IMG/VR virus record: IMGVR_UViG_3300023218_000040
Span: 96,001 to 160,000 of that record
Reading direction: 5' to 3' (one strand)
DNA from: a virus
Taxonomy: Duplodnaviria; Caudoviricetes
DNA length: 64,000 bases
Shown: one piece after another, positions 1 through 64,000 of the stretch
Layout of the letters: each line of letters begins with the position of its first letter
How positions within the stretch are numbered: position 1 is the stretch's first letter
Notes under the pieces: generated by a model
What the model was told of the DNA's origin: nothing
Databases searched by the model: none
What the model saw: the letters and a program-made list of their open reading frames with translations, nothing else
Program-made: the position numbers and the translations under genes

Positions 1-1
1 C

Positions 2-3000
2 GATAATGCATTCAACGTGTTCTATCAGACCGATGGCCGAGGTCTAAGTTCAACAGGAACCGGCTTCTTCTTCCAGTTGAGGGAAGGTTCGCTTCAGTTC
101 CAGGAAAGAGAGTTTGTAGACTCGGAGGCTGTGCGTATTGTAGATCTTGAGGTTCCTAATACTAACAACGATGATTTCTTTGTCCAAGAGCTTGACGCTC
201 AGGGCAATATCGAAGATACGTGGCAGAAGGTAGACACTGTGTTCGGTGAGAGCGTGTCATTCCTTCCCACTGACAGAACAGACCTGATTGGTCGAAGCGG
301 AAACCAGTCTGAAGGTGACGCTAGGAAGGTCTATGAGCTAGACACGCTGGAAAATGACAGAGTGCGTGTGCGATTTGGTGATGGTACATTCGGTGAAATT
401 CCACTAGGCCGCTTACGCTTCTGGTTCCGTACCTCGAATCCAGAGCCCCAGGTTGTCACTCCAAGTGATGTAGGCCGTCAAAGCTTTACGCTCCCGTATG
501 TGGTGAATGGAGTGGTCTTCTTCCTGACCATGACAGTTCAGTTGAGGGAAACAATCACAAACGCCGCATCATCCGAAACGAACTTCAGCATTCGAACTCG
601 TGCTAATCAGGTCTACTTTGCACAAAACCGTATGATCACGGGTAGAGACTACAACGGTTTCTTCCTCCGTGACAACGCTATTCGTAAGGTCAAGACAGTC
701 AATCGAACATTCTCCGGTCAATCACGATACGCCAAACTACATGATCCGACCGGCCTTTATGAAAACCTGAAGGTGACAGCCGAAGACGGTCGTCTGTACC
801 AGGAGAGAACTAGGGGAGAACGGTTAGTTTCTGCTGACACGGATATCCTTCGTAACTCTTTGCTCATTCAGAATACACTTCAGCCGATTTTGAATGGTGC
901 TGACAAAGAGCAATTGTATTTCAACGATTACCCAGAGACCTTCTTCACTCAAAATGTATTCTGGAATGAAACTTCTATTATATTGGAGCAATCCCGTGGT
1001 AACTTGGATGTAGCTAGTATACCGGTGAAGGTAGGCGAAGCTGGAACTGTTCCATTCGATTTTGTTCTTCAGGATTCGGTCTTGAGAATGAACAGCCCTC
1101 GTGGTTCAGTAGTGCGTGTAGAACGAATCATCGATGATGGTGACATCACCGATGGCATAATCCTTGAGAGGGTGATCCCGGATGGTGTCAAGGTAGTATC
1201 GGTATTTCCACCATTCCGAACCAGACTCACGGAAAGCGAAATAGTAGAGATCGAGCAACAGCTTGATCTTAACCTGGACTTCGGTTTGTCCTGGCACCAG
1301 GATACTCAGACCTGGGAAGTCATCACGTTTGACAATCTAGACAAGCAGGAAGACGGGGCGATGTTTTGTCTTGATTTCCAGGGTGACACGAGCGGTACAA
1401 ACAAGGACGCCTCGTGGATGGTACAATTCGAATTCGTTCCTGGTGGGGATGAAGAAGACCAGTGGTTGATTGTGGACCGTGGTTTGGGTCTATTCTTTGA
1501 GTCTGCTCGTGAAAATGATTTCTACTTTGCCAACACTGAGCCTGTTGTTGACCCGGAAACCGGCCGTGTAGAGAACGACCGAATTGTATTGATGGAGTGT
1601 AACGAGTCTCGTGACAGCTTGCGCCGACGTTGTATCTTCAACGTTGATTTATCTCGTCTTTTGGAATGCGATGTGTTCTGTTATGAGTTTGCCGGTGATG
1701 GAACAACAAGAATGTTTACCACTTCTGAGACCCCGCTAAGCCCAAGTTCGATTGTGATCGTGGATGGTGCTCTTCAGATCTTGGGAGCAGACTACATGAT
1801 TTCATTCAAAGTATCTGGTGACTCTATTGTGTTCACTAATCCACCAGCGGATGGAGCCAAAATCTTGGTTTGTATTTCAAGGAATGAAGCTTTGAAGAGC
1901 ACGGCAACGCAAGTCATTCAGTCTAGTACATTGACCGACACATTCGATCTTGGATATGACACGGTTCGTGACAGAAACGTTTTGCTATGGCAGGATGGTG
2001 TCATGCAGCGTTTGGGTTCCGACTATACAGTTGGTCCACATCCGATTACCGGTAACGCCTCTGTAATTCTGAACACTCCATTGGCCGGAAGCACTATCAC
2101 TGCTTATTTCTTGCCTGAAATTGGAAACAACGCATTGGACTCGTTTAATTACCTGGGTGATGGTGTTAGGACTGAGTACAATATCCCGGTTGGAGATCAG
2201 ACAACTGATAGCGTACTGATTAGCATTGACGGTGTAACTCAAGCCCCAAGCACATATTCCTTGAGTCCTCTTGATACTTCTACTACAACGATCACTTTCA
2301 TTACGCCACCAGCAGCCGACACTTTCATTCATGTTGTTGCCGGTAATCCAGCAGAGTTTGTTAAGACAAACACGTATGACTTTGGTATTATGGATGGCAT
2401 TGTTAGGTCATTTGATTTGTCCAACCAAACTTCTGCACGAGCAGCAGGACTAATCGTATTTCTTGATGGTGTGTGTCAGAGTGGTCCCACCCCGCAGTTC
2501 ACTAGTGGACCAGCAGTATGGAACTTAAGTGGACCAACAACCCTGTCCTTCTCTGTGCCACCACCGGCTGGCACAAACCTAGTGGTGTTCTCTATTCAGG
2601 GTGCAGCAGGCAACGATTCAAACGTATCACAGACATTATCGGGGCTGGGTCTTAACGATGTTCCTGGTGATGCCTGTTTTGATATTGCTAATCCGGATGA
2701 TCCAGGCAATATTGGAAACGTATCGACTAGCTCGATTCTGGTTTCTTACCTGGGTCGTGACATTCCGTTCTTCGTGACGGACACGTTGAAGCATCCTGAT
2801 GGTTACGTTAACCCAAACGGACTGGAGATTCGTCCTGCTGATCAGGATAACTCCGGTTTTGCCGACAATCCGTTCATCTTTAAGGATCTGGTAATTCAGG
2901 ATGGTTTTACAGACTTAGTGTTATGGAGAAAGATCGAACAGTTCGGATTCACCGTTTTCGATCCCATCAATGTTCAGACATCCCCACGTGGAACATATGG

Positions 3001-3841
3001 CCGTTCTGATCAGGGTGACGTTAGTGTTGGTACGGTTGCCGACGACAGTGATGCAGCCAAGCCAAAGCGTGCCAAGAATCTTGGACCTGTTTTAGATGGA
3101 GATATCCACTATGATATCGCTACGGACACATGGTTGGTTGCCAATGTCAATACGACCGAAACTTGGGATGCAGCACCAGATCAAACTTTGTTCCGATACG
3201 AGGTAGGACGTGACAATCTAAAGTTCATGTGGTTGCATTTTGCTCCAGATGCTTTCCGTATTGACCCATCGGTATCGAACATCATGGATGCATATTTATT
3301 GACCACTGCGTTTGATGATACGTTCCGAACGGCATTGAATAACAACACTCCAGCAGAAGATCTACCTTTGGCTCCAACTCCAGAAGAACTACGTTTGCAG
3401 TTTGCTGGCTTTGATGACTTTAAGGCCATGTCTGATGCCATTATCTATCATCCATCACGATATAAGGTTTTATTCGGTGAGCAAGCTATCATTGAGTTAC
3501 AGGCGACTTTCAAGGTTGTTCAGGCCGATGGATCTCTACTGAGCGACAACGATTTGCGTCTTCGTATCCTTGAGACTATCAACATTTTCTTCGAGGTAGA
3601 CAATTGGGACTTCGGTGAAACTTTCTACTTGACCGAATTGCTTTCGTTCATTCACCAGGAGTTGGCACCTAACATTCAAACAATCGTGGCTGTACCAAAG
3701 GACTCTACGGAGACCTTTGGTCGATTGTTCCAGATCCGTGCTGAGCCAGATGAGCTATTTATCTCTTCTGCCAGTGCCACGGATATCGAAATCGTGAATT
3801 CTCTAACCGATGAAGAACTGAGAATCGGGGTAGTAGCGTGA
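2..3841 (+). CDS. Baseplate wedge subunit (T4 gp6-like, jumbo-phage type), 5'-truncated by the window
   Basis: Frame is open from base 2 (ORF track starts at GTG 17). Contains RVRFGDGTFGEIP and RMITGRDY motifs typical of gp6/baseplate-J-like wedge proteins, a C-terminal WDFGETFYLTELLSFIH segment and four internal beta-rich repeats. Confidence 0.75.
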   Translation, partial: DNAFNVFYQTDGRGLSSTGTGFFFQLREGSLQFQEREFVDSEAVRIVDLEVPNTNNDDFFVQELDAQGNIEDTWQKVDTVFGESVSFLPTDRTDLIGRSGNQSEGDARKVYELDTLENDRVRVRFGDGTFGEIPLGRLRFWFRTSNPEPQVVTPSDVGRQSFTLPYVVNGVVFFLTMTVQLRETITNAASSETNFSIRTRANQVYFAQNRMITGRDYNGFFLRDNAIRKVKTVNRTFSGQSRYAKLHDPTGLYENLKVTAEDGRLYQERTRGERLVSADTDILRNSLLIQNTLQPILNGADKEQLYFNDYPETFFTQNVFWNETSIILEQSRGNLDVASIPVKVGEAGTVPFDFVLQDSVLRMNSPRGSVVRVERIIDDGDITDGIILERVIPDGVKVVSVFPPFRTRLTESEIVEIEQQLDLNLDFGLSWHQDTQTWEVITFDNLDKQEDGAMFCLDFQGDTSGTNKDASWMVQFEFVPGGDEEDQWLIVDRGLGLFFESARENDFYFANTEPVVDPETGRVENDRIVLMECNESRDSLRRRCIFNVDLSRLLECDVFCYEFAGDGTTRMFTTSETPLSPSSIVIVDGALQILGADYMISFKVSGDSIVFTNPPADGAKILVCISRNEALKSTATQVIQSSTLTDTFDLGYDTVRDRNVLLWQDGVMQRLGSDYTVGPHPITGNASVILNTPLAGSTITAYFLPEIGNNALDSFNYLGDGVRTEYNIPVGDQTTDSVLISIDGVTQAPSTYSLSPLDTSTTTITFITPPAADTFIHVVAGNPAEFVKTNTYDFGIMDGIVRSFDLSNQTSARAAGLIVFLDGVCQSGPTPQFTSGPAVWNLSGPTTLSFSVPPPAGTNLVVFSIQGAAGNDSNVSQTLSGLGLNDVPGDACFDIANPDDPGNIGNVSTSSILVSYLGRDIPFFVTDTLKHPDGYVNPNGLEIRPADQDNSGFADNPFIFKDLVIQDGFTDLVLWRKIEQFGFTVFDPINVQTSPRGTYGRSDQGDVSVGTVADDSDAAKPKRAKNLGPVLDGDIHYDIATDTWLVANVNTTETWDAAPDQTLFRYEVGRDNLKFMWLHFAPDAFRIDPSVSNIMDAYLLTTAFDDTFRTALNNNTPAEDLPLAPTPEELRLQFAGFDDFKAMSDAIIYHPSRYKVLFGEQAIIELQATFKVVQADGSLLSDNDLRLRILETINIFFEVDNWDFGETFYLTELLSFIHQELAPNIQTIVAVPKDSTETFGRLFQIRAEPDELFISSASATDIEIVNSLTDEELRIGVVA
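1688..2600 (+). repeat. Four degenerate ~75-aa repeat modules in the baseplate protein (GDG..T.F / DG..Q..G.DY pattern)
   Basis: FAGDGTTRMF..VDGALQILGADY; ..QDGVMQRLGSDY; YLGDGVRTEY..IDGVTQAPSTY; MDGIVRSF..LDGVCQ. Similar modules occur in 18336-19937 and near the end of 5232-15512. Confidence 0.6.
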
Positions 3842-4050
3842 TAGAATCTCCTTGTATTCGGGTGTGTCAAATACACCCGGAGCGTAAGCAATGCATGGGC
3901 TGTTATCGAACTCTAGAAGAAATCGCAGAGTGGGAAACCTTAACTGAAGAACAGCAGTCCAAGATCATCGAGGCTACGGAAGAGCGTCGGGTGGCTAGGA
4001 AGAAAGAGCTTCATCAGTTTGTGAAGGCCAGGAGGAACCGAAAGTCTTGA
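3838..4050 (+). CDS. DUF1289-family small Cys-rich protein
   Basis: SPCIRVCQI...CMGCYRTLEEIAEW is the DUF1289 signature. GTGA overlap with the upstream stop. Confidence 0.85.
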   Translation: MIESPCIRVCQIHPERKQCMGCYRTLEEIAEWETLTEEQQSKIIEATEERRVARKKELHQFVKARRNRKS

Positions 4051-4075
4051 CTTATGTTAACAATTGTGGTATCAT
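4047..4075 (+). promoter_or_regulatory. sigma70-type promoter TTGACT-N17-TATCAT with extended -10 TG
   Basis: TTGACT 4047-4052, 17-bp spacer, TATCAT 4070-4075, just upstream of ATG 4082. Confidence 0.7.
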
Positions 4076-4081
4076 CTTCGG

Positions 4082-4882
4082 ATGACTATTACTCCTAAAA
4101 TTGGATTTGAGGCCGAATATATTCATGTCGGTCTCAACACGGATGACTTAACAGCACCGCAAACCTTGCTTGAGTGTTCTATCCCCAATTGCTGGGTTGA
4201 ATCCTTAACGATGTTCGACCATCCGGACTTCGAGAAAGACGCATGGTATCTATGCCATGACTCCAGTATCAACGAGGAGTTCGGTGCAGGAGTTGAAATT
4301 GTATCGCCGCCCATGCACCCAGACGAGTTGAGGCTTCGAATTCCTCAAATCTGTAAACACATACGAGACTATGGCATTACCGATGAATCCTGTGGTTTCC
4401 ATTTCACTGTATCGTGCTTGGGTCTTGATAAGATTGATCCTTTGAAGCTCTTGTTCCTGATGGATGAAGAGGCTCTGGTGGATGTGTGGGGTCGTGGCAA
4501 TAATTCTTATGCTGTGCCTCATCTTGAGGTACTGGAGTCGGTTCTTCGGACCAATCTGTTGTACACGGACTTCAATCGTTTTCTGGAGCACGGTGAGAAG
4601 GAACTAATCTTTAACAAGCGCTCCACGGTGAACCTGGAGAAGTGGATAAAAAAGGGTTTGCTTGAGTTTCGGGTTGCTGGTGGTCCGCATTACGAACATC
4701 GTGAACTTGAGCTTATGAAGACGGTGTACGTGTGCCTGGATTCCATCCGCATGTGCATCGATGGGGCAGGCGAAGAATTGTTTCTTGAGCGTGTCAGAGC
4801 CTTTTACGATAAACATACAGCAGTAAGGCATCCAGCGGCACGCTTTCGTGAACCACGCAATCATACGTCGAAACAGCGATAA
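4082..4882 (+). CDS. Putative amidoligase (Amidoligase_2, COOH-NH2 ligase type)
   Basis: IGFEAEY, HDSSI, GVEIVSP, SCGFHFTV and NL...LEFRVAGG motifs. Start moved to ATG 4082 because the promoter overlaps the ORF-track start. Confidence 0.75.
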   Translation: MTITPKIGFEAEYIHVGLNTDDLTAPQTLLECSIPNCWVESLTMFDHPDFEKDAWYLCHDSSINEEFGAGVEIVSPPMHPDELRLRIPQICKHIRDYGITDESCGFHFTVSCLGLDKIDPLKLLFLMDEEALVDVWGRGNNSYAVPHLEVLESVLRTNLLYTDFNRFLEHGEKELIFNKRSTVNLEKWIKKGLLEFRVAGGPHYEHRELELMKTVYVCLDSIRMCIDGAGEELFLERVRAFYDKHTAVRHPAARFREPRNHTSKQR

Positions 4883-5135
4883 CCACACAATCGCCCTAGT
4901 TCGTTTGCACAAGCCTCTCATCGGCAAGTTCGGTGTTGGTTTCTCTATGCGTGGTCAATTCGTACTCCTGGGGATTATTCACAATCGCCCTAGAATAGCA
5001 ACCATCCCCAAACCGTTCTTCCGTAGATTGTTCGGTCATATTCCTGATGCTTCTGGGTATCACATCGAGACCATAGAGGAGATGGAATTCGATATGTCTC
5101 AGGCAATGTTGGGTCTGCCTATCATTCGCATGTAA
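4848..5135 (+). CDS. Hypothetical protein
   Basis: 95-aa ORF in the same orientation as its neighbours, filling the gap between the amidoligase and the next late promoter. Confidence 0.45.
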   Translation: MNHAIIRRNSDNHTIALVRLHKPLIGKFGVGFSMRGQFVLLGIIHNRPRIATIPKPFFRRLFGHIPDASGYHIETIEEMEFDMSQAMLGLPIIRM

Positions 5136-5198
5136 GCGTGGATTTTTTCCTGGTGAAGACCTACATTGCTCTTGTCGTTTTGTTAGCTCTCGTAAGGG

Positions 5199-5204
5199 TA
5201 AATA
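5199..5204 (+). promoter_or_regulatory. T4-late-like promoter core TAAATA
   Basis: TAAATA 27 nt upstream of the ATG of the 3426-aa structural gene. The same hexamer recurs before other structural genes. Confidence 0.5.
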
Positions 5205-5231
5205 ACACGACGCATCGGGGTCCGGACATAT

Positions 5232-8200
5232 ATGGCCAAACAACGCAGAGTTTTTAACAATTATCCAGAAAGCCTTCGCACTAGGCAGAACAATCGTGAG
5301 ACGTTCATTGCGGACGATCCCCTGTTCGAGCCAGAGCAAGCTAATTTCCTGAATGGATTTATCGGTGATGTCAGCGTCCTGACGGACGAGGATTTGGCAC
5401 GCAAGCCCGTTGTTCTAGAAATGACTCCCGAGCGTCAGAAGTATCAGCTTTCTGTGGGCGCTAACTTCATCGATCCTGATAGTCAAGAGCGAGTCTCTGC
5501 GGCTTTCTACACGGACATGATAAACCAAATTGAGGCCAATGGTGGATTCGTTGATGATCCGAATCGAGTTTTTGCCACCAATTTTTATGCTTGGACCCCA
5601 CCGATTGACTACGACAAGCATATTAATTTCAGTCGATATCGTTGGGTTGGTGTTGGTTCCGCAGATGTGCAAGGTGAGTTCATAACCATTGAACCGTCTC
5701 ATTCGAAGACAGTTATCTACGAATGGGATGGCTCCAATATGCAGCAGAGGAACGTTAGCATTGTTAACGGACTTCCACCAATTGAACCCGACGGAACATT
5801 CGTTGAAGATGCTAGCGTGGCTGAGAGGTTTATCTATCGTTCTAACGGCGTTATTTGGGTTCTATTGAATCTGGACATGGTACCCGTTATTCCGACTCAG
5901 ACTGCAACACTAGATATCCCCTCATACTTCTATGTGACTCGAACTGGTCCTGAATTTAACCGACCATTGGTATGGAAGTACAGCGGTGATGCCGGTCGTT
6001 GGATTCCGCAGCCAGTCATTGTTTCTAGTGAAGAACCAGAAACCATTCGTGATGGTATGGTTTGGGAAGATGTTCGAGTAGGATCTGAGAGAGTTCTGAA
6101 GGTTGCGGCTAATGGAGCATTCTCCGATTTGATATACACGGCTTCTGATGGCCCCCCAGGAGCCCCTGGTACAGATGGTGAGTACATTTATGACACCCGA
6201 AATTTCTCCGATCTAGACCCAAACAGTTGGGAAGCAAACAACTGGTGGAGGCACCACGAGGACTTGTCTCCAGAAGATGCCGCACGAGCAGGAGAAGATC
6301 AAGCCACACGACCAATCATCGAGTTCTGGAACGGACTAGAACAGGTTGTTGGTGATGTTCGTGATGGGAGGAATGACTCTCCTGTTTTCAAGAAGTTCGC
6401 TTATGATGTGGGAATCGATACTATCATTGATACTGGAGAGGGGACAACCATCTTCGAGTACCAACGTGGTTCTGGACGAGATGATTTCGTTCTTGGTTTT
6501 CCGTTGGTGTTCAATGACACCGGAGAGTTCATATTCGAGCTTACTCTGGAAACCGATACGTCTTCATTTATTGGATACAAGTATTTCTTGGATACCAATA
6601 CCAATGTAACACACGGCATTTGGTTCAAGTCGGATGTGTTGACCAACCAAGAACAGGATGTCAATGGCATCTACGAAATACCTGTTGGTATTTCATCGAA
6701 TCCAGATCATGACATTTTGACTGCTCCATCGAGAAGCAGAATGCTTGGTCACATGACCAGCATTATGAAGGCTCAGTCAACTTTCAGTGGAAGCGAGTTC
6801 GGACTGAATTCATATCGTTGGACCAATAGAAATCCTACGATTGGTTCTACTATCATTGATGCTGAGCAGACTCACTTGAGAACTCTTGCTACTCTCCAGC
6901 GAACTTCTCTGGATGTCCCCAATTCCATTCGAACTATGGCAAAGGAATACAACAAGGTTCTGTTTCGCTTCACTAATCGACTGAATCAGTATTGGAATGA
7001 ACTGCGTTTTAACACAGGTTCCGGAACACTAACAGTTACTGCCGCAGAAGCAGTTGACGGGATTCTTACATCCATGTTCATTGGTAGAAACGAGGACTTC
7101 CCATTCTATCTGTCTGATATGGGAACATACCTGGAGACAACGATTGAGGCTGGTGTTCCTACTGTTATCAACCCAGACCCAAGACCAATCTTCATCGCAC
7201 CGTCTGCGGCACGTGTAGGAGCATCCCCGTGTTTCGTACCAGATACCTTCGAGGATCGAGATGGCGTAACCAGACTTCGTGGTCACGAGGGAATGATTGT
7301 TCCATCATTTGGCGACGAAAGAGATTTGGTATGGCTGGAGCTACAAAATCGATTCTTTGCTTCTGTTCCTACCCGGAAGTGTTCCGAGACTAGTTCTTTC
7401 TCTTCTAGGTTCTCACGATCCAACTTCTTCCTACAGGACTTCTATGGAAACTTTGTTCCAAACACTAGTACCGATCCGGTTGATGACGTAGTGACTGATT
7501 ACAATGCTATTGTGGGACCGGCTGATGGTCTACGAGTATTCTCAGCCATTCAGGCTGTGATCGCAGTATTCAGCGGTGGTCAGTGGCTTCTCAGAGAGGC
7601 ACTGACAGATGAAGTGTTTCTTAATCTGAATGATAACGAATACTACATCTTCAACGGTCAAAGTGTCAATTTGATTGACCGTTGGAATAATCCGTTTGAT
7701 TTTGACTACACAACGAACGAGTTCAGAGAGATCGTTCGACGGGACTTCGAACGATTCATTCTATTCCGTGAGCAAGATTTCTCTGAGAACATTACATTTG
7801 ACGAGCCAGATCGATTCACATGGAACTATCGTTCGGCTGGAGTAGAAGGTCACTATCTCGGCATTTATCGACGCATCTACAATACGGTGCGTCCACACTC
7901 GCACCCATGGGAGGTCATGGGATACTTCATCGAGCCAGATTGGTGGAGGACACAGTATGTACCAGACTCGACGGCGGCTGATGGAACTCCTCGGTACGGT
8001 AGTGCTCATTCTATGTGGGCAGATTTTGCTGCTGGTGTGGTCGATCATCCAAGTGGTCCTATTCAGCGTGATAAGTTTGTTATTACTGCTCCTGTACCCG
8101 TGGATGCAAGTGGCAATCTTCTTGATCCTATAGCTGCTGGCGTAGTAGATGAGTCCAAGGTAGACAAAGAACGCATTGATGATATCTGGGTGTATGGTGA

Positions 8201-11200
8201 TGGTGCTCCAGAAGAACAGAAGTTTTTAGATTCTCCATTTAACTCATTTTCAGTGTCGCTAGCTGGATACCTGATGAAGAACGGTATTTGGATGGATACG
8301 CTTTGGTCCGAAATCTACATTGGTATAGGAGAAGGACAGGTGTTTCGTGCTCCACATGTTATCAACCAAACAACGCTTACCAGACCAGCCATTTCTATCC
8401 TTCCGGTCCACTTGGAGACAGACAGTGATGGAAATCGAGTTCAGAGCATTGGTGTGAATGCCTGGATTTCAGAATTTGTGAACATCAACGGTGGAAGTCC
8501 TAACACTGACTTCAGTAGGGTGGTTCGTAATACTTCCCCGGCATTGAGTTGGAAGACCTCTGGTTTCATCAATAAAAATCGAACTGTGATCTCTACTCTT
8601 TCACGTAACGAGATCCCATTCACTGACGTGCATGTATTGCTTCACAAGTCACAACCAATCAAGAGTACATTCTGTTCTGGTGTGCTGATTACCAGGGAAT
8701 CACCAAACGGATTCCGTGTGTTTGGATTTGATCAGTTCGATCCATTCTTCACGGTAGAAAGACCAGCGGTACCCATTGTGGGTGGGCAGGTAATTCTGAC
8801 CGAGGAATTCACAGTAGACTTCATCGATAACAGTGACCCAACAATTACTGGAGGATCTGTATACCCTAATCAGACTCTTCAGAGAACTTTTGAAGTTACG
8901 GAATTCAGTCTTCCAAGAAGTGGCACCGCATTAGATACCGCTCGACTATCGGTGATCATAAACGGACTGCGCATCAAGCCTCAGTTCCTTGAAGTAGATC
9001 CGGATGCGAACACGGTTACTGTTGATGAGATAATAGAATTGCAAGAAGGCGATGAAGTATCCGTGCAGGTAGTCACTACGCAGTCTAATCCAAGCACACA
9101 AACCCGTCAATTCATCGTGAATGACGTTGCTTTTCCATACTTTGTTACCGGAACTGGAGAGTTTGAGCGTATTGAATATGGACGTTTCTTCGAGACGGCA
9201 ACCGAAGTCATTAACTTCATGATTGGATATGGCCGTTTCTTAGTGAGCGAGGGGTGGGTATTTGACGACATCTCAGAAGCGGGTTCCACTCGTGACTGGC
9301 TGTTGGGCGCACAGCGATTTGCTCGTTGGGTACTAGAAGTACAGACTCCGTGGAATCCGAACCCACAGCTTGATGTGCTTGACGAAGATCTTTTCTTCTA
9401 CAGCCCAATTCAGAACAACGCCAAGTTCGTTTCCGAGTTTGGACAAGGGCAAAACATTGAAAGCATAATGAACGGAGCGTTTGGTATCGTTAACAGACGT
9501 TCGGAGCCAATTGAGACCGATCAGACCTTCGTATCCAGAATTGATGATGAAGTCACCGTAGCCCGAGTGGACACATCGAATACCGATTCAGAAATTTATG
9601 GACTGCGTGTCAACTTGAACGAGGTTGAGCATGTCGTGCTATTTTCCAACATCACCCGTTTCAACGATATAGTTTATGATCCAGTGAGTGGGCTTGCACA
9701 GAGTACATTGATTGTTGATAGCTATCGCACGTTGAATTGGGAAGGTCGTGCCGAGGCTAATGGTTACATCATTGATGGTGGTACTTTGTTGCCTAATTTC
9801 GAGAAGCAAGCATTTGATATCACTCGTCTGTATGATCGATTCAGAACGGTTGATAATGTGACGAAGAGAGAGCAAGCTAGAAACTTGTATGGTTTCGTTC
9901 CGGCTAATCAGTCCCGTTTCAACGATCCAACTAAAAGCTTGAGAGAACGTGTAACTTCTGATAGTTCACAGTATATGATTCCTATTGGTGCTGCTGATCG
10001 ATCTCGTTTCGATTTCTCTCGTGGTATGATTCAGGCTAATGGCACAGTTCGTCCTATCTTTGCGTTCGCACGTGGGTCCACTATTGGTCGTGACAACTTT
10101 TTCATCTCAGAGGATTGGGCATGGAAGCTACAGGAGTACGGTGACACCAGACGACAGACAGTTCAAATTAAGGTAGACAAGTCCGACTTCCGTGACGAAG
10201 TGCAAACCATTCAGTTTGGTGGACCTGTGGTTGTGACAAACAACACAATCGAGGTTCCCGACTTCAATCGTAATGATTTGGAAGCTGATGGTGACCGTTG
10301 GATTCTACCACCAGAAGCGTGTGAATTTGGAAGCCCTTGTAATCTAAAGTTCCCAATAGACAGAAATACAGGTTTAATTGATGTTAATCACTATGCGTAC
10401 TACGCAACGCTGTATGATACGGAAAGTGACATCTCCATCATTGACCACTTCCATTATGATCCTGAGATTGATCGATTTGAACCTTCGGCACGCTCGTTGA
10501 TTGATTACGAGACGCCTCTTGATCCAGCACGATACAATACCATCCCTGCTCGTCCAGAGACTACGTTTATTGACATGACAATGGTCAATGGCTCTACACT
10601 AACTATCAACCAGGATGGTGATTACTTCGATATTAGTTCCACAACTGCGAGATATCGATTCTGGTTCAGTGTGTCAAACGTAGAAACCACAAATGTGATC
10701 ACCCCGGCTGGTTCTACGTTTGCCGTTGATACTACTCCTGGTGGTGGAACGGTTGCTGGACAGGTATGGACACTGAATGAAGCACCAACCGATGATCCAC
10801 ACCATGTGTGGTACAGTGTCGAAGATAGCGAAGTATCATCTGTTACTTTCACGGGCGTGAGCGGTAGTGACTTCACAGTACCTCATTTGATCGAGACCCA
10901 GACTGAAGCTGACTACAATGGCGTGGGTCAGAATGGAATATTCGAAGGCGGAAGCGGATACGCAGTAGCAGACACCATCACTCTATCCGATGGTTCTGTT
11001 TTAACTGTGGACTCCGAGACTGCTGGTGTGATTGATGGGTTCACTGTAACCACCACTGGAAGCATTTCTATTCCATTGTCTGGTTCTCAGTTGACTCAGA
11101 CTTCTACCTCCGGTTCAGGCACAGGATTCACTCTTACGCCACGTGGAAACAACATCCTAATCGTTGGTGATTTCTTCACAGTGGGCGTACCTGGTGGTTT

Positions 11201-14200
11201 CTACCACGTATGGTTCGACATCTTGGATTCAAACATCGATCCGCTTCCTTCGGGCTCGCTTGCGAGCGCACGTGTGGCTCTGAATGGGAGTGAAGACGAT
11301 CTTGAGATTGCTACGATTGTGGCGGATGTCATTAATAACTTCCAGGATGGAAATGTGTTTTCAACAAACATACCACAGCCTGGATTTGAAGTAGTAGAGA
11401 TTACTAACTTGGAGGTTGGAGCATCTAGTGACATTGCTACTGATGTGGCAGCAACTACACCAGCGGGTGTAACGTTTGCCACGATCACGCAAGGAAACGG
11501 ACCTAACGCTGATCCGGCCACTACTGCCAATGGTCACAAGGTGGCTATTAATGCTACTGACAGCGGGATCGATATTGCTACCAAGACGGCTGCGGTGCTA
11601 GCGGCTGTTGATGCATTTGCTGAAACCCTTTCGGTTAACTCAACAGTTACAGTAGTGAACTCCGAGTCTGGAAACGTAACTGATGCTGTAGACATTGATG
11701 CTGGTGTTATGATCAGTATTACTCAAAATGGTTCTGGTTCCCTAAACACAGCACCACCATCGGGTGGAAACACTCTGGTAGAAGTAGCTGTGATTTCGTC
11801 GGATACCAATGTTAATGTTGCAACCAAGTTGGTTACAGCACTCCAGAGTGCAGACACGGACTTTGCTGACTCGTCGAACACCGAGGGAGTGTCTCCGATT
11901 GTTCGTGTGACGTTGGTAACTGCCGGTAGAGTCATGAATGCGAACGTTGGATTGTTCCTTACGCCTCCGATCATCACAGTACGATCTGGGAATGATGCCA
12001 CCCCAAGCGCTAATCCTTGGGGAGCGGAACAGATCGGATGTTTGTGGTGGAGACCAGCGAGGAAGTTGTTCATCGATTATCGGAGGATTTCTCCAGACTA
12101 TGAAAGCATGTCTGCTGTATGGGGTAAGCCACTGTTCTACAAGTCTACCATTACTAGGACCAATGATGTTGCAGAAGTTGAGCTATTCCAGTTTGATGAC
12201 CATGATAGAAACGGAATACCAGCAGATTTGAATGCAGAGCTTGGGCTTAAAGATGGTGATGAATTCGTGATTAGTATTCGTGGTGCAGATCAGCCCGAAT
12301 ACAACCTAACGAACGTTACTGCCACAGTGGCCAGCGCTACAACAGGTCTATTACAGTTTGAAATCGCAACTAATCCAGTCAGTCCTGGTACTGGAGACAT
12401 TGAAGTTGTGTTTGGACACATGGACATTTACGAGTGGGTGGAGTCCATGGTTCCTCCACAAGAGTGGGTTGATTTTGTTAGCGATTTGGATGATCCCACG
12501 CACCCTAATGGTACACCATTGAATGTAGATGAACCATCGTTCGTGGAGATCGAAGAAGAACTGGCTGATGGTCGAACCAGGAATTTGTATTACTTTTGGG
12601 TGCTGAATAGCACTGGTGATAACACCAAAAATGCACTACCAGTAGAAGGTGATCCTGGTAAGGAGTTCACATCGTTTGAGATTTCTCAGCGCTTAACTAA
12701 CCCAACGGCTCGTGGTCTTGCATGGTTCGCTCCAATTAATGAAAGTCACATGTACATTCATACCGATGGAGAAAAGGTGTTGGATGACTATGGTATTCAG
12801 ATTAACATTGACTCTCGTTGCATGCAGACTCACCATGAATTTGTTTTAGTATCGGAAAACAACCAGTTCTTCCCAATTCCAGAACAGATCGTAGAGAAGA
12901 TGATTGATTCTTTGAGTGGGCAGGATGCCAAAGGTAATACTGTGCCTTCCCCGTTGCTCGAAGTTACCGAGCGCTTTGGTTCCTGCTTCTTCCCTATACA
13001 AACGGTTTTCCCGGGCAGGGAAGCCGCTGTGGATGTGTATGTTACTGCCATCAACCGAATTCTGAGCAGGAGAGATTTGACTGGAACAGATGGATTGCTG
13101 AGTATCTTCCAATTGGATGAAGAATACGATGAGACTACCAACCCAACAGGTTTCTGGCAACGTGCTCCGTTTGAAGATCCATCAATTGATGATTTGACAC
13201 CGCTTGAAACGGTAGCGACGATTGCTGAGCGTGATCGTAGGCTGAGTTTTGGGTTCTACGTAGAGGGTGATTTGGTGCGAGTTGTGGACTCTGGATTTAT
13301 TGATGCCTGGGATGGCTCCAGCGTGGCTGCTACTTTCCAGCTTCGTGATACTGAATTCTTCCAGGTCTCCATCGATAACAAGACTGCCGCATTGAATGAC
13401 AACGTGGACAACAACGTTACTCGCTTCCGTAGTCTGTTTGGTCAGATCTATGATTTGTTGCTGGAGCGCATAGAGCAAAACGAGTTGATCTTCTCACTAT
13501 TGAATGAGATGCTTATTCAGAACCCAGATCCAACATGCGATTGGTTCTTCAAGACTTCGTATGTGACGACTCAAACCTTCACATCGATTGACACATCACC
13601 ATTCGTCCGACCAGATGAAGTGGCGGCTATTCGTGATGCGCTACTGTCTACTAAGCCATTCCGAACTAAGATACGTGGTGATATCAACACCATTGGTGGA
13701 ATCAACGACGACACTCCGGTTGAAATCCTGGAGTTCCCAGACCAGAAGATTACGTTGGTCGCTGACCGCTTGTCCTGCAATCTGCTGGACGACTGTGGAT
13801 GGGATACATTTGCCTGGGATACCAGAGACCTGCCTTGCGACCGTTGGGATCTTGCTACCTGGGACTTGCAGAACCTTGGTCGAGAAGAGTTCTACTTGGT
13901 CGAGCAAATCGTTGGTAGTAATGTTCAGACCGTATTCGAAATTGATGCTCTGTTTGATCCTACATTGTACGAGGTCAAGGTTGAGGTACGACAAAATGGT
14001 GTTTTGCAGCCAAATCTGGCGAACCAAATTACTATAGACAAAAGGCACGATAAGATCATCATCGACACGCAGTTTGCGTTGGGTCCAACCTTTACTGTGG
14101 ACGTACTACAGGCTCAGGGCTTCTACGGGGACAACGATCCAACCTTCATTGGCACGACCATAGAGGATACCCTGTTTCAGCCCGCTCCAAGCGATTACAA

Positions 14201-15512
14201 GCACGCTGTGGCCCGTAGCCTGCGTACTCTAAACAGCCCCGGCGGTCCATTCGACCCACGCTCTCAGATGATTGGGTGCACAGACCCGAATGACCCACTA
14301 GGAGGTCGCCCGGAGGAGCGTATCGTCACCGATGTGTGTGACAGTGTAAACATTTGCGTCATCAATGATCCATCTGATGCTTTGGCTGGATGGGATGCTA
14401 CTCCATGGGATGTTATTCCATGGGATATCGCTCCTGGTGACGTTGGTAGAAGGGTGTTTATTGTCAGTGTTGGTAAGCAGATTGAAGTTCCTGCTGGTAC
14501 TGAGATGTTCGCAACCAGCGAAGACATCACGGTAGTCGATCCGTTCGCTATCATTGGAACTGAACCTCAGTCCTTTAATCTCGCTCAGGTCGAACAGCAG
14601 AAGGGTGGCATAGGACCATTTAATGTTCTTACCGAGGGAGTCGAGTACGAGTCTTTGGGTATCTTCATGAATGGTATCCGAACTAAGATTCCATCAGATC
14701 AAGAATTCGTAACCGATGGTGCAACGCAGCAGTTCCAGACTACAATGGACACTGAAATTGCCGCCGTGTACCTGGATGGTTTCTTACAGGTGGAAGGCGT
14801 AGATTATACCCTTGATGTGCAACGAATGGAGATTACATTCACCGTTGTACCAACGCCAAATCGTTTGGTTAAGGCTGCATTCCTACCGTACATCGAGGCA
14901 GGAGACGTAATCAGATATCGATTCAATGGTTGGCCACTTGGTCCAGAAGGACGATTCACTGTTGGAACGTTGGTTGGTGGATTGACCGGTTTGCCGTACG
15001 ACATATTTCGTGGACAATTCACGTTCGATTCTCTACCACCGGCAAACGAGTTCTTTACCATTCAGTTTACCGAACCTAGATTGAATGGTCTACCGGAGTC
15101 TATTTTGGTCCGTATGCCAGAGATCGTTGCCGATATTTTGGATAACCATGAATCGTATGATGAACCGAATGGGTTCAATCAGTTCCGTCCAGTCGGAACC
15201 CGTATCATCAACAGTACAACGAATGAGATTTACATATGGAATGGCACCATGTGGAACCTGGATGCTGCATTGGCAATTGGTACACAAGTTTTCGTGACGA
15301 GAACTCAAGAGATTTGGCAGTTCAATGGTGTTGCCTTCTTTAAGGTGTTTGATGTTGGTGACACCTTCACCAAACCACCGGTTCTAGATTATCCACTATT
15401 TGGCCGTGGAATCACCTTCGGAACCTATGCTTTTGGTCAATCTGTTAATGCAAATGTGGAATATCCGGATGCTTACCAAGTCATTCAGCATTCTGGGGAT
15501 TGCCCACCGTAA
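5232..15512 (+). CDS. Very large virion structural protein (baseplate wedge / VrlC-like, jumbo-phage type), 3426 aa
   Basis: N-terminal FYAWTPPIDYDKHINFSRYRW and central HSHPWEVMGYFIEPDWW motifs as recalled from giant baseplate proteins of RaK2-like phages. Thr/Gly/Ser-rich beta insert at about 10.6-12.0 kb; WD/PWD repeats. Lies among structural genes. Confidence 0.7.
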   Translation: MAKQRRVFNNYPESLRTRQNNRETFIADDPLFEPEQANFLNGFIGDVSVLTDEDLARKPVVLEMTPERQKYQLSVGANFIDPDSQERVSAAFYTDMINQIEANGGFVDDPNRVFATNFYAWTPPIDYDKHINFSRYRWVGVGSADVQGEFITIEPSHSKTVIYEWDGSNMQQRNVSIVNGLPPIEPDGTFVEDASVAERFIYRSNGVIWVLLNLDMVPVIPTQTATLDIPSYFYVTRTGPEFNRPLVWKYSGDAGRWIPQPVIVSSEEPETIRDGMVWEDVRVGSERVLKVAANGAFSDLIYTASDGPPGAPGTDGEYIYDTRNFSDLDPNSWEANNWWRHHEDLSPEDAARAGEDQATRPIIEFWNGLEQVVGDVRDGRNDSPVFKKFAYDVGIDTIIDTGEGTTIFEYQRGSGRDDFVLGFPLVFNDTGEFIFELTLETDTSSFIGYKYFLDTNTNVTHGIWFKSDVLTNQEQDVNGIYEIPVGISSNPDHDILTAPSRSRMLGHMTSIMKAQSTFSGSEFGLNSYRWTNRNPTIGSTIIDAEQTHLRTLATLQRTSLDVPNSIRTMAKEYNKVLFRFTNRLNQYWNELRFNTGSGTLTVTAAEAVDGILTSMFIGRNEDFPFYLSDMGTYLETTIEAGVPTVINPDPRPIFIAPSAARVGASPCFVPDTFEDRDGVTRLRGHEGMIVPSFGDERDLVWLELQNRFFASVPTRKCSETSSFSSRFSRSNFFLQDFYGNFVPNTSTDPVDDVVTDYNAIVGPADGLRVFSAIQAVIAVFSGGQWLLREALTDEVFLNLNDNEYYIFNGQSVNLIDRWNNPFDFDYTTNEFREIVRRDFERFILFREQDFSENITFDEPDRFTWNYRSAGVEGHYLGIYRRIYNTVRPHSHPWEVMGYFIEPDWWRTQYVPDSTAADGTPRYGSAHSMWADFAAGVVDHPSGPIQRDKFVITAPVPVDASGNLLDPIAAGVVDESKVDKERIDDIWVYGDGAPEEQKFLDSPFNSFSVSLAGYLMKNGIWMDTLWSEIYIGIGEGQVFRAPHVINQTTLTRPAISILPVHLETDSDGNRVQSIGVNAWISEFVNINGGSPNTDFSRVVRNTSPALSWKTSGFINKNRTVISTLSRNEIPFTDVHVLLHKSQPIKSTFCSGVLITRESPNGFRVFGFDQFDPFFTVERPAVPIVGGQVILTEEFTVDFIDNSDPTITGGSVYPNQTLQRTFEVTEFSLPRSGTALDTARLSVIINGLRIKPQFLEVDPDANTVTVDEIIELQEGDEVSVQVVTTQSNPSTQTRQFIVNDVAFPYFVTGTGEFERIEYGRFFETATEVINFMIGYGRFLVSEGWVFDDISEAGSTRDWLLGAQRFARWVLEVQTPWNPNPQLDVLDEDLFFYSPIQNNAKFVSEFGQGQNIESIMNGAFGIVNRRSEPIETDQTFVSRIDDEVTVARVDTSNTDSEIYGLRVNLNEVEHVVLFSNITRFNDIVYDPVSGLAQSTLIVDSYRTLNWEGRAEANGYIIDGGTLLPNFEKQAFDITRLYDRFRTVDNVTKREQARNLYGFVPANQSRFNDPTKSLRERVTSDSSQYMIPIGAADRSRFDFSRGMIQANGTVRPIFAFARGSTIGRDNFFISEDWAWKLQEYGDTRRQTVQIKVDKSDFRDEVQTIQFGGPVVVTNNTIEVPDFNRNDLEADGDRWILPPEACEFGSPCNLKFPIDRNTGLIDVNHYAYYATLYDTESDISIIDHFHYDPEIDRFEPSARSLIDYETPLDPARYNTIPARPETTFIDMTMVNGSTLTINQDGDYFDISSTTARYRFWFSVSNVETTNVITPAGSTFAVDTTPGGGTVAGQVWTLNEAPTDDPHHVWYSVEDSEVSSVTFTGVSGSDFTVPHLIETQTEADYNGVGQNGIFEGGSGYAVADTITLSDGSVLTVDSETAGVIDGFTVTTTGSISIPLSGSQLTQTSTSGSGTGFTLTPRGNNILIVGDFFTVGVPGGFYHVWFDILDSNIDPLPSGSLASARVALNGSEDDLEIATIVADVINNFQDGNVFSTNIPQPGFEVVEITNLEVGASSDIATDVAATTPAGVTFATITQGNGPNADPATTANGHKVAINATDSGIDIATKTAAVLAAVDAFAETLSVNSTVTVVNSESGNVTDAVDIDAGVMISITQNGSGSLNTAPPSGGNTLVEVAVISSDTNVNVATKLVTALQSADTDFADSSNTEGVSPIVRVTLVTAGRVMNANVGLFLTPPIITVRSGNDATPSANPWGAEQIGCLWWRPARKLFIDYRRISPDYESMSAVWGKPLFYKSTITRTNDVAEVELFQFDDHDRNGIPADLNAELGLKDGDEFVISIRGADQPEYNLTNVTATVASATTGLLQFEIATNPVSPGTGDIEVVFGHMDIYEWVESMVPPQEWVDFVSDLDDPTHPNGTPLNVDEPSFVEIEEELADGRTRNLYYFWVLNSTGDNTKNALPVEGDPGKEFTSFEISQRLTNPTARGLAWFAPINESHMYIHTDGEKVLDDYGIQINIDSRCMQTHHEFVLVSENNQFFPIPEQIVEKMIDSLSGQDAKGNTVPSPLLEVTERFGSCFFPIQTVFPGREAAVDVYVTAINRILSRRDLTGTDGLLSIFQLDEEYDETTNPTGFWQRAPFEDPSIDDLTPLETVATIAERDRRLSFGFYVEGDLVRVVDSGFIDAWDGSSVAATFQLRDTEFFQVSIDNKTAALNDNVDNNVTRFRSLFGQIYDLLLERIEQNELIFSLLNEMLIQNPDPTCDWFFKTSYVTTQTFTSIDTSPFVRPDEVAAIRDALLSTKPFRTKIRGDINTIGGINDDTPVEILEFPDQKITLVADRLSCNLLDDCGWDTFAWDTRDLPCDRWDLATWDLQNLGREEFYLVEQIVGSNVQTVFEIDALFDPTLYEVKVEVRQNGVLQPNLANQITIDKRHDKIIIDTQFALGPTFTVDVLQAQGFYGDNDPTFIGTTIEDTLFQPAPSDYKHAVARSLRTLNSPGGPFDPRSQMIGCTDPNDPLGGRPEERIVTDVCDSVNICVINDPSDALAGWDATPWDVIPWDIAPGDVGRRVFIVSVGKQIEVPAGTEMFATSEDITVVDPFAIIGTEPQSFNLAQVEQQKGGIGPFNVLTEGVEYESLGIFMNGIRTKIPSDQEFVTDGATQQFQTTMDTEIAAVYLDGFLQVEGVDYTLDVQRMEITFTVVPTPNRLVKAAFLPYIEAGDVIRYRFNGWPLGPEGRFTVGTLVGGLTGLPYDIFRGQFTFDSLPPANEFFTIQFTEPRLNGLPESILVRMPEIVADILDNHESYDEPNGFNQFRPVGTRIINSTTNEIYIWNGTMWNLDAALAIGTQVFVTRTQEIWQFNGVAFFKVFDVGDTFTKPPVLDYPLFGRGITFGTYAFGQSVNANVEYPDAYQVIQHSGDCPP

Positions 15513-15515
15513 ATA
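15510..15515 (+). promoter_or_regulatory. T4-late-like promoter core TAAATA
   Basis: Overlaps the TAA stop of the giant gene and precedes the 15531 gene. Confidence 0.5.
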
Positions 15516-15530
15516 TGAGTAACTTGGGGA

Positions 15531-16145
15531 TTGAATATGGCTAAGCTGTCAGAAGAAATCAAAATCCGAATCGAAGGTCACGTCAAGATCGTGGAGTATT
15601 TGTCACGAGACGACATCGGTGCTGAGGATAAGGGAAAGGTACTGCTGAACAAGCGCAACGCTATCCACAATGAAAATGCATCGATTGTCATTGCTCGTGG
15701 TCTTGCAAACCGTGAAAACGGCTCGGTGTACACCATGCACTTTGGAACTGGCGGTGCAACCATCGATCCCCTTGGAAATATCAGCTTTGCAACTCCGAAT
15801 ACTGTTGGTGCGGCTGACCTGAATGTACCAGTGTACTTCGAAGTAGTAGACGACACTCTGGATGCCCCCGATGGTAATCAGATGGCTGTCAGGCACATCA
15901 ATGGCACACTATTCTCTGATGTAGAGATTCGCTGTGTTATTGACAAGGATGAGCCATTTGGACAACAGGCATTCGATAATGTGGGATTCAACATTAATGA
16001 TGACTCACAATTCGTGTTTGACGAGATTGGACTGAAGAGTGAGGACGGATTACTGATTACACACATTACGTTTTCACCAATTCAGAAGTCAGCAAATCGC
16101 ATAATCGAAGTAGTTTATTCCTTACGTGTGAGAATTTGTGAATAA
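15531..16145 (+). CDS. Conserved virion structural protein (baseplate/tail associated)
   Basis: IEGHVKI..NAIH.EN, FDEIGL and THITFSPIQKSANRIIEVVYSLRV motifs typical of jumbo-phage tail/baseplate proteins. Start could be ATG 15537. Confidence 0.65.
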   Translation: MNMAKLSEEIKIRIEGHVKIVEYLSRDDIGAEDKGKVLLNKRNAIHNENASIVIARGLANRENGSVYTMHFGTGGATIDPLGNISFATPNTVGAADLNVPVYFEVVDDTLDAPDGNQMAVRHINGTLFSDVEIRCVIDKDEPFGQQAFDNVGFNINDDSQFVFDEIGLKSEDGLLITHITFSPIQKSANRIIEVVYSLRVRICE

Positions 16146-17633
16146 GTGTTGGCTGAAAGGTTCGGAATACCTGTGGGTAATATGAAGAAAGGAACATTAC
16201 AACGCAAGGAATGGGAATTCATTACACGGTCTACTGATGTTCACGGCGGTAAGTACGATTATTCTCTCGTTCGGTATGTCGATAATAAGACACCAGTGAC
16301 GATCATTTGTTCGCAGCATGGTCCTTTTGAGCAAACGCCACAAAAGCACAAAATAGGACAGGGATGTGTTCAATGCAGTAAAGGGAAACTTGACACTGCG
16401 TCATTTATTGAGAGGTCTATGGAGGTTCACGGTAAACGATATGATTATAGCAACGTAGTATATCGAAACAGCAAAACAAAAGTTAGAATTGGATGTCCTA
16501 AACATGGTGAATTCGAACAACGTGCTAGTTCACATCTGTATGGAAATGGTTGCAATGATTGTGCTAATGAATTGGTATCCAACAAGTTCAAGTTAGGGAA
16601 AGACGAGTTCATTCGTCGTAGTCGGAGTATTCATGGTGATCGTTATTATTATGATGATGTTGAATATACGGGAATTTTTGACAACGTAGCGATCTTATGT
16701 TCGGAACATGGAGTCTTTTATCAGACGCCAGATTGTCACTTGAAGGGGTACAATTGCCCTAAATGTTCAGGTCGAATATCTCAGCATGAAACTAAAATCG
16801 GGAATTTTATAGAAGATTTAGGCTTTGATGTGGTCCGTAATTCTCGTTCATTGATTCCTCCGTATGAGATAGACATTTATATTCCTGAGAGAGATCTAGG
16901 GATAGAGTTTTGCGGACTGCACTGGCACCGTGAGGATGCAAAAGGAAAAACATACCATTCTGACAAGAAAAGAATATTCGATGGTAGATTAATAACCATA
17001 TTTGAAGATGAGTGGCTTACGAAACGTGATGCGGTGGAATCTATTATAAGAAATGCTCTTGGTGTATCCAGACGTGGAGTGCCCGGGCGGAAAACAATAG
17101 TAGAAGAAGTATCGTATTCAGATGTATCTTGGTTTTTTGATCGTTATCATATTCAAGGTGCATCTAGAGGTTCTGTTCATCTTGCAGCGGTTGATGGAAG
17201 TGGTGGAATGGTTGCTGCTATGACATTCTCTAAACCACAACGACAATCTAGATATCAATGGGAACTTAGTCGATACGTGACTGACGGTGATATTCATGCG
17301 GGGTTGGCCACGAAGATGTTTTCTCAATTTCAAAAACTATATGCCCCGGTATCCGTAGTCACTTTTGCTGACCGACGATGGTTCGATGGTGGAGTTTATG
17401 AACGAATGGGGTTCGTTCTGGATGGATTAGTACCTGTGGATTATCACTATGTCAAGCATGACAGACGTTACCACAAATCGGCATTCAGAAAGGCAAACAT
17501 AGCCAAAAAGTTTGGTATTCCTATTGATGGTTTTACAGAAAAGGAGTTAATGGAATCCCAGGGATACAGCAGGATTTGGGATTGCGGAAAAGTTAGATAT
17601 GTGTTCACTACAAGAAACCTATTATCCGAGTAA
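16146..17633 (+). mobile_element. Free-standing putative homing endonuclease (three DUF723-like zinc-binding repeats, PD-(D/E)XK nuclease, C-terminal GNAT-like domain; Hef-like)
   Basis: Three YDYS..Y......V.I.C..HG.F.Q....H..G..C..C repeats, EIDIYIPERDLGIEFCGLHWH, and WELSRY...TFADRRW..G.VY...GF. Visibly AT-richer and inserted within the structural operon. Confidence 0.7.
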
Positions 17634-17636
17634 ATA
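17631..17636 (+). promoter_or_regulatory. T4-late-like promoter core TAAATA
   Basis: Overlaps the endonuclease stop and precedes ATG 17661. Confidence 0.5.
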
Positions 17637-17660
17637 TGAATAACAGAGGTCGAAAACAAT

Positions 17661-18323
17661 ATGCCAGCCATTAACATCACGAATAGCCGAGGAGTAGTTG
17701 TAGCAACCATCAACGTGGGTACCACGTCTGGTACTGCTTTCCCTGTAGAGATTCAAGGGCAAGGAATTAGCCCGTACGGACCCATCTACGGCGATACGAT
17801 CTACCATCTACTGGAGAACTTCGCACGGGATACTGAGCCAACTAACCCGGTCGAAGGTATGGATTGGTATAAGGAAGACATTCAGATTCCACATTTCTAT
17901 AATGGAACCAAGTTCGTCCCGTACATCACAGGAGCGACAGGAGCTACTGGTCTATTCAATATGCTTCCTACTGCTGAAAATGTAGATTTCACCACCACCG
18001 GGCTAACAGATATCTTCACTGCGCCATCAGATGGAACCACGTGGCATCCAACGATGGTCATTCTGTATCCACGTGCGGTAGTTGATGTCACCGATCCAGC
18101 GCAATTCAACCTACGAATTGCTTCGGACGAGGATGTCATGGAAAATGCAATCGTTAACAACCCCACGACTGAAACTCACTTTTCATATCAGATTATGGGT
18201 AGAACTCGCTTTGTAAGCGATGCAGAAACAATCCAGCTTAATGTTCAACAAGCCGCAATGGGTGGCGGATCTCTTGATTTGAGATTCGATGTATTTCTAT
18301 TCGGTTGGAACAAGCAGGTGTAA
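17661..18323 (+). CDS. Tail/baseplate-associated structural protein
   Basis: N-terminal GQGISPYG..Y......LLENFA...P.NPVEG..W motif of jumbo-phage tail fibre/baseplate proteins. Confidence 0.65.
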   Translation: MPAINITNSRGVVVATINVGTTSGTAFPVEIQGQGISPYGPIYGDTIYHLLENFARDTEPTNPVEGMDWYKEDIQIPHFYNGTKFVPYITGATGATGLFNMLPTAENVDFTTTGLTDIFTAPSDGTTWHPTMVILYPRAVVDVTDPAQFNLRIASDEDVMENAIVNNPTTETHFSYQIMGRTRFVSDAETIQLNVQQAAMGGGSLDLRFDVFLFGWNKQV

Positions 18324-18335
18324 GGGCAAAGGATA

Positions 18336-19937
18336 ATGGCAATCGTACTCATTCCATATGGACAACTACAAAGTGGTAGACTAGGCATCGCAGTTGATGA
18401 CGTTAGTGGTCAGCCGATTGCCAGTGCTATCGAAGTTCAAGCTACTTTGCCGTTGATCGGTGATGCAGATAACTTTGATGGTCGAATGGTGTTTGCCATT
18501 GATACTCAGATCTTGTATGTATTCAAAGCTGGCGGTCCAGAATGGTTTCCGTTGGAGGGTATTCCAGTTGTGGTTGGTGTGTGTAGTGGTTCCCCTGCAC
18601 CAAATGGCCAGCCTAGACCTCCAGTTACTGGTAGCGAAGTCACCGGTACCATGTTTTATTGCACGGACACCGATGTAACGTTTGTATGGGATGGTGGAGT
18701 TTGGCAGCCAATTGGTGGTCGATTTGCTGGTCGTTGGATTGAGCAAAAGAACATTTCAACTGGTGTTGCTGGACCAAACGGAGACACCTTCGCTCTTGGT
18801 GGAACACCAGTCGCAGGAGAGTTTGTAGAGGTCTTCTTGGATGGTGTACGTCAAGTAAGAAACCCTGGTGGTGACTACAATGTAGTTGGTGCTAATGTTA
18901 TCTTTTCTGCACCAATTCCGGTTGATGTTGAGGTATTCACCCGCACATTCATTTCAACTGTTTTGGAGGGTCCAGCGATTCTTCCTAACACCCAGGTTAC
19001 CAATGTAAAGCACACTGCTGTCGTGGGTCAAACAGATTTTGATATTGGAATTCCGGCGGTAGAACCTAGTGGAGTATTTGTATTCGTTAATGGTCTGGTC
19101 CAGTGCGGTGGTGGAGTTGACTATTTGGTTAGCACTTCTGACACCACGATCACTAGTATTACTCGTTCCGGAACCACTGCTACGGCAACCACGTTGAACC
19201 CTCATGGAGCTAGCATTGGCTCAGATGTAGAAATCTCTGGTGCTACCGAATCCGATTATAATGGTACATTCACGATTACTGCTATTCCGACTGGCTCTAG
19301 TTTCCAGTTCACAATTCCAGTCACTGCCCCACTATCGGCTACCGGAAATCCGGTTATCTTCTACACTCCTCCATTTATCAATGATGAGATCATCTTCACT
19401 TCTCCGCTTTCTGGTGGAGAGCTTGTAGACATCCGGGTGTTCAAAAGCCTTGTGACAGCACCATCAGACGGAGAAGACAACACGGCATCTAATATCGGTA
19501 CTGGTGAAGGTATATTCTCGGCCAAGAGTGGCGTGGATCTGAGGTTCAAAACTCTTGAGGCTGGACCAAACATCAACATCGTTGATCTTGGAAATGAGCT
19601 TCAGATCTCGACTTCTGTTGGTGCGACCTTCGAGGGTCGTAACGGCATCAACACAAACTTGCATTTGCTTGCAGACACAGAGAGCTACATTGGCGTAAGA
19701 AATACGTCTTTTATTGTAACTATTGATGTGTCAACTGTGCCAGCAGGAACTGCTGGTTCTGGTCGTCGTGTAGTGATTACCGATGAATCGGGCGGTGCAG
19801 GAATAAACAACATTCTGATCTCACACGTAGGTGCCACGTTCAGCGGAGGAGCATCGCCGCTTATCATCAACACGAACCATGGTTCCAAGACCATCGTGTT
19901 TGATGGATCGAACTGGCACATCGTGGCAGAGACATAA
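18336..19937 (+). CDS. Tail fibre-like structural protein
   Basis: Beta-rich repeats (FLDGVRQ..DY, FVNGLVQ..DY), an ITSITRSGTTATAT..HG..G..V.ISGA...YNG.F module and an NIGTGEGIF..K.G..L.FK.L segment. Confidence 0.65.
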   Translation: MAIVLIPYGQLQSGRLGIAVDDVSGQPIASAIEVQATLPLIGDADNFDGRMVFAIDTQILYVFKAGGPEWFPLEGIPVVVGVCSGSPAPNGQPRPPVTGSEVTGTMFYCTDTDVTFVWDGGVWQPIGGRFAGRWIEQKNISTGVAGPNGDTFALGGTPVAGEFVEVFLDGVRQVRNPGGDYNVVGANVIFSAPIPVDVEVFTRTFISTVLEGPAILPNTQVTNVKHTAVVGQTDFDIGIPAVEPSGVFVFVNGLVQCGGGVDYLVSTSDTTITSITRSGTTATATTLNPHGASIGSDVEISGATESDYNGTFTITAIPTGSSFQFTIPVTAPLSATGNPVIFYTPPFINDEIIFTSPLSGGELVDIRVFKSLVTAPSDGEDNTASNIGTGEGIFSAKSGVDLRFKTLEAGPNINIVDLGNELQISTSVGATFEGRNGINTNLHLLADTESYIGVRNTSFIVTIDVSTVPAGTAGSGRRVVITDESGGAGINNILISHVGATFSGGASPLIINTNHGSKTIVFDGSNWHIVAET

Positions 19938-19952
19938 TTGGAGATATAGAAC

Positions 19953-20585
19953 ATGGTAACCAGGACAACAAGAGATGTCATGGACTTGGGAGGACCGGGT
20001 GGAGTCAACCGTCCTATCACACTTGGTATTGATGTTGACGGAGACTGCGGTGCGAACTTTACCATCGATGGTGTAACCATTGGTGATACGGTCCCGTGTG
20101 ACGGAACATTCGTTAATTTGACTGCTACAAACTTAGTAGTCACTGGCACCATTGACGGGACTGGTGCTACTCTAATTGGTTCATGGCAAGCTACATACTC
20201 TGACATCGCTGAGAGATACCTTGCGGACAAGGAGTACGCTCCTGGAACTGTAGTGAAAATTGGTGGAGAAAAAGAAATCACCGCCACGACCCGTTCGGCA
20301 GATCCGGATGTGTTTGGTGTTATTTCCACTCAACCAGCGTACGTCTTGAATTCTGGCGAAGAGGGGCTATATTTGTCAGTGGTGCTGGTTGGTCGTATTC
20401 CAGTTCGAGTAGTCGGACCAGTAACAAAGGGTTCACGCATGATTGCTTCGAATGTTCCTGGTGTAGCACGGGCAGCCAAGGGTTCAGAGAAGGGATGCAA
20501 CGTACCAATCTTCGGTCGTTCATTGGAAGATGACGACCGTGAAGAAGAGCGTCTGGTAGAAGTAGCATTCGTAACCGTACGATAA
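19953..20585 (+). CDS. Tail-fibre protein with C-terminal autocleaving chaperone-like domain (peptidase G2/S74-like)
   Basis: YSDIAERY..D..Y.PGTVV.IGGEKEIT...VFGVIST.PAY.LN...V.L.GR.PVRV.G motif. Confidence 0.65.
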   Translation: MVTRTTRDVMDLGGPGGVNRPITLGIDVDGDCGANFTIDGVTIGDTVPCDGTFVNLTATNLVVTGTIDGTGATLIGSWQATYSDIAERYLADKEYAPGTVVKIGGEKEITATTRSADPDVFGVISTQPAYVLNSGEEGLYLSVVLVGRIPVRVVGPVTKGSRMIASNVPGVARAAKGSEKGCNVPIFGRSLEDDDREEERLVEVAFVTVR

Positions 20586-20595
20586 GAGGTTCAAG

Positions 20596-21546
20596 ATGGC
20601 GTACGTATTAGACGGTCTCATCGAGGCGATTGACTATAACACATTCAGTGACGATACTGATTTCACCTATGGTGTTGGTAACGGAGATTCTGGTTACGGA
20701 CAGACCGATTTTCCATTAATCAACGTTCCTGTAGGCAAGTTGGTTGAAGCCCAGGAATGGGAAGATTTGGTCAATGCTATCTCTACCTGCGCCGTTCACC
20801 AGGGCACTATCACCACACCCAATCCATTTACTGGTCTACTTCCGGAAGTTGCTGCGGGTGAGGTTGTTGAAGCCCACGAGTCTGATCCTCCAACTAGTGA
20901 CCCTGTTGATTTGGATAGCACAATTGCTCTCATTCAGACCAATCGCTTGAACTTTGATACTGGATCGGTAACGGTATTCACAGATCAACTTGTTAGCATT
21001 CGTGCTGCTGCATGGTCAAGTTCCATTCAACATCGTTTCACTGTCACTTTCGCAAACGCTGATCAAGCCCGTTATTACTTTAATTCTGGTGGTCAGGTTC
21101 GTATTCGTGGTTCTCGTAGCGGTGGTGCAGCCACCCCGCAGAATACAAGTTGGACCACACTGCTATCCAGCATGGGAACAGTCATCATGGGCGTACATGG
21201 TACGACCAGCACCGGTTCCGCAGACTTCATTGCATCCGGTGTCGGATACTTTGAGTTGACGACTGGCTTTCAGACCATCTTCAGTCTTGCCAGCACTGGC
21301 GCATATGCTGCCAACATGGTGACCATCGAGGCTCGCACTATGGACCCAACTCCGGTTGGAGCCAATAATGACAACGGTCGTCGTTTGGAGTTCCGTGTGA
21401 CTTACACTGATGCACATACCAACTCATTCTTTGATAGCGTGTCTGGAACTATTACGTCAAACGTAGACCTACAGCGAGCAACTTTCCCGTTGACAATTGC
21501 TGCTCCATCATTAGCAACTGTTGTTCCTCTGACCTCTGGCGGATAA
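20596..21546 (+). CDS. Virion structural protein
   Basis: YG.GNGDSGYGQ, W..L.N, F...D.ARY.FNSGG.VR and W..LL..MG motifs as recalled from RaK2-like structural proteins; RBS-like AAGAGG upstream. Confidence 0.65.
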   Translation: MAYVLDGLIEAIDYNTFSDDTDFTYGVGNGDSGYGQTDFPLINVPVGKLVEAQEWEDLVNAISTCAVHQGTITTPNPFTGLLPEVAAGEVVEAHESDPPTSDPVDLDSTIALIQTNRLNFDTGSVTVFTDQLVSIRAAAWSSSIQHRFTVTFANADQARYYFNSGGQVRIRGSRSGGAATPQNTSWTTLLSSMGTVIMGVHGTTSTGSADFIASGVGYFELTTGFQTIFSLASTGAYAANMVTIEARTMDPTPVGANNDNGRRLEFRVTYTDAHTNSFFDSVSGTITSNVDLQRATFPLTIAAPSLATVVPLTSGG

Positions 21547-21605
21547 GGTTGAAACTCCACTAGTTTTGGAATATATTCTGGATGCTTTATACCTCCGGAA
21601 TAGCC

Positions 21606-21953
21606 ATGGACGAACTCAGAGAATTGCTTCGGGCTACTGATAAGCGAATGGCTTATCACAATCAGTTGGAATTTCTCAAGGAAGAATTCCGTCAGCGCTC
21701 TATCTTTAGTTTCAATGGACACCAGTTCGTTGCTGATCTCCCTCTTGTCTGGCTAGCTGAACGTTCGATTGAGTCCGGACAACTCATAGCTCTTGATCAA
21801 AACCAAGACCCCGTGATGATTCTGGACGATGACATTGACAACTTTCTTGACGAAGTTCAAGGCACCTACTATGAGGCCATGAACTCTTACTATGAAAAGT
21901 ATACCAAGCTCAGGAATGCTAAGAGCCTGGAGGAAATAGTAGGTGTGTTTTGA
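21606..21953 (+). CDS. Conserved hypothetical phage protein
   Basis: MDELRELL... helical protein with FNGHQF and YYEAMN.Y; ATG 21606 preferred; coupled to the next gene by TGATG. Confidence 0.6.
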   Translation: MDELRELLRATDKRMAYHNQLEFLKEEFRQRSIFSFNGHQFVADLPLVWLAERSIESGQLIALDQNQDPVMILDDDIDNFLDEVQGTYYEAMNSYYEKYTKLRNAKSLEEIVGVF

Positions 21954-22792
21954 TGAACAGGGGAATCCTTCTGTGTGCTCATGATAGCGATGTGTTCTGG
22001 TATGGGCGTATGGCGTATTCCTGTTCGCTCATGATACGAGAGCACATGGGAGATTACAACATCGCTTTGGTTACAGACCCGGAAACCTGGGAACGTCTAC
22101 TCGAAGCGTATCCCCGCTCGAAACAATTGATGCGACCGGTTCTGATCGAACGCCCCAACGATGGTAATCGCAGACCATTCACAATGGCTGGTGTCTATCA
22201 TAACTCTACTCGCTCTGCTTCGTACTCTTTGTCTCCATTCGATGAGACCTTAGTCATTGATGCTGATATGCTGATATTGGATGACAGATTGAACTTGGTT
22301 TGGGGATCTAATAACGATTTCATGATGAACACTCAGATCGGTAGAATGGTTTTTCCGCATTCTACTGAAATGATAGAAAGGCGATTCAAAGAGACTGGAG
22401 TACCTTTGTATTGGGCTACCGTGTTTTACTTTCGAAAGACTCCCGCTGTTCAGGATTTCTTTCAAGTAGTCAACTACGTGAAAATCAATTACAACTACTT
22501 TGGATTGCTCCACGGGTATAATACTGCAATGTATAGAAATGACTATGCCTTCTCAGTGGCAGCGCACTTCATGGGCGGGCGCACGGAGGGAGGATTTGTT
22601 AAGCCCTTACCTATCCCGTATTTGACATTCGCATGGGACAGGGACAAGATGATTCACATCGAGCGTGGTAGGGCCGTGTTTAAGGTGGATGGGTCTACTG
22701 TTCCGGTAACATCTATTGAGAGCAACGTGCACTTCATGAACAAGTACAGCTATGAAGAGTTTGCTGAAAGGATCATCGAAGCGTATGCGTAA
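21953..22792 (+). CDS. GT-A fold glycosyltransferase-like protein (GT8-like)
   Basis: YSLSPFDETLVIDADML (DxD), YWATVFYFRKT and YRNDYAFSVA motifs. Confidence 0.7.
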   Translation: MNRGILLCAHDSDVFWYGRMAYSCSLMIREHMGDYNIALVTDPETWERLLEAYPRSKQLMRPVLIERPNDGNRRPFTMAGVYHNSTRSASYSLSPFDETLVIDADMLILDDRLNLVWGSNNDFMMNTQIGRMVFPHSTEMIERRFKETGVPLYWATVFYFRKTPAVQDFFQVVNYVKINYNYFGLLHGYNTAMYRNDYAFSVAAHFMGGRTEGGFVKPLPIPYLTFAWDRDKMIHIERGRAVFKVDGSTVPVTSIESNVHFMNKYSYEEFAERIIEAYA

Positions 22793-23708
22793 ATTCAAGA
22801 GACAGCGTGGATACATCACTATCGTTCAACAAAGTGAAGGCATCGACTATCTCAGGATGGCTTATGCCTTGGCTCTTAGTTTGCGTGCCACACAATCTTC
22901 GGTGTCTCACCTTGCCGTGGCGGTACTGCCCGGAACAAAGGTACCAAAGAAGTACGCAAATGTATTCGATGAGGTTGTAGAGATTCCCTGGGGAGATGAT
23001 GCCGCTCGTGAGAAGTGGAAGATACAAAACAAGTGGAAAGTCTATCACATCACTCCATATGAAGAGACTGTCTTGTTAGATTGCGACATGTTGTTTCCTA
23101 TGGATGTGAGTCACTGGTGGAACGTGATGGCGCATAGAAAGATGTGGACTACTACAACCCCAAGAGATTTCCGTGGTAACCCGATCTTGAACTCCAAGTA
23201 TCGGGCGGTGTTTGAGAAGAATCAACTACCAAACGTGTATTCTGCATTCATGTACTTTAAGCAAGATGAGGAAGTTCACGAGGTATTCGATTACGCAAGG
23301 CGTCAGGTATACTTTTGGTCAGAGATGAGGGATTACTATCAGTATAGGCAGCTATCGGATGAAGACATTATTGCCTATTCTAAAAACCCTCGGTTTCGAT
23401 ATCATTGGAATCATCACTACAAGACTATTCCCCATAAGGTCAGTGGTGATCTCATGTTTGCGTATGCAATGAAAGCATTGGGAAGAGAAGAATGGGCACC
23501 ATCGGTTAGTCTGCCTACCTTCACACATATGAAGGCTGGGGACCAAAAGGTCAACTCTGACGACGATTGGAAGGCTGTTTTGTCATTGACAATGAAGAGG
23601 GATTTGACTCTTGTGATAGACAATTACGTACAGCGGTATCCGGTTCATTACCACTTGAAGGATTTCTTGAATGACGGAATCATTATCCGAAAGCTCGAAG
23701 AAGCTTGA
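22785..23708 (+). CDS. GT-A fold glycosyltransferase-like protein, paralog of the upstream gene
   Basis: VYHITPYEETVLLDCDMLF (DxD), NVYSAFMYFK and FTHMK. ATG 22785 overlaps the upstream stop. Confidence 0.7.
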   Translation: MRKFKRQRGYITIVQQSEGIDYLRMAYALALSLRATQSSVSHLAVAVLPGTKVPKKYANVFDEVVEIPWGDDAAREKWKIQNKWKVYHITPYEETVLLDCDMLFPMDVSHWWNVMAHRKMWTTTTPRDFRGNPILNSKYRAVFEKNQLPNVYSAFMYFKQDEEVHEVFDYARRQVYFWSEMRDYYQYRQLSDEDIIAYSKNPRFRYHWNHHYKTIPHKVSGDLMFAYAMKALGREEWAPSVSLPTFTHMKAGDQKVNSDDDWKAVLSLTMKRDLTLVIDNYVQRYPVHYHLKDFLNDGIIIRKLEEA

Positions 23709-24234
23709 GGACTACTACCTCTACTACGAGGTACCAGAGAATTCTCGCACTGGAGCAATCAGGGCTATCAGTCCGCATAAGCTAAATGATTGGGAGAATA
23801 TGTCGTTTTTGAAAATCCCCGCCACGTTGGGTGCAAACCTCGTGAGTGGCAAGGAATCACTATTCAATTGGTCGGTAGTTTTCAATGAGCGAACACTGAA
23901 GATGGTGCTGGTGGAAACCAAACAGGCTCTTCCAAAAGCATGTCCGGTAAACAGCATACCACAAGATCAGGAAGATGCGGAAATCATTGTAAGCTGGGAT
24001 GGGACAAACTTCAAGGTGACTGCTCCCAAAGTTGAGTATGCTCTTGACGGTGTGAATCTAGACTTTTTTGTCACCGATGAAGATGAGCCTTATATTCTAC
24101 ATCAGCACTTTGGATGTCAGTTGATAGATGCGATAGATGGAAATGTGACAGTAGCGGGCATTAATGTTCCAGATGAATTCAGCGTATACACACGATGGTT
24201 GTACGAACGATATCAGTTGGTGATTGAAAGATGA
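23671..24234 (+). CDS. Hypothetical protein
   Basis: 187-aa ORF coupled at both ends inside the operon. Confidence 0.6.
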   Translation: MTESLSESSKKLEDYYLYYEVPENSRTGAIRAISPHKLNDWENMSFLKIPATLGANLVSGKESLFNWSVVFNERTLKMVLVETKQALPKACPVNSIPQDQEDAEIIVSWDGTNFKVTAPKVEYALDGVNLDFFVTDEDEPYILHQHFGCQLIDAIDGNVTVAGINVPDEFSVYTRWLYERYQLVIER

Positions 24235-25118
24235 AGATTAAGATTGAAGACACCGATGTAGTGTTCTTGTCCTACGACGAGCCGAAAGCAGATGAGTTCT
24301 TTGCTGATTTGAGAAGAAAGTGCCCATGGGCCAAGCGTGTTCACGGAGTCAAAGGATTCGACAAGGCGCACAAGGAATGCGCTCTGGCATCTGAGACAGA
24401 CCGGTTCATCACCGTAGATGGAGACAACATTGTGAATGAGGACTTCTTTTCCAAGGAGTTCGAGGTTCCGGACTCCCAGCAAGATTGTGTGTTTTCCTGG
24501 GCTGGCTTGAACATGATCAACGGGTTGATGTATGGAAACGGCGGTCTGAAATGTTGGCCCACAGCATTCGTCAAGAATATGAGAAGCCATGAGAATGCTG
24601 ACGATGGCGAGGGTTCGGTTGACTTTTGCTGGGATGAGCGGTACGTTCAGATGGAAGAGTCGTATTCTCAGACCTATCCGAATGGTAGTCCATTCCAGGC
24701 GTTTCGTGCTGGGTTCAGGGAAGGCGTCAAGATGACTTTGGACCGTGGAAGCCGAGTGAACCTGGATGAGATAGAGCTAGGCAGGCTTTGGCATGGTAAT
24801 ATCAAGAGGCTGGAAATCTGGTGCTCGGTTGGAGCCGATGTTGAGAATGGATTGTGGAGCATCTATGGAACCAGGGCTGGAGTATACTGGACCAATTTAC
24901 GTGATTGGGACCATAATCTGATTGCAGACTACGATTGGTTTCAGATGTTCTGGGAAATAGAGATTGAACCAAAGGGCGAAAGCCTCCAGGAAGAAACAAA
25001 GAAACTTGGTGATCGCCTTCGAGTTACTATGGGTTTGCAGATAGCCGAACTGGATGCCGACGCATCCCGGTTCTTCAAACACGTATACGTAGCACCAAGT
25101 AGAACAGGATATTCTTAA
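24231..25118 (+). CDS. Glycosyltransferase-like protein (phage GT-A-like family)
   Basis: VVFLSYDEP..DE, KRVHGVKGFDKAHK, FITVDGDN (DxD), NGLMYGNGGLKCW and AFRAGFREGVKM. Confidence 0.65.
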   Translation: MKIKIEDTDVVFLSYDEPKADEFFADLRRKCPWAKRVHGVKGFDKAHKECALASETDRFITVDGDNIVNEDFFSKEFEVPDSQQDCVFSWAGLNMINGLMYGNGGLKCWPTAFVKNMRSHENADDGEGSVDFCWDERYVQMEESYSQTYPNGSPFQAFRAGFREGVKMTLDRGSRVNLDEIELGRLWHGNIKRLEIWCSVGADVENGLWSIYGTRAGVYWTNLRDWDHNLIADYDWFQMFWEIEIEPKGESLQEETKKLGDRLRVTMGLQIAELDADASRFFKHVYVAPSRTGYS

Positions 25119-26488
25119 TGCCGAGGAAACGTGGAGAAAAGCCGGAACAATACAAGGAGAGGATGATTGATCCAATCTCCTCGTCGTTCTGTGCGGCCAA
25201 ATGGCTGATGGCCACGATCAACCTGGGAGCAGGAAAGAGCCGTTCCTGTCATCACCCATCCGAGCATTCTATCCCCGTTGAAGAGGTTCAGCTCTCTCCA
25301 TCCGCTATTCATAACACGGAATTTAAGAAGCGTCAGCGAAGGCTAATGCTACAAGGTGAACGACCGATTGAGTGCAGTTATTGCTGGCGTATCGAGGATA
25401 TGGAGGAAAAGGGAACTGTAGCTGATAGAGTATTCTACACCTGTTCGTTCCAAGACCGTGATGTGATGAAAGCGACACGTATGTCCTGGAATGAAAACGT
25501 CATACCTAAAAACCTGGAAATCTCATTCGACCGCATTTGCAACTTCGCTTGTTCGTACTGTAGTTCGAACTACTCTACAACCTGGGCAAAGGATATCAAG
25601 ACGGCAGGTCCGTATCGAATTCATCCGGACAATCCAGCATCGAACTACTTCTCTAGAGATGGTTCGGATCATGAACCATACGGAAAGTACAATGATGGCA
25701 ATCCGTTTGTGCAAGCGTTTTGGGATTGGTGGCCAGAGCTTCGTGAGCATCTTGAGATCCTTCGGGTAACCGGTGGAGAGCCATTGATGAGCCCGCATTT
25801 CTGGAAGCTGACAGACCTGATCGAAAGGGAGGGTGTTAATCCGAACATGCAATTTGCTGTGAATTCAAACTTTGGTGGTAAGTTTGATCTCATTCAGCGG
25901 ATCACCGAGTTCAGCACCAAGATTCCCAAGTTCTCGTTGTACACATCGTGCGAAGCACACGGTAAGCAAGCCGAATATCTACGTGATGGACTGGACTATA
26001 ACTATTGGAAGGACAACGTTTGGTACTTTATCCGAAACGGTAAGTCCGAGTTCGTCACGTTGATGATGACGGTGAATGCCCTCTGCTTATGGTCAATCAC
26101 CGACCTGTATGACGATTTGCTTGAGATGAAAGCAGAGTATGACAACAATCATCCGCTGATTTCTTCCAACATGCTGCGATATCCTACGTTCATGTCTCCG
26201 CTGGTGCTTCCTGCTTACCTGAGAGAAGAGCGGGCTGATCACATCGAGTCTTGGTTGGACAGGAATGAGCGTGCTTCTGGAGTAACCGACTTCGACCGAT
26301 ACGGCATTCGTAAGCTGATTGCATATTTGAGAAAGGGGCAAGCCGAAAGCCAAAACCAGGAGTCAGATGAGTATTCTTTCTATCACTTTTATAAACAGTA
26401 TGATCAACGACGAGGCAAGAGCTTTCGTGACACTTTCCCAGATCCATTGATTGCTTGGTATGATGAGCTAGGGGAGAAGTATGAATGA
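25118..26488 (+). CDS. Radical SAM enzyme with N-terminal twitch/SPASM-like Fe-S domain
   Basis: CNFACSYC and VTGGEPL. N-terminal FCAAKW...SCHH...CSYCW Cys cluster. Confidence 0.85.
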   Translation: MPRKRGEKPEQYKERMIDPISSSFCAAKWLMATINLGAGKSRSCHHPSEHSIPVEEVQLSPSAIHNTEFKKRQRRLMLQGERPIECSYCWRIEDMEEKGTVADRVFYTCSFQDRDVMKATRMSWNENVIPKNLEISFDRICNFACSYCSSNYSTTWAKDIKTAGPYRIHPDNPASNYFSRDGSDHEPYGKYNDGNPFVQAFWDWWPELREHLEILRVTGGEPLMSPHFWKLTDLIEREGVNPNMQFAVNSNFGGKFDLIQRITEFSTKIPKFSLYTSCEAHGKQAEYLRDGLDYNYWKDNVWYFIRNGKSEFVTLMMTVNALCLWSITDLYDDLLEMKAEYDNNHPLISSNMLRYPTFMSPLVLPAYLREERADHIESWLDRNERASGVTDFDRYGIRKLIAYLRKGQAESQNQESDEYSFYHFYKQYDQRRGKSFRDTFPDPLIAWYDELGEKYE

Positions 26489-27282
26489 AGCACCTGTATG
26501 CTAATGGAGACTCAAGCACACACGGTGATGAGCTAGGAGTCATTGATGAAAATGGCACATACGACAAAGAATACCGTAACACGCACTGCTATGTTGGTCA
26601 GCTAGCAAAGTTGTACAATCTGGATGAATACTTCAACGATAGTGTGGGTGGTGGATCGAACGACCGCATCTACCGACGTACTTTGAAGTTTGTATCCGAA
26701 TGGATTGCTAGTGGGAGAAGCCCAGAAGATTTGTTTGTTGTCATTGGTTGGTCCAACGCCAGTAGAACCGAGTTCTACTATGAACCTCGGCTTGAAGAAG
26801 GTGACGAGTTCAACAAGACTGAAATGAGCAAGTATCCAGAAGAGGAGAGAAGGTACTATCCTATCTATGTTGGTATTCACAAGAGCAAGCTGTGGAACTT
26901 ACACGAAGATGATGTCTTGAAGGACTTTGCTGTCGCTTATAATCGTTGGTTTTCTTCCTTGCCAGCATCAATGACCAGAACCCTCAGCCACATCGTCGGT
27001 CTACAGGGAATATTGAAGTCATTTAGAATACCGTACGTGTTTACTAACGCTGGATGGATTCTGGAGATAGAGAAAACACAGAGCCAAGCATTGGCGTCCA
27101 TGGTAGACGAGAAGCGGTTCATTGGTATGTATGACCGTATGGAGACCTTCAGCGGATGGACATGGAAGAGCGGATTTCAAGGAAGGATGCCGATGGGGCA
27201 TCCCGATGAGAAAGCTCATGCAGCTTGGGCGAGGCGTTTGAAGTCTTACATAGAAGAACACAATCTAAGAGAAGCACCATGA
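26485..27282 (+). CDS. SGNH/GDSL-like hydrolase or acyltransferase
   Basis: LYANGDSSTHG (block I), GGSNDRI, VIGWS and C-terminal GHPDEKAH. Confidence 0.7.
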   Translation: MKHLYANGDSSTHGDELGVIDENGTYDKEYRNTHCYVGQLAKLYNLDEYFNDSVGGGSNDRIYRRTLKFVSEWIASGRSPEDLFVVIGWSNASRTEFYYEPRLEEGDEFNKTEMSKYPEEERRYYPIYVGIHKSKLWNLHEDDVLKDFAVAYNRWFSSLPASMTRTLSHIVGLQGILKSFRIPYVFTNAGWILEIEKTQSQALASMVDEKRFIGMYDRMETFSGWTWKSGFQGRMPMGHPDEKAHAAWARRLKSYIEEHNLREAP

Positions 27283-27386
27283 AGAAGTTTTTCAAGAAGC
27301 TATTCCGACCCATCACACATTGGTGGAAAATGCGTAAGATGAGGAAAGCCATAGAGCGGGGTGAAGACCCATTCATTTATGACTGA
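27279..27386 (+). CDS. 35-aa basic micro-protein MKKFFKKLFRPITHWWKMRKMRKAIERGEDPFIYD (missed by the ORF track)
   Basis: ATGA overlap with the upstream stop (27279-27282) and an 8-nt overlap with the downstream ATG 27379. It exactly fills the operon gap. Confidence 0.7.
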   Translation: MKKFFKKLFRPITHWWKMRKMRKAIERGEDPFIYD

Positions 27387-28080
27387 TATCATCTACACCA
27401 ACGGCGACTCCTTCACGCATGGCGTCGGCCTTAAGGACCACTCACGTTCGTACACACAACTCATGGCGACGGAACGTAATTGTGCTCTTTTCAACGATGC
27501 TTATCCCGGATCATCACACGACCGTATCCTAAGAACGACGATGAAGTTCGTAGGCAATACTCTCAATCGTAATATTTTTGTAATCATCGGTTGGGGATTT
27601 GCTCGACGTATGGAATTCTATTATGACCCGAATGTGGATGCAGAGGAAGATGAACTAAAGTACATCCGGTATTCTTCTGATCCGATAGATGAGCGAACAA
27701 AACACCGTTACCCTGATGAAACTTGCAGGGATTTTATCCTCCAGTATCATGAAGGTTTCACCAATCGGAATGCGGCTGGTACCAGGGCACTGACACGCAT
27801 CATCGCTCTACAGTCGTTTCTTGAAACGATGGAGATCCCATACCTATTCTTCAATTCTGCATGGATCATCCCTGGTGCTGATAGTGCATTAACTAATATG
27901 GTTAACATCAGGCGTTATTATGGTTTCCAGAATCCGGAACAGACGTTTCATAAGTGGACCTGGAATGCTGGGGCCAAGGACAGAACGGAGTTAGGGCATC
28001 CGGACGAGCAGGCGCACCAGATTTGGTTTAAGAATTTGAAGCACTACATTACACAGAAAGATCTGTGGGAAATGCACTGA
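27379..28080 (+). CDS. SGNH/GDSL-like hydrolase or acyltransferase, paralog of 26485
   Basis: IYTNGDSFTHG, GSSHDRILRTT, IIGWG and GHPDEQAH. ATG 27379 preferred. Confidence 0.7.
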   Translation: MTDIIYTNGDSFTHGVGLKDHSRSYTQLMATERNCALFNDAYPGSSHDRILRTTMKFVGNTLNRNIFVIIGWGFARRMEFYYDPNVDAEEDELKYIRYSSDPIDERTKHRYPDETCRDFILQYHEGFTNRNAAGTRALTRIIALQSFLETMEIPYLFFNSAWIIPGADSALTNMVNIRRYYGFQNPEQTFHKWTWNAGAKDRTELGHPDEQAHQIWFKNLKHYITQKDLWEMH

Positions 28081-29531
28081 TGGCAATCTTCGGTGTTAGC
28101 TGTGGCTTTCATGATGCTGCTGTTTCGGTAGTAAGTGGCAAGAAGATTTTGTTTGCTGGGCATTCAGAGAGATACAGCAAAAACAAGAACGACAAACATT
28201 TATGCGATGGTTTGATTCGTGAAGCACTAGAATGGGGCGATGTCGATACTTTAGTGTACTACGAGAAGCCATTCTGGAAGAAATTAAGAAAATGGTACGC
28301 TGGCCAGAAAAACGACTTCGATTACAAGTCGCATTTGAGACAATTCTTCGGAAATGTCCCAATTGAGACAGTTAGCCATCATGAGTCGCATGCTGCTGCT
28401 GGGTTCTATACCAGCGGGTTTAACGAGGCAGCCATCATCGTGGCTGACGCAATTGGTGAATGGGATACCCTGAGCGTCTGGGTTGGCTCAGGAGCGTCCC
28501 TGGAAAAGATATGGTCCACCCGCTACCCTGACAGTCTCGGACTGCTTTACAGCGCTTTCACGCAGCGCTGTGGATTCAAACCAAATGAGGAGGAGTACAT
28601 CCTTATGGGTGCCTCGGCGTTTGGCAGGCCGAGCTTAACTGAAGAGATACGTGATGAATTCATAGAGATCGGGGATGCTCATGAATTTTTGCTAAAGAAA
28701 AATGTCCACATGGGAATCGACGATTGGATGCCTAGAGCTTCAATCGAAGATCTAGCAGCAAGTATACAGAGAGTTCTTGAGGAATATTTGGTTGATTTGT
28801 TCGAATGGGTTGCAAGAGAGACTGGAAAAAGATATATTGTGTTCATGGGTGGAGTAGCCCTTAACTGTGTAGCCAATGCCAAACTTGCCGCAAGACGCAT
28901 TTTCGAAGATATCTGGATCATGCCCAATCCGGGTGATGCGGGTTCTGCCTTGGGTGCAGCACTCGCTTATAAGCGGGAACAAGTCCAGTGGACTGGTCCG
29001 TATTTGGGAACAGACATCGAGCGGGAAGTGGATATTGACGAAGCGATTCGTTCTCTCGAACGAGAGTATGTCATCGCCGTGGCTAATGGGCGTGCTGAGT
29101 ACGGGCCTCGTGCTCTCGGTAACCGTTCCATTCTCGCAGATCCAAGGTATCGCAACACTAAGAGCCGAGTGAACGATATCAAGAAGAGGCAACAGTTTAG
29201 GCCATTTGCTGCTAGTGTATTGGAGGAGAAGGCTGCTGATCACTTCGTGATGCCTCAGCATGTTGAAAAGTCTCCGTACATGCAATACACTTGGAGAGTG
29301 AAATACCCGAGATATGTACCAGCTATATGTCACGTGAATAGTACATCCAGGATTCAAACAGTCAACAAACAACAGAATTCGGTTTTTTACGCTTTGCTAA
29401 AACGATGGTACGAAAAAACTGAATGCCCGATGCTATTAAACACCAGCCTGAATATCAGAGGAATGCCGCTGGTAAACACTTGGGAAGATGCGAATAATTT
29501 CAGATGGGTTCACGATATTCCCATCTACTAA
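28080..29531 (+). CDS. O-carbamoyltransferase, NodU/CmcH/TobZ family
   Basis: HDAAVS, ERYSKNKND, HHESHAAAGF, SLGLLYS, EYILMG, GGVALNCVAN, PNPGDAGSALG, GRAEYGPRALGNRSILADPR, FRPFA and LLNTSLN. Confidence 0.93.
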   Translation: MAIFGVSCGFHDAAVSVVSGKKILFAGHSERYSKNKNDKHLCDGLIREALEWGDVDTLVYYEKPFWKKLRKWYAGQKNDFDYKSHLRQFFGNVPIETVSHHESHAAAGFYTSGFNEAAIIVADAIGEWDTLSVWVGSGASLEKIWSTRYPDSLGLLYSAFTQRCGFKPNEEEYILMGASAFGRPSLTEEIRDEFIEIGDAHEFLLKKNVHMGIDDWMPRASIEDLAASIQRVLEEYLVDLFEWVARETGKRYIVFMGGVALNCVANAKLAARRIFEDIWIMPNPGDAGSALGAALAYKREQVQWTGPYLGTDIEREVDIDEAIRSLEREYVIAVANGRAEYGPRALGNRSILADPRYRNTKSRVNDIKKRQQFRPFAASVLEEKAADHFVMPQHVEKSPYMQYTWRVKYPRYVPAICHVNSTSRIQTVNKQQNSVFYALLKRWYEKTECPMLLNTSLNIRGMPLVNTWEDANNFRWVHDIPIY

Positions 29532-29543
29532 CAGGAGAGGCAC

Positions 29544-30635
29544 ATGCCACACGGTAGATCATACGCAAGCTCACTTTCTAACGAAGTACGTCCAATAGAT
29601 GATTCGGAGGTAGAGTCTATGACCATAGGTCGTGATGCTCATGATGAGGATACAGTGACCGAGAGTATTCAGAAAGCACAGCGCCACTGGTCTTCTACAC
29701 CAGATGGAGCAGTGTTCTGGGGAACGTCCAACATTGTGGATGATCTTCCTCCTGGCCTTTACAAGTGCGCCCATCGTGATGACATCGGTGCGTGCCTTTC
29801 CAAGCTGATCATCGAGACTGACGATCTCATTGTTCTGCCAGACATGGTGTGCAATGAAGTCATTGACCAAATCAAAACGTTTTGGTCCAAATCCGTCCGG
29901 GATGCCATGGTATTACGTGGATTTCTCCACAAGCGTGGAATTCTGATGTATGGAGAGCCGGGTTCCGGTAAGACGTGCACCATCCAGGTTCTCGTTCAGA
30001 TGCTCATCAAGAACGGAGGCATCGCCATCTACGCAGAAGATCCATCCCTGTTGTCTGCATGCCTTCAGATGATTCGCCGTATCGAACCAAAGCGTCCGAT
30101 GATCGTGGTACTGGAGGACTTCGACACCTTGACCGACCGTGATCGTCGTGAAAACACGTGGCTGTCAGTGCTGGATGGCGAGGCCCAGATCGAGAACGTC
30201 GTATTCTTGGCTACCACTAACTATATCGATCAGCTTGATAAGCGATTCGTTGACCGTCCGTCCCGCTTCGACCTGATTGTTCCGGTGCCAATGCCAACTG
30301 CCAAGGCTCGTGCAGCGTACCTGTACAAGAAGGAGCCAAGCCTGTCCAGGGATGAGTTGTACGAATGGACAATGGCCTCGGAGGGTTTCTCCATCGCTCA
30401 CCTGAAAGAACTTATATTGTCAGTTAAGTGCTACGGCAAGAGCCTGGAGGATACGGTAGATCGCCTTCGCAGCCAGAAGAAGCGTGAATACAGACAAGAT
30501 GATTTGGAACGCCAAGCCAAGGGCTCGAAGGGCATCGGCTTCACTGGAGAAGGAATTGATATCGAGTCGTTCGATAACCGTGAATACTTTGATCAGTTTG
30601 TGACCGACCTGAAGGATCACGTGTGGAATGTATGA
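29544..30635 (+). CDS. AAA+ ATPase (classical clade, single AAA domain)
   Basis: Walker A GEPGSGKT, Walker B VVLEDFD and SRH TTNYIDQLDKRFVDRPSRFD. Confidence 0.85.
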   Translation: MPHGRSYASSLSNEVRPIDDSEVESMTIGRDAHDEDTVTESIQKAQRHWSSTPDGAVFWGTSNIVDDLPPGLYKCAHRDDIGACLSKLIIETDDLIVLPDMVCNEVIDQIKTFWSKSVRDAMVLRGFLHKRGILMYGEPGSGKTCTIQVLVQMLIKNGGIAIYAEDPSLLSACLQMIRRIEPKRPMIVVLEDFDTLTDRDRRENTWLSVLDGEAQIENVVFLATTNYIDQLDKRFVDRPSRFDLIVPVPMPTAKARAAYLYKKEPSLSRDELYEWTMASEGFSIAHLKELILSVKCYGKSLEDTVDRLRSQKKREYRQDDLERQAKGSKGIGFTGEGIDIESFDNREYFDQFVTDLKDHVWNV

Positions 30636-31311
30636 CATCATCTTTCTTTCTCATCAGGAGCCATTGGCTGAAAACAACTGGCTGCAATTGAAGAAGAGGT
30701 TCCCAAGAGCAATGCGTGTCGATGGGGTAAGCCCCATAGTCGCTGCTCATAAGGCTGCTGCCCGGAAGTGTCGAACTCGGTATTTCTGGGTGGTTGATGC
30801 TGACAACGAAATTTGCTCTGGTTTCGACTTCAGCTTTCAATGGCCGAAGGATGATAATGTTCGTGATCGAGTGGCTGTCTGGAGAGCATACAATCCCATT
30901 ATTGGTTTGTCGTATGGGTATGGAGGAATAAAGCTTCTTCCCCGACTATCTGTCCTTGCTGTACCGGATAATGTGGTGGATTTCACCACGAGTATCAGTG
31001 AGCATTTCCATGTCATGGAGGAAGTAGCTTCTGTTACAAACATTGATACCTCTCCATTCGATGCCTGGAGGGCTGGCTTTCGAGAAGCAGCCAAACTGGC
31101 ATCACATACGATAGCCCGTGGGAACAATAAGGAGAATGAAGAGCGTTTGTCTGCGTGGTGCGCCGCTAAGCTCGGGAGGTATGGAAACTATTGTGCTCTC
31201 GGGGCTCGCTCTGGACGAAATCATGCATTGGATGGAGAGGATCTATCCAAAATAAACGATTGGAATTGGCTGCGGAGTAGATTTGATGAAGAATCAAAAC
31301 CTTCAATTTGA
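30628..31311 (+). CDS. Glycosyltransferase-like protein, paralog of 24231
   Basis: IIFLSHQEP, RVDGV..IVAAHK, FWVVDADN, GLSYGYGGIKL and AWRAGFREAAKL. Confidence 0.65.
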   Translation: MYDIIFLSHQEPLAENNWLQLKKRFPRAMRVDGVSPIVAAHKAAARKCRTRYFWVVDADNEICSGFDFSFQWPKDDNVRDRVAVWRAYNPIIGLSYGYGGIKLLPRLSVLAVPDNVVDFTTSISEHFHVMEEVASVTNIDTSPFDAWRAGFREAAKLASHTIARGNNKENEERLSAWCAAKLGRYGNYCALGARSGRNHALDGEDLSKINDWNWLRSRFDEESKPSI

Positions 31312-31897
31312 TTCCGAACAGTTACAGACAGCGACACATACTGCCATTCAGATGTTTGGCTGGAGCCATAACAATCAAATCGGTCTTTCCCATCGTCCTG
31401 GTAGCTCCGAAGTCTATTCATCAGAACGAGTACATGGGGAGTGCATTCGAGCCGGTTTCAAAGATGGTAAGAAAGTTTTGGAAGACCGAGAGATTTCCGA
31501 GTTCAATAGTGAGTTCCGCAACACTTACTTTTTTGACGTATGGGAAGGAATGTTTACTTGGAGTCAAATGACCTACGGATACGGTATCTGTAGGATGCGA
31601 TTGATGATGCTTCCTCCAATGTCCACAATCAGCTTTCACCGTGATTTCGAGGACCGCTTCCACGTCGCAATTCTTACCAATCCGTACGCTTTCATCCTGG
31701 AGGGAGGACAGGACTACAATATCGATGACGATGGTCGCCTTGAACCTCAGCTAGAAAGTTACCATATTCCTGATGACGGATATGTATACAAACTTGATGG
31801 GTACAAGAGGCATTGCGCCATGAATGGCCACGGGAATATGGAAAGAATCCACCTTGTGGCGTCCTTGGCTAGACCAGTCGATGAGAGCAGACGTTGA
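31286..31897 (+). CDS. Asp/Asn beta-hydroxylase (AspH/LpxO)-family Fe(II)/2OG dioxygenase #1
   Basis: RMRLMML...FHRD...FHVAI.TNP...DG.VY...RHCAMN...ERIHLV. Confidence 0.75.
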   Translation: MKNQNLQFDSEQLQTATHTAIQMFGWSHNNQIGLSHRPGSSEVYSSERVHGECIRAGFKDGKKVLEDREISEFNSEFRNTYFFDVWEGMFTWSQMTYGYGICRMRLMMLPPMSTISFHRDFEDRFHVAILTNPYAFILEGGQDYNIDDDGRLEPQLESYHIPDDGYVYKLDGYKRHCAMNGHGNMERIHLVASLARPVDESRR

Positions 31898-32453
31898 TCT
31901 TACAGCATGGTCCCATGGCCAAATAATGGCCAAGCTTTGGCTCGTCCGAAATCTGGAGCGTCTGTATCAAACTAAAGAACCTCTCAAAATTGCCATCTAC
32001 GGAGGATGGTACGGCATAACAGCTTTTCTAATTCTGAGTAGAGACAAGCTACCGATTCAGAACATCCGGTCATATGATATTGATCCGTCGTGTGAAATCA
32101 TAGCGGATAAAATCAACACCGCATGGGTATATGAGAAGTGGAAATTCAAAGCATTCACCGCTGATGTGAACCAGTTTAACTGGTACACGGAGTATGATTG
32201 GATTCCAGATCTGGTTATCAACACTTCGGCTGAACACTTTGAGGAGGACGATTGGTATTACAGTCTGTTACCTCAGACATGTATTGCAGTTCAAGCTAAC
32301 AATCAAGACAATGACTCACATACTAATCGAGTGGATACCTTGAAAGATATGGAGTCCAGGTTTCCCATGCGTGATGTTCTATACAACGGAGATCGGGTGT
32401 ATGAGTATCCGGACAAAATGTATAGGAGATTCATGAGAATCGGTTTCAAATGA
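31881..32453 (+). CDS. Class I SAM-dependent methyltransferase
   Basis: IAIYGGWYG, IRSYDIDP and LVINTSAEH. ATG 31881 preferred. Confidence 0.75.
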   Translation: MRADVDLTAWSHGQIMAKLWLVRNLERLYQTKEPLKIAIYGGWYGITAFLILSRDKLPIQNIRSYDIDPSCEIIADKINTAWVYEKWKFKAFTADVNQFNWYTEYDWIPDLVINTSAEHFEEDDWYYSLLPQTCIAVQANNQDNDSHTNRVDTLKDMESRFPMRDVLYNGDRVYEYPDKMYRRFMRIGFK

Positions 32454-33067
32454 TAGCCATCGACCTGTGTCAAACTGATGATCCGACAGCATGGAATATG
32501 TTTCATGAGTTATGGATTGAAGCAAAAACAGGCTCAGATCGTAATGCCAGGAACTATGTGAACTTGAAAATTTTGGAGCACGATGCGTTCCATGTATTGA
32601 TTGATGATAGGGCGATTGCTTTTGCTGGTGTATACAACGCTGGTATCTATCCGAACACAATAGCCCGTGTGCTGAACCGTGCATACTATGCTAGATCAGT
32701 AAGACAATCAGGACTACCAACAAACAAGGACGGACGAAGAAAAGGAGGACTCCTATCTAAGTACGTTCTTCCAATGCAAGTGGAAGTCTGCCGACGAAAC
32801 AGATCGGCTGCGTTCTTCTCAATCGAGTTCAATCGTCGCAGACGCACCATTCAGAATGTCACGTCCTGGATCAATGAGTACGACCGAACATATGAGGAGA
32901 CATGGGAAGTTCTTTCGGACATGTATTTCACATGCCCAGAGTATGAAGATTGCATCAAGGATCCGACCTGTTGGCAAAATGTATCCGTGTTGAAGTTTCA
33001 AAGGGATTTCGAGTTCCCGTTACAGAGGAAAACTAGAGATGAGTGGAGACTATACTTTAGTAACTAA
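32450..33067 (+). CDS. Hypothetical protein, possible GNAT-like fold
   Basis: AIAFAGVY...ARVLNRAYY...R..G pattern suggests an acyltransferase fold; coupled by ATGA overlap. The fold call is weak. Confidence 0.4.
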   Translation: MIAIDLCQTDDPTAWNMFHELWIEAKTGSDRNARNYVNLKILEHDAFHVLIDDRAIAFAGVYNAGIYPNTIARVLNRAYYARSVRQSGLPTNKDGRRKGGLLSKYVLPMQVEVCRRNRSAAFFSIEFNRRRRTIQNVTSWINEYDRTYEETWEVLSDMYFTCPEYEDCIKDPTCWQNVSVLKFQRDFEFPLQRKTRDEWRLYFSN

Positions 33068-33947
33068 GACCGCTCGTGCTATTGCTGACAGGGAATTCTT
33101 GGCATGGTACAACAGCGTTAATAACGTTTCATTGGCTGAAGCTAGAGCCATGTACATCCAGGATAACTTTCGTGACATGTACATTGACCGGTTCAGAAAT
33201 TGGGCAACTGGACATAGCACAAGTCCGATAATCGGTCTTGATGATTTTCCTAAAGTGGCCATCACGAATGCGATAACCCATTCCCTGGATTGCTTCGTAG
33301 CCAAGTGTCTCGGTCAAGGTCTAAATATTCGGGTCTTCCGTGGTGAATATCCGTACGTGAAAAGGCTTATGACGTTCCATGATAAGCCCCTGGTGTACTT
33401 GGATGATCAAGAAGTTCGTAGTTGTGATGCGGTGGTTCTATCGTATCCGTTTTCAGCCACCGGAGATAGACACTTCAGAACATTCGAACTGTTGAATGAA
33501 TGCTGTAAACTGAGAGTACCAGTATTCTTGGATTGTGCCTTTTGGCCTGCTTGTAGGGATGTACCTATTATCCTTGAGCACGAGTGCATCAGGCATGTAG
33601 CATTCAGCTTCAGTAAGTTGTTCCCGATGTCAGCGGTTAGGGTTGGCATCGAGTTCATGAGAGAGGACGTGCCACATCCAATGGATGTATTCAGCCTCGG
33701 TCACTACTACAACAGGCTGGGAGCGTATCTAGGTTATAAGTTGATGACACGTTTCTCACCCATGTATGTCACGAGTAGATATAGTGTAGCACAACATGCT
33801 ATTTGCAACGATTTAAAATTGATACCAAGCAAGACAGTAATCTTCGGATTGAGCCACGATTCAGTCTGGGATGAGTACTCACGTGAAGGTGTCATCAATA
33901 GACCATGCGTAACTAAAGGCATCGAGCGTTTGATGGGTGAAAAATGA
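33039..33947 (+). CDS. PLP-dependent aminotransferase/decarboxylase-like protein (fold type I, compact)
   Basis: FRGEYPY, LSYPFSATG, VFLDCAF (PLP-binding Asp) and FSFSKLF....RVG (Schiff-base Lys). Confidence 0.65.
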   Translation: MSGDYTLVTKTARAIADREFLAWYNSVNNVSLAEARAMYIQDNFRDMYIDRFRNWATGHSTSPIIGLDDFPKVAITNAITHSLDCFVAKCLGQGLNIRVFRGEYPYVKRLMTFHDKPLVYLDDQEVRSCDAVVLSYPFSATGDRHFRTFELLNECCKLRVPVFLDCAFWPACRDVPIILEHECIRHVAFSFSKLFPMSAVRVGIEFMREDVPHPMDVFSLGHYYNRLGAYLGYKLMTRFSPMYVTSRYSVAQHAICNDLKLIPSKTVIFGLSHDSVWDEYSREGVINRPCVTKGIERLMGEK

Positions 33948-34690
33948 CAGACTTGACGCAACTTTTCCCTGGAAGAGACTTGAAGAGAGAGTGGAAAGAA
34001 CGATTTGGTTCCAAGGAGTTTGATGCCCCTGTTCGTGTGCTACCTTGGATTACGGTGGACACCGCTCGTTTGCAGGATTTCTATGAGAAGTGGAAGGGAC
34101 GTGATCATTCGGTATTCGAGGATGAGGTCATTGAGTATGCCTTTGGTGGAAGGTATTGCTCACCAGATGATTACTGGCCACTTGTTATTCATCACCCCAC
34201 AGACCTAGCGGTAGAGCTTCAGAGGCAACTGGATGAAGAACGTGGGGTGTCATGGTATGAACATCAGAAAGGACTATCTACCAAGAAGAGAATCAAGTCA
34301 CTCATTGATTTGAACAAGGACTATGATCCAATCATCGATGAGCGTAACTACACTAAGTTACCTGACCGATTGAATGAGACCTACATAGGTGAGTTGCTAG
34401 GACAGTTCAAAGCTACTCCGGTTAGGGCTAGGTTTGTCAAGCTTATGCCAGACCAAGAAGTAGGTGAGCATATCGATTATAGTCCGAAGTACGCATTGAA
34501 GGCACACATACCCGTATACACACATCCAGATGCAGTGCTTGGGTTTGAAGGACATGGCGACATACATTTGGTTCCAGGACATGCTTATGTGGTGAACACG
34601 GGTATTAAGCATTGGGCTAAGAACAACAGTAGAAAACAGCGAGTTCATTTAGTGGTCTCGCTTGACGGACAAGAGGACATAACATCATGA
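33944..34690 (+). CDS. AspH-family Fe(II)/2OG dioxygenase #2
   Basis: RARFVKL...EHID...HIPV.T...G.AY..NTG..HWA.N...RVHLV. Confidence 0.78.
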   Translation: MTDLTQLFPGRDLKREWKERFGSKEFDAPVRVLPWITVDTARLQDFYEKWKGRDHSVFEDEVIEYAFGGRYCSPDDYWPLVIHHPTDLAVELQRQLDEERGVSWYEHQKGLSTKKRIKSLIDLNKDYDPIIDERNYTKLPDRLNETYIGELLGQFKATPVRARFVKLMPDQEVGEHIDYSPKYALKAHIPVYTHPDAVLGFEGHGDIHLVPGHAYVVNTGIKHWAKNNSRKQRVHLVVSLDGQEDITS

Positions 34691-35394
34691 GAAACGTGCT
34701 AGAAACAACGCAGGATCTTCCTCCTTTGGTAGAGAGACTGGATATCAAGGCTGATATCGGAAAGCTGTACGACCTTGCTAAGAAGGTCCACCTTGTGAAC
34801 TACAAGTACATACCAACGTTTCATTTTGAGAGCACACAGGAATCTCGAATCCATCTGTATGGTATTCGCAGCGGAATGCTGATCTCATCTCGTATGCAGG
34901 GCGGTGGGTATCAAGGATCCACCATGACTCTATCCGAAGAAGATGAGAAGCTGAGAATTAGAACCGAGTCCAGTCTAGAAGCGATTAAAGATTATCCAGA
35001 TCAGTACACAACAAGGACCAATATTTGCCTTGGATACGTGAATGATGTGATTGATTTCTTTCCAGAGTGCTGGAGAACTACGTTTTGGACTGAGACTCCT
35101 GTATACGGATACATTCCACATACCGACAACCCATCGGACAGTGCAGCCATCCATATCCCGTTGTACACCAATGCGTTTTGCTACATGGGCTATGAAACCC
35201 AACAGGTGTATCATCTACCAGCGGATGGTCATTGTTATTGGGTTAACACCCACATCCGCCACACTGCGTGGAATCATGGTAGCGAGCTACGCACACACCT
35301 ACGTATCAATCTACCTCGTGCTTGCTATGACAAGTACAAAAGCATGGAGAATGCGGTGATCAACTTCTCAGGCAAGTATCCAGATCCAGAATGA
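34687..35394 (+). CDS. AspH-family Fe(II)/2OG dioxygenase #3
   Basis: PHTD...IHIPLYTN...HLPADG..YWVNT...HTAWNHG...RTHL. Confidence 0.78.
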   Translation: MRNVLETTQDLPPLVERLDIKADIGKLYDLAKKVHLVNYKYIPTFHFESTQESRIHLYGIRSGMLISSRMQGGGYQGSTMTLSEEDEKLRIRTESSLEAIKDYPDQYTTRTNICLGYVNDVIDFFPECWRTTFWTETPVYGYIPHTDNPSDSAAIHIPLYTNAFCYMGYETQQVYHLPADGHCYWVNTHIRHTAWNHGSELRTHLRINLPRACYDKYKSMENAVINFSGKYPDPE

Positions 35395-36023
35395 ATATTG
35401 TACGGACAAACATCAAAGTGGACATTGATACCCTTTATCGGGAGTATCAGATCATGTTGGAATCCCACACCGAGAGATACCTTGGTATTGACACTGAGGT
35501 TCCTTCTGGTGTTGACATCGATGATACCATCTCTAAGGAAAAGTATTGCTTTCGTGGAAGCTGGGCTCATGGTACAAGGTTTCACAGCACTAGAGAACTG
35601 ACCCAGGAAGAAGAAAGAGCAGTATCCAGCAACAGCGAAGAGGGGGCTAAGATTGATCATCTTTTTACTAGACGAAATGAGAAGTGTGTTGGGTACCTAA
35701 ATGATGTATTGGACTTTCTCTCTGATGCCTGGAGAGGAAGCTGGTGGACTCTTGATCCTGGGTTTTGTTACAAGCCACATAGTGATTCGCCATACGACTC
35801 CATGAGATGCCATATTGCGCTAACCACCAATCCATTCTGTCACATGGCATATGATGATGGCGAGTGTCATCACATCCCAGCAGATGGGCATATATACTTG
35901 TCTAGAACTGACATCAAGCATACCGCATGGAACATGGGTGAGTCTTCTAGAACACACATCATGATGAAAATGCCTCTACAATCTTGGAATCGATATGCCA
36001 ACCATTCATTATATTCCATTTAG
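35391..36023 (+). CDS. AspH-family Fe(II)/2OG dioxygenase #4
   Basis: PHSD...CHIALTTNP...HIPADG...HTAWNMG...RTHI. Confidence 0.78.
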   Translation: MNIVRTNIKVDIDTLYREYQIMLESHTERYLGIDTEVPSGVDIDDTISKEKYCFRGSWAHGTRFHSTRELTQEEERAVSSNSEEGAKIDHLFTRRNEKCVGYLNDVLDFLSDAWRGSWWTLDPGFCYKPHSDSPYDSMRCHIALTTNPFCHMAYDDGECHHIPADGHIYLSRTDIKHTAWNMGESSRTHIMMKMPLQSWNRYANHSLYSI

Positions 36024-36663
36024 GTTCCATCGAAGTGCCATTACTGTCGATCTGGAAAGATTGCAGGATTGGTATCTGAAGTATGCCTTTGCTAATCCTC
36101 CCCATAGATGGAACAGAGAAGAGGACGAGTACCAGACCCACGAGACGTTTGGAGAAGGTGCATATGGTTGGCAGTTGCACGAACCAAACTTGACTGGAGC
36201 GATTCCGATCAACGAGGAGGGTACTTCTGTTGATAGTCCCATCATGTCCAAGCGTGCCACATATCGGTTTGCGGATGGTGAGACTAGAAAGGTACGTAAT
36301 CAGGATTATACAATTCGTTCTGCTGGTCTTACTGGCTATTTGGCTGAGATACTTGATCACTTCCCGGAAGCATACCGCTGCGGTATGAAGGACATGTGTC
36401 CTGGCTTTGGGTATAAGGAGCACGTGGACCCTCCCCGTGGTAATCACTATCGAATTCATATTCCGTTGTACACGAATGAGGGTTGCAAACAAGAAGTATT
36501 GGGGGAGGAGCGTCACTTCGAGGCAGACGGTCATTTGTGGTTTATGAATACCGGAGTTTTGCATCGAGCATGGAACCACGGAACTACTCGTCGTCTCCAC
36601 ATCTATTGGCAGATGCCATTAGATACATTTTGGAAGTACCACGAGAAGAGTATGCAGCTATGA
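35995..36663 (+). CDS. AspH-family Fe(II)/2OG dioxygenase #5
   Basis: EHVD...RIHIPLYTN...HFEADG..WFMNTG..HRAWNHG...RLHI. Confidence 0.78.
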   Translation: MPTIHYIPFRFHRSAITVDLERLQDWYLKYAFANPPHRWNREEDEYQTHETFGEGAYGWQLHEPNLTGAIPINEEGTSVDSPIMSKRATYRFADGETRKVRNQDYTIRSAGLTGYLAEILDHFPEAYRCGMKDMCPGFGYKEHVDPPRGNHYRIHIPLYTNEGCKQEVLGEERHFEADGHLWFMNTGVLHRAWNHGTTRRLHIYWQMPLDTFWKYHEKSMQL

Positions 36664-37310
36664 GTGGTTTGATTAAGACTAATGGGCACATTGATTTGGA
36701 TCGTCTTCGGAACTGGTACGAGGCGTTACAATACTATGAGTATCCAACTAGGAAGGATGACACAATCGACTACGCCAAAGACTACTTCGAGCCCGGAAGC
36801 AAGGGATACGGATGGGCGTTGCACGAGTTCGAGAAGCCGGATAACGTAGAACGAATTTGGTGGCGTAATCCAGATAGAAAAGATGATCCGATGATTCGCT
36901 CTAAGGGTCGGTTGTTTTTCAAAGATGGTAGCAAGGCATTCATTGGCAATGAGCACTTCACCAAACGTAGAGAAGTTTGCAATGGTTATATGGCCGACGT
37001 TCTAACTATTTTCCCAGAGGCATACCGTGGCGCTGTATGGGCGATGCATCCTGGGTTTAAGTTTGTTGAGCACATTGACTATCCACAAGAGCAAACATAT
37101 CGCTTCCATGTGGTTCTTTATACTAATCCAAATGCCATGTTCAAGCTAAGCGATGAGGTCGTGCACATGCCAGCGGACGGACATTTGTGGATGGTCAAAA
37201 CCGGTTCAGAAAAGCATACCGCTTGGAATTATGGAGAAACTGATCGAATTCACATTCATTGGCAGATGCCAATTGAGACTTGGGACAAGTATATCAGCGG
37301 ATTGACTTAA
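36660..37310 (+). CDS. AspH-family Fe(II)/2OG dioxygenase #6
   Basis: EHID...RFHVVLYTNP...HMPADG...HTAWNYG...RIHI. True start ATG 36660 (ATGA overlap), not 36483. Confidence 0.78.
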   Translation: MSGLIKTNGHIDLDRLRNWYEALQYYEYPTRKDDTIDYAKDYFEPGSKGYGWALHEFEKPDNVERIWWRNPDRKDDPMIRSKGRLFFKDGSKAFIGNEHFTKRREVCNGYMADVLTIFPEAYRGAVWAMHPGFKFVEHIDYPQEQTYRFHVVLYTNPNAMFKLSDEVVHMPADGHLWMVKTGSEKHTAWNYGETDRIHIHWQMPIETWDKYISGLT

Positions 37311-38103
37311 TCCCGTTTGCGATCTTCTTGGAAGTCTCTGGCCCAGGGTGTTGTAGATCTCTGGATACATCCACCTGAATGTCCGCTAGACTAGCTCTCA
37401 AGTAGTTATCGCTAAACGGAAAAAACTCTCGATACACTTCATCGTATGTCAGGCAGTGTGCATCGACCAGAGCCCATGCGTAGTCAGTTGAGTTTGATTT
37501 TAAGAACAGATCAACCATTGTGATATTCTTCAGTAGATTGTTTACATTGCTGGTGAAGTGAGACAGTTGCCCCTGAGCATCCATATGTGGAACGTACTTG
37601 TCTGATACTTTCACGGTCTGATCTTTCCAGTTTCTCAACCATTGGATTGGGTTACCTTCTTCGTCATAGATTTCCCGACGAGTGTGGTATGTCCAGTAGA
37701 TGAATACAAACGTTGGTTTGAAAAGAGGCACTGTACTCATGACTGTGCGTGCAATCAGATCGTTGCTGGCACCAGCAATTCCCATGTTGAATGGGACATG
37801 ACGTTCGTCATGTGCGAGATAGGGTATGGTATGCTCAACTGGTAGACCGTACCCCTGCATCACGGAGCATCCATAGTATGCCTCAGTGATTTTGTGCTTG
37901 GCTACCACGAATGGAGGAGCACGAAAGCCGTGGTGATTGAACCGATATCTGATGTCATCGGGGCCGTACGGAACTTCCTCTCCGGTTTCAATATTAAACT
38001 GATACTTCTCCTCACTGTCTCCCCTGAACCACTTCGACTCGTAGTTAGTGTATTCGGATAGATCAGGTAGCGTTGTCGGTGAGGTTATCTTGAACCCACG
38101 CAT
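37294..38103 (-). CDS. SGNH/GDSL-like protein
   Basis: YRFNHHGFR, YYGCSVMQGYGL, NMGIAGASND and DLQHPG. Confidence 0.68.
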   Translation of the reverse strand: MRGFKITSPTTLPDLSEYTNYESKWFRGDSEEKYQFNIETGEEVPYGPDDIRYRFNHHGFRAPPFVVAKHKITEAYYGCSVMQGYGLPVEHTIPYLAHDERHVPFNMGIAGASNDLIARTVMSTVPLFKPTFVFIYWTYHTRREIYDEEGNPIQWLRNWKDQTVKVSDKYVPHMDAQGQLSHFTSNVNNLLKNITMVDLFLKSNSTDYAWALVDAHCLTYDEVYREFFPFSDNYLRASLADIQVDVSRDLQHPGPETSKKIANGIKSIR

Positions 38104-38839
38104 CAAACTCTCCTAGATTAGTGATATACAAATTCTTATCAATCAGATTTCCCACCTTTTTGGGTAAACGATCACGGTCTCTTTCGTTCACATAGTTCTG
38201 CCAATCATCAAAGCCTAGCTCCGCACCAAGCATCTCGTATCGGTCCTTGTACTGAACCATATCCTCATACCATAGCAGATTATAGTCTACTCCAGGTATA
38301 TTCATTACACAACGTTTGGCTTCTTCGAGGGCACGAAAGTCGTACAGTATGATGTCACCAATTTCTTCAGTAAATTCACCGGGAGTGAATAGCTTCTCCT
38401 GTCCTTCCCTGCGAACCGTGAACCAGTTGGATATAATGGCAATTGCATAGGACAGTGCCCGTTCACGTTTATCTTTACGGTCAGTGATCACGAAGTGATA
38501 GTTATCGTAGAGGTACTGCAACCGGTCGTCATCACAATGCAGCCAGAAATAGGCTGGGAACTTGATGAAGTAAGTTTGGTCGTGATACTTCTTTAGTAAA
38601 TCCACCCGTCGATTGTATTCGAACTTCCGGTCGATTTCCATGTGCCATGCCTCGTGAGGAGACAGATGGCTGAGCCTAGTCGTTGCTACGGACCAACCGG
38701 TGTCATACACCCAATTGCGTAGCATGAAGTCTCCGAGGGCCGTGTGATAGCCGAGCTTACGATTTACGTACCGCCATAGGACAACCTGAAGCATGGTGCT
38801 CCCGGTTCTAGATCCAGAAAGGACGCAGTATCGCTTCAT
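38063..38839 (-). CDS. Sulfotransferase-like protein (Stf0/Sulfotransfer family)
   Basis: N-terminal 5'-PSB loop SGSRTGSTML, R.D..ERALS (3'-PB) and LWYEDM. ATG 38839 preferred. Confidence 0.65.
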   Translation of the reverse strand: MKRYCVLSGSRTGSTMLQVVLWRYVNRKLGYHTALGDFMLRNWVYDTGWSVATTRLSHLSPHEAWHMEIDRKFEYNRRVDLLKKYHDQTYFIKFPAYFWLHCDDDRLQYLYDNYHFVITDRKDKRERALSYAIAIISNWFTVRREGQEKLFTPGEFTEEIGDIILYDFRALEEAKRCVMNIPGVDYNLLWYEDMVQYKDRYEMLGAELGFDDWQNYVNERDRDRLPKKVGNLIDKNLYITNLGEFDAWVQDNLTDNAT

Positions 38840-38843
38840 GCAT

Positions 38844-41840
38844 TCACCGTATTTCCGACAGTGGGTGAGCATAATGTCGGTGTCTGCTCACCAAAAATCC
38901 AGTGCCCACTGCGGCATCAGCGAACGAAACGTTGTTAGTATTAATCAAGGAGTATTTATCATCCACTCCTGTATGAGTCTGCCTGATCTCATACATGCGG
39001 GCTTGATGTCTGAGCTTTTCGCCGTTGGTGAAGTATTCCTTCCAGTTGTGACTGACCTTGATGTGATTACCCGATTGCGGATCGTATGATGGGTCAAGCA
39101 TGATTCCCTGCTGGAAATTAATTAGGTCATCAAGTTTCCAAGACCAATTTACATGCTTGGACATATACTGGATCAGTCTTGAATAGAACACGTCCTTATG
39201 TCCACAAAGGCTGAGCCATAGCCAATCAGCGGGGTTCCTTCTTGTTGGTCCGAACCCGATTGCCTTTTGCATGAGATGATTTGATGGATGGTTTGGATAT
39301 GAATGTAATAGCTTTTTGAGCTTGTGTAGTCTACGACCAATAACACAGTCTTCTATCTCCATACATCCTGTGATCAGGTTTTCGTAGAACTTGCGATAGG
39401 ATACACCTTGCTCCCGGTTCAGGTATTCGGCAATGTATCTGGTGTAGTAGCCACAATGAAGAGCTTGAATAGCCCATGCGAATAGATAGCAATCAACCCA
39501 ATCGTCTTTCGACATGGTATCGGTTGCTATCACTACTTGGTTGGTTTCAATTTCTTCTGTATCTGTTCTTGGTAGTTCCAGGAACACGTTCTTGGTTACT
39601 GTCTTCAATCCATACCGGCTGACATGCTGGGCCATTGGGGCATTGGGCAATATGGAAAGCTCCCATACTCGGATATCCTCATGGTTGCCTGCTGCTATCA
39701 ATGAACAAATCCCATCGAGGAAGCTATCTTTAGTTTCCTCTGGAAGAGGCAGGATGAGTTCACTGTAGGTGTGGTATCCTTCTGCACGATATCTTTCTTG
39801 CAGTTCTCGGTATTTGTTCACACCGATGTTTTCCCTATCAACAGCTTCCAGTACACCTTCATCCATGCTTTGCATAGACAGCGTAGTTCCATAGATCATC
39901 CCCGCTTCCATGAGAGATTTGGTGATGTTGAATACCCGGTTGTTTGAGTTTTTTGCGAAGCTCCCTCGGATTTGCTTGGGGTATCCATACTCACTTTTGC
40001 TCCTGATCAAAGCGTTCGTGATTCCCTCATCAACTTTCAGCATACCAAAGTTGGCATCACAGATGTATACGTTATCGATCTGGTGTTCAGTGAAAAAGTC
40101 GAAGTCATGCCCGAGTCTCTTTAGGGAGAACTTCCTGACCTTATTCATCAATGATGATCCCCAATCGCAATTATGTGATTCTACTCCATGTACCGAATAA
40201 ACTGGTTGCTCTTCAGTTTCCAGATTAAACACATACCCGTCATAGTATTTCATTTTCACAGATTTCACTAATACTGTTTGATTTGGGTTATCAACAACAA
40301 ACTGGCCTGAAAATTCCACCCGATATGATGTGTTAACGCATACTTTCTTTCCTTGGATGTGTTCATCTAGTGATTTTCTTTGATATACACCAGCGTTCTT
40401 ACCAAACCTATTCAAGATTACTTGAAGTTGGAACGCTAAAGTTTTAGACACGGTGCTGGAAGCCCAACGCCCATTTGAATTTTCCTCGTTAATGTGAAAG
40501 GAGCCATCGCCTAAAAGATATCCTTCTATGAGTGGCTTTAGTAAAGAAGCGTCTAAATTCATCCAAAAATGGGGAATTCTCTTTGTTGTGGCCTTGTCAC
40601 CGAACATAGATTTGAATAAGTTTCCAAGAACACTGTTGCTTATAGATACTTGTGTAGCTGTGTTGGTATCTGATAAGTAAGCCTTTAAACCAAATATCGA
40701 ATACAGAGTGGATAATATCTCATTTTGAAGGTCTATTTGGTCTTTGTGAAATGTCCAATTTACAGTACACGAATTAGGTCTGTTTTTGTGAAAACAGACC
40801 GAGCCATCTGCTATGAATAGACCACAAAGCCTCATGAACTCTTTGGTAAGAGGTATGACCTTTGGTATTGGATTTTTACCCCCTGAATACCTAACCCATC
40901 CTATGTTCTCTTGAACATCCGGAAGAATATCTCCTACAGAAAGATGATCCTTCGGAATGGGGGATGGAGAAGATAGGACAAGTCTATCACCCACTCTTAT
41001 TTTAGAAGCATACTTCAATCCGTTCTCAGTGAACCACTCATGATCTGGTGTACAATGTATTTCTTGTCTACCTTGTACCTTAATAACAATCATATCACCA
41101 CGATATCGTCTTTTCATTTTTCTGGCTATTGGTTGCATTCCGTAAGAGGACCAAACATGAGAAACCGAATCAGACGATACAGCTTTTTCTATGGTCATTA
41201 CCCCATCATTCGTATAGACCCATGCATTATTGTCTAAACAAAACGAACATTGATATGGACATCCACGGTTGGTTTCCCAAGGAACCCAGAATTCTTGACC
41301 GGTCTCTTTTACTTCGGTTACGGCTGAATCCAGGAACTGATAAGGGCTATCTATTTCTATATCCTTTGGCAGCTTTTCTCCAAACAGAGATCTACTTGGT
41401 ACATGGAAATCGCTTGTGCTTGTTCCATGTAGTGGATACGCATCAGCCTCTGAAATATGAATCTTCAGAACATTAGCGAACGTTACCTCCCCCTCGCCGT
41501 GAACGATTATATCAACGTAAGGATGTTCCTTGAAGAAGTTTCCTGGTGTGTTGGGAACATGTGGACCACCTGCAACTACGTAAACCTGTGTATTCTTTTC
41601 TCGCAACAGTCGGGCGATCTTCATTTGCTTCTTGAAGTTCCAAACGTAGCAACTCAAAGCGAGAACATCGCAATCAATCTTAGCAACGATGTTCTCTGCT
41701 GTATCATCCAGAAATATGGGATCGCCCCACTCTAGTTGATTTGCTAAAGCGGGTTCGCACTCCTCGATGTAGCCCCTAAGCAATCCATGTATCAGAGGCA
41801 AGAACACCAAACGGTTCAAGCAGACGACTTGGACTTTCAT
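38844..41840 (-). CDS. Cobalamin-dependent radical SAM enzyme interrupted by an intein
   Basis: B12-binding domain (LSCYVWN, VAGGPHV, GEGEVTF); WETNRGCPYQCSF[intein]CDWG; ICDANFG; SMQS; ELILPLPEET. Confidence 0.9.
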   Translation of the reverse strand: MKVQVVCLNRLVFLPLIHGLLRGYIEECEPALANQLEWGDPIFLDDTAENIVAKIDCDVLALSCYVWNFKKQMKIARLLREKNTQVYVVAGGPHVPNTPGNFFKEHPYVDIIVHGEGEVTFANVLKIHISEADAYPLHGTSTSDFHVPSRSLFGEKLPKDIEIDSPYQFLDSAVTEVKETGQEFWVPWETNRGCPYQCSFCLDNNAWVYTNDGVMTIEKAVSSDSVSHVWSSYGMQPIARKMKRRYRGDMIVIKVQGRQEIHCTPDHEWFTENGLKYASKIRVGDRLVLSSPSPIPKDHLSVGDILPDVQENIGWVRYSGGKNPIPKVIPLTKEFMRLCGLFIADGSVCFHKNRPNSCTVNWTFHKDQIDLQNEILSTLYSIFGLKAYLSDTNTATQVSISNSVLGNLFKSMFGDKATTKRIPHFWMNLDASLLKPLIEGYLLGDGSFHINEENSNGRWASSTVSKTLAFQLQVILNRFGKNAGVYQRKSLDEHIQGKKVCVNTSYRVEFSGQFVVDNPNQTVLVKSVKMKYYDGYVFNLETEEQPVYSVHGVESHNCDWGSSLMNKVRKFSLKRLGHDFDFFTEHQIDNVYICDANFGMLKVDEGITNALIRSKSEYGYPKQIRGSFAKNSNNRVFNITKSLMEAGMIYGTTLSMQSMDEGVLEAVDRENIGVNKYRELQERYRAEGYHTYSELILPLPEETKDSFLDGICSLIAAGNHEDIRVWELSILPNAPMAQHVSRYGLKTVTKNVFLELPRTDTEEIETNQVVIATDTMSKDDWVDCYLFAWAIQALHCGYYTRYIAEYLNREQGVSYRKFYENLITGCMEIEDCVIGRRLHKLKKLLHSYPNHPSNHLMQKAIGFGPTRRNPADWLWLSLCGHKDVFYSRLIQYMSKHVNWSWKLDDLINFQQGIMLDPSYDPQSGNHIKVSHNWKEYFTNGEKLRHQARMYEIRQTHTGVDDKYSLINTNNVSFADAAVGTGFLVSRHRHYAHPLSEIR
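40170..41240 (-). mobile_element. Intein (357 aa) with LAGLIDADG homing endonuclease
   Basis: Starts CLDNNAWVYT, block B CTPDHEW, LCGLFIADGS and IEGYLLGDGS, ends VFNLET...VESHN followed by Cys+1. Visibly AT-richer than its exteins. Confidence 0.92.
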
Positions 41841-42589
41841 CTATGACTCTTCATTAACCCAAACGTTTCTAACACCCATGCACCCGGATCGAATTCCCAC
41901 TTCTCTATTCCGATACGATATTTGCTTGGGAACTTGTGATGATTATTGTGCCATCCCTCTCCTCCAGTGAAAAGGTTAGCAAACCAGTTGTTACGACTAG
42001 TCTTGTCCTTGGTTTCGTAGCTACGATACCCGTATGTATGGCTCACTGCGTTAATAAGTCCATACGCATGGAAGGCTATGGCACCAGGGATGCAGAATCC
42101 GAAAATCATAACCAGGGGATCAATCAGCCATAGCAATGCTGCCCACCCAATCAAGATGTGGAAGTAGTGCTTGTGTGCGATCATCACGTTCTTGTTCCTC
42201 AGCAAATCACGAATGAGTCTAGGCGGAATATGGAATGGCTTCCACAGGTGAAAGTATGTTCTCCAGAACCCTAGAACTATTGGTGAGTGAGGATCTTTGT
42301 CCGTGTCTACGTGAGCATGATGTAGACGATGGGATCCTGCCCATCCTAGTGGTGTGCCACCACAAGCGAGACAGCCGACATAGATCATAACTGTCTCAAA
42401 CCACTTATATGTCTCGAAACTCTTGTGCGACAGGTAGCGATGAAATCCCAGGCTAATCCCAATCGTGCCAATGAATAGCCAAACAAAATAGGATACAATC
42501 CATGCCCACCAGGGGCCATAGATGAATGCCGGAATCAACATCAGGTGGTTGAATCCGTGAATGAGTCGTAGTTTATTCGAAAAGTTCAT
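41837..42589 (-). CDS. Membrane fatty-acid desaturase (delta-9 acyl-CoA/acyl-lipid type)
   Basis: Three His boxes HRYLSH, HRLHH and HNNHH; DKDPHSP; TGGEGW; WEFDP; hydrophobic segments. ATG 42589 (ATGA overlap). Confidence 0.9.
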   Translation of the reverse strand: MNFSNKLRLIHGFNHLMLIPAFIYGPWWAWIVSYFVWLFIGTIGISLGFHRYLSHKSFETYKWFETVMIYVGCLACGGTPLGWAGSHRLHHAHVDTDKDPHSPIVLGFWRTYFHLWKPFHIPPRLIRDLLRNKNVMIAHKHYFHILIGWAALLWLIDPLVMIFGFCIPGAIAFHAYGLINAVSHTYGYRSYETKDKTSRNNWFANLFTGGEGWHNNHHKFPSKYRIGIEKWEFDPGAWVLETFGLMKSHR

Positions 42590-43245
42590 GACATTATTTG
42601 TTTGATAGCGTCGAAATGACAACCGACAAGAATTGATACTCGGGATTCATCCCCGATGACTCGAACACGATGTCGATAACCTGTGTTACAAAACCATACA
42701 TGACCAGGAAGCATAATGCGTTGTTCGATATCACTCTTCTTCTTGATTTCAAAGATTTGGTTTCCACTAATCATGATTTGCACCCGACATGCATAGCTTG
42801 TATTAGTATCTATGTGCCAGTCCAATTCTGCTCCGGGTGGCAGAATAGCAATCCTTGCACGGAAGTGTGGATTGACATACGGGGTGATAAAGGAACGAAA
42901 CTTCAGACCCTCTTTAGTGTAAGTATCGTACTCCCACTCATCAGGGACATCAATTGACGAGTTGCCGGTAACTTGCAGTAGATATTGCTTGTATTCAGTA
43001 GGAAAGTACGTCTTCAACTTGCAGGCTTGCGCAATCTCGTAGCGGTCGGAATTCTGAATGTCGTTGTAGTCCTTCGGCAATCCGTTCACAAGGAACATGA
43101 TTTCCTCATGAATAGTACGAACCACAGTTGGATCCACAGTTCCGAGTTTATAGAACAGCGGAAGTTTTTGACGATCAGGGCCATTCTCTCCACGAACACG
43201 GGCTTTGATTCGTTCTGGATCTTGTAAAGCGCATTTATCATTCAT
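42586..43245 (-). CDS. AspH-family Fe(II)/2OG dioxygenase #7
   Basis: RARIAILPPG..LDWHID...G.VWFCNTGYRHRV...RVSI. Confidence 0.72.
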   Translation of the reverse strand: MNDKCALQDPERIKARVRGENGPDRQKLPLFYKLGTVDPTVVRTIHEEIMFLVNGLPKDYNDIQNSDRYEIAQACKLKTYFPTEYKQYLLQVTGNSSIDVPDEWEYDTYTKEGLKFRSFITPYVNPHFRARIAILPPGAELDWHIDTNTSYACRVQIMISGNQIFEIKKKSDIEQRIMLPGHVWFCNTGYRHRVRVIGDESRVSILVGCHFDAIKQIMS

Positions 43246-43250
43246 GTTGA

Positions 43251-43256
43251 TATTTA
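43251..43256 (-). promoter_or_regulatory. T4-late-like promoter core TAAATA (minus strand)
   Basis: TATTTA on the plus strand at the head of the leftward 43245-37294 operon arm. Confidence 0.4.
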
Positions 43257-43278
43257 GATACTTTGGGGTTAGATTTCA

Positions 43279-44223
43279 ATGGTGGATATGAGCAAAGTAA
43301 TACGACTTGAACACCGGCATGAGGACGGCGCTAAGCACGTACTCATCGAGTGGAGTCTTGGTAACAAATGTAATTACGCTTGCTCGTATTGTCCTGCTCA
43401 TCTCCACGATGGGTCCATCGGTTGGCACCCCTATGAGAATCTAATTGGCTTCCTAGATACTGCCCACTCCCATTATTACGATAAGCTGGGCAAGAGTCTC
43501 ATGGTTCAATACACTGGAGGAGAACCAACAGTCTATCCCCAGTTCCGTGATATGGTCAAGCATGCACACGAAAAAGGCTATTTGCAAGGAATGATTTCCA
43601 ACGGATCTCGAACCATTAGGTTCTGGAAGAGTATTAGAGAGTTCTTTACAAAAATAAGCCTGACATTCCATCGTGAGTTTGCAGACCCAGAACACTATAT
43701 CAATGTAGTCCGCTGTGTATCAGAGACAACTCCTGTGCACTGCAATATTACGATGATTCCAAAGGAGTTCGACAACAACCTCAAGATGGCTGAGAGACTG
43801 TGGGAGATAGATAACGTGTCAGTTCTTCTCAAGCCGCTTCGTGAGGAGTTCAAGGGCGAACTCTACCCCTACACACCTGAGCAACTAGAAGTCATGGCAC
43901 GAGCCAGGGGAAAGGCTCCTGTGCACGTAAATTGGCCTCGCTTCGGCATGAAGGTAGTCTACGAGGACGGCACCAAAGAAAACTGCCGAGTTAACGAGAT
44001 GGTCATTCAGAAGCAGAACCGATGGAAGGGCTGGGAATGTGCTGCTGGAGTTGAACAGGTAGTCGTAACCGTAGAAGGTGATGTGTTCATTGGCAGATGT
44101 CGTGTCGGTGGATCAATCGGCAACCTCAATACCGGAGTGAATTTTCCTGACAAAAATGTAATCTGTACGAAAGATGAGTGTTGGTGTTTGACTGACATGT
44201 TGACTACGAAGGTAAGGCGATGA
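43279..44223 (+). CDS. Radical SAM enzyme with C-terminal twitch/SPASM-like domain
   Basis: CNYACSYC, YTGGEPT and ISNGS; C-terminal CAAG...EGDVFIGRC...CTKDECWC. Confidence 0.87.
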   Translation: MVDMSKVIRLEHRHEDGAKHVLIEWSLGNKCNYACSYCPAHLHDGSIGWHPYENLIGFLDTAHSHYYDKLGKSLMVQYTGGEPTVYPQFRDMVKHAHEKGYLQGMISNGSRTIRFWKSIREFFTKISLTFHREFADPEHYINVVRCVSETTPVHCNITMIPKEFDNNLKMAERLWEIDNVSVLLKPLREEFKGELYPYTPEQLEVMARARGKAPVHVNWPRFGMKVVYEDGTKENCRVNEMVIQKQNRWKGWECAAGVEQVVVTVEGDVFIGRCRVGGSIGNLNTGVNFPDKNVICTKDECWCLTDMLTTKVRR

Positions 44224-45131
44224 TTTACATCAGGGTGTATGACGAGGATGGTGATTGGAATGTCGAAGATCCAATCAATTTGAAGGCTACGGGCAGAAAC
44301 CGGTTTGAGGGTTGGAAGTGTTCTGTGGGTCAAAGGAACCTGTATATCGATTGGGATGGTAACATTTTTCGTGGTACGTGTCGAGTAGGTGGCAAGGTTG
44401 GGAATGTATACGAGGAAGACTTTCCGATGCCCGATGGTTGGGTCACTTGTGATAAGAAAACCTGCAACTGCGTGACTGAAGTTCAGCTACCGAAGGCAAA
44501 GGATTTACAAGACCCAGAAAGAAACAGCATTATCCCCATGCAAGACTTCCCTGTCTATGTTCAGTGGGATGTAGGTCGTCGGTGCAATTTTGATTGCAGC
44601 TACTGTCCTTCCTTTGTCCACAACGATCACGAGGAACATCAGAATCTTGATATCCTAAAGGACGTAGTGGTTCGACTTCATGATTCTTTTCGTGAGCCAA
44701 TCACATTCAACTTCGCTGGTGGTGAACCAACCACTCATCCGGACTTTATCGAGTGGTGCGAGTTCATCAAGAAGCTAGGGCACACAATCAATGTTCAGAC
44801 GAATGGTGCTCAGGTTGCAAGCTACTGGAAGAAACTGGCTGAAGTTGTCAATCACATCTCGATATCAGTGCATTTGGAGTTTATGACAGAAAAAAGATTG
44901 ATGCAAACCATCAATGCCATCATGGAGACTTCTTGTCTAATAGAAGTGAAAATCATGGCACACCCTGACCATTGGGACAAAGCCATGCGTTTTAAGTCGC
45001 TGATGGAACAAATTCCGTTGAATAAGGGGGTGATGCTTCCGCTTCGAACGAGCCTTGGCCGCAACACAGAATTGATGGAATATACACCAGAGCAGATGAA
45101 GGAGATGGGAACGATAAATACTCCTGATTAG
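44220..45131 (+). CDS. Radical SAM enzyme with N-terminal twitch/SPASM-like domain
   Basis: N-terminal CSVG...DGNIFRGTC...CDKKTCNC, then CNFDCSYC, FAGGEPT and QTNG. Confidence 0.87.
   Translation: MIYIRVYDEDGDWNVEDPINLKATGRNRFEGWKCSVGQRNLYIDWDGNIFRGTCRVGGKVGNVYEEDFPMPDGWVTCDKKTCNCVTEVQLPKAKDLQDPERNSIIPMQDFPVYVQWDVGRRCNFDCSYCPSFVHNDHEEHQNLDILKDVVVRLHDSFREPITFNFAGGEPTTHPDFIEWCEFIKKLGHTINVQTNGAQVASYWKKLAEVVNHISISVHLEFMTEKRLMQTINAIMETSCLIEVKIMAHPDHWDKAMRFKSLMEQIPLNKGVMLPLRTSLGRNTELMEYTPEQMKEMGTINTPD
45115..45120 (+). promoter_or_regulatory. T4-late-like promoter core TAAATA
   Basis: ATAAATA upstream of the GGAGGT RBS and ATG 45142. Confidence 0.5.
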
Positions 45132-45141
45132 GAGGTTTCCC

Positions 45142-45933
45142 ATGTCCGATATTGACCTACAATACACTTTGATGCTTGAAGGTAGATTAAATCTGATGCA
45201 TCTGCCACCAGGAGCAATCGCATGGCTGTGGGATCGCCCTAGCAAGCAGGTAGATGCCGCTGAATCTTTGGCTATTGCGGCACGAGCTTACGATAATCCG
45301 ATCACTGACGCTTCCCTACTTCGTACTGACCAGAATATCCTCATCTTGAAGTGTGAGGGTGGCGAGTGTTTCCGTATCTATCCTGATGGCGGATACAGCT
45401 ATGATAACACTCCAATGGACATGGGTGGCTGTTCGTCTGTGCTACGTGGTGACTGGTGTGGTTGTCCACACAAGGCTACTGAGACCAATCCACTTGCAGA
45501 TCGTGAACATGATAGCATGGAAGAGAAGATGGGTAACGATGAGCACCTGGATGATGAAGATCCAATGGCTGCACAGGATGTGATTCATAATATTACCAAC
45601 CTTGATGCTGAGCCATATATGGATGAGGACGTAGGTAATGAAGAACACCTGGATGACGAAGACCCAGAAGCCGGATGGTCACCACACAATATCACCAATC
45701 TGGCTGGTGAGCCAACCCGTGATGTAGATGAAGATCAGGGTGGAGATTGGGGTGGCCCAGGAACTGGTGATGGGATGGGAACTGGAACTCCGTATATCGG
45801 AGTAACCTTCATTCCGGATGAGGAGCTTGAGGCTGCTATGAACTATGAAGGCGATGATGAGTTCGCTAAGGAATGTGGTAATTATTCGGATGACGAGCTT
45901 GAGGAGCTAGCAAGGGTCACCGGGACGTATTAA
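45142..45933 (+). CDS. Acidic low-complexity protein with two internal repeats
   Basis: Strong GGAGGT RBS. The C-terminal half is D/E/G-rich with a duplicated GN.EHLDDEDP...HNITNL..EP motif. Confidence 0.7.
   Translation: MSDIDLQYTLMLEGRLNLMHLPPGAIAWLWDRPSKQVDAAESLAIAARAYDNPITDASLLRTDQNILILKCEGGECFRIYPDGGYSYDNTPMDMGGCSSVLRGDWCGCPHKATETNPLADREHDSMEEKMGNDEHLDDEDPMAAQDVIHNITNLDAEPYMDEDVGNEEHLDDEDPEAGWSPHNITNLAGEPTRDVDEDQGGDWGGPGTGDGMGTGTPYIGVTFIPDEELEAAMNYEGDDEFAKECGNYSDDELEELARVTGTY
45532..45738 (+). repeat. Two imperfect tandem copies of about 102 nt (34-35 aa)
   Basis: GNDEHLDDEDPMAAQDVIHNITNLDAEPYMDEDV (from 45532) versus GNEEHLDDEDPEAGWSPHNITNLAGEPTRDVDEDQ (from 45634). Confidence 0.8.
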
Positions 45934-46568
45934 GTTACGTATTCGATTTTCACACCAACCTCGTCTAGCATTTCTTTAGAAATTTTGAAGTCTTCTTTCC
46001 ATCTATCAGGGATTGCAGTTTCTAGAATATAGACTGTTTCAATTTGAGATTGAATAATTGCCCTCGTACATCTTGTACACGGGTGTAAGGTGGTATAGAT
46101 ATCGCTACCAGTAACTTTAGCACCTATTTTTGCTGCGTTAAGTATGGCGTTCTCTTCTGCATGACTAGTATATTCGTACTTCAGTGGTCTAACATGTCTT
46201 TCTTCTATATCGTCATTGATACCACGAGGGAACCCATTATAACCGGTCGAAACGATAACTCGATCACGGACAATCAGAGCACCAACTTTTGTTGAACGAT
46301 CCTTAGATCTGCTAGAAGCTAGTATCGCCATATTCATGAAATATTGATGCCATGATAAATTGGCACTCGCCATTAGATAACGTGTGGCATGTATTGTGCT
46401 GTCATCAAGCAAACCTATACCTTGACTGCATTTATGACATAGAAGCCCACGAACTATTCCAGTAGAATGATTGTGATCTACACAAAGCGGATGTCCTCTA
46501 TTTTCCGTTGTACCACAAATAGCACATTTGTGACCCTGCTTTTCTAGTAATTCATCATATTGTTTCAT
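45930..46568 (-). CDS. dCMP deaminase with N-terminal Endonuclease VII-type domain
   Basis: N-terminal CAICG...LCVDHNH.TG.VRGLLC..C..GIG; then WHQYFM, SKD..TKVGA, GYNG.PRG, HAEENAI and PC..C. Confidence 0.85.
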   Translation of the reverse strand: MKQYDELLEKQGHKCAICGTTENRGHPLCVDHNHSTGIVRGLLCHKCSQGIGLLDDSTIHATRYLMASANLSWHQYFMNMAILASSRSKDRSTKVGALIVRDRVIVSTGYNGFPRGINDDIEERHVRPLKYEYTSHAEENAILNAAKIGAKVTGSDIYTTLHPCTRCTRAIIQSQIETVYILETAIPDRWKEDFKISKEMLDEVGVKIEYVT

Positions 46569-46690
46569 GGTTAATCCGTAATAGTTTTCGAGTCGCCATT
46601 GCCTAATTTTGTCCGAATACTTTCCTGAATTTCGAACATGTCAATTCATACCTTTTGTTTGGTTTCCTAGTCATAAGCCGAAGATAGGGC

Positions 46691-46719
46691 TGGACAAACC
46701 ACTCGTCAAATGCTATACT
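46691..46719 (+). promoter_or_regulatory. sigma70-type promoter TGGACA-N17-TATACT
   Basis: 17-bp spacer, TG extended -10, upstream of GGAG RBS and ATG 46744. Confidence 0.65.
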
Positions 46720-46743
46720 TGCCTCACGAAATTGGAGAACCCC

Positions 46744-48042
46744 ATGAAGATCATTCCCATCGGACCATCGTTGGTTGTGCTGGTCGGCCCGTCTGGGTCG
46801 GGCAAGAGCACGTTTTGCGAGCGTCATTTTAACGCTCGTGAGGTCGTGTCGTCCGATGCCATCCGGGAGGAATTTACCGGGGATAAGCGCCGTCAGGACA
46901 AGAACGACGTAGTGTTCGCCGAATTCCATCGTCGAATCGCTGTTAAGATTCAGGCGGGTCAGCGGGTGGTGGCGGATGCCACGCATCTGCGGGACAAGGA
47001 CCGCCGTGCGACTGCCGAGGTTGGGCTGGTACTCAATGTTCCGGTGACTTACGTTGTGATCGACCGTCCTGTGGAACAGAAGCTCCACACGGGCGGGTGG
47101 CGACTGGATGTCCGGATGAAGGGAGGAATCGGTCTCATTGAGGCTCACAGCGAGACCTTCAAGGCCAATGAGAACAAGATTCTCGCTGGCGACAACATCA
47201 AGGGAGTACAGGTCGTGGATACCCGTATCGACAACTTCGAAGTTGCACAGCCGATGGCTCGTGACGGGGCGGTCACGGCTCTGGCTTCCCGTGGCTTCAA
47301 GAACGTGCGGGTGATCGGTGACGTTCACGGAAACGTGGAGGGTTTTGATCAGGCGACCGACGCTTCTTCGGACACGTTCTTCCTGTTCCTGGGTGACCTT
47401 CTGGACTACGATCCGAGGGGCATTCATGTAGTGTGTGAGGTTGTGTCCATGATGCGTCAGGGTCACGCCATCAACATTCGAGGTAACCACGAGAAGAAGA
47501 TCACCAATTGGGTAATCGGTGAGCGTGGCGACGGGTTCCGTGGTCGCATCTCGCATGGCAACGATGCCACCACGAATGTTGTCAAGGCGATGTCCCCGAG
47601 CCAGCGTGCCAAATGGGAAGCTGATTTCCTGGCTCTGGTGGAGATGTCTCCGGACTGGATCCAGCTTGGTGAGTGGCTGTTTACGCACGGTGCGGTGCAC
47701 CCGGATATGTGGGACAACTCCATGTTCCGGGCGCACAAGAACTCCAAGCTGGAGTCCTTCGCCATGTTTGGTGAGACGACTGGTGAGGTCGTGAATGGCT
47801 TTCCGGTGCGGAAGTACGATTGGGTTGACCTGATCCCGGCACAGCACCATGCTGTGGTGGGTCACGCAATCCTCTCGGTCGATGACCCGGTTATCAAGAC
47901 TGGAACGTTGGGTGGCGAGGCTGTATTCCTCGACACGGGTTCTTCCAAGGATCTCGATGGTGCCCCTGGCCATCTGTCCTGGATGGATTTCAGCATCAAC
48001 CACAACCAACTGGTTTTCCAGGGCTTCGGTCGTCAGCAGTGA
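46744..48042 (+). CDS. Polynucleotide kinase-phosphatase (Pnkp; P-loop kinase plus metallophosphoesterase)
   Basis: GPSGSGKST, SSDAIR and DATHL; IGDVHGN, GDLLD, RGNHE, THG, VVGH and LDTG. Start moved to ATG 46744. Confidence 0.88.
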   Translation: MKIIPIGPSLVVLVGPSGSGKSTFCERHFNAREVVSSDAIREEFTGDKRRQDKNDVVFAEFHRRIAVKIQAGQRVVADATHLRDKDRRATAEVGLVLNVPVTYVVIDRPVEQKLHTGGWRLDVRMKGGIGLIEAHSETFKANENKILAGDNIKGVQVVDTRIDNFEVAQPMARDGAVTALASRGFKNVRVIGDVHGNVEGFDQATDASSDTFFLFLGDLLDYDPRGIHVVCEVVSMMRQGHAINIRGNHEKKITNWVIGERGDGFRGRISHGNDATTNVVKAMSPSQRAKWEADFLALVEMSPDWIQLGEWLFTHGAVHPDMWDNSMFRAHKNSKLESFAMFGETTGEVVNGFPVRKYDWVDLIPAQHHAVVGHAILSVDDPVIKTGTLGGEAVFLDTGSSKDLDGAPGHLSWMDFSINHNQLVFQGFGRQQ

Positions 48043-48048
48043 TGCAAT

Positions 48049-48072
48049 GCCGGGTGGGTGCTCCCACCCGGC
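48049..48072 (+). terminator. Perfect 10-bp GC hairpin after Pnkp
   Basis: GCCGGGTGGG-TGCT-CCCACCCGGC, 6 nt after the stop, followed by a pyrimidine-rich tail (weak U tract). Confidence 0.6.
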
Positions 48073-48124
48073 GGTTGATTTCCTCTTTCCTTACCGTCAT
48101 ATTCATATAACGGTTCATGGAACC

Positions 48125-48130
48125 TAAATA
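48125..48130 (+). promoter_or_regulatory. T4-late-like promoter core TAAATA
   Basis: Immediately upstream of the S41 peptidase gene. Confidence 0.4.
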
Positions 48131-48135
48131 AGTTC

Positions 48136-49620
48136 ATGAGGAAATCTAATATGTCTGTGATATCTCGGTTGCCTATTATAACAGCATGCACAGGAATCTT
48201 TTTGCTCATGCTATCTGCTTTACTTTTCATACATGAAAAGTATTCTACTCCTACTATTCCCATTATTCCTTCTTCTGTAAACCTGGAAACAGATATTGCT
48301 TCTGCTCTGGATGAAGTCATACAACATCTGGAGAAAGAATTCGTTAACGAGACTCCCCTGAAACGAGAAGAGATGCATCAAATTGCAGTAGATGCAATTT
48401 TGAAAAAGATAGGAGACCAACACGGTAAATTTCTTACTAACGATGAATATGGTCGGTTAAAGGATCGGATGACACCGACACATTATGGTGGATTAAACAT
48501 CCGAGTTGCAAAGCACCTAAGTGGTAATGATAAAGCTGAGATATTGATCCTTGAAATATTTGATGGTTCTCCGGTAGGTACATTCGGAGTGCGCCCTGGA
48601 GATACTATTAGTCATGTAAATGGGATTATGGTAACACCGGACAATTGGGAGGATATGGTCAAGAGTGTTCGTGGCCCAATTGGTTCAGATGTCCGTATCA
48701 CTGTGAAACGTGATAGTAGGGTGAAATTGGGAGAACTAACTTTTCAGCGAGTTCGTTCGAAGCTACAAACCATATTTGCTCATCATGAAAATTGCTACAT
48801 GCATTTGCGTATTAGTTTGTTTATTAATAGCCCAGAACAACAGGTATTTGATGCGGTTGAACCCATTCTAAAGGAATGTGATGGTGGTGTTCGTGGTATC
48901 GTTCTTGATGTCAGAAATAATCCTGGTGGATCGTTGCTCGGAGCCATCAAGTTAGTTGACATGTTTCTTGATCCGGATGATGTGGTTGTTAAGACCATAG
49001 GTCGTGCAGCAGAGAACAATATGACCTATAAAGCCGAACATGAAGCTGTGTTCCCAAAATCAATTCCAATGGTTGCTTTGATAAATGGACGTTCAGCATC
49101 AGCATCTGAAATTCTTGTTGGTGCGTTGAAGAAGTATAGAACGCTTTTTGCTGTGCTAGGCGAGAAATCATATGGAAAGGGATCTGTGCAAACTGTGTTT
49201 CCAGTGAATGGTGGCACGTCGGCGGTGAAGATAACGACCGCCATATATCTGGCCGGTGGTACCATCGAAATCGATGGAGTAGGCATCAAGCCAAACGTAG
49301 AAGTGAAACAGACAATCACTCCTGGTCAAACGGATATGCAGCGTGTAGTAAACACTACCTTGATTTTGAATTCCATGAACCCGGCAGTGGATCACCAACT
49401 GCGCATGGGATACCATTTTGTTGCTCATCTGGCAAATAACAAAGCAGTAGTTTCCATATCACCTGACCGTGGTGTTCTTCAGGCGTTGGAGTCCGTCGAG
49501 GCTCAAAAGCCTGTGGTAGTTACCGGATCGTTGTGCAGGGAAGCTGGCTTGAGGGGATGCCCCCGACCAAGAGAGGTCTTGCAGGTTCCCTCCTTCGGGA
49601 CACCAGGAAACCCTCCCTGA
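48136..49620 (+). CDS. C-terminal processing protease, family S41A (CtpA/Prc-like), with N-terminal anchor and PDZ domain
   Basis: Hydrophobic N-terminal helix; PDZ (GVRPGDTI..VNG...GPIGS.V.I.V.R); LDVRNNPGG; SASASE (Ser); KSYGKGSVQ (Lys); GVGIKP. Confidence 0.9.
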   Translation: MRKSNMSVISRLPIITACTGIFLLMLSALLFIHEKYSTPTIPIIPSSVNLETDIASALDEVIQHLEKEFVNETPLKREEMHQIAVDAILKKIGDQHGKFLTNDEYGRLKDRMTPTHYGGLNIRVAKHLSGNDKAEILILEIFDGSPVGTFGVRPGDTISHVNGIMVTPDNWEDMVKSVRGPIGSDVRITVKRDSRVKLGELTFQRVRSKLQTIFAHHENCYMHLRISLFINSPEQQVFDAVEPILKECDGGVRGIVLDVRNNPGGSLLGAIKLVDMFLDPDDVVVKTIGRAAENNMTYKAEHEAVFPKSIPMVALINGRSASASEILVGALKKYRTLFAVLGEKSYGKGSVQTVFPVNGGTSAVKITTAIYLAGGTIEIDGVGIKPNVEVKQTITPGQTDMQRVVNTTLILNSMNPAVDHQLRMGYHFVAHLANNKAVVSISPDRGVLQALESVEAQKPVVVTGSLCREAGLRGCPRPREVLQVPSFGTPGNPP

Positions 49621-49691
49621 GTGCGTAATGCAATGTCCTGCGTCGATAGAAACGGAAGCTATGGTTACATGTTTATGCGTGATGGACACTC

Positions 49692-49720
49692 TTGACTAAA
49701 AATGTCTGCGGGTTTATACT
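49692..49720 (+). promoter_or_regulatory. sigma70-type promoter TTGACT-N17-TATACT
   Basis: Near-consensus -35 and -10 with a 17-bp spacer, upstream of GGAG and GTG 49755. Confidence 0.75.
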
Positions 49721-49754
49721 ACCCTTCCGACATAGCTTCCGTCTGGAGAATTCA

Positions 49755-51020
49755 GTGCGTTACTACAAGTTCCCGGAGATCGAAACCATCGATGATGTGC
49801 TTCCGGCCATTAAGGACCGGGATGAATTTGTCGTGGCCGAGCGAGATTGGGGAACGGTGATCGACTACCAGATCACCCTGCCGGATTCGTTCCCGTGTCC
49901 GGTTCGGGAGGCGCATACCGCCAAGCAGCAATACAATTACATGGTGCGCCGTGAGTGCCGTGGCCTGAAGTTCGGCCTGAACGGCAAGCTGATCGCTCGT
50001 CCGTATCATAAGTTTTTCAATCTGGGCGAGCGTCCGGAGACCACCGACGACGAGCTTTCGTCTTTGGGTGCGTTCCATAAGAACTTCGTGATCATGCCGA
50101 AGCTGGATGGTTCAATGATCCATCCGATCACTTGGAATGACACCATGTACTTTTGCACCCGTATGGGTATCACCGATGTTGCGAATCAGGCATACGAGTT
50201 CGCTGGAAACAACGGGATGTACGAGCGCTTTTCCTATGATATGTGCCAGCGTGGACTGACCCCAATCTTCGAGTGGTGCTCTCGCAAGCAACGCATCGTG
50301 CTGGACTATCCGCAGGACTCGTTAATCTTGACTGCCATTCGTGTGAATCGCACGGGTGAGTACCTGACCCGTGGCAAGATGCAGGCTTTGGCTGTTCCGT
50401 ACGGGGTTCCGATGGTGGATCTGTACGACGGCTCATGGGACGGCATTGAGAAGTTTAGCAAACACGTTCGTGACATCGAAAACGCCGAGGGCTACGTCAT
50501 TCGCTGGGATGACGGCAACATGATCAAGATGAAGGGTGAGTGGTACGTGGCGATCCATCGTGCCAAGGATTCCATCATGCACGAGAAGCGCATCATAGCT
50601 TTGATCTTGAACGACAGTCTGGATGATGTGATGCCGCACCTGTTGCCGCAGGACTACGACCGTCTGGACCGGTACCGCAATGACTTCTGGCGTACCGTGG
50701 ACCATGTGGAGAAAACCCTGGACACCAAGGTTTCGATCTGTCGTTCGTTCACTGATGCCACTGGCATGGAAGAGAACGAGGCGAAGGGTTGGTTCGCACG
50801 TCAGGACGTGTCGCAGTACAAGGGGGTTCTGGCTCCGTGGAAGGGTCTTTTGTTCGCTACGTGGGACAAGAAGGATAAGACTCGGAACCTGTTCATCGAT
50901 TACCTGCGCAAGCGGTTCTCGTTGGATGTAGATAACTCTAAGGCCAATGGCTCGCAGGCTGTAGTGGATGAGCTTCGTGACGCTTTCATGCTTCCGGAAA
51001 AGAAGTGGGAGGATTACTGA
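49755..51020 (+). CDS. RNA ligase, T4 Rnl1-like
   Basis: RRECRGL.F, KFFNLGE, motif I KLDGSM, FEW, EGYVI and KMK. GTG start with GGAG RBS. Confidence 0.88.
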   Translation: MRYYKFPEIETIDDVLPAIKDRDEFVVAERDWGTVIDYQITLPDSFPCPVREAHTAKQQYNYMVRRECRGLKFGLNGKLIARPYHKFFNLGERPETTDDELSSLGAFHKNFVIMPKLDGSMIHPITWNDTMYFCTRMGITDVANQAYEFAGNNGMYERFSYDMCQRGLTPIFEWCSRKQRIVLDYPQDSLILTAIRVNRTGEYLTRGKMQALAVPYGVPMVDLYDGSWDGIEKFSKHVRDIENAEGYVIRWDDGNMIKMKGEWYVAIHRAKDSIMHEKRIIALILNDSLDDVMPHLLPQDYDRLDRYRNDFWRTVDHVEKTLDTKVSICRSFTDATGMEENEAKGWFARQDVSQYKGVLAPWKGLLFATWDKKDKTRNLFIDYLRKRFSLDVDNSKANGSQAVVDELRDAFMLPEKKWEDY

Positions 51021-51021
51021 A

Positions 51022-51273
51022 ATGGATCATTCTGAATTCAGAGAGAAGGTTGAATGTGGCCATTTGACGGTTGCTGGTGTGAGCCAGTACATCATGCTGA
51101 ACGTCGCAACGAGGAAGGAGCTTGACAAGCTTCGTGATGCTCGCATCTTCAGTGCCGTCGAGATCATCGAGGGTCGTTATCATGCCGAGCAGGTTCCAGT
51201 CGTCCGAGAAGTGGTCGAGGCGTGGAACAAGCGGCTGGGTTTTGAGTGCATCTACGAGGATTTTTTCCGATGA
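51022..51273 (+). CDS. Hypothetical protein
   Basis: ATG 51022 follows a GGAGG RBS; coupled to the next gene by ATGA. Confidence 0.6.
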   Translation: MDHSEFREKVECGHLTVAGVSQYIMLNVATRKELDKLRDARIFSAVEIIEGRYHAEQVPVVREVVEAWNKRLGFECIYEDFFR

Positions 51274-51599
51274 GCCACATCATGGACAACAACGACCATG
51301 TGATCTTCCGTGAGAAGTGCCAGAAGATTCTGGACGTTCTAGGTACGCCCAGCAACATGGGTCGTAAGTACGAGGACGAGAAGGTCACCATATCTTCCGG
51401 ACAGTGGGCGCAAGGTCTAAGCTTGGAGGTCACGATCATGCCAAAGGCGCATCCCTACAACCTACACAACCCGTGCGTAATGGTTACCGAGAATGGTGAA
51501 TGCATTCGTCATCAAGGCGAGTGGACCTACATCGAGGAACACATCGGTGACGTATACGAGGAAGCTCAGCGAGAAGCTATCAGCTTGGGCCTGGGGTAA
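51270..51599 (+). CDS. Hypothetical protein
   Basis: ATGA overlap with the upstream stop; GAGGA RBS. Confidence 0.6.
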   Translation: MSHIMDNNDHVIFREKCQKILDVLGTPSNMGRKYEDEKVTISSGQWAQGLSLEVTIMPKAHPYNLHNPCVMVTENGECIRHQGEWTYIEEHIGDVYEEAQREAISLGLG

Positions 51600-51614
51600 C
51601 AACATCCGAGAACA

Positions 51615-51935
51615 ATGCTAAAAGAAGAATTGGGTCCATGCCCGCTGTGCGGAATGGAGATGATTAAAGGTCAATCAATAGACCGCCATCATCTAATTCC
51701 AAAATGTAAAAAGGGAACTGAGGCAGAGTTGTGTCACGTCGTGTGCCACAGGAAGATCCACTCGACCTTATCTGAGGCCGAGCTTGATCATCATTGGCAT
51801 ACCTGGAGTCGGTTAAAGCAGCATCCGGAAATTCATAAATATATTCGATGGGTCAAGAAAAAGTTTCAGAAGAACCCGGAATACACCGACGTACATCGAG
51901 ACACGAAAGACAGAAATAGGAGGCGTAGACGGTGA
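51615..51935 (+). CDS. Small HNH endonuclease-like protein
   Basis: CPLCG....IDRHHLIPK...LCHVVCHRKIH. Confidence 0.75.
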   Translation: MLKEELGPCPLCGMEMIKGQSIDRHHLIPKCKKGTEAELCHVVCHRKIHSTLSEAELDHHWHTWSRLKQHPEIHKYIRWVKKKFQKNPEYTDVHRDTKDRNRRRRR

Positions 51936-52120
51936 ACAGTGATGAAGGTCTTATTTACTGCATTGGATACTGCATTGGATTGATTATCCTCGCAGTGTCA
52001 ATCGGTAACTACCTAAGTTCTGCATCGATTGGATTCATGGTTTTGGGTGGTGGAATCATCACCCCACCCATACTGTTATCGATTTTGCGATATCTCAATC
52101 GGGAGCGGACTGTCGAATAA
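51932..52120 (+). CDS. Small two-helix membrane protein
   Basis: GTGA overlap, GGAGG RBS and two hydrophobic segments. Confidence 0.55.
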   Translation: MNSDEGLIYCIGYCIGLIILAVSIGNYLSSASIGFMVLGGGIITPPILLSILRYLNRERTVE

Positions 52121-52418
52121 GCTTAGCTACGTGGCACATGAGAGCATCCTGAGCTTTTCTCAGTTCGCCCTTAGACCATTCGTCTGGTCCTTTCTGGAAT
52201 ACACCGAGGCGATACAGGAACATCTTCATAAGCCTTTCTGCTTCGTCGTCCCATAGGTTATTATCCTGTAGAAAAGAAACCGAGGCACCGACATCACGAC
52301 CAGGGATGCGTTCTATCTCGTCGTTTAGATCAGGACGAAATTTCTTGAGTGTGTTGTAGATGGCGCACTTGGTTTCATTCAGAATAAAGTGTGCCTCCAT
52401 CAGTTGTTGTATTCTCAT
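52095..52418 (-). CDS. Hypothetical protein
   Basis: 107-aa ORF at the end of a leftward unit; TAATG coupling. Confidence 0.55.
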   Translation of the reverse strand: MRIQQLMEAHFILNETKCAIYNTLKKFRPDLNDEIERIPGRDVGASVSFLQDNNLWDDEAERLMKMFLYRLGVFQKGPDEWSKGELRKAQDALMCHVAKLIRQSAPD

Positions 52419-52570
52419 TATGGTGTCATTGTGGTCGGGCGAACAACTGGGAAGTGTAACACCGTTGTTCCAGCAGGAACAACCATAGCGTTAACCCCTG
52501 GTAGACTGACAATAGTCCCGCCGTTAAATTGGGGCCATAACACTTCTTTCCAAAACTCTTCTTGTGCCAT
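52418..52570 (-). CDS. 50-aa ORF MAQEEFWKEVLWPQFNGGTIVSLPGVNAMVVPAGTTVLHFPVVRPTTMTP (missed by the track)
   Basis: Fills the gap between two minus-strand genes; its TAA overlaps the next ATG (TAATG). Confidence 0.5.
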   Translation of the reverse strand: MAQEEFWKEVLWPQFNGGTIVSLPGVNAMVVPAGTTVLHFPVVRPTTMTP

Positions 52571-52582
52571 GTGTTGCTACTC

Positions 52583-53410
52583 TTACTGTGAGTCAAGGAC
52601 CACTGGCCAACCATGCCATGTAGTTCCACCGTCACGAGTCCAGAACTTCAAGATGTCAGTACCTGCTGCCGTTAGAGTAGGTGGAGTTCCACCAGCCCAT
52701 TGAACTTCGGATCCCCAAGTTAATGTTCCCTGACCACCATTGGTTATTTCAACGGTCATTTCTGAACCGAATCCGGTCTTCATAGAACCGAGGGAAATTT
52801 GTGCGGTAGCAGCAGCACCAAACGTAAAAAAATGAGCCATGCCATCTGCTGGATCAAGCGTAATGTTGCCGGTTACTGTTCCGCTGTCATTAGTTTCAAA
52901 TCCAAAAGCACCCTCTATATTAACGACACCCTCATCACCAGAAGTAACATCACCACCAGCTATTGTTACATCAGCACCATCACCAGAAGTCGATCCACCA
53001 ATACCTCCAATGAGGGTTATTGCACCACCGGTACCAGTTGTTCCACCAGTACCAGCATTAACAACAAAGTTACCACCAGTTCCATTACCGTCACCATCAC
53101 CAGTAGTAATTGTTATGTTGCCACCAAGAGCCGCAGCACCAATCCCCGAACTACCAGAAGTGATGTTGATAGACCCACCAACACCTACTCCGGAACCGCC
53201 ATCTCCTCCATCTCCAGCGGTGATATTAACGTCGGCACCGGGAGACGCACCATCGGATATGCCGGGTTGAATATTGATGGTACCTCCAGCAAATCCGGTG
53301 CCACCATCACCAGTTGTGATGGTAAGATTTCCACCGGCTGCGCTACTACCATCTTGCGTGGTAACGTCACTCGGTGTGCCAAGCAAGGTAAGTGAACCGT
53401 TTACATCCAT
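52583..53410 (-). CDS. Gly-rich tail-fibre-like protein
   Basis: Repeated GG.I.IT.G.G.G units; C-terminal W.SEV.WAGGTPPTLT..GTDIL.F.T.DGGTTW.G domain typical of fibre tips. Confidence 0.7.
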   Translation of the reverse strand: MDVNGSLTLLGTPSDVTTQDGSSAAGGNLTITTGDGGTGFAGGTINIQPGISDGASPGADVNITAGDGGDGGSGVGVGGSINITSGSSGIGAAALGGNITITTGDGDGNGTGGNFVVNAGTGGTTGTGGAITLIGGIGGSTSGDGADVTIAGGDVTSGDEGVVNIEGAFGFETNDSGTVTGNITLDPADGMAHFFTFGAAATAQISLGSMKTGFGSEMTVEITNGGQGTLTWGSEVQWAGGTPPTLTAAGTDILKFWTRDGGTTWHGWPVVLDSQ

Positions 53411-53441
53411 TGGTTAAATCCTCGAACGTGATGAACTTAAG

Positions 53442-53447
53442 TATTTA
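53442..53447 (-). promoter_or_regulatory. T4-late-like promoter core (ATAAATA, minus strand)
   Basis: Upstream of the fibre-like gene and divergent from the tmRNA promoter. Confidence 0.5.
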
Positions 53448-53454
53448 TCAATCC

Positions 53455-53485
53455 TTGACTTATTCACTTATATGGGATATAAATA
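53455..53485 (+). promoter_or_regulatory. Composite promoter: TTGACT-N17-TATAAA, with the -10 also an exact T4 late TATAAATA
   Basis: TTGACT 53455-53460 and TATAAATA 53478-53485, directly upstream of the tmRNA. Confidence 0.72.
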
Positions 53486-53489
53486 AAAG

Positions 53490-53850
53490 TACAGTTGCTT
53501 GAGCGAACACTTGAAGCTCTACGGACGGCGGTTCGATTCCGCCCATCTCCACTAAACGATGGACATAGAGTAGCAGTGAGTGTACACCGGTACTCTATTT
53601 TCATTAGCGGCAGATAACGCACAACTGCCACATCTCTGGGGATGCCCTGGTTTTGACGTGGTGATGGATGGCTAGTAGTGAGACTGTCGGGTTAGACTAC
53701 CCCCGTAAAGGTTCACCCAAAGTATCTGCAAACGATGCTGTATATGACGAGGAGGTTCTTCCTCTCGCTGCATAAGCGGGAGCCAAGAATTCCTACTGCG
53801 GCTTAACAACCCGCAACGTCCGGGGTCTAACGAGCCTTGTTACCAAAATC
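53490..53850 (+). ncRNA. ssrA: Circularly permuted (two-piece) tmRNA; outer boundaries approximate
   Basis: T arm GGCGG-TTCGATT-CCGCC (53527-53543) and 3' acceptor strand CATCTCC-A (53544-53551) come before the 5' strand GGGGATG (53638-53644). These give a 7-bp stem with the G3:U alanine determinant. Tag ORF 53728-53775 encodes ANDAVYDEEVLPLAA*. Confidence 0.92.
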
Positions 53851-53854
53851 CTAG

Positions 53855-53881
53855 AAAGGGGAGCCTGTGTGCTCCCCTTTT
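53855..53881 (+). terminator. Intrinsic terminator after the tmRNA
   Basis: AAAGGGGAGC-CTGTGT-GCTCCCCTTTT perfect inverted repeat with a U tract. Confidence 0.8.
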
Positions 53882-53986
53882 GCTTTCCGTAATATTACTC
53901 GTCAATCATTTCACCAAGAAACTTTTATGCATAGTGAGTTTCAGGGATATATACTTTATGAAAAAATTAACGAGGAGACTCTAATA

Positions 53987-54307
53987 ATGGATACAAATAG
54001 CAAGATGAGCTATGCGACTGGTCGAAAGCTCAGAATTATTGAAGAAAACATTGGAGAGGATTGGCGAAATCTTCATCCGGGGAAGTCTATTGATGCTGTG
54101 TATAATATGATTACCGGAGACAGTCGTAAGAACTTGTTCTGCAAGATCGACCCGGATATAAAGTGCAAGCTGGATGAGATGGTGGATTTCCATGATACAA
54201 AGATGGCCGAGCTTGTTGAAAAGCTGATCGAAGAGGAATATGATAGGTTTGTTATGATGCGCAATGCCAAAGTGAACGAGATGGCATCGCAGTTTGCCAT
54301 TGGTTAA
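53987..54307 (+). CDS. Hypothetical protein, possible ribbon-helix-helix-like DNA-binding C-terminus
   Basis: GAGGAG RBS before ATG 53987; LFCKIDPDIKCKLDEMV....MAELVEKLIEE pattern. Confidence 0.55.
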   Translation: MDTNSKMSYATGRKLRIIEENIGEDWRNLHPGKSIDAVYNMITGDSRKNLFCKIDPDIKCKLDEMVDFHDTKMAELVEKLIEEEYDRFVMMRNAKVNEMASQFAIG

Positions 54308-54321
54308 CATAGGAATCAACC

Positions 54322-54567
54322 ATGTACGACATTGAGCTTTGCCCCTTTTGCGGTTCAAAAGCGTACCCAGAATTTTGTCAAGACCTGATGTTCTCATTTG
54401 TGGTGGAATGTATCAACCACAAGTGTAAGGCCCACGGCCCACGAGTGCGGGTGCCGATGGAAAAACAAGGTAGAAAGCGATGGGAGGAGTTCGCTTCTCC
54501 GTATAGAGAAGAATCAGTCTTTCGTTGGAATGATCGTGTCTCTTGTGTAGCAAAGGCAGATTGTTGA
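54322..54567 (+). CDS. Lar-family restriction alleviation-like zinc-ribbon protein
   Basis: LCPFCGSKA...VECINHKCKAHGP...WNDR. Confidence 0.65.
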   Translation: MYDIELCPFCGSKAYPEFCQDLMFSFVVECINHKCKAHGPRVRVPMEKQGRKRWEEFASPYREESVFRWNDRVSCVAKADC

Positions 54568-54598
54568 ACTTTAGCACACTGATACCTACATTCGAGTT

Positions 54599-54997
54599 AT
54601 GGAACAACTGGTGACAGTATTTGAAGTGGATAAGCCCACGTACAACAACGTGGTCTACCCCCGTAAAGTTATCATGGCGGCTATAGAACAGTTTCAGACT
54701 CGTCTCAAAGAAAATAACGATGCGATCCCTGGTGAATGCCAGATGGTTAATGTTGATGAAATGAACCCGGGGGCGATAATGAATATCAACCTAGGTAACG
54801 TGAGCCATGTCGTGAAATATATTTGGATGGATGGTAACAAGGTTGTAGCCAAGATCATGTTGGTAGGAAAATACGCCGAGCTGGCTAAAGCGGGCGTGAA
54901 GTTTTCAGTTATTCCAAGAGCGTTAGGTAGCCTATCACGTGATGATGTGTGTGATTCCTACTCTTTGATTACACTCGATCTTCACTACACGGAATGA
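54599..54997 (+). CDS. Degenerate paralog of the T4 gp21-type prohead protease
   Basis: N..VYPR.V...A, GEC, INL.NVSHV...W.DGN.V.AK and RALGSL resemble gp21, but the ELxH His and SSRG Ser positions are substituted. Confidence 0.6.
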   Translation: MEQLVTVFEVDKPTYNNVVYPRKVIMAAIEQFQTRLKENNDAIPGECQMVNVDEMNPGAIMNINLGNVSHVVKYIWMDGNKVVAKIMLVGKYAELAKAGVKFSVIPRALGSLSRDDVCDSYSLITLDLHYTE

Positions 54998-55001
54998 AAG
55001 C

Positions 55002-57164
55002 ATGCACATCAAAGAAGATATCAAGTTGGACTACTCGGACGTTCTTATTTGTCCCAAAAGGTCAACTCTTGGTAGTCGTTCTGCCGTAGAACTAATCCGA
55101 ACCTACAAATTCCGTCACGGCAAGAAATATTGGAGTGGCGTGCCTATTATGGCAGCCAACATGGATGGCGTCGGTACTTTCTCCATGGCCAAGGTGCTTC
55201 AGAAGCATGGCATGATGACAGTCATTCGAAAGCACTACACGTTGAACGATTGGCAGAAGAATGCTAATGATTTGGATTGGAACTACATTGTGGCATGCAC
55301 GGGCAGCAATGCGATCTTTGATAACGATGCAACCGACTATAAACTCCTTCATCAAGTATGCGAGCGTTGGCCAGTACGGCATATATGCATCGATGTTGCG
55401 AACGGTTACCAGGAGAACTTTGTCGAATTCGTTGAGCAAGTTCGCAACGACTTCCCTGAACATACTCTGATTGCTGGAAATGTCTGCACGCCCGAAATCA
55501 CCGAGCAGTTGATCCTGAGCGGTGCCGACATTGTGAAGGTGGGTATTGGTCCAGGATGTCTTGCTGCTGGCAGTAGAATCCTCATGTCGAATGGGTTGTA
55601 CAAAAACATTGAGGATGTACAAGCGGGTGATCGGGTAATAGTACAAAGTGGTAATGCCGCTACAGTTAACCGGCAATTCTCTACCGGATATCGACAGGTC
55701 ACTTCAGTGACAAATGGTTCTTTTCATCGACCTTTGATTCTGACGCCAGATCATCGATGTTTCTTAGGAGACCTATCATCCACTTCGAAATCTACTGTTC
55801 AGTCTCGTGGCTATCGAAAGATCTTAGAAAAGCCCACCAGAACCGGAGAATCCAAACTGCGATGGATGCCCATCGAAGATGCGGAACATACTGTAGCATT
55901 GATGCCTAAAACAATCGAATTCGAATTGCCTGATTCTTTCGATGTAGACATTTCTGAACACTTTACTCGAAACCATGAGTATAAAACTTGTGTCGAGTCT
56001 AATTATGACTTCGGATATGTACTTGGTTTCTTTCTTGGTGACGGAAATGCCAATGTTCGCACAAATCATACTGTGGATGGTGATTCCACATCCGGACAAC
56101 TGCGTTGGTATCTGAATGCCAACGACACGGTGATGATTCAGAAGCTAGTGCAAGCAATCGGCAATGTAACCGGAAAGGAACCAGTATTGGAAACGAGTGG
56201 TTCGGTTACACATGTCGTTCTGTATTCCAAACAGTGGACTGAATTCTTTGCCACATTTGGGAAGCAAGAGAAAAAGCACATCCGAGAAGAATTCATGTGT
56301 CTGAACAAAGAATACAATACCGGTCTTCTGGATGGATTGGTTGATTCTGATGGATTCACCAGTAATGATGGTCGCATCGGATTTACTAACACATCAGAAT
56401 CATTGATTGAGTTGTTCGATGTGGTTTGCTATCTGGTGCATGGTAGCTTCCCGACATCTTCGTCTAAAGGAATCTGTCATTCTGCCCTTATACCGAATAC
56501 TACGAAAGAAGCCTTCGTTAGTCGATTGAATGTTTCCCATGAGGCCCGACTGTTAGATGATTACGGTGTTGTAAAAATTCTAAACCGTACCGAACATAAC
56601 ATTGAGGTTGAGGTTTTTGATTTGGAAATCGATGACCCATCACATAGTTTCATTGCTAACAATATGATTGTTCATAATTCGGTCTGTACGACTCGCATCG
56701 TGACTGGCGTTGGCTATCCGCAGCTATCTGCGGTAATCGAGTGCGCTGACATTGCTCACCAACACAAAGGCATGGTCATCGCTGATGGTGGATGCACTGT
56801 TCCTGGTGACGTTGCCAAGGCTTTTGGTGGCGGTGCTGATTTCGTGATGCTTGGTGGTATGCTCGCTTTCCATGACGAGTCTGAAGAAGTTGATGAGTCT
56901 GATGGTACGGTGAAGTTCTACGGAATGAGCAGCAACGATGCAATGGGTCGTCATGGTGCTCGAAAGGATGGATATCGTACAGCCGAAGGTAAGGCTGTAG
57001 AGATGGAGTCCCGTGGTCCTGTGAACAACACTGTCGAGGAAATCTTGGGCGGTCTCAAGTCTACCTGCACGTATGTTGGTGCGGAGTCACTGAAGGAGCT
57101 AAGTAAGCGTACCACATTCGTACGAGTCAACCGAACTCACAACAGAGTATTTGGAGACGGGTAA
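55002..57164 (+). CDS. guaC: GMP reductase interrupted by an intein
   Basis: KLDYSDVLI.PKRSTL.SR, ANMDGVG, CIDVANGY, KVGIGPG[intein]SVCTTR, ADGGC, FVMLGGM, FYGMSS and LGGLKSTCTYVGA. Confidence 0.93.
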   Translation: MHIKEDIKLDYSDVLICPKRSTLGSRSAVELIRTYKFRHGKKYWSGVPIMAANMDGVGTFSMAKVLQKHGMMTVIRKHYTLNDWQKNANDLDWNYIVACTGSNAIFDNDATDYKLLHQVCERWPVRHICIDVANGYQENFVEFVEQVRNDFPEHTLIAGNVCTPEITEQLILSGADIVKVGIGPGCLAAGSRILMSNGLYKNIEDVQAGDRVIVQSGNAATVNRQFSTGYRQVTSVTNGSFHRPLILTPDHRCFLGDLSSTSKSTVQSRGYRKILEKPTRTGESKLRWMPIEDAEHTVALMPKTIEFELPDSFDVDISEHFTRNHEYKTCVESNYDFGYVLGFFLGDGNANVRTNHTVDGDSTSGQLRWYLNANDTVMIQKLVQAIGNVTGKEPVLETSGSVTHVVLYSKQWTEFFATFGKQEKKHIREEFMCLNKEYNTGLLDGLVDSDGFTSNDGRIGFTNTSESLIELFDVVCYLVHGSFPTSSSKGICHSALIPNTTKEAFVSRLNVSHEARLLDDYGVVKILNRTEHNIEVEVFDLEIDDPSHSFIANNMIVHNSVCTTRIVTGVGYPQLSAVIECADIAHQHKGMVIADGGCTVPGDVAKAFGGGADFVMLGGMLAFHDESEEVDESDGTVKFYGMSSNDAMGRHGARKDGYRTAEGKAVEMESRGPVNNTVEEILGGLKSTCTYVGAESLKELSKRTTFVRVNRTHNRVFGDG
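55557..56678 (+). mobile_element. Intein (374 aa) with LAGLIDADG endonuclease
   Basis: Starts CLAAGSRILM, block B LTPDHRC, VLGFFLGDGN and LDGLVDSDG, ends VFDLEI...MIVHN followed by Ser+1. Confidence 0.92.
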
Positions 57165-57171
57165 TGCCCGT

Positions 57172-57315
57172 TTGAAAGATGCTTGTCCCCTTTGTGGTAA
57201 TGAGAAAGATAAGCGGTCACGGCGCTGTAAAAAGTGTTTCATGACAAAAATCAAACCAAGAAGTGGAACAGGAAACGGATGGGTGTTGCATTCCACTGGT
57301 TACATTACTGCATGA
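57172..57315 (+). pseudogene. Truncated N-terminal remnant of an HNH-type homing endonuclease
   Basis: LKDACPLCGNEKDKRSRRCKKCFMTKIKPRSGTGNGWVLHSTGYITA* has a CxxC...CxxC finger and a G.W.....GY motif but no HNH core before the stop. Confidence 0.4.
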
Positions 57316-57374
57316 TATGGATAGCGAAACAGCTAAAGAACTAAGCAAACTAGGTCATTTGGAAAGATAGGGTT

Positions 57375-57590
57375 ATGTGTCCAATTTATGAATACCGGTG
57401 TACTGTCTGTGGCCATGAGCTAGAGGAGATACAGAAATTCAGTGATGATCCACTTGTGAAGTGCCCCAAGTGCAACAAGCCAAAGTTGGAAAAGCAGATC
57501 TCACTGAGTACCTTCCACCTGAAAGGTAGCGGTTGGTACAAGAAAAAGAACACCATTGAAATCAAGAAGCACGAATCGCTCAAAGATTGA
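57375..57590 (+). CDS. FmdB-family zinc-ribbon protein
   Basis: PIYEYRCTVCGH..E..Q..SD.PL..CPKC...LEK.IS...F.LKGSGWY. Confidence 0.88.
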   Translation: MCPIYEYRCTVCGHELEEIQKFSDDPLVKCPKCNKPKLEKQISLSTFHLKGSGWYKKKNTIEIKKHESLKD

Positions 57591-57644
57591 TTTCTGAATA
57601 TTCGGTGTATACATTCATAGTGGTCAATAACGAGGACCACTATC

Positions 57645-58154
57645 ATGCGTTGGTTTCATGTTGTAGCAAAAATTTGTAAGTCTCTAGGTCTCTACCATCT
57701 TATTCTGGATAGGGAGAATAATGAGCCATATCTTCACAGATACTACTTGTTGAATACCCGTTGGCTTGATCCAATTTTTCCCAAGCTGTCCTATCGACTA
57801 GTTCTTCACAACTGTGTGAAGTCTGATATTGATGGACTGCATGATCATCCGTGGGATTGGAAATCTATGATCCTGGAGGGTGGATATTGGGAGACCCTTC
57901 CGATAGTCAACAATGACTCGATGACTGAAGATATTAAACCCCAGAAGGTTCGAAGGATTTGGCGTGGTCCGGGTAATGGTTGGCGTTCGTGCAAATCTAC
58001 TGATTATCACCGATTAGAGCTTCCGCATGAAGGTGCTGAATGTTGGTCTCTGTTCCTGATGGGTCCACGGAAGAAGGATTGGGGCTTTCAGGACCGTAAT
58101 GGAAACTGGGTTCGGTGGGATGAATACATCAACAACCGAGAGAAGTATATCTGA
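57645..58154 (+). CDS. Cupin-fold phage protein
   Basis: YLHRYYL...LH...SD...LHDHPW...S.IL.GGY.E...YHR.EL...WSLFL.GP....WGF. Confidence 0.6.
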   Translation: MRWFHVVAKICKSLGLYHLILDRENNEPYLHRYYLLNTRWLDPIFPKLSYRLVLHNCVKSDIDGLHDHPWDWKSMILEGGYWETLPIVNNDSMTEDIKPQKVRRIWRGPGNGWRSCKSTDYHRLELPHEGAECWSLFLMGPRKKDWGFQDRNGNWVRWDEYINNREKYI

Positions 58155-58349
58155 CATCGTTCTACTAAAGTCCCAGAAAACTCCACATCATCCAGATGAG
58201 GATTTGAGAAAACCGATTAAATACCATCGGGAGCAACTGGATAGGGTATCAAAGAGTTTGGATTCGACAGTAGCATTGGCGACGTTAGCCGTAGGTTGGA
58301 GTATTCTGAGAATAAAAAGACTAAATTCTACAGTTTCCTGGGGAAAACC

Positions 58350-58378
58350 TAGACAATCGCCCAACGCTGTGTTATAGT
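58350..58378 (+). promoter_or_regulatory. sigma70-type promoter TAGACA-N17-TATAGT
   Basis: 17-bp spacer and TG extended -10, upstream of ATG 58431. Confidence 0.65.
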
Positions 58379-58430
58379 ATGCCTCACGCTGACAAAATGT
58401 TTCCCGTAACAGCACACGAGGGCAGAACCA

Positions 58431-59834
58431 ATGAATGATGACAATACACCGGAGGTCGGGACCGACGGTCTAAAGGCTGCGATGGACCATGCCGTCACCC
58501 CTTCCGGGCTACTGACTTGTCTGGAGCACCTTCTGAGTAGCCGAACCACTGACGGCGGATCCAAAGAGCAGGCAGCCGTGATGGTTTGGGGTGCCATGGG
58601 CATCGGCAAGACCGACGTGGTTCGCAGCGTCGGCAAGCTGTGGGGCATGCGAATCGTGGCTCTCCACCTTCCGCAGTTCGATCCCACCGACATCAAGGGC
58701 ATCCCCGTCAAGATGGAGGACGACAAGGTGGTTTGGGTTCCGTCGAGCTACCTCCCGCAGTTCGTCACCCGGCGCATCACCGAGTCGAAGACCGCTGAGA
58801 CCATCGATTTCCACTGGCCCGCCGCCGATGGAGTCATGGTGCACGTTCGCAAGGACGGCAAGACCGTGGGTCGCTTCAACGACCAGATGAACGGCGACCT
58901 GAACAAGCTCGAACTCAATGTCGAGATCAACGAGGGTGAAGTCACGGTCAGCGGTAAGGATCTTCAGGGTCTGGAGATCGAGGTCGTGGACAAGGCCATT
59001 ATCTTCCTGGACGAGTTGAGCGCTGCGGTGCCCGAGGTCCAGAACGCTGCCCTCCAGCTTGTGCTGGACCGCCGGGTGGGCGAGTACGACGTGCCGCCCT
59101 TCACGCCCATCGTCGCCGCCGGTAACCGGGAGTCGGACGCTGCGTTCGTAAGCCCGATGTCGGCTCCGCTGTGCAACCGCTTCGTCCACCTTCGCCTCGT
59201 GCCGAGCCTGGACGACTGGTTGGAGTGGGCGATGCTCAACCGGGTCCACCACGAAATCCTGGGCTACCTTCAGTGGAAGAAGAGCGGTCGCCTCTTTCAG
59301 TTCAACGCCGACTCGATGACCGAGGGTGACTGCGGATTCCCGACGCCCCGTTCGTGGTCGAAGCTCTCCGAGCAGATGCACGGCATCCACAGGTTGCCCA
59401 AGGCAGTGCAGGATTCCATCATCACCGGCTTCGTCGGAAAGGCTGTCGGTCACGAGTTCATCCAGTATCGTGAGGTCTGCGAGCTACTGCCGAGCACTGA
59501 CGATATTCTTCAGGGTAAGAACGTGGAAATCTCGGATGCTCTCGACGTGGGTGCGAAGTACGGTCTGGCGACGGCACTGTGCTACGCCATCAAGGAATAC
59601 TTTGACAAATACTACGACGAGAGCATCAGTGACGTAGAAAAGCAGCCTGATGAGTGGCGCACGGCGACCAAGGCGTTCTGTAACTTCATCGACCAGCACC
59701 TGGGTCGGGAGATGACGGTGCTCTGCGTGCACATCGTGTCGAAGCACCTGGGTATCTCCTTCACCACGTTCCGTGGCACGGAGTTCCAGGGCTTCGCCAA
59801 GAAGTACCGCACCATCCTCCGCAAGACCGTTTAA
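58431..59834 (+). CDS. MoxR-like AAA+ ATPase
   Basis: WGAMGIGKT, DPTDIKGIP, IIFLDEL, VAAGNR, PLCNRF and PTPRSW. Confidence 0.88.
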   Translation: MNDDNTPEVGTDGLKAAMDHAVTPSGLLTCLEHLLSSRTTDGGSKEQAAVMVWGAMGIGKTDVVRSVGKLWGMRIVALHLPQFDPTDIKGIPVKMEDDKVVWVPSSYLPQFVTRRITESKTAETIDFHWPAADGVMVHVRKDGKTVGRFNDQMNGDLNKLELNVEINEGEVTVSGKDLQGLEIEVVDKAIIFLDELSAAVPEVQNAALQLVLDRRVGEYDVPPFTPIVAAGNRESDAAFVSPMSAPLCNRFVHLRLVPSLDDWLEWAMLNRVHHEILGYLQWKKSGRLFQFNADSMTEGDCGFPTPRSWSKLSEQMHGIHRLPKAVQDSIITGFVGKAVGHEFIQYREVCELLPSTDDILQGKNVEISDALDVGAKYGLATALCYAIKEYFDKYYDESISDVEKQPDEWRTATKAFCNFIDQHLGREMTVLCVHIVSKHLGISFTTFRGTEFQGFAKKYRTILRKTV

Positions 59835-59848
59835 CGAGAGATCATCTC

Positions 59849-61324
59849 ATGGTATACCCAATGGCAATGTCTGGCAGTATCGTGGACTCTCGGGGCAACC
59901 CGTTCTTCGGAGCGGGTAGCCCCGGCACTCCCGATGATGTCCACAAGTTCCAGGCGAAGCTCGCCAACCGAATGGGTAAGGCGTATCGCAAGGACGACTT
60001 CAAGGATGAGGATGCCTACAACGAGATGATCGTGGCAAAGGCCAGGATGCTCAAGGATCTGCCTTTCTGGGGCATCCTGGCCTTGACGGTCAAGCTGGTG
60101 GAAGTGGATGAGATCCCAACACTGGCAACGGACGGCATTCACGTTTACTACAATGCCGAGTTCGTGAAGAAGCTCACCCGTGGCGAGCGTGTGTTCGCCA
60201 TGGCCCACGAGATCTATCACTGTCTGTACGAACATGCAGGCAAGAACACTCGTGCCATGTCATACATTGGCTTCAATCCCAGTGAGCGTGACCCGGCAAA
60301 AGTCGCTGACATTCGAGATAAACTGGCACTGTGGAACTACGCTGCGGACTTCATCGTGAATGATGGTCTGGTGGAGGCACGTGTCGGTGAGTTCATCAAA
60401 TCCATCGGAATCCTTCACGATGAGAAGTTTCGTGGATGGGCAGTGGAGGAGGTCTATGAACACCTTCAGCAGAACCCGAATGAGGTACCGAAGAACGCTC
60501 AGACGATGGACACACATATCGAAGTTGAGGTCGTGCCTGATGATGAGATGGGCGAAGGTGACGGTGAACAGCCGCAGCCGGGTGATGGCAATGGTCCCAT
60601 GAAGGTGCGAATCAAGCAGTCCGATTTCGAGAAGATGCAGAAAGACTGGCAAGACAACATGGTTTCGGCTGCGGCGGCTCAGAGGGAGCACGAGCAGCGC
60701 ACTCGTTCCGCCGGTTGCATCCCGACCGGAGTACAGAGGCTCATCGATCAGCTTTCCAAGCCGAAAGTGGACTGGAAGCGTGCGCTGCGCCGCTACGTGA
60801 TGGCGGTGACGCATCATCGCTACAGCTTCAGCCGTCCGAACAAGTCTCTGTTTAGTAACGGCTGGACTCTACCTGGGTTCCGTGATCGAGTGCATGAGCT
60901 TGATATCGTGGTCATGGTGGATACCAGTGGGTCCATCGGTCAGGAAGAATTGACAGCATTCGTGTCCGAACTTCAGGGTATCATGAATTCATGGAAGCGA
61001 TACAAGATTCACGCATGGTGCTTTGACGGCGCTGTCATCGAGGACAGCAAGGTCGAATTGGTCAAAGGCAGCCATGGTGCCTGGGACGACGTGAAGAAGT
61101 TCGCAGAGCGCATTGGTGGTGGCGGCGGTACTAACTTCGAAGTCAATTGGGATTATATGAAGGAGAACCGCATCAAGCCTCGGCTGGCTCTAATGCTCAC
61201 GGACGGCATGCCGTTCGGTAGCTGGGGTGACGTGAGCTACTGCCCGACTATGTACATGATTATCGGGAATCCCCGAGCCGAGGGTCCGAAGGGTGCAATC
61301 ACTATGCACTACGAGGATGCCTAA
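59849..61324 (+). CDS. DUF2201-type putative metallopeptidase plus VWA domain protein
   Basis: TLATDG..VYYN, HEIYH (HExxH), WNYAAD..VN; VWA MIDAS DTSGS; GGGGTNF and MLTDG. Confidence 0.85.
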   Translation: MVYPMAMSGSIVDSRGNPFFGAGSPGTPDDVHKFQAKLANRMGKAYRKDDFKDEDAYNEMIVAKARMLKDLPFWGILALTVKLVEVDEIPTLATDGIHVYYNAEFVKKLTRGERVFAMAHEIYHCLYEHAGKNTRAMSYIGFNPSERDPAKVADIRDKLALWNYAADFIVNDGLVEARVGEFIKSIGILHDEKFRGWAVEEVYEHLQQNPNEVPKNAQTMDTHIEVEVVPDDEMGEGDGEQPQPGDGNGPMKVRIKQSDFEKMQKDWQDNMVSAAAAQREHEQRTRSAGCIPTGVQRLIDQLSKPKVDWKRALRRYVMAVTHHRYSFSRPNKSLFSNGWTLPGFRDRVHELDIVVMVDTSGSIGQEELTAFVSELQGIMNSWKRYKIHAWCFDGAVIEDSKVELVKGSHGAWDDVKKFAERIGGGGGTNFEVNWDYMKENRIKPRLALMLTDGMPFGSWGDVSYCPTMYMIIGNPRAEGPKGAITMHYEDA

Positions 61325-62295
61325 TGTTTGCCAAAGGCGCATCTGCTATTACGCATGAGCTAGGCAAAGCCCGCATCACTGATCACGGACTGTACATGGA
61401 AGTACTGTTCCGTGATCGTGAGTTAATTGGTGACGTTATGGGGATAGGCGTCAGTACTGGTTTTCCCAAGCCAGTGAAGTTTGTAACCATCAAGAATTCC
61501 CCAACATCATACAGAATAGAATGGTGGACAAGAGGCAAGTGCCACAATCCCTTTGGCGGTCCATCTGTATACGTCCAATCACTAACGAATTTGAATGAGT
61601 ATTACACTCAGCCAAATGGGACATATGGGAGGGACAACGGCCCCTGTATAATCGAACATCAGTATGGTGTTTCATATCGAGAAGAATGGGCAAACAAGCA
61701 TGGCAAATTACATAGAGTTGGTGGTTCGTGCTATACCAATATTCGGTACGAAAAGGCGAACACCGAATTTGGTGAGTATCTGAAACATGTAGGTCATGAT
61801 CCGGAATTCATAATGTACATGCCGCCGATCACCAAGATTGATATCCTTCGTGATCAGACTTTCGAATGGAAACAGAATGGACAGTTCGTGGACAGCGATG
61901 ATCATTGGAGCCAACAAAGCGATCACAATGTTGCTGAAAGCATCCAAGTAACACCGGATCTTGATATTATTAAGACTTCAATAGTTGGCTCTCGTGAACT
62001 TCGTTGGTACAATTCCAATGGTGAACTAAATCGGTTGAACGGTCCTGCTGTGATCAAGTTCACTAATGTCAAGGAAGTATCTAAGAACGATAAATCCATG
62101 CCATGGCAATTCTCCGCCTGGAGAACCGAGTGGTTTATTAACGGAAAATTCATACCGTTTCTCAGAATAAACGATTGGGTGAAACGTAATGGGTTTCGAA
62201 TTAACAACCATCCATGTCATGACCGTAGAGCTTTCACTACGGATGAAGCTGAAGTTTGTTTCCTGGCTGATTTCGTGGGTGGTCATCCAAACTGA
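61324..62295 (+). CDS. Hypothetical protein with LHR/LNR..GP repeat motifs
   Basis: GKLHRVGG, GELNRLNGPAVI and EWFINGK, seen in phage and giant-virus MORN-variant-like proteins. Confidence 0.55.
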   Translation: MFAKGASAITHELGKARITDHGLYMEVLFRDRELIGDVMGIGVSTGFPKPVKFVTIKNSPTSYRIEWWTRGKCHNPFGGPSVYVQSLTNLNEYYTQPNGTYGRDNGPCIIEHQYGVSYREEWANKHGKLHRVGGSCYTNIRYEKANTEFGEYLKHVGHDPEFIMYMPPITKIDILRDQTFEWKQNGQFVDSDDHWSQQSDHNVAESIQVTPDLDIIKTSIVGSRELRWYNSNGELNRLNGPAVIKFTNVKEVSKNDKSMPWQFSAWRTEWFINGKFIPFLRINDWVKRNGFRINNHPCHDRRAFTTDEAEVCFLADFVGGHPN

Positions 62296-62918
62296 CTTTT
62301 CAGTTCTCTGGCAATCGCTGCGTTATTGAACGGCAACACACGCAGGGTTCGATTCAAATGCTTGCACACGATACCACGCTCGCCTGGATTTCTAATGCGT
62401 GGATATCTCTCTTCCGGATAGATCGCAGCATCTAGTACAGTACAAATGTACTGATATCCCCAATACAAAAATGATGGACATGTGCAGTGAAGTCTAATAT
62501 TCCCGACCCACAGCAATAAACGTGCTCTTTCATTGTAATCAAAATCGGGGTCAGAGCCGATATTATCCCATTCTTCAAACATGAAGCTGTTAATGTAGTT
62601 GATACGGTTCTTCTCGAACTCGGATGATGGTACCCGAAAGTTCATCGTGTTTCTTGGCTTGAAACCAATAAAGAATGCTCCCTGAAGTTCATCAGACCGA
62701 ATTTTCTGATTTAAGAATCCACCATCGATTTGCTGAGCCAACTGCTTGTACGTTGCTTCGTTGATCTGAGCAACTTCAGGCATAGACACCTGGACGTATG
62801 GAGAGAAATGCTCACATACATCACGCTCACTATTCCAATTAAGGGATCCCAGGCCATGTTCATGATCTTGGAATCCCCATTGGTATGTTGGCTCTTTCCT
62901 CAGTTCACCAAGGTTCAT
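62283..62918 (-). CDS. SWIM-like zinc-finger phage protein
   Basis: HCTCPSFLYWG...NP...G.VCKHL. Confidence 0.6.
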   Translation of the reverse strand: MNLGELRKEPTYQWGFQDHEHGLGSLNWNSERDVCEHFSPYVQVSMPEVAQINEATYKQLAQQIDGGFLNQKIRSDELQGAFFIGFKPRNTMNFRVPSSEFEKNRINYINSFMFEEWDNIGSDPDFDYNERARLLLWVGNIRLHCTCPSFLYWGYQYICTVLDAAIYPEERYPRIRNPGERGIVCKHLNRTLRVLPFNNAAIARELKSQFG

Positions 62919-62921
62919 ACT

Positions 62922-63449
62922 TTATACCGGCAGTCTGAAAGATTCCGCTCTACGTAGCCACCCCTTCAAGAACACTTTCTGGGATGGGTTGCCACTCACA
63001 ATGGCAAGATAGAACTTGATACGTTCTTCGACTAAAGCATTCTGTAGGTAGTTACCCATTTCAGCCTGTGCTTTTTCGCATGCACTGATAGTTTTGGGAC
63101 CAATTACGCCGTCTGGATGACCGGATGGGAAACCCGCTTGGTTCAAGATCTTCTGTAACATTTTGATAGCACGACGTGGCCCACTGTTTACACCAATATC
63201 AAATACCTTGATACCAGGGTTAGGCCAAGGTAGCTTATCAATCTTAGGACCGGTCAGGTACTTCTGACTGTAAATGGAACGAGCCTCTTCCTCAGTCATG
63301 TCACGCACTTCGTTAACCGAAACTGCGTATCCACGCCACTGAGAAAGAGTGTCCTGGGTGATACCGAAGTTCGTTGGACCGCCCCTATCGACCGAATTAT
63401 TAACAAAGCCCCCTTCATGTTCTAATATGATGTCTATTGGATTTTTCAT
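62922..63449 (-). CDS. Lysozyme, glycoside hydrolase family 108 with peptidoglycan-binding domain
   Basis: HEGGFVN...DRGGPTNFGITQ, FDIGVNSGP, DGVIGPKT and FLKGWLRR. Confidence 0.9.
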   Translation of the reverse strand: MKNPIDIILEHEGGFVNNSVDRGGPTNFGITQDTLSQWRGYAVSVNEVRDMTEEEARSIYSQKYLTGPKIDKLPWPNPGIKVFDIGVNSGPRRAIKMLQKILNQAGFPSGHPDGVIGPKTISACEKAQAEMGNYLQNALVEERIKFYLAIVSGNPSQKVFLKGWLRRAESFRLPV

Positions 63450-63468
63450 GTAACCGCCCCTATATCAG

Positions 63469-63474
63469 TAAATA
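63469..63474 (+). promoter_or_regulatory. T4-late-like core TAAATA upstream of the terminal endonuclease gene
   Basis: Plus-strand TAAATA in the divergent intergenic region. Confidence 0.35.
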
Positions 63475-63496
63475 TGATGAACTATCTACGTAGGAG

Positions 63497-63504
63497 TATT
63501 TATA
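63497..63504 (-). promoter_or_regulatory. Exact T4 late promoter TATAAATA (minus strand)
   Basis: TATTTATA on the plus strand, 47 nt upstream of the lysozyme ATG. Confidence 0.65.
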
Positions 63505-63506
63505 GG

Positions 63507-64000
63507 ATGGGTGGCAAGGCGTTTACATTGGAAGTTTTTTTGGAGAGAGCTAGAAAAATACATGGACTAACATATGATTACGGTTTGGTTAATTTTTCTT
63601 CCAGATTAGAAAAGGTATGCATTAAGTGTCCTATTCATGGAATTTTTGAACAAACTCCTGCAATGCACGTTCATTCTACTAAAGCAACTGGATGCCCAGA
63701 GTGTGGCAAAAATAGATTAAAGGAAGACAAGAAAGACTGGTGTTTGGATGAGATAAAAGAGTCTGCCAGATTAGTTCACGGTGACAAGTATGAATATCTT
63801 TCCATTATCAGGTCATCGCAGAAGCGTTTATTGATTAGATGCAAGAAACACGGAGAATTCGAGCAAACGGTACATTCTCACTTAAAGGGGCACGGTTGTT
63901 TCAAATGCAGTAGAGCTAAGGTATCTGAGAAGTTGAAGGATTCTTATTTAGATATCATTAAGAAAGCCAGACTTGTGCATGGAACAATATTTGATTACCT
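63507..64000 (+). mobile_element. Second DUF723-repeat putative homing endonuclease gene, 3'-truncated by the window (absent from the ORF track)
   Basis: Hand translation MGGKAFTLEVFLERARKIHGLTYDY...CPIHGIFEQ...GCPEC...VHGDKYEY...CKKHGEFEQ...GHGCFKC. Same repeat as 16146-17633; open to the window end. Confidence 0.75.

What the first reader, a model, noticed from the sequence alone, without database searches (positions are those of the whole stretch)
21953..45933. A ~24-kb phage-encoded multi-enzyme tailoring cluster with no recognisable product
Seen in sequence: directly downstream of the tail genes lie about 27 mostly overlap-coupled genes in two converging arms (21953->37310 and 43245->37294) plus 43279->45933. 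They encode 4 GT-like proteins, 4 radical SAM enzymes (one B12-dependent), 3 SGNH-like proteins, a NodU carbamoyltransferase, 7 AspH-family dioxygenases, a methyltransferase, a GNAT-like protein, a PLP enzyme, a sulfotransferase, a desaturase and an AAA ATPase. Established knowledge: each family decorates glycans, lipids, proteins or nucleobases, and subsets occur in T4-like marine phages. Inference: this is one pathway, with three competing substrates. (a) Virion proteins or glycans, suggested by adjacency to tail genes and TAAATA late motifs. (b) Host envelope lipids or glycolipids: the desaturase implies an acyl substrate, and LpxO/OlsC are AspH-family lipid hydroxylases. The carbamoyl, sulfo, methyl and acyl set also parallels NodU/NodH/NodS Nod-factor tailoring. 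(c) DNA hypermodification, since phage NodU-type enzymes are known to carbamoylate 5-hydroxymethylcytosine.
Basis: partly seen in the sequence, partly recalled or inferred. Interest (0 to 1): 0.92.

Follow-up and report, generated by a model that had tools for sequence, protein, structure and literature searches.

The report
Jumbo-phage sugar-building and decorating gene island
A giant uncultured phage carries, right after its tail-fibre genes, a tightly packed 24-kb set of about 28 enzyme genes that is built from conserved modules: a four-enzyme sugar-attaching cassette, and a carbamoyl-adding module with a previously unnoticed 35-residue peptide that recurs in at least 104 other viral contigs. 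The molecule they modify is still unknown.

Summary
Nearly every family call was reproduced. Six AspH-like genes pass Pfam and a seventh is supported by profile. The methyltransferase and GNAT calls rest on weak evidence.

The "one pathway" reading is only partly supported. The island is composite:
- **Module A** is a cassette of two GT8 and two GT-A glycosyltransferases, an N-twitch radical SAM and a methyltransferase. It is conserved just after tail-fibre-like genes in about 20 of 32 related IMG/VR loci, several mis-binned MAG contigs, a 355-kb JGI phage and Ralstonia phage RsoM2USA.
- **Module B** is nested inside A: radical SAM, two SGNH-fold DUF6071 proteins, a peptide ending DPFIY, and a carbamoyltransferase.
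- The rest is lineage-specific tailoring. The desaturase, the B12 radical SAM and a g25/g26-type radical SAM recur near the cassette elsewhere. The seven AspH-like oxygenases do not.

Best reading (about 0.4): a decorated glycan built in the cytoplasm on a phage-made acceptor, probably the tail fibres. Rivals are a crocagin- or mycofactocin-like peptide product, DNA hypermodification, lipid remodelling and a loose island. The 5hmC route is disfavoured, because a complete 360.7-kb relative has only a canonical thymidylate synthase.

Other first readers of this scan had noted the peptide, here and on other DNA. I found no paper describing the cassette or the peptide.

The parts
18336..21546 (+). 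Upstream tail-fibre-like genes: w18336 (533 aa), w19953 (210 aa, intramolecular-chaperone domain) and w20596 (316 aa). These are candidate acceptors and are syntenic with the cassette in relatives.
   Evidence: PHROG tail-fibre hits and a Peptidase_G2 IMC domain. Homologs directly precede the cassette in L020, L025, L031, L035, L058, L059, L067, L079, L101 and RsoM2USA ORF355.
21582..21953 (+). g00, a conserved 123-aa protein of unknown function and the first gene of the cassette.
   Evidence: 16 phmmer homologs, each directly upstream of the first GT8 gene in relatives. No Pfam, PHROG or NCBIfam hit.
21950..23708 (+). g01 and g02, two GT8-like (glycogenin-like, DxD) glycosyltransferases.
   Evidence: Family profiles against PDB glycogenin give E 2e-8 for g02 and 0.06 for g01. 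The invariant DxD is at D104/D106 in g01. Both are predicted soluble.
23671..24234 (+). g03, a 187-aa unknown. An ORF of similar size always sits between the second GT8 gene and the first GT-A gene.
   Evidence: Positional conservation in relatives. Only one sequence homolog was found.
24231..25118 (+). g04, a GT-A-fold glycosyltransferase (GT2-like) with a C-terminal helical domain.
   Evidence: AlphaFold model with pLDDT 90. VIA Z 9.8 to a beta-1,4-galactosyltransferase and 9.0 to PBCV-1 capsid glycosyltransferase A64R. D63 and D65 are invariant. At least 8000 metagenomic homologs (the candidate cap), many of about 530 aa that cover both g04 and g10.
25118..26488 (+). g05, an N-terminal-twitch radical SAM (NF033640), first gene of the carbamoylation module.
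   Evidence: 298 bits against a cut-off of 170. C25, C44, C86 and C89 are invariant, plus the C141xxxC145xxC148 motif. It is 45% identical to RsoM2USA ORF202, which lies in that phage's carbamoyltransferase module.
26485..27282 (+). g06, DUF6071, an SGNH-fold protein.
   Evidence: Pfam E 2e-19. GDS, GxSND and HP..H motifs are present.
27279..27386 (+). Micro-ORF of 35 aa: a basic amphipathic helix followed by an invariant C-terminal DPFIY and one more residue. It overlaps both neighbouring genes.
   Evidence: Conserved next to the carbamoyltransferase in 12 of 13 lineages with a close ortholog, including RsoM2USA and a gammaproteobacterial island. A motif-only scan of IMG/VR gave 104 of 120 loci with such an ORF and 92 distinct sequences.
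27361..28080 (+). g07, DUF6071, an SGNH-fold protein.
   Evidence: Pfam E 7e-13. The model has pLDDT 84 and the top 40 Foldseek hits are all SGNH/GDSL enzymes, best E 2.5e-5.
28065..29531 (+). g08, a NodU/CmcH/TobZ-type O-carbamoyltransferase with a Kae1-like N domain and a YrdC-like C domain.
   Evidence: PF02543 and PF16861 both hit. An HHESH metal motif lies at residues 105-109. In the complex prediction, peptide residues 30-35 contact residues between 15 and 217, all within the N domain. The verdict was weak support, 0.49 against a best control of 0.00.
29544..30635 (+). g09, a classical AAA+ ATPase (proteasomal, FtsH or Cdc48 type).
   Evidence: PF00004 E 3e-14 and NCBIfam hits. No counterpart was found in related loci.
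30628..31311 (+). g10, the second GT-A glycosyltransferase and a paralog of g04.
   Evidence: 34% identical to g04. Fused to the g04 homolog in L101 and in many metagenomic proteins.
31283..31897 (+). g11, an AspH-like 2OG/Fe(II) oxygenase inserted between g10 and g12.
   Evidence: blastp matches to the paralogs and HxD...H plus Arg retained. In RsoM2USA g10 and g12 are adjacent.
31824..32453 (+). g12, a class I SAM-methyltransferase-like protein that belongs to the cassette.
   Evidence: Profile against PDB methyltransferase 3dtn, E 0.0017, plus a GGWYG motif. 48% identical to the homolog in L101, and it precedes the radical SAM arrays in L008-type loci.
32450..33947 (+). g13 (GNAT-like, weak support) and g14 (fold-type I aminotransferase-like).
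   Evidence: Atlas searches. No homologs in related loci.
33944..37310 (+). g15-g19, five tandem AspH-like 2OG/Fe(II) oxygenases.
   Evidence: All pass PF05118. Pairwise identity is 24-42% by blastp, and the catalytic residues are kept. The family is rare, with 35 proteins found.
37294..38106 (-). g20, a divergent DUF6071/SGNH-like protein with GCS in place of GDS.
   Evidence: Family HMM E 1e-65, although g20 was itself a row in the seed alignment.
38063..38872 (-). g21, an Stf0-like sulfotransferase.
   Evidence: Atlas feature score 0.95-0.97 and TM about 0.7 to sulfotransferase clusters. An SGSRTGST loop is visible in the sequence.
38844..41840 (-). g22, a B12-binding radical SAM (KedN5-like C-methyltransferase type) interrupted by an intein.
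   Evidence: Pfam B12-binding, intein and LAGLIDADG domains. Intein-free homologs occur in L035 and L033. The L035 homolog scores 273 bits on NF033712 against a cut-off of 700.
40170..41240 (-). Intein of 357 aa with a LAGLIDADG domain, inserted just before the third Cys of the CxxxCxxC radical SAM motif.
   Evidence: Alignment to the intein-free homolog, with Cys1, TPDH, and HN followed by Cys+1.
41837..43245 (-). g24 (AspH-like oxygenase) followed by g23 (DesA-type membrane desaturase).
   Evidence: PF05118 and PF00487 hit. g23 is the only protein in the island with predicted membrane segments. A desaturase lies inside the cassette in L101 at 36% identity, in two copies. An AspH-like gene sits next to a desaturase in L044-L046.
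43279..45131 (+). g25 and g26, paralogous radical SAM enzymes.
   Evidence: PF04055 hits. Homologs sit beside N-twitch radical SAM genes in Bdellovibrionota loci, and weaker ones in phage arrays.
45142..45933 (+). g27, an acidic 263-aa protein with two repeats that each contain HNITNL. Function unknown.
   Evidence: Read from the sequence. A TAAATA motif lies 21 nt upstream. No family hits.

Best explanation
The island is a composite machine that builds and decorates a glycan.

**Shown.** Four soluble GT-A-fold glycosyltransferases (two GT8-like, two GT2-like), an N-twitch radical SAM and a methyltransferase-like protein form a cassette. It is conserved in a lineage of T4-like jumbo phages, always just after tail-fibre-like genes. 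Nested between the two GT-A genes is a second conserved module: a radical SAM, two SGNH-fold proteins, a 35-aa peptide ending DPFIY, and a TobZ/NodU-type carbamoyltransferase. The remaining genes are tailoring enzymes that differ from phage to phage.

**Inferred.**
- The four transferases assemble a short oligosaccharide in the cytoplasm on a phage-made acceptor. The most likely acceptor is the fibre or adhesin proteins encoded directly upstream.
- The other enzymes diversify the glycan or its attachment sites. They would add methyl, C-methyl, amino plus acetyl, sulfate, hydroxyl and carbamoyl groups.
- The carbamoyltransferase makes carbamoyl-AMP in its YrdC-like domain.
- The peptide's C-terminal Tyr motif docks in the enzyme's Kae1-like domain. 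There it serves as an adaptor or as a transient carbamoyl carrier, and the SGNH proteins may unload it onto the final acceptor.
- The phage-to-phage variation in tailoring enzymes fits selection on a surface structure involved in host recognition or in evading host defence.
For: **Synteny.** The cassette directly follows fibre-like genes in about 20 of 32 IMG/VR relatives, four mis-binned MAG contigs, a 355-kb JGI phage and RsoM2USA ORF355-347.

**Gene fusion.** g04 and g10 are fused into a single protein in many homologs.

**Transferase folds.** g02 matches glycogenin. The g04 model matches protein-directed and capsid glycosyltransferases, including PBCV-1 A64R, POMGnT1 and COLGALT1, at Z 9-9.8.

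**Cell location.** Every protein except the desaturase lacks membrane segments. No flippase, polymerase or polyprenyl-phosphate transferase is present.

**Related context.**
- A sugar-nucleotide epimerase and a short-chain dehydrogenase flank the cassette in L101.
- In cyanophage S-CAM1, a carbamoyltransferase and heptose or NDP-sugar genes lie between two tail-fibre genes.
- A complete relative has the same nested layout.

**Peptide and carbamoyltransferase.**
- They are strongly linked: 21 of 25 motif-found loci with at least 3.5 kb of flank on both sides carry the enzyme.
- The complex prediction gives weak support, 0.49 against a best control of 0.00. That mark was reached by 51 of 78 solved complexes and 2 of 108 mismatched pairs. 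Scores of 0.60 or below are more often wrong than right unless the pairing was already likely.
- Contacts involve peptide residues 30-35 and the Kae1-like domain.
- DUF6071 has the SGNH fold.
Against: - No acceptor has been shown. Position next to fibre genes is only circumstantial, and such positions are also common sites for unrelated accessory genes.
- The membrane desaturase recurs in the cassette and has no role in protein glycosylation.
- The peptide-carbamoyltransferase pair also lies between primase and helicase genes in 35-57 kb phages. That does not fit a fibre-glycan role there.
- The modules are 95 kb apart in RsoM2USA.
- The tandem arrays of four to nine radical SAM paralogs in relatives are unexplained by glycan chemistry alone.
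- The complex score is in the weak range.
- Expression timing is unknown, because no RNA runs were found.
Confidence: 0.4

Rival explanations
1. Peptide-derived natural product (RiPP-like, working like crocagin or mycofactocin). The DPFIY peptide would be the precursor. Radical SAM or 2OG oxygenases would modify its C-terminal residues. The carbamoyltransferase would carbamoylate a hydroxyl, an SGNH-fold hydrolase would release the core, and the glycosyltransferases, methyltransferase and sulfotransferase would tailor it.
For: - The C-terminal core is invariant while the basic leader-like part varies, across 92 distinct sequences.
- A radical SAM or radical SAM-like gene directly precedes the peptide in L017 and L031.
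- A minimal bacterial island, L063, holds a GT28-like gene, an SGNH gene, the peptide and the carbamoyltransferase, with an N-twitch radical SAM alongside.
- Crocagin biosynthesis uses a precursor whose core contains Tyr, a 2OG dioxygenase, the SGNH-like protease CgnD, the carbamoyltransferase CgnI and an N-methyltransferase. Related clusters contain glycosyltransferases (PMC10070186).
- CgnD appears among the fold hits of g07, at E 2e-3.
- The peptide's C-terminus is predicted to contact the transfer domain of the carbamoyltransferase (weak support).
Against: - Most peptide-carbamoyltransferase loci have neither a radical SAM nor an SGNH gene.
- No peptide-recognition element, leader protease or exporter was recognised.
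- The GT cassette occurs without the peptide nearby in L101, L035 and L067.
- About 27 enzymes for a five-residue core is excessive.
- Bdellovibrionota radical SAM arrays lack the peptide.
- The peptide matches no NCBIfam precursor family.
Confidence: 0.2
2. DNA hypermodification. A modified base, such as a hydroxymethylated pyrimidine, would be glycosylated and carbamoylated, with the basic peptide tethering the carbamoyltransferase to DNA.
For: - A phage carbamoyltransferase of this two-domain family converts 5hmdC to 5-carbamoyloxymethyl-dC and prefers single-stranded DNA. It co-occurs with dCMP-deaminase domains (Yang et al. 2021, PMC8670742).
- A dCMP deaminase gene borders the island at 45930-46568.
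- In 35-57 kb phages the peptide-carbamoyltransferase pair lies between a Toprim-like gene and a DnaB helicase gene.
- The peptide is very basic.
- RsoM2USA has a second, divergent ThyA-family gene scoring 85 bits.
Against: - No ThyA-type hydroxymethylase was found in the 204 kb held for this genome, which has ThyX plus a dCMP deaminase. The Tet/JBP search also found nothing, but its control matched no genome, so that negative is uninformative.
- The complete 360.7-kb relative G013, with the same nested cluster, has a single ThyA carrying Asn177, the canonical thymidylate-synthase residue. It has no Tet/JBP hit, although that control also matched no genome.
- The island sits in the structural gene block.
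- In Yang et al., carbamoyltransferases on unmodified contigs were flanked by glycosyltransferase genes, as here.
Confidence: 0.12
3. Remodelling of a host or phage-induced lipid or glycolipid. The product would be desaturated, hydroxylated, glycosylated, sulfated and carbamoylated, in the manner of Nod-factor or sulfolipid tailoring.
For: - A DesA-type desaturase lies inside the cassette here, and in two copies in a 355-kb phage.
- An AspH-like gene next to a desaturase recurs in L044-L046.
- The Pfam AspH family also includes the lipid hydroxylases LpxO and OlsC (established knowledge).
- The sulfotransferase is Stf0-like, and Stf0 makes a sulfolipid precursor.
- SGNH enzymes include lipases.
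Against: - All AspH-like, transferase and SGNH proteins lack membrane segments.
- There are no acyl-carrier, acyltransferase or lipid-carrier genes.
- Desaturase homologs elsewhere occur without the rest of the cassette.
Confidence: 0.1
4. A loose island of unrelated auxiliary genes that have accumulated at a permissive site after the tail-fibre genes, with no common product.
For: - The modules separate in RsoM2USA and in small phages.
- AspH-like genes lie elsewhere in relatives.
- Five gene types have no counterpart near the cassette in any relative.
- A homing endonuclease and inteins show that the region is open to mobile DNA.
Against: - Translational coupling is tight throughout.
- The g04 and g10 genes are fused in relatives, yet here they are split by module B.
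- The same nesting occurs in G013.
- The desaturase, the B12 radical SAM, g25/g26-type radical SAM, the carbamoyltransferase and the methyltransferase repeatedly and independently co-locate with the cassette.
Confidence: 0.15

Closest known systems
Virus-encoded cytoplasmic glycosylation of virion proteins: chlorovirus PBCV-1 capsid glycans (A64R and partners), the Mimivirus fibril glycosylation cluster, and mycobacteriophage capsid and tail-tube glycosylation
   Same: - Soluble virus-encoded GT-A enzymes act without a lipid carrier.
- Methyltransferase, aminotransferase and acetyltransferase genes accompany them.
- PBCV-1 A64R is among the best structural matches of g04 (Z 9.0).
- The genes lie beside structural genes.
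   Different: - No acceptor has been shown here.
- Those systems have no radical SAM arrays, carbamoyltransferase, SGNH proteins, micro-peptide, sulfotransferase or desaturase.
- Apart from the fold match, the comparison rests on my own knowledge of those systems, plus the mention of Freeman et al. 2023 in PMC12619734.
Crocagin biosynthesis (CgnA-CgnL, Chondromyces crocatus; PMC10070186)
   Same: It combines a small precursor whose core contains Tyr, 2OG-dependent hydroxylation, an SGNH-like hydrolase (CgnD), a carbamoyltransferase (CgnI) and a methyltransferase. Glycosyltransferases occur in related clusters.
   Different: - The core is different: IYW there, DPFIY here.
- No homologs of the peptide-binding proteins CgnB or CgnE were recognised.
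- The oxygenases here are AspH-type.
- Radical SAM enzymes are absent from the crocagin pathway.
- This system is viral.
- The peptide-carbamoyltransferase pair usually occurs without the other parts.
MBOAT-SGNH acyl-tyrosine shuttle (DltB/DltX/DltD and PatA/PatB; PMC12148441)
   Same: A micro-protein or tail carries an invariant Tyr in an F-x-Y context (FIY in Neisseria gonorrhoeae PatA, FIY here), next to SGNH-fold transferases.
   Different: - There is no MBOAT partner.
- The peptide is soluble and basic, not a membrane protein.
- The motif stops after Y plus one residue, so it lacks the final xxF.
- The group moved would be carbamoyl, loaded by a Kae1/YrdC-type enzyme.
- Many loci have no SGNH gene.
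Phage 5-hydroxymethylcytosine carbamoyltransferase (Yang et al. 2021, eLife; PMC8670742)
   Same: It has the same two-domain carbamoyltransferase family, it is encoded by a phage, and a dCMP deaminase gene lies nearby.
   Different: - The defining partner, a ThyA-type dCMP hydroxymethylase with Asp177, was not found here.
- In a complete relative that position is Asn.
- The neighbours here are glycosyltransferases, which is the context that paper reports for unmodified contigs.
Accessory islands of T4-like cyanophages (for example S-CAM1), which hold a Nol-like carbamoyltransferase, sugar-nucleotide genes and several 2OG-Fe(II) oxygenases
   Same: The carbamoyltransferase and sugar-pathway genes sit between tail-fibre genes. 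Oxygenase paralogs are abundant in marine phages.
   Different: - The carbamoyltransferases are only 30% identical.
- Those islands have no DPFIY peptide, no DUF6071, no N-twitch radical SAM and no GT8/GT-A cassette.

Membership tests
GT8 (glycogenin-like retaining glycosyltransferases) | Significant sequence-profile match to GT8 members, covering the nucleotide-sugar-binding half and the DxD motif | tested here: met
   The g02 family profile against glycogenin gives E 2e-8 over profile positions 5-112. DxD is conserved. For g01 the match is E 0.06, which is inconclusive.
GT-A fold / GT2-like glycosyltransferase (g04, g10) | GT-A Rossmann-like fold with a DxD motif | tested here: met
   The model has pLDDT 90. 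Z is 8-9.8 to many GT-A enzymes over residues 2-150. D63 and D65 are invariant in 40 sequences.
GT-A fold / GT2-like glycosyltransferase (g04, g10) | Pfam PF00535 at the gathering threshold | tested here: not met
   There is no Pfam hit even at E below 5. Homologs show only faint or occasional PF00535 hits. This is therefore a new GT-A family, not a curated GT2 member.
NodU/CmcH/TobZ O-carbamoyltransferases | Both Carbam_trans_N (Kae1-like) and Carbam_trans_C (YrdC-like) domains above threshold, plus a His metal motif | tested here: met
   163 and 175 bits. HHESH lies at residues 105-109.
NodU/CmcH/TobZ O-carbamoyltransferases | Orthology to NodU itself (NCBIfam equivalog cut-off) | tested here: not met
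   135 bits against a cut-off of 1000.
5hmC carbamoylation system (Yang et al. 2021) | A co-encoded ThyA-family dCMP hydroxymethylase with Asp at E. coli position 177 | tested here: not met
   None was found in the 204 kb held, which is about 55% of the genome. The complete relative G013 has one ThyA with PFNIASY, meaning Asn177. RsoM2USA has a second, divergent ThyA that I did not inspect.
SGNH/GDSL hydrolase superfamily (DUF6071: g06, g07, g20) | SGNH fold with a block I Ser, block II Gly, block III Asn and block V His | tested here: met
   The fold is confirmed. GDS, G.S, SN and HP..H are conserved. The canonical block V Asp is absent, and g20 has GCS.
MBOAT-SGNH acyl-tyrosine shuttle | An FxYxxF hexapeptide on a membrane micro-protein or MBOAT tail, plus an MBOAT partner | tested here: not met
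   Only F-I-Y is present and the peptide ends one residue later. It has no membrane segment, and no MBOAT gene lies in the island. The motif definition comes from PMC12148441.
RiPP pathway of the crocagin type | A precursor peptide modified by neighbouring enzymes, with dedicated peptide-binding proteins (CgnB/CgnE) and leader removal | not testable with these tools
   Only the gene content is analogous. No chemistry is available, and no CgnB/E-like protein was recognised.
AspH family 2OG/Fe(II) oxygenases (PF05118) | Pfam gathering score, an HxD/E...H iron triad and a 2OG-binding Arg | tested here: met
   Six genes pass Pfam. All seven keep H, D, H and R. g11 is supported only by blastp and my profile.
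N-terminal-twitch radical SAM (NF033640) | NCBIfam curated cut-off and an N-terminal Cys cluster before CxxxCxxC | tested here: met
   298 bits against 170. Four N-terminal Cys residues are invariant.
Cobalamin-dependent (class B) radical SAM | An N-terminal B12-binding domain plus an intact CxxxCxxC motif | tested here: inconclusive
   The B12-binding domain is present. The cluster motif is complete only after the intein splices out. The KedN5 subfamily cut-off was not reached by the L035 homolog (273 against 700). g22 itself was not scanned.
Class 1 intein with homing endonuclease | Cys1, block B TxxH, C-terminal HN followed by a nucleophile, and LAGLIDADG | tested here: met
   The boundaries read CLDNN...TPDH...SHN|C, and Pfam finds Intein_splicing and LAGLIDADG_3.

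The most novel reading that the evidence does not exclude
The 32-44-aa peptides ending DPFIY form a new, widespread class of viral micro-protein that works with Kae1/YrdC-type carbamoyltransferases. At least 104 viral loci carry one, with 92 distinct sequences. They occur in genomes from 35-kb phages to 360-kb jumbo phages, and in a bacterial island.

The peptide would be one of two things. It could be a cytoplasmic carbamoyl-tyrosine carrier, analogous to DltX but without an MBOAT partner. Or it could be the precursor of a carbamoylated, glycosylated peptide product made by phages.

In jumbo phages this pair would be wired into a glycosyltransferase and radical SAM supercluster. Its variable enzyme arrays, radical SAM in some phages and AspH-like oxygenases here, would diversify one product.
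Probability: 0.3. Interest if true: 0.9.

Novelty: new variant of a known kind. Interest (0 to 1): 0.74.

Why it matters
**Scale of the commitment.** Jumbo phages devote 24-30 kb, about 7-8% of the genome, to this chemistry, and the core is conserved from soil Ralstonia phages to aquatic metagenomes. It is therefore likely to matter for infection. If the product is a fibre or virion glycan, it would be the most elaborate phage glycosylation system yet seen. It would also be a route to host-range variation or defence evasion.

**A route to experiments.** The conserved micro-peptide is an entry point for a very common but functionally obscure phage gene, the "Nol-like carbamoyltransferase" of marine phages. 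RsoM2USA is cultured and carries both modules, so the question is directly testable.

**Enzyme resource.** The island also offers several unstudied enzyme types:
- a new GT-A family with at least 8000 members, the cap of the search;
- N-twitch radical SAM arrays;
- a rare AspH-like clade.

Tried and rejected
**Searches that found nothing.**
- Megablast of the whole island against 50,697 phage records gave no match.
- Single-protein pattern scans of IMG/VR for g14, g18 and g26 found nothing.
- tblastn of g18 against isolated phages found nothing, and g14 matched only one pelagiphage.
- Pfam at E below 5 and NCBIfam gave nothing for g01-g04, g10, g13, g21 and g27.
- The g04 family profile against PDB sequences gave nothing, so a fold search was needed.
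- NCBIfam on five DPFIY peptides gave one sub-threshold hit, Lacal_2735 at E 0.005, which I did not use.
- Literature searches for DUF6071, DPFIY, and radical SAM with jumbo phage and glycosyltransferase returned no papers. The search for "twitch domain-containing radical SAM" returned only general radical SAM papers.
- No RNA sequencing run holds the region, so co-expression could not be tested.

**Ideas tested and dropped.**
- The T4 late-promoter consensus TATAAATA is not enriched, so I did not use late timing as evidence.
- The 840-bp gap in a Bdellovibrionales radical SAM array holds transposase-like fragments, not a precursor peptide.
- The "moraphage" paper (PMC12619734) describes a different lineage.
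- Cyanophage carbamoyltransferases at 30-33% identity have no DPFIY peptide nearby.

**Uninformative or weak results.**
- The Tet/JBP searches tell nothing, because the control matched no genome.
- Complex prediction for the carbamoyltransferase with the peptide gave only weak support, 0.49 against a best control of 0.00. I use it only as a pointer to the interface.

Full report
**Setting**

The window is bases 96001-160000 of a 204-kb IMG/VR virus record, estimated 55% complete. Two of its proteins also occur on a 360-kb contig. The phage is a T4-like jumbo phage. It has a baseplate wedge, a 3426-aa virion protein and fibre genes, one with an intramolecular-chaperone domain. These lie just upstream of the flagged region. 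A polynucleotide kinase/phosphatase, an S41 peptidase and an RNA ligase follow it. GC content is even across the region. There is no near-identical DNA among isolated phages.

**The observation**

- Twenty plus-strand genes run from 21582/21953 to 37310.
- Five minus-strand genes run from 43245 down to 37294.
- Three plus-strand genes run from 43279 to 45933.
- Almost all are joined by 1-8-nt overlaps.

Family calls were reproduced with independent tools:
- **Radical SAM:** four genes. g05 scores 298 bits on the N-terminal-twitch family NF033640. g22 has a B12-binding domain.
- **Other clear calls:** a two-domain carbamoyltransferase, an AAA ATPase, and a DesA-type desaturase.
- **AspH-like oxygenases:** six pass Pfam and a seventh is found by profile. 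All keep HxD...H plus Arg.
- **DUF6071:** two proteins plus a divergent third. One model has the SGNH fold.
- **Glycosyltransferases:** two GT8-like proteins. Two paralogous proteins have no Pfam hit, but the g04 model is a GT-A fold with an invariant DxD.
- **Other tailoring enzymes:** an aminotransferase-fold protein and an Stf0-like sulfotransferase.
- **Weak support:** a methyltransferase and a GNAT.
- **Unassigned:** g00, g03 and g27.

It splits the CxxxCxxC motif of the B12 enzyme just before its third Cys.

**A conserved cassette (module A)**

I searched IMG/VR with g05 and recovered 32 loci. I then mapped all island proteins onto them.
- About 20 loci carry the order: fibre-like genes, g00, GT8, GT8, a small ORF, GT-A, then radical SAM genes.
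- The same order occurs in RsoM2USA ORF355-347.
- It occurs in a 355-kb JGI phage.
- It occurs in four contigs mis-binned into bacterial MAGs.

The two genes therefore work together, even though 5.5 kb separates them here. The methyltransferase-like g12 follows the cassette in RsoM2USA and in the JGI phage. It also precedes the radical SAM arrays in another phage group.

**A nested carbamoylation module (module B) and its peptide**

RsoM2USA carries DUF6071, radical SAM, DUF6071, DUF6071 and the carbamoyltransferase at 125 kb, 95 kb away from module A. In the window this module lies between g04 and g10. The complete 360,683-bp relative G013 has the same arrangement over about 29 kb.

Earlier first-reader notes of this scan had flagged a small ORF ending DPFIYD. 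I followed that lead and found it to be a real, conserved gene.
- It lies next to the carbamoyltransferase in 12 of 13 lineages with a close ortholog. These include RsoM2USA, where it is unannotated, and a gammaproteobacterial island flanked by integrases.
- Of those, 104 hold an ORF of 70 aa or less ending DPF[IVL]Y plus one residue. There are 92 distinct sequences, all with a basic helix before the motif.
- In the 25 loci with at least 3.5 kb of flank on both sides, 21 have the carbamoyltransferase, 11 a DUF6071, 5 an N-twitch radical SAM and 3 the GT-A gene.

The tight pair is therefore the peptide and the carbamoyltransferase. The complex prediction gave weak support: 0.49 against a best control of 0.00. 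That mark was reached by 51 of 78 solved complexes and 2 of 108 mismatched pairs. Passes at or below 0.60 are more often wrong than right unless the pairing was already likely. The model places peptide residues 30-35 against the Kae1-like N domain. Consistent with this, some small phages pair the peptide with a protein made of that domain alone.

**The rest of the island**

Several right-arm genes recur beside the cassette or its radical SAM genes elsewhere:
- the desaturase, at 36% identity and in two copies, in the JGI phage;
- the B12 radical SAM in L033 and L035;
- g25/g26-type radical SAM next to N-twitch radical SAM genes in Bdellovibrionota genomes, and more weakly inside phage arrays;
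- an AspH-like gene next to a desaturase in L044-L046.

Others do not recur:
- AspH-like genes in two large relatives lie far from the cassette.
- The AspH clade is rare.
- No counterparts of the AAA, GNAT, aminotransferase, sulfotransferase or g27 genes were found near any cassette.

Relatives carry four to nine tandem, very divergent N-twitch radical SAM paralogs. This phage has one of that type and seven AspH-like oxygenases. That could be an oxygen-dependent replacement for the same kind of C-H chemistry, but this is inference only.

**What it acts on**

All proteins but the desaturase are predicted soluble. There is no flippase, polymerase or lipid-carrier transferase. The acceptor is therefore cytoplasmic. 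The evidence for each candidate is as follows.

- **Virion protein.**
  - The cassette has a fixed position after fibre genes.
  - The transferases are glycogenin-like or resemble capsid and protein glycosyltransferases.
  - Sugar-nucleotide enzymes sit in the JGI cassette.
  - Cyanophage S-CAM1 shows a parallel, with a carbamoyltransferase and heptose genes between two fibre genes.
- **Peptide product.**
  - The gene content parallels crocagin biosynthesis.
  - The bacterial island L063 looks like a minimal version.
  - Most peptide-carbamoyltransferase loci lack radical SAM and SGNH genes.
- **DNA.**
  - Points in favour:
    - Yang et al. showed that this enzyme family carbamoylates 5hmC.
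    - A dCMP deaminase borders the island.
    - In 35-57 kb phages the pair lies between primase-like and DnaB genes.
  - Points against:
    - The required hydroxymethylase is absent from the 204 kb held.
    - The complete relative G013 has a single ThyA with Asn177.
    - In that paper, carbamoyltransferases flanked by glycosyltransferase genes lay on unmodified contigs.
- **Lipid.** Only the desaturase, and family-level analogies, support this reading.

I therefore rank the readings as follows: a decorated glycan on a phage protein at 0.40, a peptide-derived product at 0.20, a loose island at 0.15, DNA at 0.12 and lipid at 0.10. The peptide may serve different acceptors in different phages.

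**Comparison with known systems**

- The closest functional analogues are viral cytoplasmic virion glycosylation (PBCV-1, Mimivirus, mycobacteriophages) and crocagin biosynthesis.
- The DltX/PatA acyl-tyrosine shuttle shares only the F-I-Y context and SGNH partners. Its defining FxYxxF motif, membrane location and MBOAT partner are all missing.
- Each enzyme belongs to a known superfamily. The GT-A family fails the GT2 Pfam threshold, and the carbamoyltransferase fails the NodU equivalog cut-off.
- I found no paper on DUF6071, the DPFIY peptide or the cassette. The search for the N-twitch family name returned only general radical SAM papers.

**Verdict**

The single-pathway interpretation is partly supported. 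The island is a modular glycan-tailoring supercluster around two conserved cores, and its substrate is unresolved. It is a new variant of known kinds of system. It includes a widespread, undescribed micro-peptide partner of phage carbamoyltransferases, and a cultured phage is available to test it.

Noticed in passing
window 40170-41240 (minus strand), inside g22 (38844-41840): A 357-aa LAGLIDADG intein sits immediately before the third Cys of the radical SAM CxxxCxxC motif, so the iron-sulfur site exists only after splicing. Homologs in L035 and L033 lack the intein.
   Followed up: yes
G000 73014-75860 (outside the window, about 20-23 kb before its start): ThyX is encoded in a 1059-aa open frame whose Pfam match is broken into three stretches. 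This suggests two inteins. With the intein in gp55 noted by another reader, this phage is unusually intein-rich.
   Followed up: partly
L156/L228 and L161/L229 (35-57 kb viral contigs): The DPFIY peptide and the carbamoyltransferase lie between a primase-position gene (weak Toprim hit in L228, no Pfam hit in L229) and a DnaB helicase gene. In one group the enzyme is only the Kae1-like N domain (about 330 aa). L228 also carries several 2OG-Fe(II) oxygenase genes.
   Followed up: partly
L050-L100 (genome contigs): Cellular homologs of the N-twitch radical SAM are overwhelmingly in Bdellovibrionota MAGs, in tandem arrays of up to nine. Their neighbours include GT1 and GT28 glycosyltransferases, a DegT aminotransferase, an ABC-2 transporter and SPASM radical SAM genes.
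   Followed up: partly
L058 (Legionellales MAG PBLX01000002.1), L059 (Haliscomenobacter MAG), L067 (Fischerella MAG), L079 (Neomarinimicrobiota MAG): These MAG contigs carry the phage fibre genes and the full cassette in phage order. They are probably jumbo-phage contigs mis-binned into bacterial genomes.
   Followed up: partly
window 45142-45933 (g27): This acidic protein has two roughly 33-aa repeats, each containing HNITNL (an N-x-T motif). A TAAATA motif precedes it, and it lies directly after the two radical SAM genes g25 and g26. It could itself be a substrate protein.
   Followed up: no
window 43279-45131 (g25, g26): The two radical SAM paralogs share a 69-aa segment at 36% identity. 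It is C-terminal in g25 and N-terminal in g26, which suggests a shifted or permuted duplication.
   Followed up: no
window 45930-46568 (minus strand): A single ORF fuses an endonuclease VII domain to a dCMP deaminase domain. It overlaps the end of g27 by 4 nt in convergent orientation.
   Followed up: no
window 16146-17633: An HNH/homing-endonuclease gene (PHROG E 4e-106) is inserted between structural genes just upstream of the fibre genes.
   Followed up: no
window 31824-31897: g11 (AspH-like) overlaps the conserved start of g12 by 74 nt, and overlaps g10 by 29 nt. In RsoM2USA g10 and g12 are adjacent, so g11 looks like a later insertion.
   Followed up: partly
MG752970.1 (RsoM2USA) 7739-8398: A second, divergent ThyA-family gene (85 bits, against 242 for the canonical copy) could be a pyrimidine hydroxymethylase. 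Its position-177 residue was not inspected.
   Followed up: no

What the first reader, a model, noticed from the sequence alone, without database searches (positions are those of the whole stretch)
31286..43245. Seven AspH/LpxO-family Fe(II)/2OG dioxygenase paralogs, five in direct tandem
Seen in sequence: all seven keep the HxD...H triad and the downstream Arg (FHRD, EHID, PHTD, PHSD, EHVD, EHID, WHID). Four adjacent copies (34687-37310) share an H(T/R)AWNxG signature and (P/E)ADG, while their N-terminal substrate-side regions are very divergent. Inference: duplication and divergence produced enzymes for different positions or substrates, such as iterative hydroxylation of one scaffold or of many Asp/Asn/acyl sites. 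This is unusual redundancy for a virus.
Basis: partly seen in the sequence, partly recalled or inferred. Interest (0 to 1): 0.75.

Follow-up and report, generated by a model that had tools for sequence, protein, structure and literature searches.

The report
Seven Cpz10-like hydroxylase genes in phage
A roughly 360-kb uncultured phage carries seven intact, conserved genes for small iron/2-oxoglutarate hydroxylases beside its tail-fibre genes; this is the largest version seen here of an uncharacterised enzyme module that many aquatic phages and some predatory bacteria share, and what it hydroxylates is unknown.

Summary
Seven ORFs (D1 31286-31897, D2-D6 33944-37310 in tandem, D7 42586-43245 on the minus strand) keep HxD...H plus the 2OG-binding Arg. 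Six pass Pfam PF05118. D1 does not, but its subfamily profile matches Cpz10 over the full length (E 3e-26). A diverged relative keeps the array in the same order at 60-80% amino-acid identity with saturated synonymous sites, so all copies are under purifying selection.

The genes belong to the AspH superfamily, but the nearest characterised enzymes are Cpz10 (an aminoacyl-nucleoside beta-hydroxylase) and free-proline hydroxylases, not AspH or LpxO. They have no TPR domain, no membrane segment, and a full HxD triad. They are not one burst of duplication: D3-D6 form a probable tandem-duplicate clade, D1, D2 and D7 are older lineages, and an AU test rejects a single clade (p 0.0002).

The host is a Rak2-like jumbo myovirus. 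The island follows the baseplate and tail-fibre genes, like the pelagimyophage "host recognition cluster". Cultured phage Mosig has a two-copy version. Related IMG/VR loci hold 1-4 copies, and 70 of 80 also hold a Delta9-desaturase homolog. The substrate is unknown; an amino-acid-like or acyl small molecule is most likely. Other first-stage notes of this scan cover this same stretch; I found none on other DNA.

The parts
31286..31897 (+). D1, 203 aa. The most Cpz10-like hydroxylase (FHRD...H...RIH), with an insertion between core strands.
   Evidence: No Pfam hit alone. Its subfamily profile A3 matches Cpz10 7V4F at E 3e-26 over the full length. 80% identity to the partial ortholog in L003.
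31926..32453 (+). Class I SAM methyltransferase-like protein (lead only).
   Evidence: Atlas feature search: viral clusters named class I SAM-dependent methyltransferase, score 0.98. No Pfam hit. Start taken from the gene call on L001.
32450..33067 (+). GNAT-fold acyltransferase-like protein (lead only).
   Evidence: Atlas structure search: GNAT families at TM 0.56-0.62, from a low-confidence model with pLDDT 0.53. No Pfam hit.
33039..33947 (+). Short PLP aminotransferase-fold protein.
   Evidence: Atlas: TM 0.71-0.91 to aminotransferase class I/II clusters. blastp E 7e-18 to the Mosig_00079 'putative aminotransferase'.
33944..34690 (+). D2, 248 aa, with a helical N-terminal half. This is the type widespread in IMG/VR phages.
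   Evidence: PF05118 at 5e-7. Model pLDDT 84; best PDB match Cpz10 (TMt 0.78); OlsC ranks 5th in Swiss-Prot AFDB. 69% identity to the L003 ortholog.
34687..35394 (+). D3, 235 aa.
   Evidence: PF05118 at 7e-6. 42% identity to D4. Clade with D4 has support 100. 72% identity to the L003 ortholog, dN/dS about 0.1.
35391..36023 (+). D4, 210 aa.
   Evidence: PF05118 at 1e-8. 61% identity to the L003 ortholog.
35995..36663 (+). D5, 222 aa.
   Evidence: PF05118 at 1e-9. Model pLDDT 91; best PDB match Cpz10 (E 2e-10, TMt 0.79). Orthologs at 60-71% identity.
36660..37310 (+). D6, 216 aa.
   Evidence: PF05118 at 1e-5. 38% identity to D5; clade with D5 has support 86. ATG at 36660 as called on L001.
41837..42589 (-). 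Delta9-type fatty-acid desaturase-like membrane protein, directly downstream of D7.
   Evidence: PF00487 at 1e-22. Hydropathy maximum 2.2. blastp 1e-40 to Mosig_00080. Homolog present in 70 of 80 related IMG/VR loci.
42586..43245 (-). D7, 219 aa, the most divergent copy. It keeps HxD...H and Arg but has Gln and Ser where Cpz10 has His123 and His172.
   Evidence: PF05118 at 1.3e-5. Alignment. blastp 1e-13 to Mosig_00072.
38844..41840 (-). B12-binding radical SAM enzyme interrupted by a LAGLIDADG intein. Part of the same island.
   Evidence: Pfam B12-binding, Intein_splicing and LAGLIDADG_3. B12 radical SAM genes also lie next to AspH-like genes in L009 and L103.
43279..45131 (+). Two adjacent radical SAM genes transcribed divergently from D7.
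   Evidence: Pfam Radical_SAM. Mosig has the same divergent layout, with genes 00083/00084 opposite 00081/00080.

Best explanation
The seven genes encode soluble, single-domain Fe(II)/2-oxoglutarate hydroxylases. They belong to the Cpz10-like branch of the AspH (PF05118) superfamily.

In each protein the HxD...H triad binds Fe(II) and the conserved Arg of the RxH motif holds the C5 carboxylate of 2OG. Oxidative decarboxylation of 2OG then gives an Fe(IV)-oxo species that hydroxylates a C-H bond of the substrate. This chemistry is inferred from the family.

The genes are not one recent burst of duplication. D3-D6 are old tandem duplicates. D1, D2 and D7 are separate, older lineages brought together in one island.

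The island lies directly after the baseplate and tail-fibre module of a Rak2-like jumbo myovirus. It also encodes a PLP-fold protein, radical SAM enzymes, a carbamoyltransferase and a Delta9 desaturase-like protein, plus probable methyltransferase and GNAT proteins.

I infer that the hydroxylases act at different positions, or on different intermediates, of amino-acid-like or acyl small-molecule substrates, free or tethered to a lipid, sugar or nucleoside. I think they act in a tailoring pathway aimed at the cell envelope or the virion surface, rather than on Asp/Asn residues of proteins. The substrate and the product are not shown.
For: Enzyme class and competence:
- PF05118 is above cut-off for D2-D7.
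- R, P, HxD, G, H and R columns are invariant in all seven.
- The D5 and D2 models (pLDDT 91 and 84) fold as double-stranded beta-helices.
- The array is syntenic in contig L003 at 60-80% amino-acid identity. Synonymous sites are saturated (pS 0.71-0.85) against pN 0.14-0.28.

Cpz10-like branch:
- The profile of all seven matches Cpz10 at 1e-21. The next matches are the proline hydroxylases 4P7W and 1E5R.
- The D1-subfamily profile matches Cpz10 at 3e-26 over the full length.
- Foldseek ranks Cpz10 first for both D5 and D2 (TMt 0.77-0.79), free-proline hydroxylases second, and AspH after them.
- Cpz10 hydroxylates the 2-aminobutanoyl part of a nucleoside intermediate and also oxidises free L-Met (PMC9814697).

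Small-molecule context:
- D1-like single-copy genes of marine bacteria sit just upstream of a PF01212 PLP lyase in 30 of 68 loci. I read that lyase as threonine-aldolase-like from its family and length. Aldehyde dehydrogenase and ABC transporter genes lie nearby.
- In the window, D1 and D2 flank a PLP-fold protein and probable methyltransferase and GNAT proteins.

Separate lineages: tree and AU test.

Island type:
- Baseplate wedge, a 3426-aa virion protein and a tail-fibre-like gene lie upstream.
- Phage Mosig has a homologous two-copy island next to its tail fibres.
- The pelagimyophage 'host recognition cluster' has been described (PMC7029224).
Against: - No substrate, product or expression evidence exists.
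- Fold and profile similarity to Cpz10 does not fix the substrate class. AspH (protein substrate) and OlsC (lipid substrate) are in the same superfamily and also match.
- The most conserved neighbour of the D2 type is a membrane desaturase. That points to lipids rather than amino acids.
- SPASM and B12 radical SAM neighbours, and a Trp halogenase in a related contig, would also fit peptide (RiPP) tailoring.
- The methyltransferase and GNAT assignments rest on language-model and structure look-alikes only.
Confidence: 0.55

Rival explanations
1. Lipid hydroxylases working with the desaturase. At least the D2/D7 type would hydroxylate acyl chains or headgroups of host membrane lipids (lipid A or aminolipids such as ornithine lipids), as LpxO and OlsC do. 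The adjacent Delta9 desaturase would introduce double bonds, so together they remodel the envelope of the infected cell.
For: - A desaturase homolog is present in 70 of 80 IMG/VR loci that carry a D2-type gene. It is directly adjacent in 50, and in 48 of those it lies on the same strand upstream of the hydroxylase.
- The same pair occurs in cultured phage Mosig and in the window, where D7 overlaps the desaturase start.
- OlsC ranks 5th for the D2 model, aligned over nearly its whole length (TM 0.47).
- Phage Delta9 desaturases have been shown to act on C16 acyl chains (PMC5776448).
- Bdellovibrionota loci share the same pair.
Against: - None of the seven has a hydrophobic segment (maximum 19-aa hydropathy below 0.9, against 2.2 for the desaturase).
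- No NCBIfam model matched any of the seven.
- Cpz10 and proline hydroxylases are closer than OlsC by sequence and by fold.
- Linkage does not show a shared substrate.
Confidence: 0.2
2. Protein or peptide hydroxylases. They would modify residues of the neighbouring tail-fibre and baseplate proteins, possibly creating glycosylation sites, or residues of a ribosomal peptide tailored by the radical SAM enzymes (RiPP-like).
For: - The island lies directly after structural and tail-fibre genes, here and in Mosig.
- The founding member of the family, AspH, hydroxylates proteins.
- B12 radical SAM and SPASM radical SAM enzymes, common peptide maturases, recur beside these genes.
- Viral protein hydroxylases appear among weaker fold matches: mimivirus lysyl hydroxylase and PBCV-1 prolyl hydroxylase.
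Against: - There is no TPR or other substrate-docking domain; AspH needs its TPR domain to bind substrate (PMC13168262).
- The iron site is the common HxD triad, not AspH's two-His site.
- I did not look for a precursor peptide, and no Pfam model named one.
- The nearest relatives act on small molecules.
Confidence: 0.15
3. Nucleotide or DNA hypermodification. The hydroxylases would act on amino-acid groups attached to nucleobases or nucleosides, by analogy with Cpz10's nucleoside substrate and with thymidine hypermodification clusters that use PLP, radical SAM and carbamoyl or acetyl transferases.
For: - Cpz10 works on a glycyluridine derivative.
- The island has a carbamoyltransferase, radical SAM enzymes and PLP-fold and GNAT-like proteins.
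- A dCMP-deaminase/endonuclease VII gene lies at 45930-46568.
Against: - No thymidylate-synthase-like hydroxymethylase is found in the 204-kb record, although the record is incomplete.
- In the Cpz10 complex the nucleoside part of the ligand lacks defined density and is exposed to bulk solvent. The defined density, with the new hydroxyl, is on the 2-aminobutanoyl part.
- The module's most conserved partner is a membrane desaturase.
Confidence: 0.05

Closest known systems
Cpz10 (PDB 7V4F/7V4M/7V4N), the Fe/2OG beta-hydroxylase of caprazamycin biosynthesis in Streptomyces
   Same: - Best sequence-profile and fold match.
- Small, stand-alone cupin of about 180-250 aa.
- HRD/HxD...H triad, the 2OG-binding Arg170 equivalent, and the His123/His172 pair are kept in D1-D6.
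- D1 aligns over the full length.
   Different: - Only about 20% identity.
- No other caprazamycin-pathway genes were recognised in the island.
- D7 lacks the His123/His172 pair.
- D2 has an extra helical N-terminal part.
- The setting is a phage island beside tail-fibre genes, not an actinomycete antibiotic cluster.
Human AspH and the Pfam family PF05118 (Asp_Arg_Hydrox)
   Same: - Six of seven pass the Pfam model.
- The oxygenase-domain fold matches.
- His (H690-like), distal His and Arg (R735-like) are in equivalent positions.
   Different: - AspH binds iron with two His only, and needs a TPR domain to bind EGF-like domains (PMC13168262).
- The phage proteins have a full HxD...H triad and no TPR domain.
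LpxO and OlsC, bacterial lipid acyl 2-hydroxylases
   Same: - Same Pfam superfamily.
- OlsC is a partial to near-full-length fold match.
- Linkage to a fatty-acid desaturase suggests a lipid setting.
   Different: - No hydrophobic segment.
- No NCBIfam hit.
- More distant than Cpz10.
- I could not fetch LpxO itself, so it was not compared.
AspH-like genes in the 'host recognition cluster' of pelagimyophages (PMC7029224), e.g. Pelagibacter phage Mosig genes 00072 and 00081
   Same: - Same family (D2 and D7 against Mosig_00072, E 1e-13).
- Same neighbours by homology: desaturase at 1e-40 and PLP-fold protein at 7e-18.
- Mosig also has annotated methylase, N-acetyltransferase and divergent radical SAM genes.
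- Same position beside the tail-fibre genes.
   Different: - Mosig is a 141-kb T4-like phage with two copies. Here a jumbo phage of about 360 kb has seven, including a D3-D6 subfamily that tblastn did not find in any deposited phage (D5 query).
- No function has been tested in either phage.

Membership tests
PF05118 Asp_Arg_Hydrox (AspH superfamily) | Match to the Pfam model above its gathering score (22.6 bits) | tested here: met
   D2-D7 score 25.6-38.6 bits. D1 alone gives no hit, but 4 of the 6 members of its subfamily pass.
PF05118 Asp_Arg_Hydrox (AspH superfamily) | Double-stranded beta-helix fold with Fe-binding His...His and a 2OG-binding Arg | tested here: met
   D5 and D2 models. Fold matches. 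Invariant H, D, H and R columns.
AspH proper (protein Asp/Asn beta-hydroxylase) | Two-His iron site (HxG, no carboxylate ligand) | tested here: not met
   All seven have HxD. The AspH feature is taken from PMC13168262.
AspH proper (protein Asp/Asn beta-hydroxylase) | N-terminal TPR domain that docks EGF-like substrates | tested here: not met
   The proteins are 203-248 aa and single-domain, with no TPR Pfam hit. The models show no TPR repeats.
LpxO/OlsC lipid 2-hydroxylases | Membrane association through a hydrophobic segment (feature recalled from my own knowledge) | tested here: not met
   The maximum 19-aa Kyte-Doolittle hydropathy is 0.20-0.86 in D1-D7, against 2.22 in the neighbouring desaturase.
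LpxO/OlsC lipid 2-hydroxylases | Closest sequence or fold relative is LpxO or OlsC | tested here: inconclusive
   OlsC ranks 13th for D5 (partial alignment) and 5th for D2 (TM 0.47) in Swiss-Prot AFDB. NCBIfam gave no hit. No LpxO sequence was available for a tree.
Cpz10-type small-molecule beta-hydroxylases | Full-length sequence and fold similarity, with H115/D117/H160, R170, H123 and H172 | tested here: met
   (E 1e-21 and 3e-26). (top fold hit). (residues kept in D1-D6; D7 lacks the H123/H172 equivalents).
Cpz10-type small-molecule beta-hydroxylases | Acts on an aminoacyl moiety of a small molecule | not testable with these tools
   Only indirect context is available: PLP-fold neighbours here, and PF01212 PLP lyase neighbours of bacterial D1-like genes.

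The most novel reading that the evidence does not exclude
The hydroxylase plus Delta9-desaturase pair would be the core of a widespread, uncharacterised module of phages and Bdellovibrionota that builds or remodels hydroxylated, unsaturated aminolipid- or lipid A-type envelope molecules during infection. It is often joined by PLP-fold, methyltransferase, GNAT, TauD and radical SAM genes. The seven-copy island of this jumbo phage would then be a full multi-step pathway to a polyhydroxylated lipo-amino-acid-like product that alters the cell surface, for example to exclude competing phages.
Probability: 0.2. Interest if true: 0.75.

Novelty: new variant of a known kind. Interest (0 to 1): 0.5.

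Why it matters
- Fe/2OG hydroxylases of this branch have only a few characterised members, among them Cpz10 and the free-proline hydroxylases. This search found about 5,000 representative clusters.
- Many lie in phages, beside the genes that decide host recognition.
- This island is the richest example seen here, and each copy is conserved. It is therefore a good place to look for the substrate of the whole module.
- The tight pairing with a Delta9 desaturase is not mentioned in the paper on cyanophage desaturases.
- If the pair acts on lipids, it would add a second kind of membrane remodelling to the known auxiliary functions of phages.
- Phage Mosig is cultured and carries a two-copy version, so experiments are possible.

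Tried and rejected
- **PHROGs.** No family matched any of the seven.
- **NCBIfam.** No meaningful hit.
- **Deposited phages.** Megablast of the island found nothing. tblastn of D5 and D7 found nothing. D2 hit only phage Mosig.
- **The search for related loci.** D5 alone found no IMG/VR relative.
- **PDB phmmer.** The 302-aa and 209-aa neighbours gave nothing.
- **Relaxed Pfam.** A scan of ten island neighbours gave only DUF6071.
- **Promoters and terminators.** Promoter-like sites were fewer than in shuffled sequence and terminator-like sites within its range, so no operon boundaries could be drawn.
- **Sequencing runs.** Three DNA metagenome runs of one study hold the stretch; no RNA holder is listed. 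This gives no evidence on expression or habitat.
- **Thymidylate-synthase-like hydroxymethylase.** Not found in the record, which is about 55% complete, so this is not evidence of absence.
- **Considered and rejected.** Pseudogenes or inactive copies are rejected because the catalytic residues are kept and selection is purifying. A single recent gene burst is rejected by the AU test. Chance ORFs are rejected by the Pfam E-values and the orthologs.
Full report
**What is there.** The window is bases 96001-160000 of a 204-kb IMG/VR virus record estimated to be 55% complete. One protein cluster record lists a 360-kb contig that carries the identical D5 protein. Seven ORFs match the finding:

| Copy | Coordinates | Strand |
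|---|---|---|
| D1 | 31286-31897 | + |
| D2 | 33944-34690 | + |
| D3 | 34687-35394 | + |
| D4 | 35391-36023 | + |
| D5 | 35995-36663 | + |
| D6 | 36660-37310 | + |
| D7 | 42586-43245 | - |

D2-D6 are head-to-tail with 4-nt ATGA overlaps, or 29 nt between D4 and D5. All seven start with ATG. Pfam PF05118 (Asp_Arg_Hydrox) is above its gathering score for D2-D7 and absent for D1.

A seven-way alignment has invariant R, P, H-x-D, G, H and R columns. D1 is a true member. A profile of D1 and five relatives matches the solved enzyme Cpz10 at E 3.2e-26 over nearly its whole length, and four of the six subfamily members pass PF05118. An HMM I built from 47 family members finds exactly these seven copies in the 204-kb record.

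**Are the copies functional?** A diverged relative (Logan contigs L003/L004) keeps D1 (partial), the three intervening genes, and D2-D5 in the same order. L004 also holds the start of a D6-like copy. Amino-acid identity per gene is 59-80%. The proportion of synonymous differences is 0.71-0.85, which is saturated, against 0.14-0.28 for non-synonymous differences. Every copy is therefore under purifying selection, and none has lost a catalytic residue. D7 is the outlier. It keeps the triad and the Arg but has Gln and Ser where Cpz10 has His123 and His172. I found no expression data.

**How they relate to each other.**
- D3-D6 are 32-42% identical to one another (E 1e-22 to 1e-43).
- D2, D7 and D1 are much more distant, with E values from 1e-9 up to non-significant.
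- I built a tree with 149 database relatives. In it D3+D4 (support 100) and D5+D6 (support 86) join in an 18-member group of metagenomic sequences. Those I traced lie on phage-like contigs. Support for that group is 59.
- D1, D2 and D7 fall elsewhere in the tree.
- Forcing all seven, with their orthologs, into one clade costs 172 log-likelihood units (AU p 0.0002).

So the array is an old tandem quartet plus three separately acquired or much older lineages. It is not a single expansion.

**Which family?** At Pfam level this is the AspH superfamily, but the closest characterised enzymes are not AspH or LpxO.
- The profile of all seven hits Cpz10 (PDB 7V4F) at 1e-21. The next hits are L-proline cis-4-hydroxylase and proline 3-hydroxylase.
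- AlphaFold models of D5 (pLDDT 91) and D2 (pLDDT 84) both have Cpz10 as top Foldseek hit (TMt 0.77-0.79). Free-proline hydroxylases come second and the AspH oxygenase domain after them.
- In Swiss-Prot AFDB, OlsC appears as a partial match for D5 and as a near-full-length match for D2.
- Cpz10 beta-hydroxylates the 2-aminobutanoyl part of a glycyluridine intermediate and also oxidises free L-methionine. It uses H115/D117/H160, with R170 binding 2OG (PMC9814697).
- AspH has only two His iron ligands and needs a TPR domain to bind its protein substrates (PMC13168262).
- The phage proteins have the full HxD...H triad, no TPR domain and no hydrophobic segment.

**Genomic setting.** The major capsid protein places the phage with the Rak2-like jumbo myoviruses: Yersinia fHe-Yen9-04, Serratia BF, Erwinia pEa_SNUABM and Sinorhizobium Phosso. 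tblastn of D5 and D7 found no match in any deposited phage, these included.

Upstream of the island lie:
- a baseplate wedge gene;
- a 3426-aa virion protein;
- a tail-fibre-like gene.

The island also encodes:
- two DUF6071 proteins and a carbamoyltransferase;
- an AAA ATPase;
- four radical SAM enzymes (one a weak Pfam match), one of them B12-binding and split by an intein;
- a Delta9 desaturase-like protein overlapping D7.

Between D1 and D2 sit three more genes. One is a PLP aminotransferase-fold protein. The other two are probable methyltransferase and GNAT proteins, assigned from Atlas leads only.

**The same module elsewhere.** The only deposited phage with a detectable homolog is Pelagibacter phage Mosig. 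Beside its tail-fibre genes, its annotation shows this order: Asp_Arg_Hydrox, FA_desaturase, aminotransferase, then further genes, then methylase, N-acetyltransferase, Asp_Arg_Hydrox. Radical SAM genes are transcribed divergently. The desaturase (1e-40), the PLP-fold protein (7e-18) and D2/D7 (1e-13) are homologous between the two phages.

The pelagimyophage literature lists an AspH-like gene as core. It also describes a hypervariable 'host recognition cluster' holding tail fibres, glycosyltransferases and radical SAM cassettes (PMC7029224).

In IMG/VR one peptide pattern recovered 182 contigs with D2-type genes. Among the 80 loci fetched:
- copy number per locus of 20 kb or less was 1 (25 loci), 2 (28), 3 (21) or 4 (6);
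- a second PF05118 subfamily was confirmed by Pfam;
- the desaturase homolog was present in 70 loci, directly adjacent in 50, and on the same strand upstream of the hydroxylase in 48;
- TauD, methyltransferase and nitroreductase genes recur.

Larger arrays also exist:
- L008 has four to five copies after DUF6071 and a carbamoyltransferase.
- A Logan contig has at least four copies, one of them a 404-aa two-domain protein, together with a SPASM radical SAM enzyme and a Trp halogenase.

In bacterial genomes the closest D2-type homologs are in Bdellovibrionota. There the desaturase (9 of 12 loci) and multiple copies recur. The largest case, L103, has five copies, radical SAM and B12 radical SAM genes, and an HTTM protein.

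The other 68 bacterial loci are marine Alphaproteobacteria, Acidimicrobiales and Gammaproteobacteria. They hold a single D1-like gene. It is typically followed by a PF01212 PLP lyase (30 loci), which I read as threonine-aldolase-like, or by MmgE/PrpD (17 loci). Aldehyde dehydrogenase and ABC transporter genes lie nearby. I read this as beta-hydroxylation followed by retro-aldol breakdown of an amino acid. That reading is an inference.

**Mechanism and substrate.** The chemistry follows from the family: an Fe(II)/2OG-dependent hydroxylation through an Fe(IV)-oxo intermediate. The substrate is not shown.

Three lines favour amino-acid-like or acyl small molecules, free or tethered:
- the nearest enzymes;
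- the single-domain, soluble architecture;
- the recurrent PLP-enzyme neighbours.

The desaturase linkage keeps a lipid target, as for OlsC and LpxO, as a serious rival for the D2/D7 type. The tail-fibre location and the radical SAM neighbours keep protein or peptide modification open. Nucleotide modification is the least likely.

**Novelty.** The enzyme family, its presence in phages and the island type are all known. What this analysis adds:
- the seven-copy array and its conservation;
- the D3-D6 subfamily;
- the placement of these proteins with Cpz10 rather than with AspH or LpxO;
- the rejection of monophyly;
- the tight hydroxylase-desaturase pairing across phages and Bdellovibrionota, which the cyanophage desaturase paper does not mention.

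I rate it a new variant of a known kind, of moderate interest.

Noticed in passing
window 41837-43245 (-); IMG/VR loci L011-L090; L091 (Mosig) 9679-10955: An AspH-like hydroxylase and a Delta9 fatty-acid-desaturase-like gene form a conserved pair in phages. The desaturase is in 70 of 80 loci and adjacent in 50. The paper on cyanophage desaturases does not mention the pairing.
   Followed up: partly
L092-L103 (Bdellovibrionota MAGs), e.g. L103:2011-12778: MAGs assigned to Bdellovibrionota, a phylum of predatory bacteria, carry the same module: up to five hydroxylase copies, radical SAM, B12 radical SAM, an SDR, an HTTM-domain protein and the desaturase. I did not check whether these regions are cellular or phage-derived.
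   Followed up: partly
L104-L171, gene at about 8001 and the next gene downstream: Single-copy D1-like hydroxylases of marine Alphaproteobacteria, Acidimicrobiales and SUP05-type bacteria lie upstream of a PF01212 PLP lyase or MmgE/PrpD, with aldehyde dehydrogenase and ABC transporter genes. This looks like an uncharacterised amino-acid catabolic operon.
   Followed up: partly
Logan contigs of SRR13425444/5 (no DNA held), protein P0025: A 404-aa protein with two AspH-like domains sits in a contig with at least three further copies, a SPASM radical SAM enzyme, a Trp halogenase and an AMP-binding protein.
   Followed up: no
window 38844-41840 (-) and 55002-57164 (+): Two intein-containing genes: a B12-binding radical SAM enzyme and an IMP dehydrogenase/GMP reductase. 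Both have Intein_splicing and LAGLIDADG hits.
   Followed up: no
window 16146-17633 (+): An HNH/homing endonuclease gene (phrog_559, E 4e-106) is inserted among the baseplate and tail-fibre structural genes.
   Followed up: no
window 53462-53897 (+): ARAGORN calls a permuted tmRNA. Its tag peptide differs from the one a first-stage note read for this element.
   Followed up: no
window 45930-46568 (-): On the near-identical contig L001, this gene carries both Endonuclease_7 and dCMP/cytidine deaminase Pfam hits, an unusual fusion.
   Followed up: no
window 26485-28080 (+) and L008:122-2403: Two DUF6071 paralogs precede the carbamoyltransferase. The DUF6071-carbamoyltransferase pair is also found upstream of the hydroxylase array in the more distant contig L008.
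   Followed up: no

What the first reader, a model, noticed from the sequence alone, without database searches (positions are those of the whole stretch)
53455..53881. Phage-encoded circularly permuted (two-piece) tmRNA
Seen in sequence: the T arm and 3' acceptor strand (53527-53551, ending CTCCA then CTA, so CCA is not encoded) precede the 5' strand GGGGATG (53638). They pair into a 7-bp stem with the G3:U alanyl-tRNA synthetase determinant. An 86-nt intervening segment with hairpins (ATAGAGTA...TACTCTAT, GGCAG...CTGCC) separates them. The tag ORF ANDAVYDEEVLPLAA follows, then a clean terminator. Established knowledge: permuted tmRNA genes are known from Alphaproteobacteria, some cyanobacteria and some Betaproteobacteria, and C-terminal LAA is the ClpXP degron. 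Inference: the phage acquired and retains a two-piece ssrA, which needs host RNase P and 3'-end processing and hints at an alphaproteobacterial host.
Basis: partly seen in the sequence, partly recalled or inferred. Interest (0 to 1): 0.85.

Follow-up and report, generated by a model that had tools for sequence, protein, structure and literature searches.

The report
Two-piece tmRNA gene in jumbo phage
This large uncultured phage carries a real, rearranged ("two-piece") copy of tmRNA, the RNA that frees stalled ribosomes; such phage genes are already known, so the find is ordinary, though related phages keep it beside one small protein gene and swap its tRNA-like half.

Summary
Rfam's tmRNA_permuted model hits window 53491-53775 at 95.4 bits (cut-off 47, E 3e-17), and ARAGORN also calls a permuted tmRNA. 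The tag ANDAVYDEEVLPLAA is right; ARAGORN's 31-residue tag is a fallback frame.

The carrier is a Rak2/GAP32/Atu_ph07-like T4-type jumbo phage (204 kb held, a 360-kb copy exists). No SmpB, CCA-adding enzyme or integrase is in the 204 kb held.

Nine close homologues from metagenomes show compensatory changes in the acceptor stem, T stem, P2, pseudoknot 1, the stop-codon hairpin and the terminator. The gene is therefore under selection as a tmRNA.

The alphaproteobacterial-host hint is not supported. The alpha model scores 29 bits (cut-off 50) and the beta model is best at 68.7 (cut-off 84). The tRNA-like domain is the canonical flavour, not the alpha one.

Phage two-piece tmRNAs are published (Buchholz 2022: 53 among 402 tmRNA-bearing phage genomes). 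This scan has noted them 478 times in at least 375 genomes, so this is a new member of a known kind.

Two side results may be new:
- In 27 of 30 testable contigs a permuted tmRNA lies just upstream of a conserved ~100-aa protein (window 53987-54307).
- Related phages have exchanged the tRNA-like domain between canonical and alpha flavours while keeping the tag half.

The parts
53455..53485 (+). Sigma-70-type promoter: -35 TTGACT (53455-60), 17-nt spacer, -10 TATAAA(TA) (53478-85). The predicted start is about 53490-91.
   Evidence: Read. TATAAATA is kept at the same distance in 8 of the 9 family members; in the ninth, L258, the contig ends inside the box. TTGAC is kept in 5 of 5 aligned phage genes. 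The Rfam hit begins at 53491. TATAAATA is also the T4 late-promoter consensus, but it is not enriched in the window (2 seen, 1.4 expected), so late use is not supported.
53491..53551 (+). Acceptor piece: P2a strand 53491-95, P2 inner strand 53517-23, T arm 53527-43, acceptor 3' strand 53544-50, discriminator A 53551. CCA is not encoded (CTA follows).
   Evidence: Rfam alignment and covariation.
53552..53637 (+). Intervening segment of 86 nt, removed on maturation. It forms two hairpins and holds no ORF.
   Evidence: Fold z -3.65. In the closest homologues the spacer is either 7 nt or 78-90 nt, and its sequence is not conserved. It is therefore dispensable filler.
53638..53727 (+). Start of the coding piece: acceptor 5' strand 53638-44 (predicted RNase P site 5' of G53638), D-loop analogue 53645-56, P2 inner strand 53657-63, P2a strand 53683-87, pseudoknot 1 (S1 53688-91 x 53702-05; S2 53699-701 x 53710-12), and the resume context with U -5 and A -4.
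53728..53775 (+). Tag reading frame: resume codon GCA, 15 codons reading ANDAVYDEEVLPLAA, stop TAA 53773-75.
   Evidence: Rfam alignment to the tag consensus. Homologous tags occur in relatives, for example ANDADFGEEDFALAA, ANDSFYDGEYALAA and ANDANYAVDEALPLAA.
53764..53782 (+). Helix 5a: a hairpin with the stop codon in its AUAA tetraloop.
   Evidence: Pair 53769-53778 shows four pair types in nine sequences.
53797..53815 (+). Helix 5b: a second hairpin with UUAA in its loop. It aligns with the tag end and helix 5 of other beta-type genes but is out of frame here.
   Evidence: GC to AU change at 53801-53811.
53835..53848 (+). Conserved 3'-domain motif CCTTGTTACCAAAA, a signature of beta-type two-piece tmRNAs. 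Its pairing partner is unresolved.
   Evidence: It matches the RF01850 consensus and is nearly invariant in alignment A2.
53858..53881 (+). Intrinsic terminator: stem 53858-64 x 53871-77, loop CTGTGT, U tract 53878-81. This is the 3' end of the coding piece.
   Evidence: compensatory changes in all nine homologues.
53987..54307 (+). orf106, a conserved ~100-aa protein of unknown function that lies just downstream of a permuted tmRNA in related phages. It is a linked gene, not part of the RNA.
   Evidence: A weak ribbon-helix-helix hint only; no fold match.

Best explanation
This is a functional, circularly permuted tmRNA (ssrA) gene of a T4-type jumbo phage. It belongs to a phage sub-lineage of the beta-type two-piece tmRNAs.

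Proposed mechanism, in order:
1. Host RNA polymerase transcribes one precursor from a strong sigma-70-type promoter (start about 53490) to the terminator (about 53881).
2. Host RNase P cuts 5' of G53638.
3. Host 3' nucleases trim back to A53551, and the host CCA-adding enzyme builds CCA.
4. The 86-nt spacer is discarded.
5. The acceptor piece (about 61 nt plus CCA) and the coding piece (about 240 nt) stay together through the 7-bp acceptor stem and helix P2.
6. Host AlaRS charges the RNA through G3.U70 and A73.
7. Host SmpB and EF-Tu deliver it to ribosomes stalled on broken mRNAs.
8. Translation resumes at GCA 53728 and adds ANDAVYDEEVLPLAA, whose C-terminal LAA should send the product to ClpXP-type proteases.

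Likely benefit: extra ribosome-rescue capacity while mRNAs are being destroyed during infection or by host RNase defences.

Shown here: the gene's identity, its anatomy and purifying selection on its helices. Inferred: transcription, processing, charging, tagging and the benefit.
For: - Rfam RF04321 scores 95.4 bits against a cut-off of 47, full length. ARAGORN calls a permuted tmRNA.
- G3.U, A73, a canonical T loop and a resume context with U -5 and A -4 are present.
- Nine homologues show compensatory changes: acceptor pair 5 is AU/GC/UA with G3.U in 9 of 9; the T stem has two GC-CG swaps; P2 inner CG-UA; P2a AU-GC; PK1 S1 GC-CG; PK1 S2 CG-UA; helix 5a shows four pair types; helix 5b GC-AU; the terminator also varies in step.
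- The tags are homologous across the family.
- Promoter boxes are conserved.
- The context is phage on both sides: a tail-fibre-like gene and orf106, the latter shared with other jumbo phage contigs. A Gp23 capsid gene is 56-62% identical to Phosso, GAP32, CBB and Atu_ph07.
- GC content is uniform across the locus.
- Ten of the 12 phage tRNA genes end in CCA; tRNA-Cys and tRNA-Arg do not, so the phage already relies on a CCA-adding enzyme.
- Precedent exists: Buchholz 2022 (PMC9004378), Al-Shayeb 2020 (PMC7162821) and the tmRNA database 2025 (PMC11915505).
Against: - There are no expression data. Only four DNA metagenome runs of one study hold the sequence, and none is RNA.
- The gene falls below the gathering score of every lineage-specific model.
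- P2 has a U.U mismatch, though it is conserved in 9 of 9.
- CCA is not encoded here, unlike 44 of 47 beta-type viral genes.
- SmpB is absent from the 204 kb held, so function rests on compatibility with an unknown host.
- The record is only about 55% complete.
Confidence: 0.88

Rival explanations
1. The RNA is made but acts mainly as a decoy or modulator. It would titrate host SmpB or tag host proteins for destruction rather than rescue ribosomes for the phage. Alternatively it is a decaying relic.
For: A tRNA-like-domain-only tmRNA of mycobacteriophage DS6A inhibits host tmRNA (PMC4131195, PMC11915505). Buchholz 2022 proposes selective tagging of host proteins. No phage SmpB was found. The gene is sub-threshold on the lineage models.
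Against: The full tag frame, resume context, PK1 and the stop-codon hairpin are kept, with compensatory changes in nine homologues. That fits a translated tag, not a bare decoy or a relic.
Confidence: 0.08
2. It is host DNA: a prophage attachment-site fragment of ssrA, or a chimeric assembly that joins bacterial DNA to a phage contig.
For: Temperate elements often integrate into ssrA and carry fragments of it (PMC4383910).
Against: - The whole gene is present, not just a 3' fragment.
- No integrase is in the 204 kb.
- GC content is uniform.
- Phage genes flank it on both sides, and the same tmRNA-orf106 layout recurs in 27 of 30 testable contigs.
- Three runs hold 72-99% of the 8-kb stretch.
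- A twin protein lies on a 360-kb contig.
Confidence: 0.01
3. The tag is ARAGORN's 31-residue frame (VHPK...PTAA, stop at 53804-06) rather than the 15-residue frame.
For: ARAGORN prints it. Its stop lies in the loop of helix 5b, which aligns with the tag end of other beta-type genes.
Against: ARAGORN itself says 'Tag not identified'. The frame is basic and not tag-like. The Rfam alignment and all eight homologues resume at the GCA of an AND... frame that ends ...LAA before the first hairpin.
Confidence: 0.02

Closest known systems
Phage-encoded two-piece tmRNAs of T4-like myophages (Methylophilales phage Melnitz, pelagimyophages, cyanomyophages; Buchholz et al. 2022, PMC9004378)
   Same: A permuted ssrA carried by a lytic T4-type myophage, with its own early-type promoter, no phage SmpB reported, and an AND...AA type tag. 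The paper counts 53 two-piece genes among 402 tmRNA-bearing phage genomes.
   Different: Melnitz's gene is alpha-type and has a glutamine riboswitch. The gene here is beta-like, has no riboswitch hit, sits in a ~360-kb Rak2/Atu_ph07-like jumbo phage and lies next to orf106.
Betaproteobacterial two-piece tmRNA (Rfam RF01850; Sharkady and Williams 2004, cited from PMC9004378)
   Same: It is the best-scoring lineage model, over its full length. The gene has a canonical T loop, a CTGGTTTYGAC D-analogue and the 3' motif CCTTGTTACCAAA followed by a terminator. Its T arm and acceptor are identical over 23 nt to Gallionellaceae genes and to 58 permuted genes in IMG/VR.
   Different: It scores 68.7 against a gathering score of 84. 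The tag is longer and acidic (15 aa, against ANDE[RKN]FA[LM]AA). There are two hairpins after the tag, an 86-nt spacer and no encoded CCA.
Alphaproteobacterial two-piece tmRNA (Rfam RF01849; Caulobacter type), as in Sinorhizobium phage Phosso (unannotated there) and IMG/VR contig G001
   Same: The same permuted gene order. In G001 it occupies the same slot, directly upstream of an orf106 homologue.
   Different: The alpha model gives only 29.4 bits here. The alpha T loop (GGGGCGGTACC) and ATAGGATCGAC are absent.
One-piece tmRNAs of large phages (mycobacteriophage Bxz1 group, Bacillus phage G; PMC4131195; IMG/VR contig G003)
   Same: The same presumed role. G003's standard tmRNA shares the 20-nt 5' domain GGGGATGCCCTGGTTTTGAC with this gene.
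   Different: They are not permuted, and G003's lies inside a tRNA cluster.

Membership tests
tmRNA, permuted form (Rfam RF04321) | Covariance-model score at or above the curated gathering score | tested here: met
   95.4 bits against 47, model positions 1-213 of 213, E 3.2e-17
tmRNA, permuted form (Rfam RF04321) | tRNA-like domain: 7-bp acceptor stem with G3.U70, discriminator A, T arm with a TPsiC-type loop | tested here: met
   53638-44 x 53544-50 with G53640.U53548; A53551; T arm GGCGG-TTCGATT-CCGCC. G.U is invariant in 9 of 9 homologues, with covariation at pair 5 and in the T stem.
tmRNA, permuted form (Rfam RF04321) | Gene order permuted: the 3' acceptor half lies upstream of the 5' half, separated by a removable spacer | tested here: met
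   The acceptor 3' strand at 53544-50 precedes the 5' strand at 53638-44. Spacer length varies from 7 to 90 nt among close homologues.
tmRNA, permuted form (Rfam RF04321) | Tag reading frame after pseudoknot 1, resuming at an Ala codon, ending in a hydrophobic xAA, with the stop codon in helix 5 | tested here: met
   GCA 53728 to TAA 53773, reading ANDAVYDEEVLPLAA. PK1 and helix 5a are supported by compensatory changes.
tmRNA, permuted form (Rfam RF04321) | Cleavage into two pieces, alanylation, SmpB binding and trans-translation | not testable with these tools
   No RNA run holds the locus. No SmpB is in the 204 kb held. The host is unknown.
beta_tmRNA (Rfam RF01850) | Score at or above gathering (84 bits) | tested here: not met
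   68.7 bits over the full model at 53441-53881. This is the best of the three lineage models. The closest homologues score 53-86 bits, and more distant orf106-linked ones 93-99.
beta_tmRNA (Rfam RF01850) | 3' domain with the CCTTGTTACCAAA motif and a terminal hairpin | tested here: met
   Motif at 53835-48 and hairpin at 53858-77.
alpha_tmRNA (Rfam RF01849) | Score at or above gathering (50 bits), with the alpha-flavour T loop and D-analogue | tested here: not met
   29.4 bits. The T loop is canonical and ATAGGATCGAC is absent (contrast).
cyano_tmRNA (Rfam RF01851) | Score at or above gathering (70 bits) | tested here: not met
   44.3 bits, covering the tRNA-like part only (model positions 54-122).

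The most novel reading that the evidence does not exclude
The gene is one copy of a mobile 'tmRNA slot' of T4-type jumbo phages. In this slot a permuted tmRNA is kept directly upstream of a conserved ~100-aa protein (orf106). The tRNA-like domain, or the whole RNA, is repeatedly exchanged between canonical (beta-like) and alpha flavours while the phage-type tag half can be retained. On this reading the exchange refits the phage's ribosome-rescue RNA to the SmpB, AlaRS and EF-Tu of a new host, and orf106 is a functional partner or regulator of the RNA.

Evidence so far:
- 27 of 30 testable orf106 loci have a permuted tmRNA upstream.
- On the orf106 tree the alpha label needs at least 3 changes on well-supported branches.
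- Contigs L275 and L279 share promoter, PK1 3' half, tag, 3' domain and terminator (86% identity over 205 bp) but have unrelated tRNA-like domains.

That the exchange happened is likely. That it is host adaptation, and that orf106 works with the RNA, is untested.
Probability: 0.35. Interest if true: 0.55.

Novelty: new member of a known kind. Interest (0 to 1): 0.35.

Why it matters
By itself it adds one more phage two-piece tmRNA to a class that is already published and frequent in metagenomes. It does show that standard tools under-report the class:
- ARAGORN fails to find the tag here.
- ARAGORN misses the homologues with 4-nt or 400-nt spacers altogether.
- The cultured Sinorhizobium phage Phosso has an unannotated copy.

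The wider pattern would give a tractable natural experiment on which parts of tmRNA must match the host. That pattern is a conserved tmRNA-plus-small-protein module in jumbo phages, with exchange of the tRNA-like domain. It would also name a candidate protein partner.

Tried and rejected
- **Phage DNA matches.** BLASTN of the locus and of 17 kb around it against 50,697 phage records gave no match.
- **ARAGORN's tag.** The 31-residue tag was rejected as a fallback frame.
- **Host from the T arm.** The 23-nt T-arm/acceptor word hits mostly standard tmRNAs of Patescibacteria in bacterial genomes, so it is not diagnostic.
- **Host from a class-wide search.** An RF01850 search around a Gallionellaceae genome found 1 of 151 genomes over the cut-off, and no names are given.
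- **Host from the S41 protease.** Its nearest relatives are 37% identical or less and give no host.
- **S41 protease as a tmRNA partner.** The tail-specific-type S41 protease 4 kb upstream is absent from G001, G002, G003, Phosso and Atu_ph07 and has an N-terminal membrane anchor. There is no co-occurrence support.
- **orf106 function.** No Pfam or PHROG hit at E 0.001 or better; only a weak RHH_1 hint; no PDB fold match; no match in cultured phages. It is not related to the gene downstream of Phosso's tmRNA.
- **Expression.** No RNA runs hold the locus.
- **Late promoter.** TATAAATA is not enriched in the window.
- **Alternative pairing.** The minimum-energy co-fold proposed 53518-25 x 53849-55 instead of P2. 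I did not adopt it because the covariation supports P2.
- **Spacer function.** Spacer sequences are not conserved.
- **3' motif partner.** The pairing partner of CCTTGTTACCAAAA was not resolved.

Full report
**Observation**

- T arm GGCGG-TTCGATT-CCGCC at 53527-43.
- Acceptor 3' strand CATCTCC at 53544-50 and discriminator A at 53551, followed by CTA rather than CCA.
- An 86-nt spacer at 53552-53637.
- Acceptor 5' strand GGGGATG at 53638-44. The stem has seven pairs with G.U at the third.
- Tag frame GCA 53728 to TAA 53773-75, reading ANDAVYDEEVLPLAA.
- A GC-rich hairpin with a U tract at 53858-81.
- Upstream promoter TTGACT, 17 nt, TATAAA (53455-83).

Rfam's merged model for permuted tmRNAs (RF04321) matches 53491-53775 over its whole length. 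The score is 95.4 bits against a gathering score of 47, E 3.2e-17. ARAGORN independently calls a permuted tmRNA but reports 'Tag not identified' and prints a fallback frame. The spacer folds well beyond shuffled controls (z -3.65).

**The carrier**

The window is bases 96001-160000 of a 204,014-bp IMG/VR virus record estimated 55% complete.
- It has a T4-type Gp23 capsid gene. This is 61.8% identical to Sinorhizobium phage Phosso (469 kb) and about 56-57% identical to Atu_ph07, GAP32, CBB, XbC2 and relatives of 340-490 kb. The phage is therefore a Rak2/Atu_ph07-like jumbo myovirus.
- A protein identical to one in the window lies on a 360,469-bp contig.
- Around the tmRNA lie a kinase/phosphatase (Pnkp-like), an S41 protease, a T4 Rnl1-type RNA ligase, a tail-fibre-like gene and an intein-bearing GMP reductase/IMPDH-like gene.
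- The record has 12 tRNA genes elsewhere.
- It has no SmpB, no CCA-adding enzyme family and no integrase.
- GC content is even across the locus.

**Is it under selection as a tmRNA?**

DNA searches against cultured phages found nothing. Homologues came from elsewhere. The small gene just downstream, orf106 (53987-54307), has relatives in 5 IMG/VR contigs and 38 metagenome loci.

Eight of these loci carry tmRNAs alignable with this one along their whole length. Their tags are homologous, for example ANDADFGEEDFALAA, ANDSFYDGEYALAA, ANDSVFDGGFALAA and ANDANYDEGFALAA. ANDANYAVDEALPLAA, from the 5'-truncated contig L274, belongs to the wider family but is not one of the eight.

With the spacer cut out, the nine sequences show compensatory changes in every helix.

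| Helix | Change seen in nine sequences |
|---|---|
| Acceptor stem, pair 5 | AU, GC and UA; G3.U in 9 of 9 |
| T stem | two GC-CG swaps |
| P2 inner (53517-23 x 53657-63) | CG-UA, plus a conserved U.U |
| P2a (53491-95 x 53683-87) | AU-GC |
| Pseudoknot 1, stem 1 | GC-CG |
| Pseudoknot 1, stem 2 | CG-UA |
| Helix 5a (stop codon in a tetraloop) | four pair types at one position |
| Helix 5b | GC-AU |
| Terminator | varies in step |

- The -10 box TATAAATA is kept in 8 of the 9; in L258 the contig ends inside it. TTGAC is kept in five of five aligned genes.
- Spacers are either 7 nt (CCA plus four) or 78-90 nt, and they are unrelated in sequence. The hairpinned 86-nt segment is therefore filler, not a conserved element.
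- TATAAATA is also the T4 late consensus, but it occurs only twice in the window against 1.4 expected. I therefore read the promoter as sigma-70-type.

**Mechanism (inferred from established tmRNA biology)**

1. One precursor is transcribed.
2. RNase P cuts 5' of G53638.
3. The 3' end is trimmed to A53551.
4. CCA is added by the host enzyme. Two of the phage's 12 tRNA genes (tRNA-Cys and tRNA-Arg) also lack encoded CCA. Among beta-type viral tmRNAs 44 of 47 encode it, while several members of this sub-lineage do not.
5. The two pieces are held together by the acceptor stem and P2.
6. Host AlaRS charges the RNA.
7. Host SmpB and EF-Tu deliver it to stalled ribosomes.
8. The tag ends in LAA, a ClpXP-type degron.

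None of these steps could be observed. Only four DNA runs of one study hold the sequence, and none is RNA.

**Which lineage, and what about the host?**

- The alpha model gives 29.4 bits (cut-off 50).
- The cyano model gives 44.3 bits, on the tRNA-like part only.
- The beta model gives 68.7 bits over its full length, below its cut-off of 84.
- The gene has the canonical T loop and the beta-type 3' motif CCTTGTTACCAAAA.
- Its 23-nt T-arm/acceptor word occurs in 68 IMG/VR contigs. ARAGORN of them permuted, and those tested are beta-type at 95-167 bits.

By contrast, phage Phosso has an alpha-type gene (108 bits) with a ~400-nt spacer. It is unannotated in the record, and ARAGORN misses it. The related AP-J-162 paper lists one tmRNA and none for Atu_ph07, which agrees with my search (PMC11242549).

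The alphaproteobacterial-host hint is therefore not supported. The host remains unknown, and Melnitz shows that phage and host tmRNA types can differ (PMC9004378).

**Novelty**

Phage two-piece tmRNAs are published.
- Buchholz 2022 found tmRNAs in 402 of 18,146 phage genomes, 53 of them two-piece and mostly aquatic.
- Huge phages are reported to carry tmRNA and SmpB (PMC7162821).
- The 2025 tmRNA database holds 79 phage sequences.
- This scan's own notes mention the class 478 times in at least 375 genomes.

This is a new member of a known kind.

**Side results**

- **Linkage to orf106.** Of 30 orf106 loci with enough upstream DNA, 27 have a permuted tmRNA upstream on the same strand. orf106 has no family assignment. 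It shows a weak ribbon-helix-helix hint, an all-helical model at pLDDT 74 and no fold match.
- **Different types in the same slot.** The closest large relative, G001 (376 kb, capsid 84% identical), has an alpha-type tmRNA in the same slot. On the orf106 tree the alpha label needs at least three changes on well-supported branches.
- **Exchange of the tRNA-like domain.** Contigs L275 and L279 share promoter, the 3' half of pseudoknot 1, tag, 3' domain and terminator at 86% identity over 205 bp. Their tRNA-like domains are unrelated, one canonical and one alpha-flavoured. The domain was therefore exchanged inside the gene. I found no paper describing this in the library searched.
- **Second hairpin after the tag.** Here and in the close homologues, a second hairpin (53797-53815) aligns with the tag end and helix 5 of other beta-type genes but is out of frame. 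This suggests a remodelled tag end.

Noticed in passing
window 53987-54307; loci L250-L294: orf106 is a conserved ~100-aa protein (SYATxRKIRIIE...RKNLFCK...LDEM). It lies directly downstream of a permuted tmRNA in 27 of 30 testable phage or metagenome contigs. Its function is unknown; there is only a weak ribbon-helix-helix hint.
   Followed up: partly
L275:590-1040 versus L279:1040-1500: Two related phage contigs share tmRNA promoter, tag half, 3' domain and terminator (86% identity over 205 bp). Their tRNA-like domains are unrelated, one canonical and one alpha-flavoured. The tmRNA is therefore chimeric, made by exchange of that domain.
   Followed up: partly
L198:1458-2147 (-) = PV764938.1 349596-350198: Cultured Sinorhizobium phage Phosso has an unannotated alpha-type permuted tmRNA (RF04321 113 bits, alpha 108 bits; tag ANDNVSTKVALAA). 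Its spacer is about 400 nt and ARAGORN misses the gene. No convincing ORF was seen in the spacer.
   Followed up: partly
L212:9962-10385 (G001, 376-kb IMG/VR contig): The closest large relative (capsid 84% identical) carries an alpha-type two-piece tmRNA (tag ANDNFAPMAMAA) in the same slot upstream of its orf106 homologue. In that contig the Pnkp gene lies just downstream instead of 6 kb upstream.
   Followed up: yes
L208:6079-6457 (-) (G003, 320-kb IMG/VR contig): Another jumbo phage contig has a standard one-piece tmRNA (tag AADNAPLALAA) inside a tRNA cluster. It shares this gene's 20-nt 5' domain.
   Followed up: no
window 48136-49620: An S41 (Tsp/Ctp-type) protease with a PDZ domain and an N-terminal membrane anchor lies 4 kb upstream of the tmRNA. 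It is absent from five related jumbo phages, and its nearest homologues are 37% identical or less. There is no co-occurrence support for a link to the tmRNA.
   Followed up: partly
window 46609-48042 and 49692-51020: A Pnkp-like kinase/phosphatase and a T4 Rnl1-type RNA ligase, a tRNA-repair pair, lie within 7 kb upstream of the tmRNA. Together they look like a loose 'translation-apparatus maintenance' neighbourhood.
   Followed up: no
window 55002-57164: An IMPDH/GMP-reductase-family gene is interrupted by an intein with Hint and LAGLIDADG hits.
   Followed up: no
window 53797-53815: A second hairpin with UUAA in its loop follows the tag. It aligns with the tag end and helix 5 of other beta-type tmRNAs but is in the +1 frame, which suggests a ~31-nt insertion or duplication that created the present LAA end.
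   Followed up: partly
L051, L053, L032, L068 (IMG/VR): Some beta-type phage tmRNAs have unusually long 28-29-residue tags, for example AEKADTFDFTAMSFTGNTVTGSSKIAFAA.
   Followed up: no
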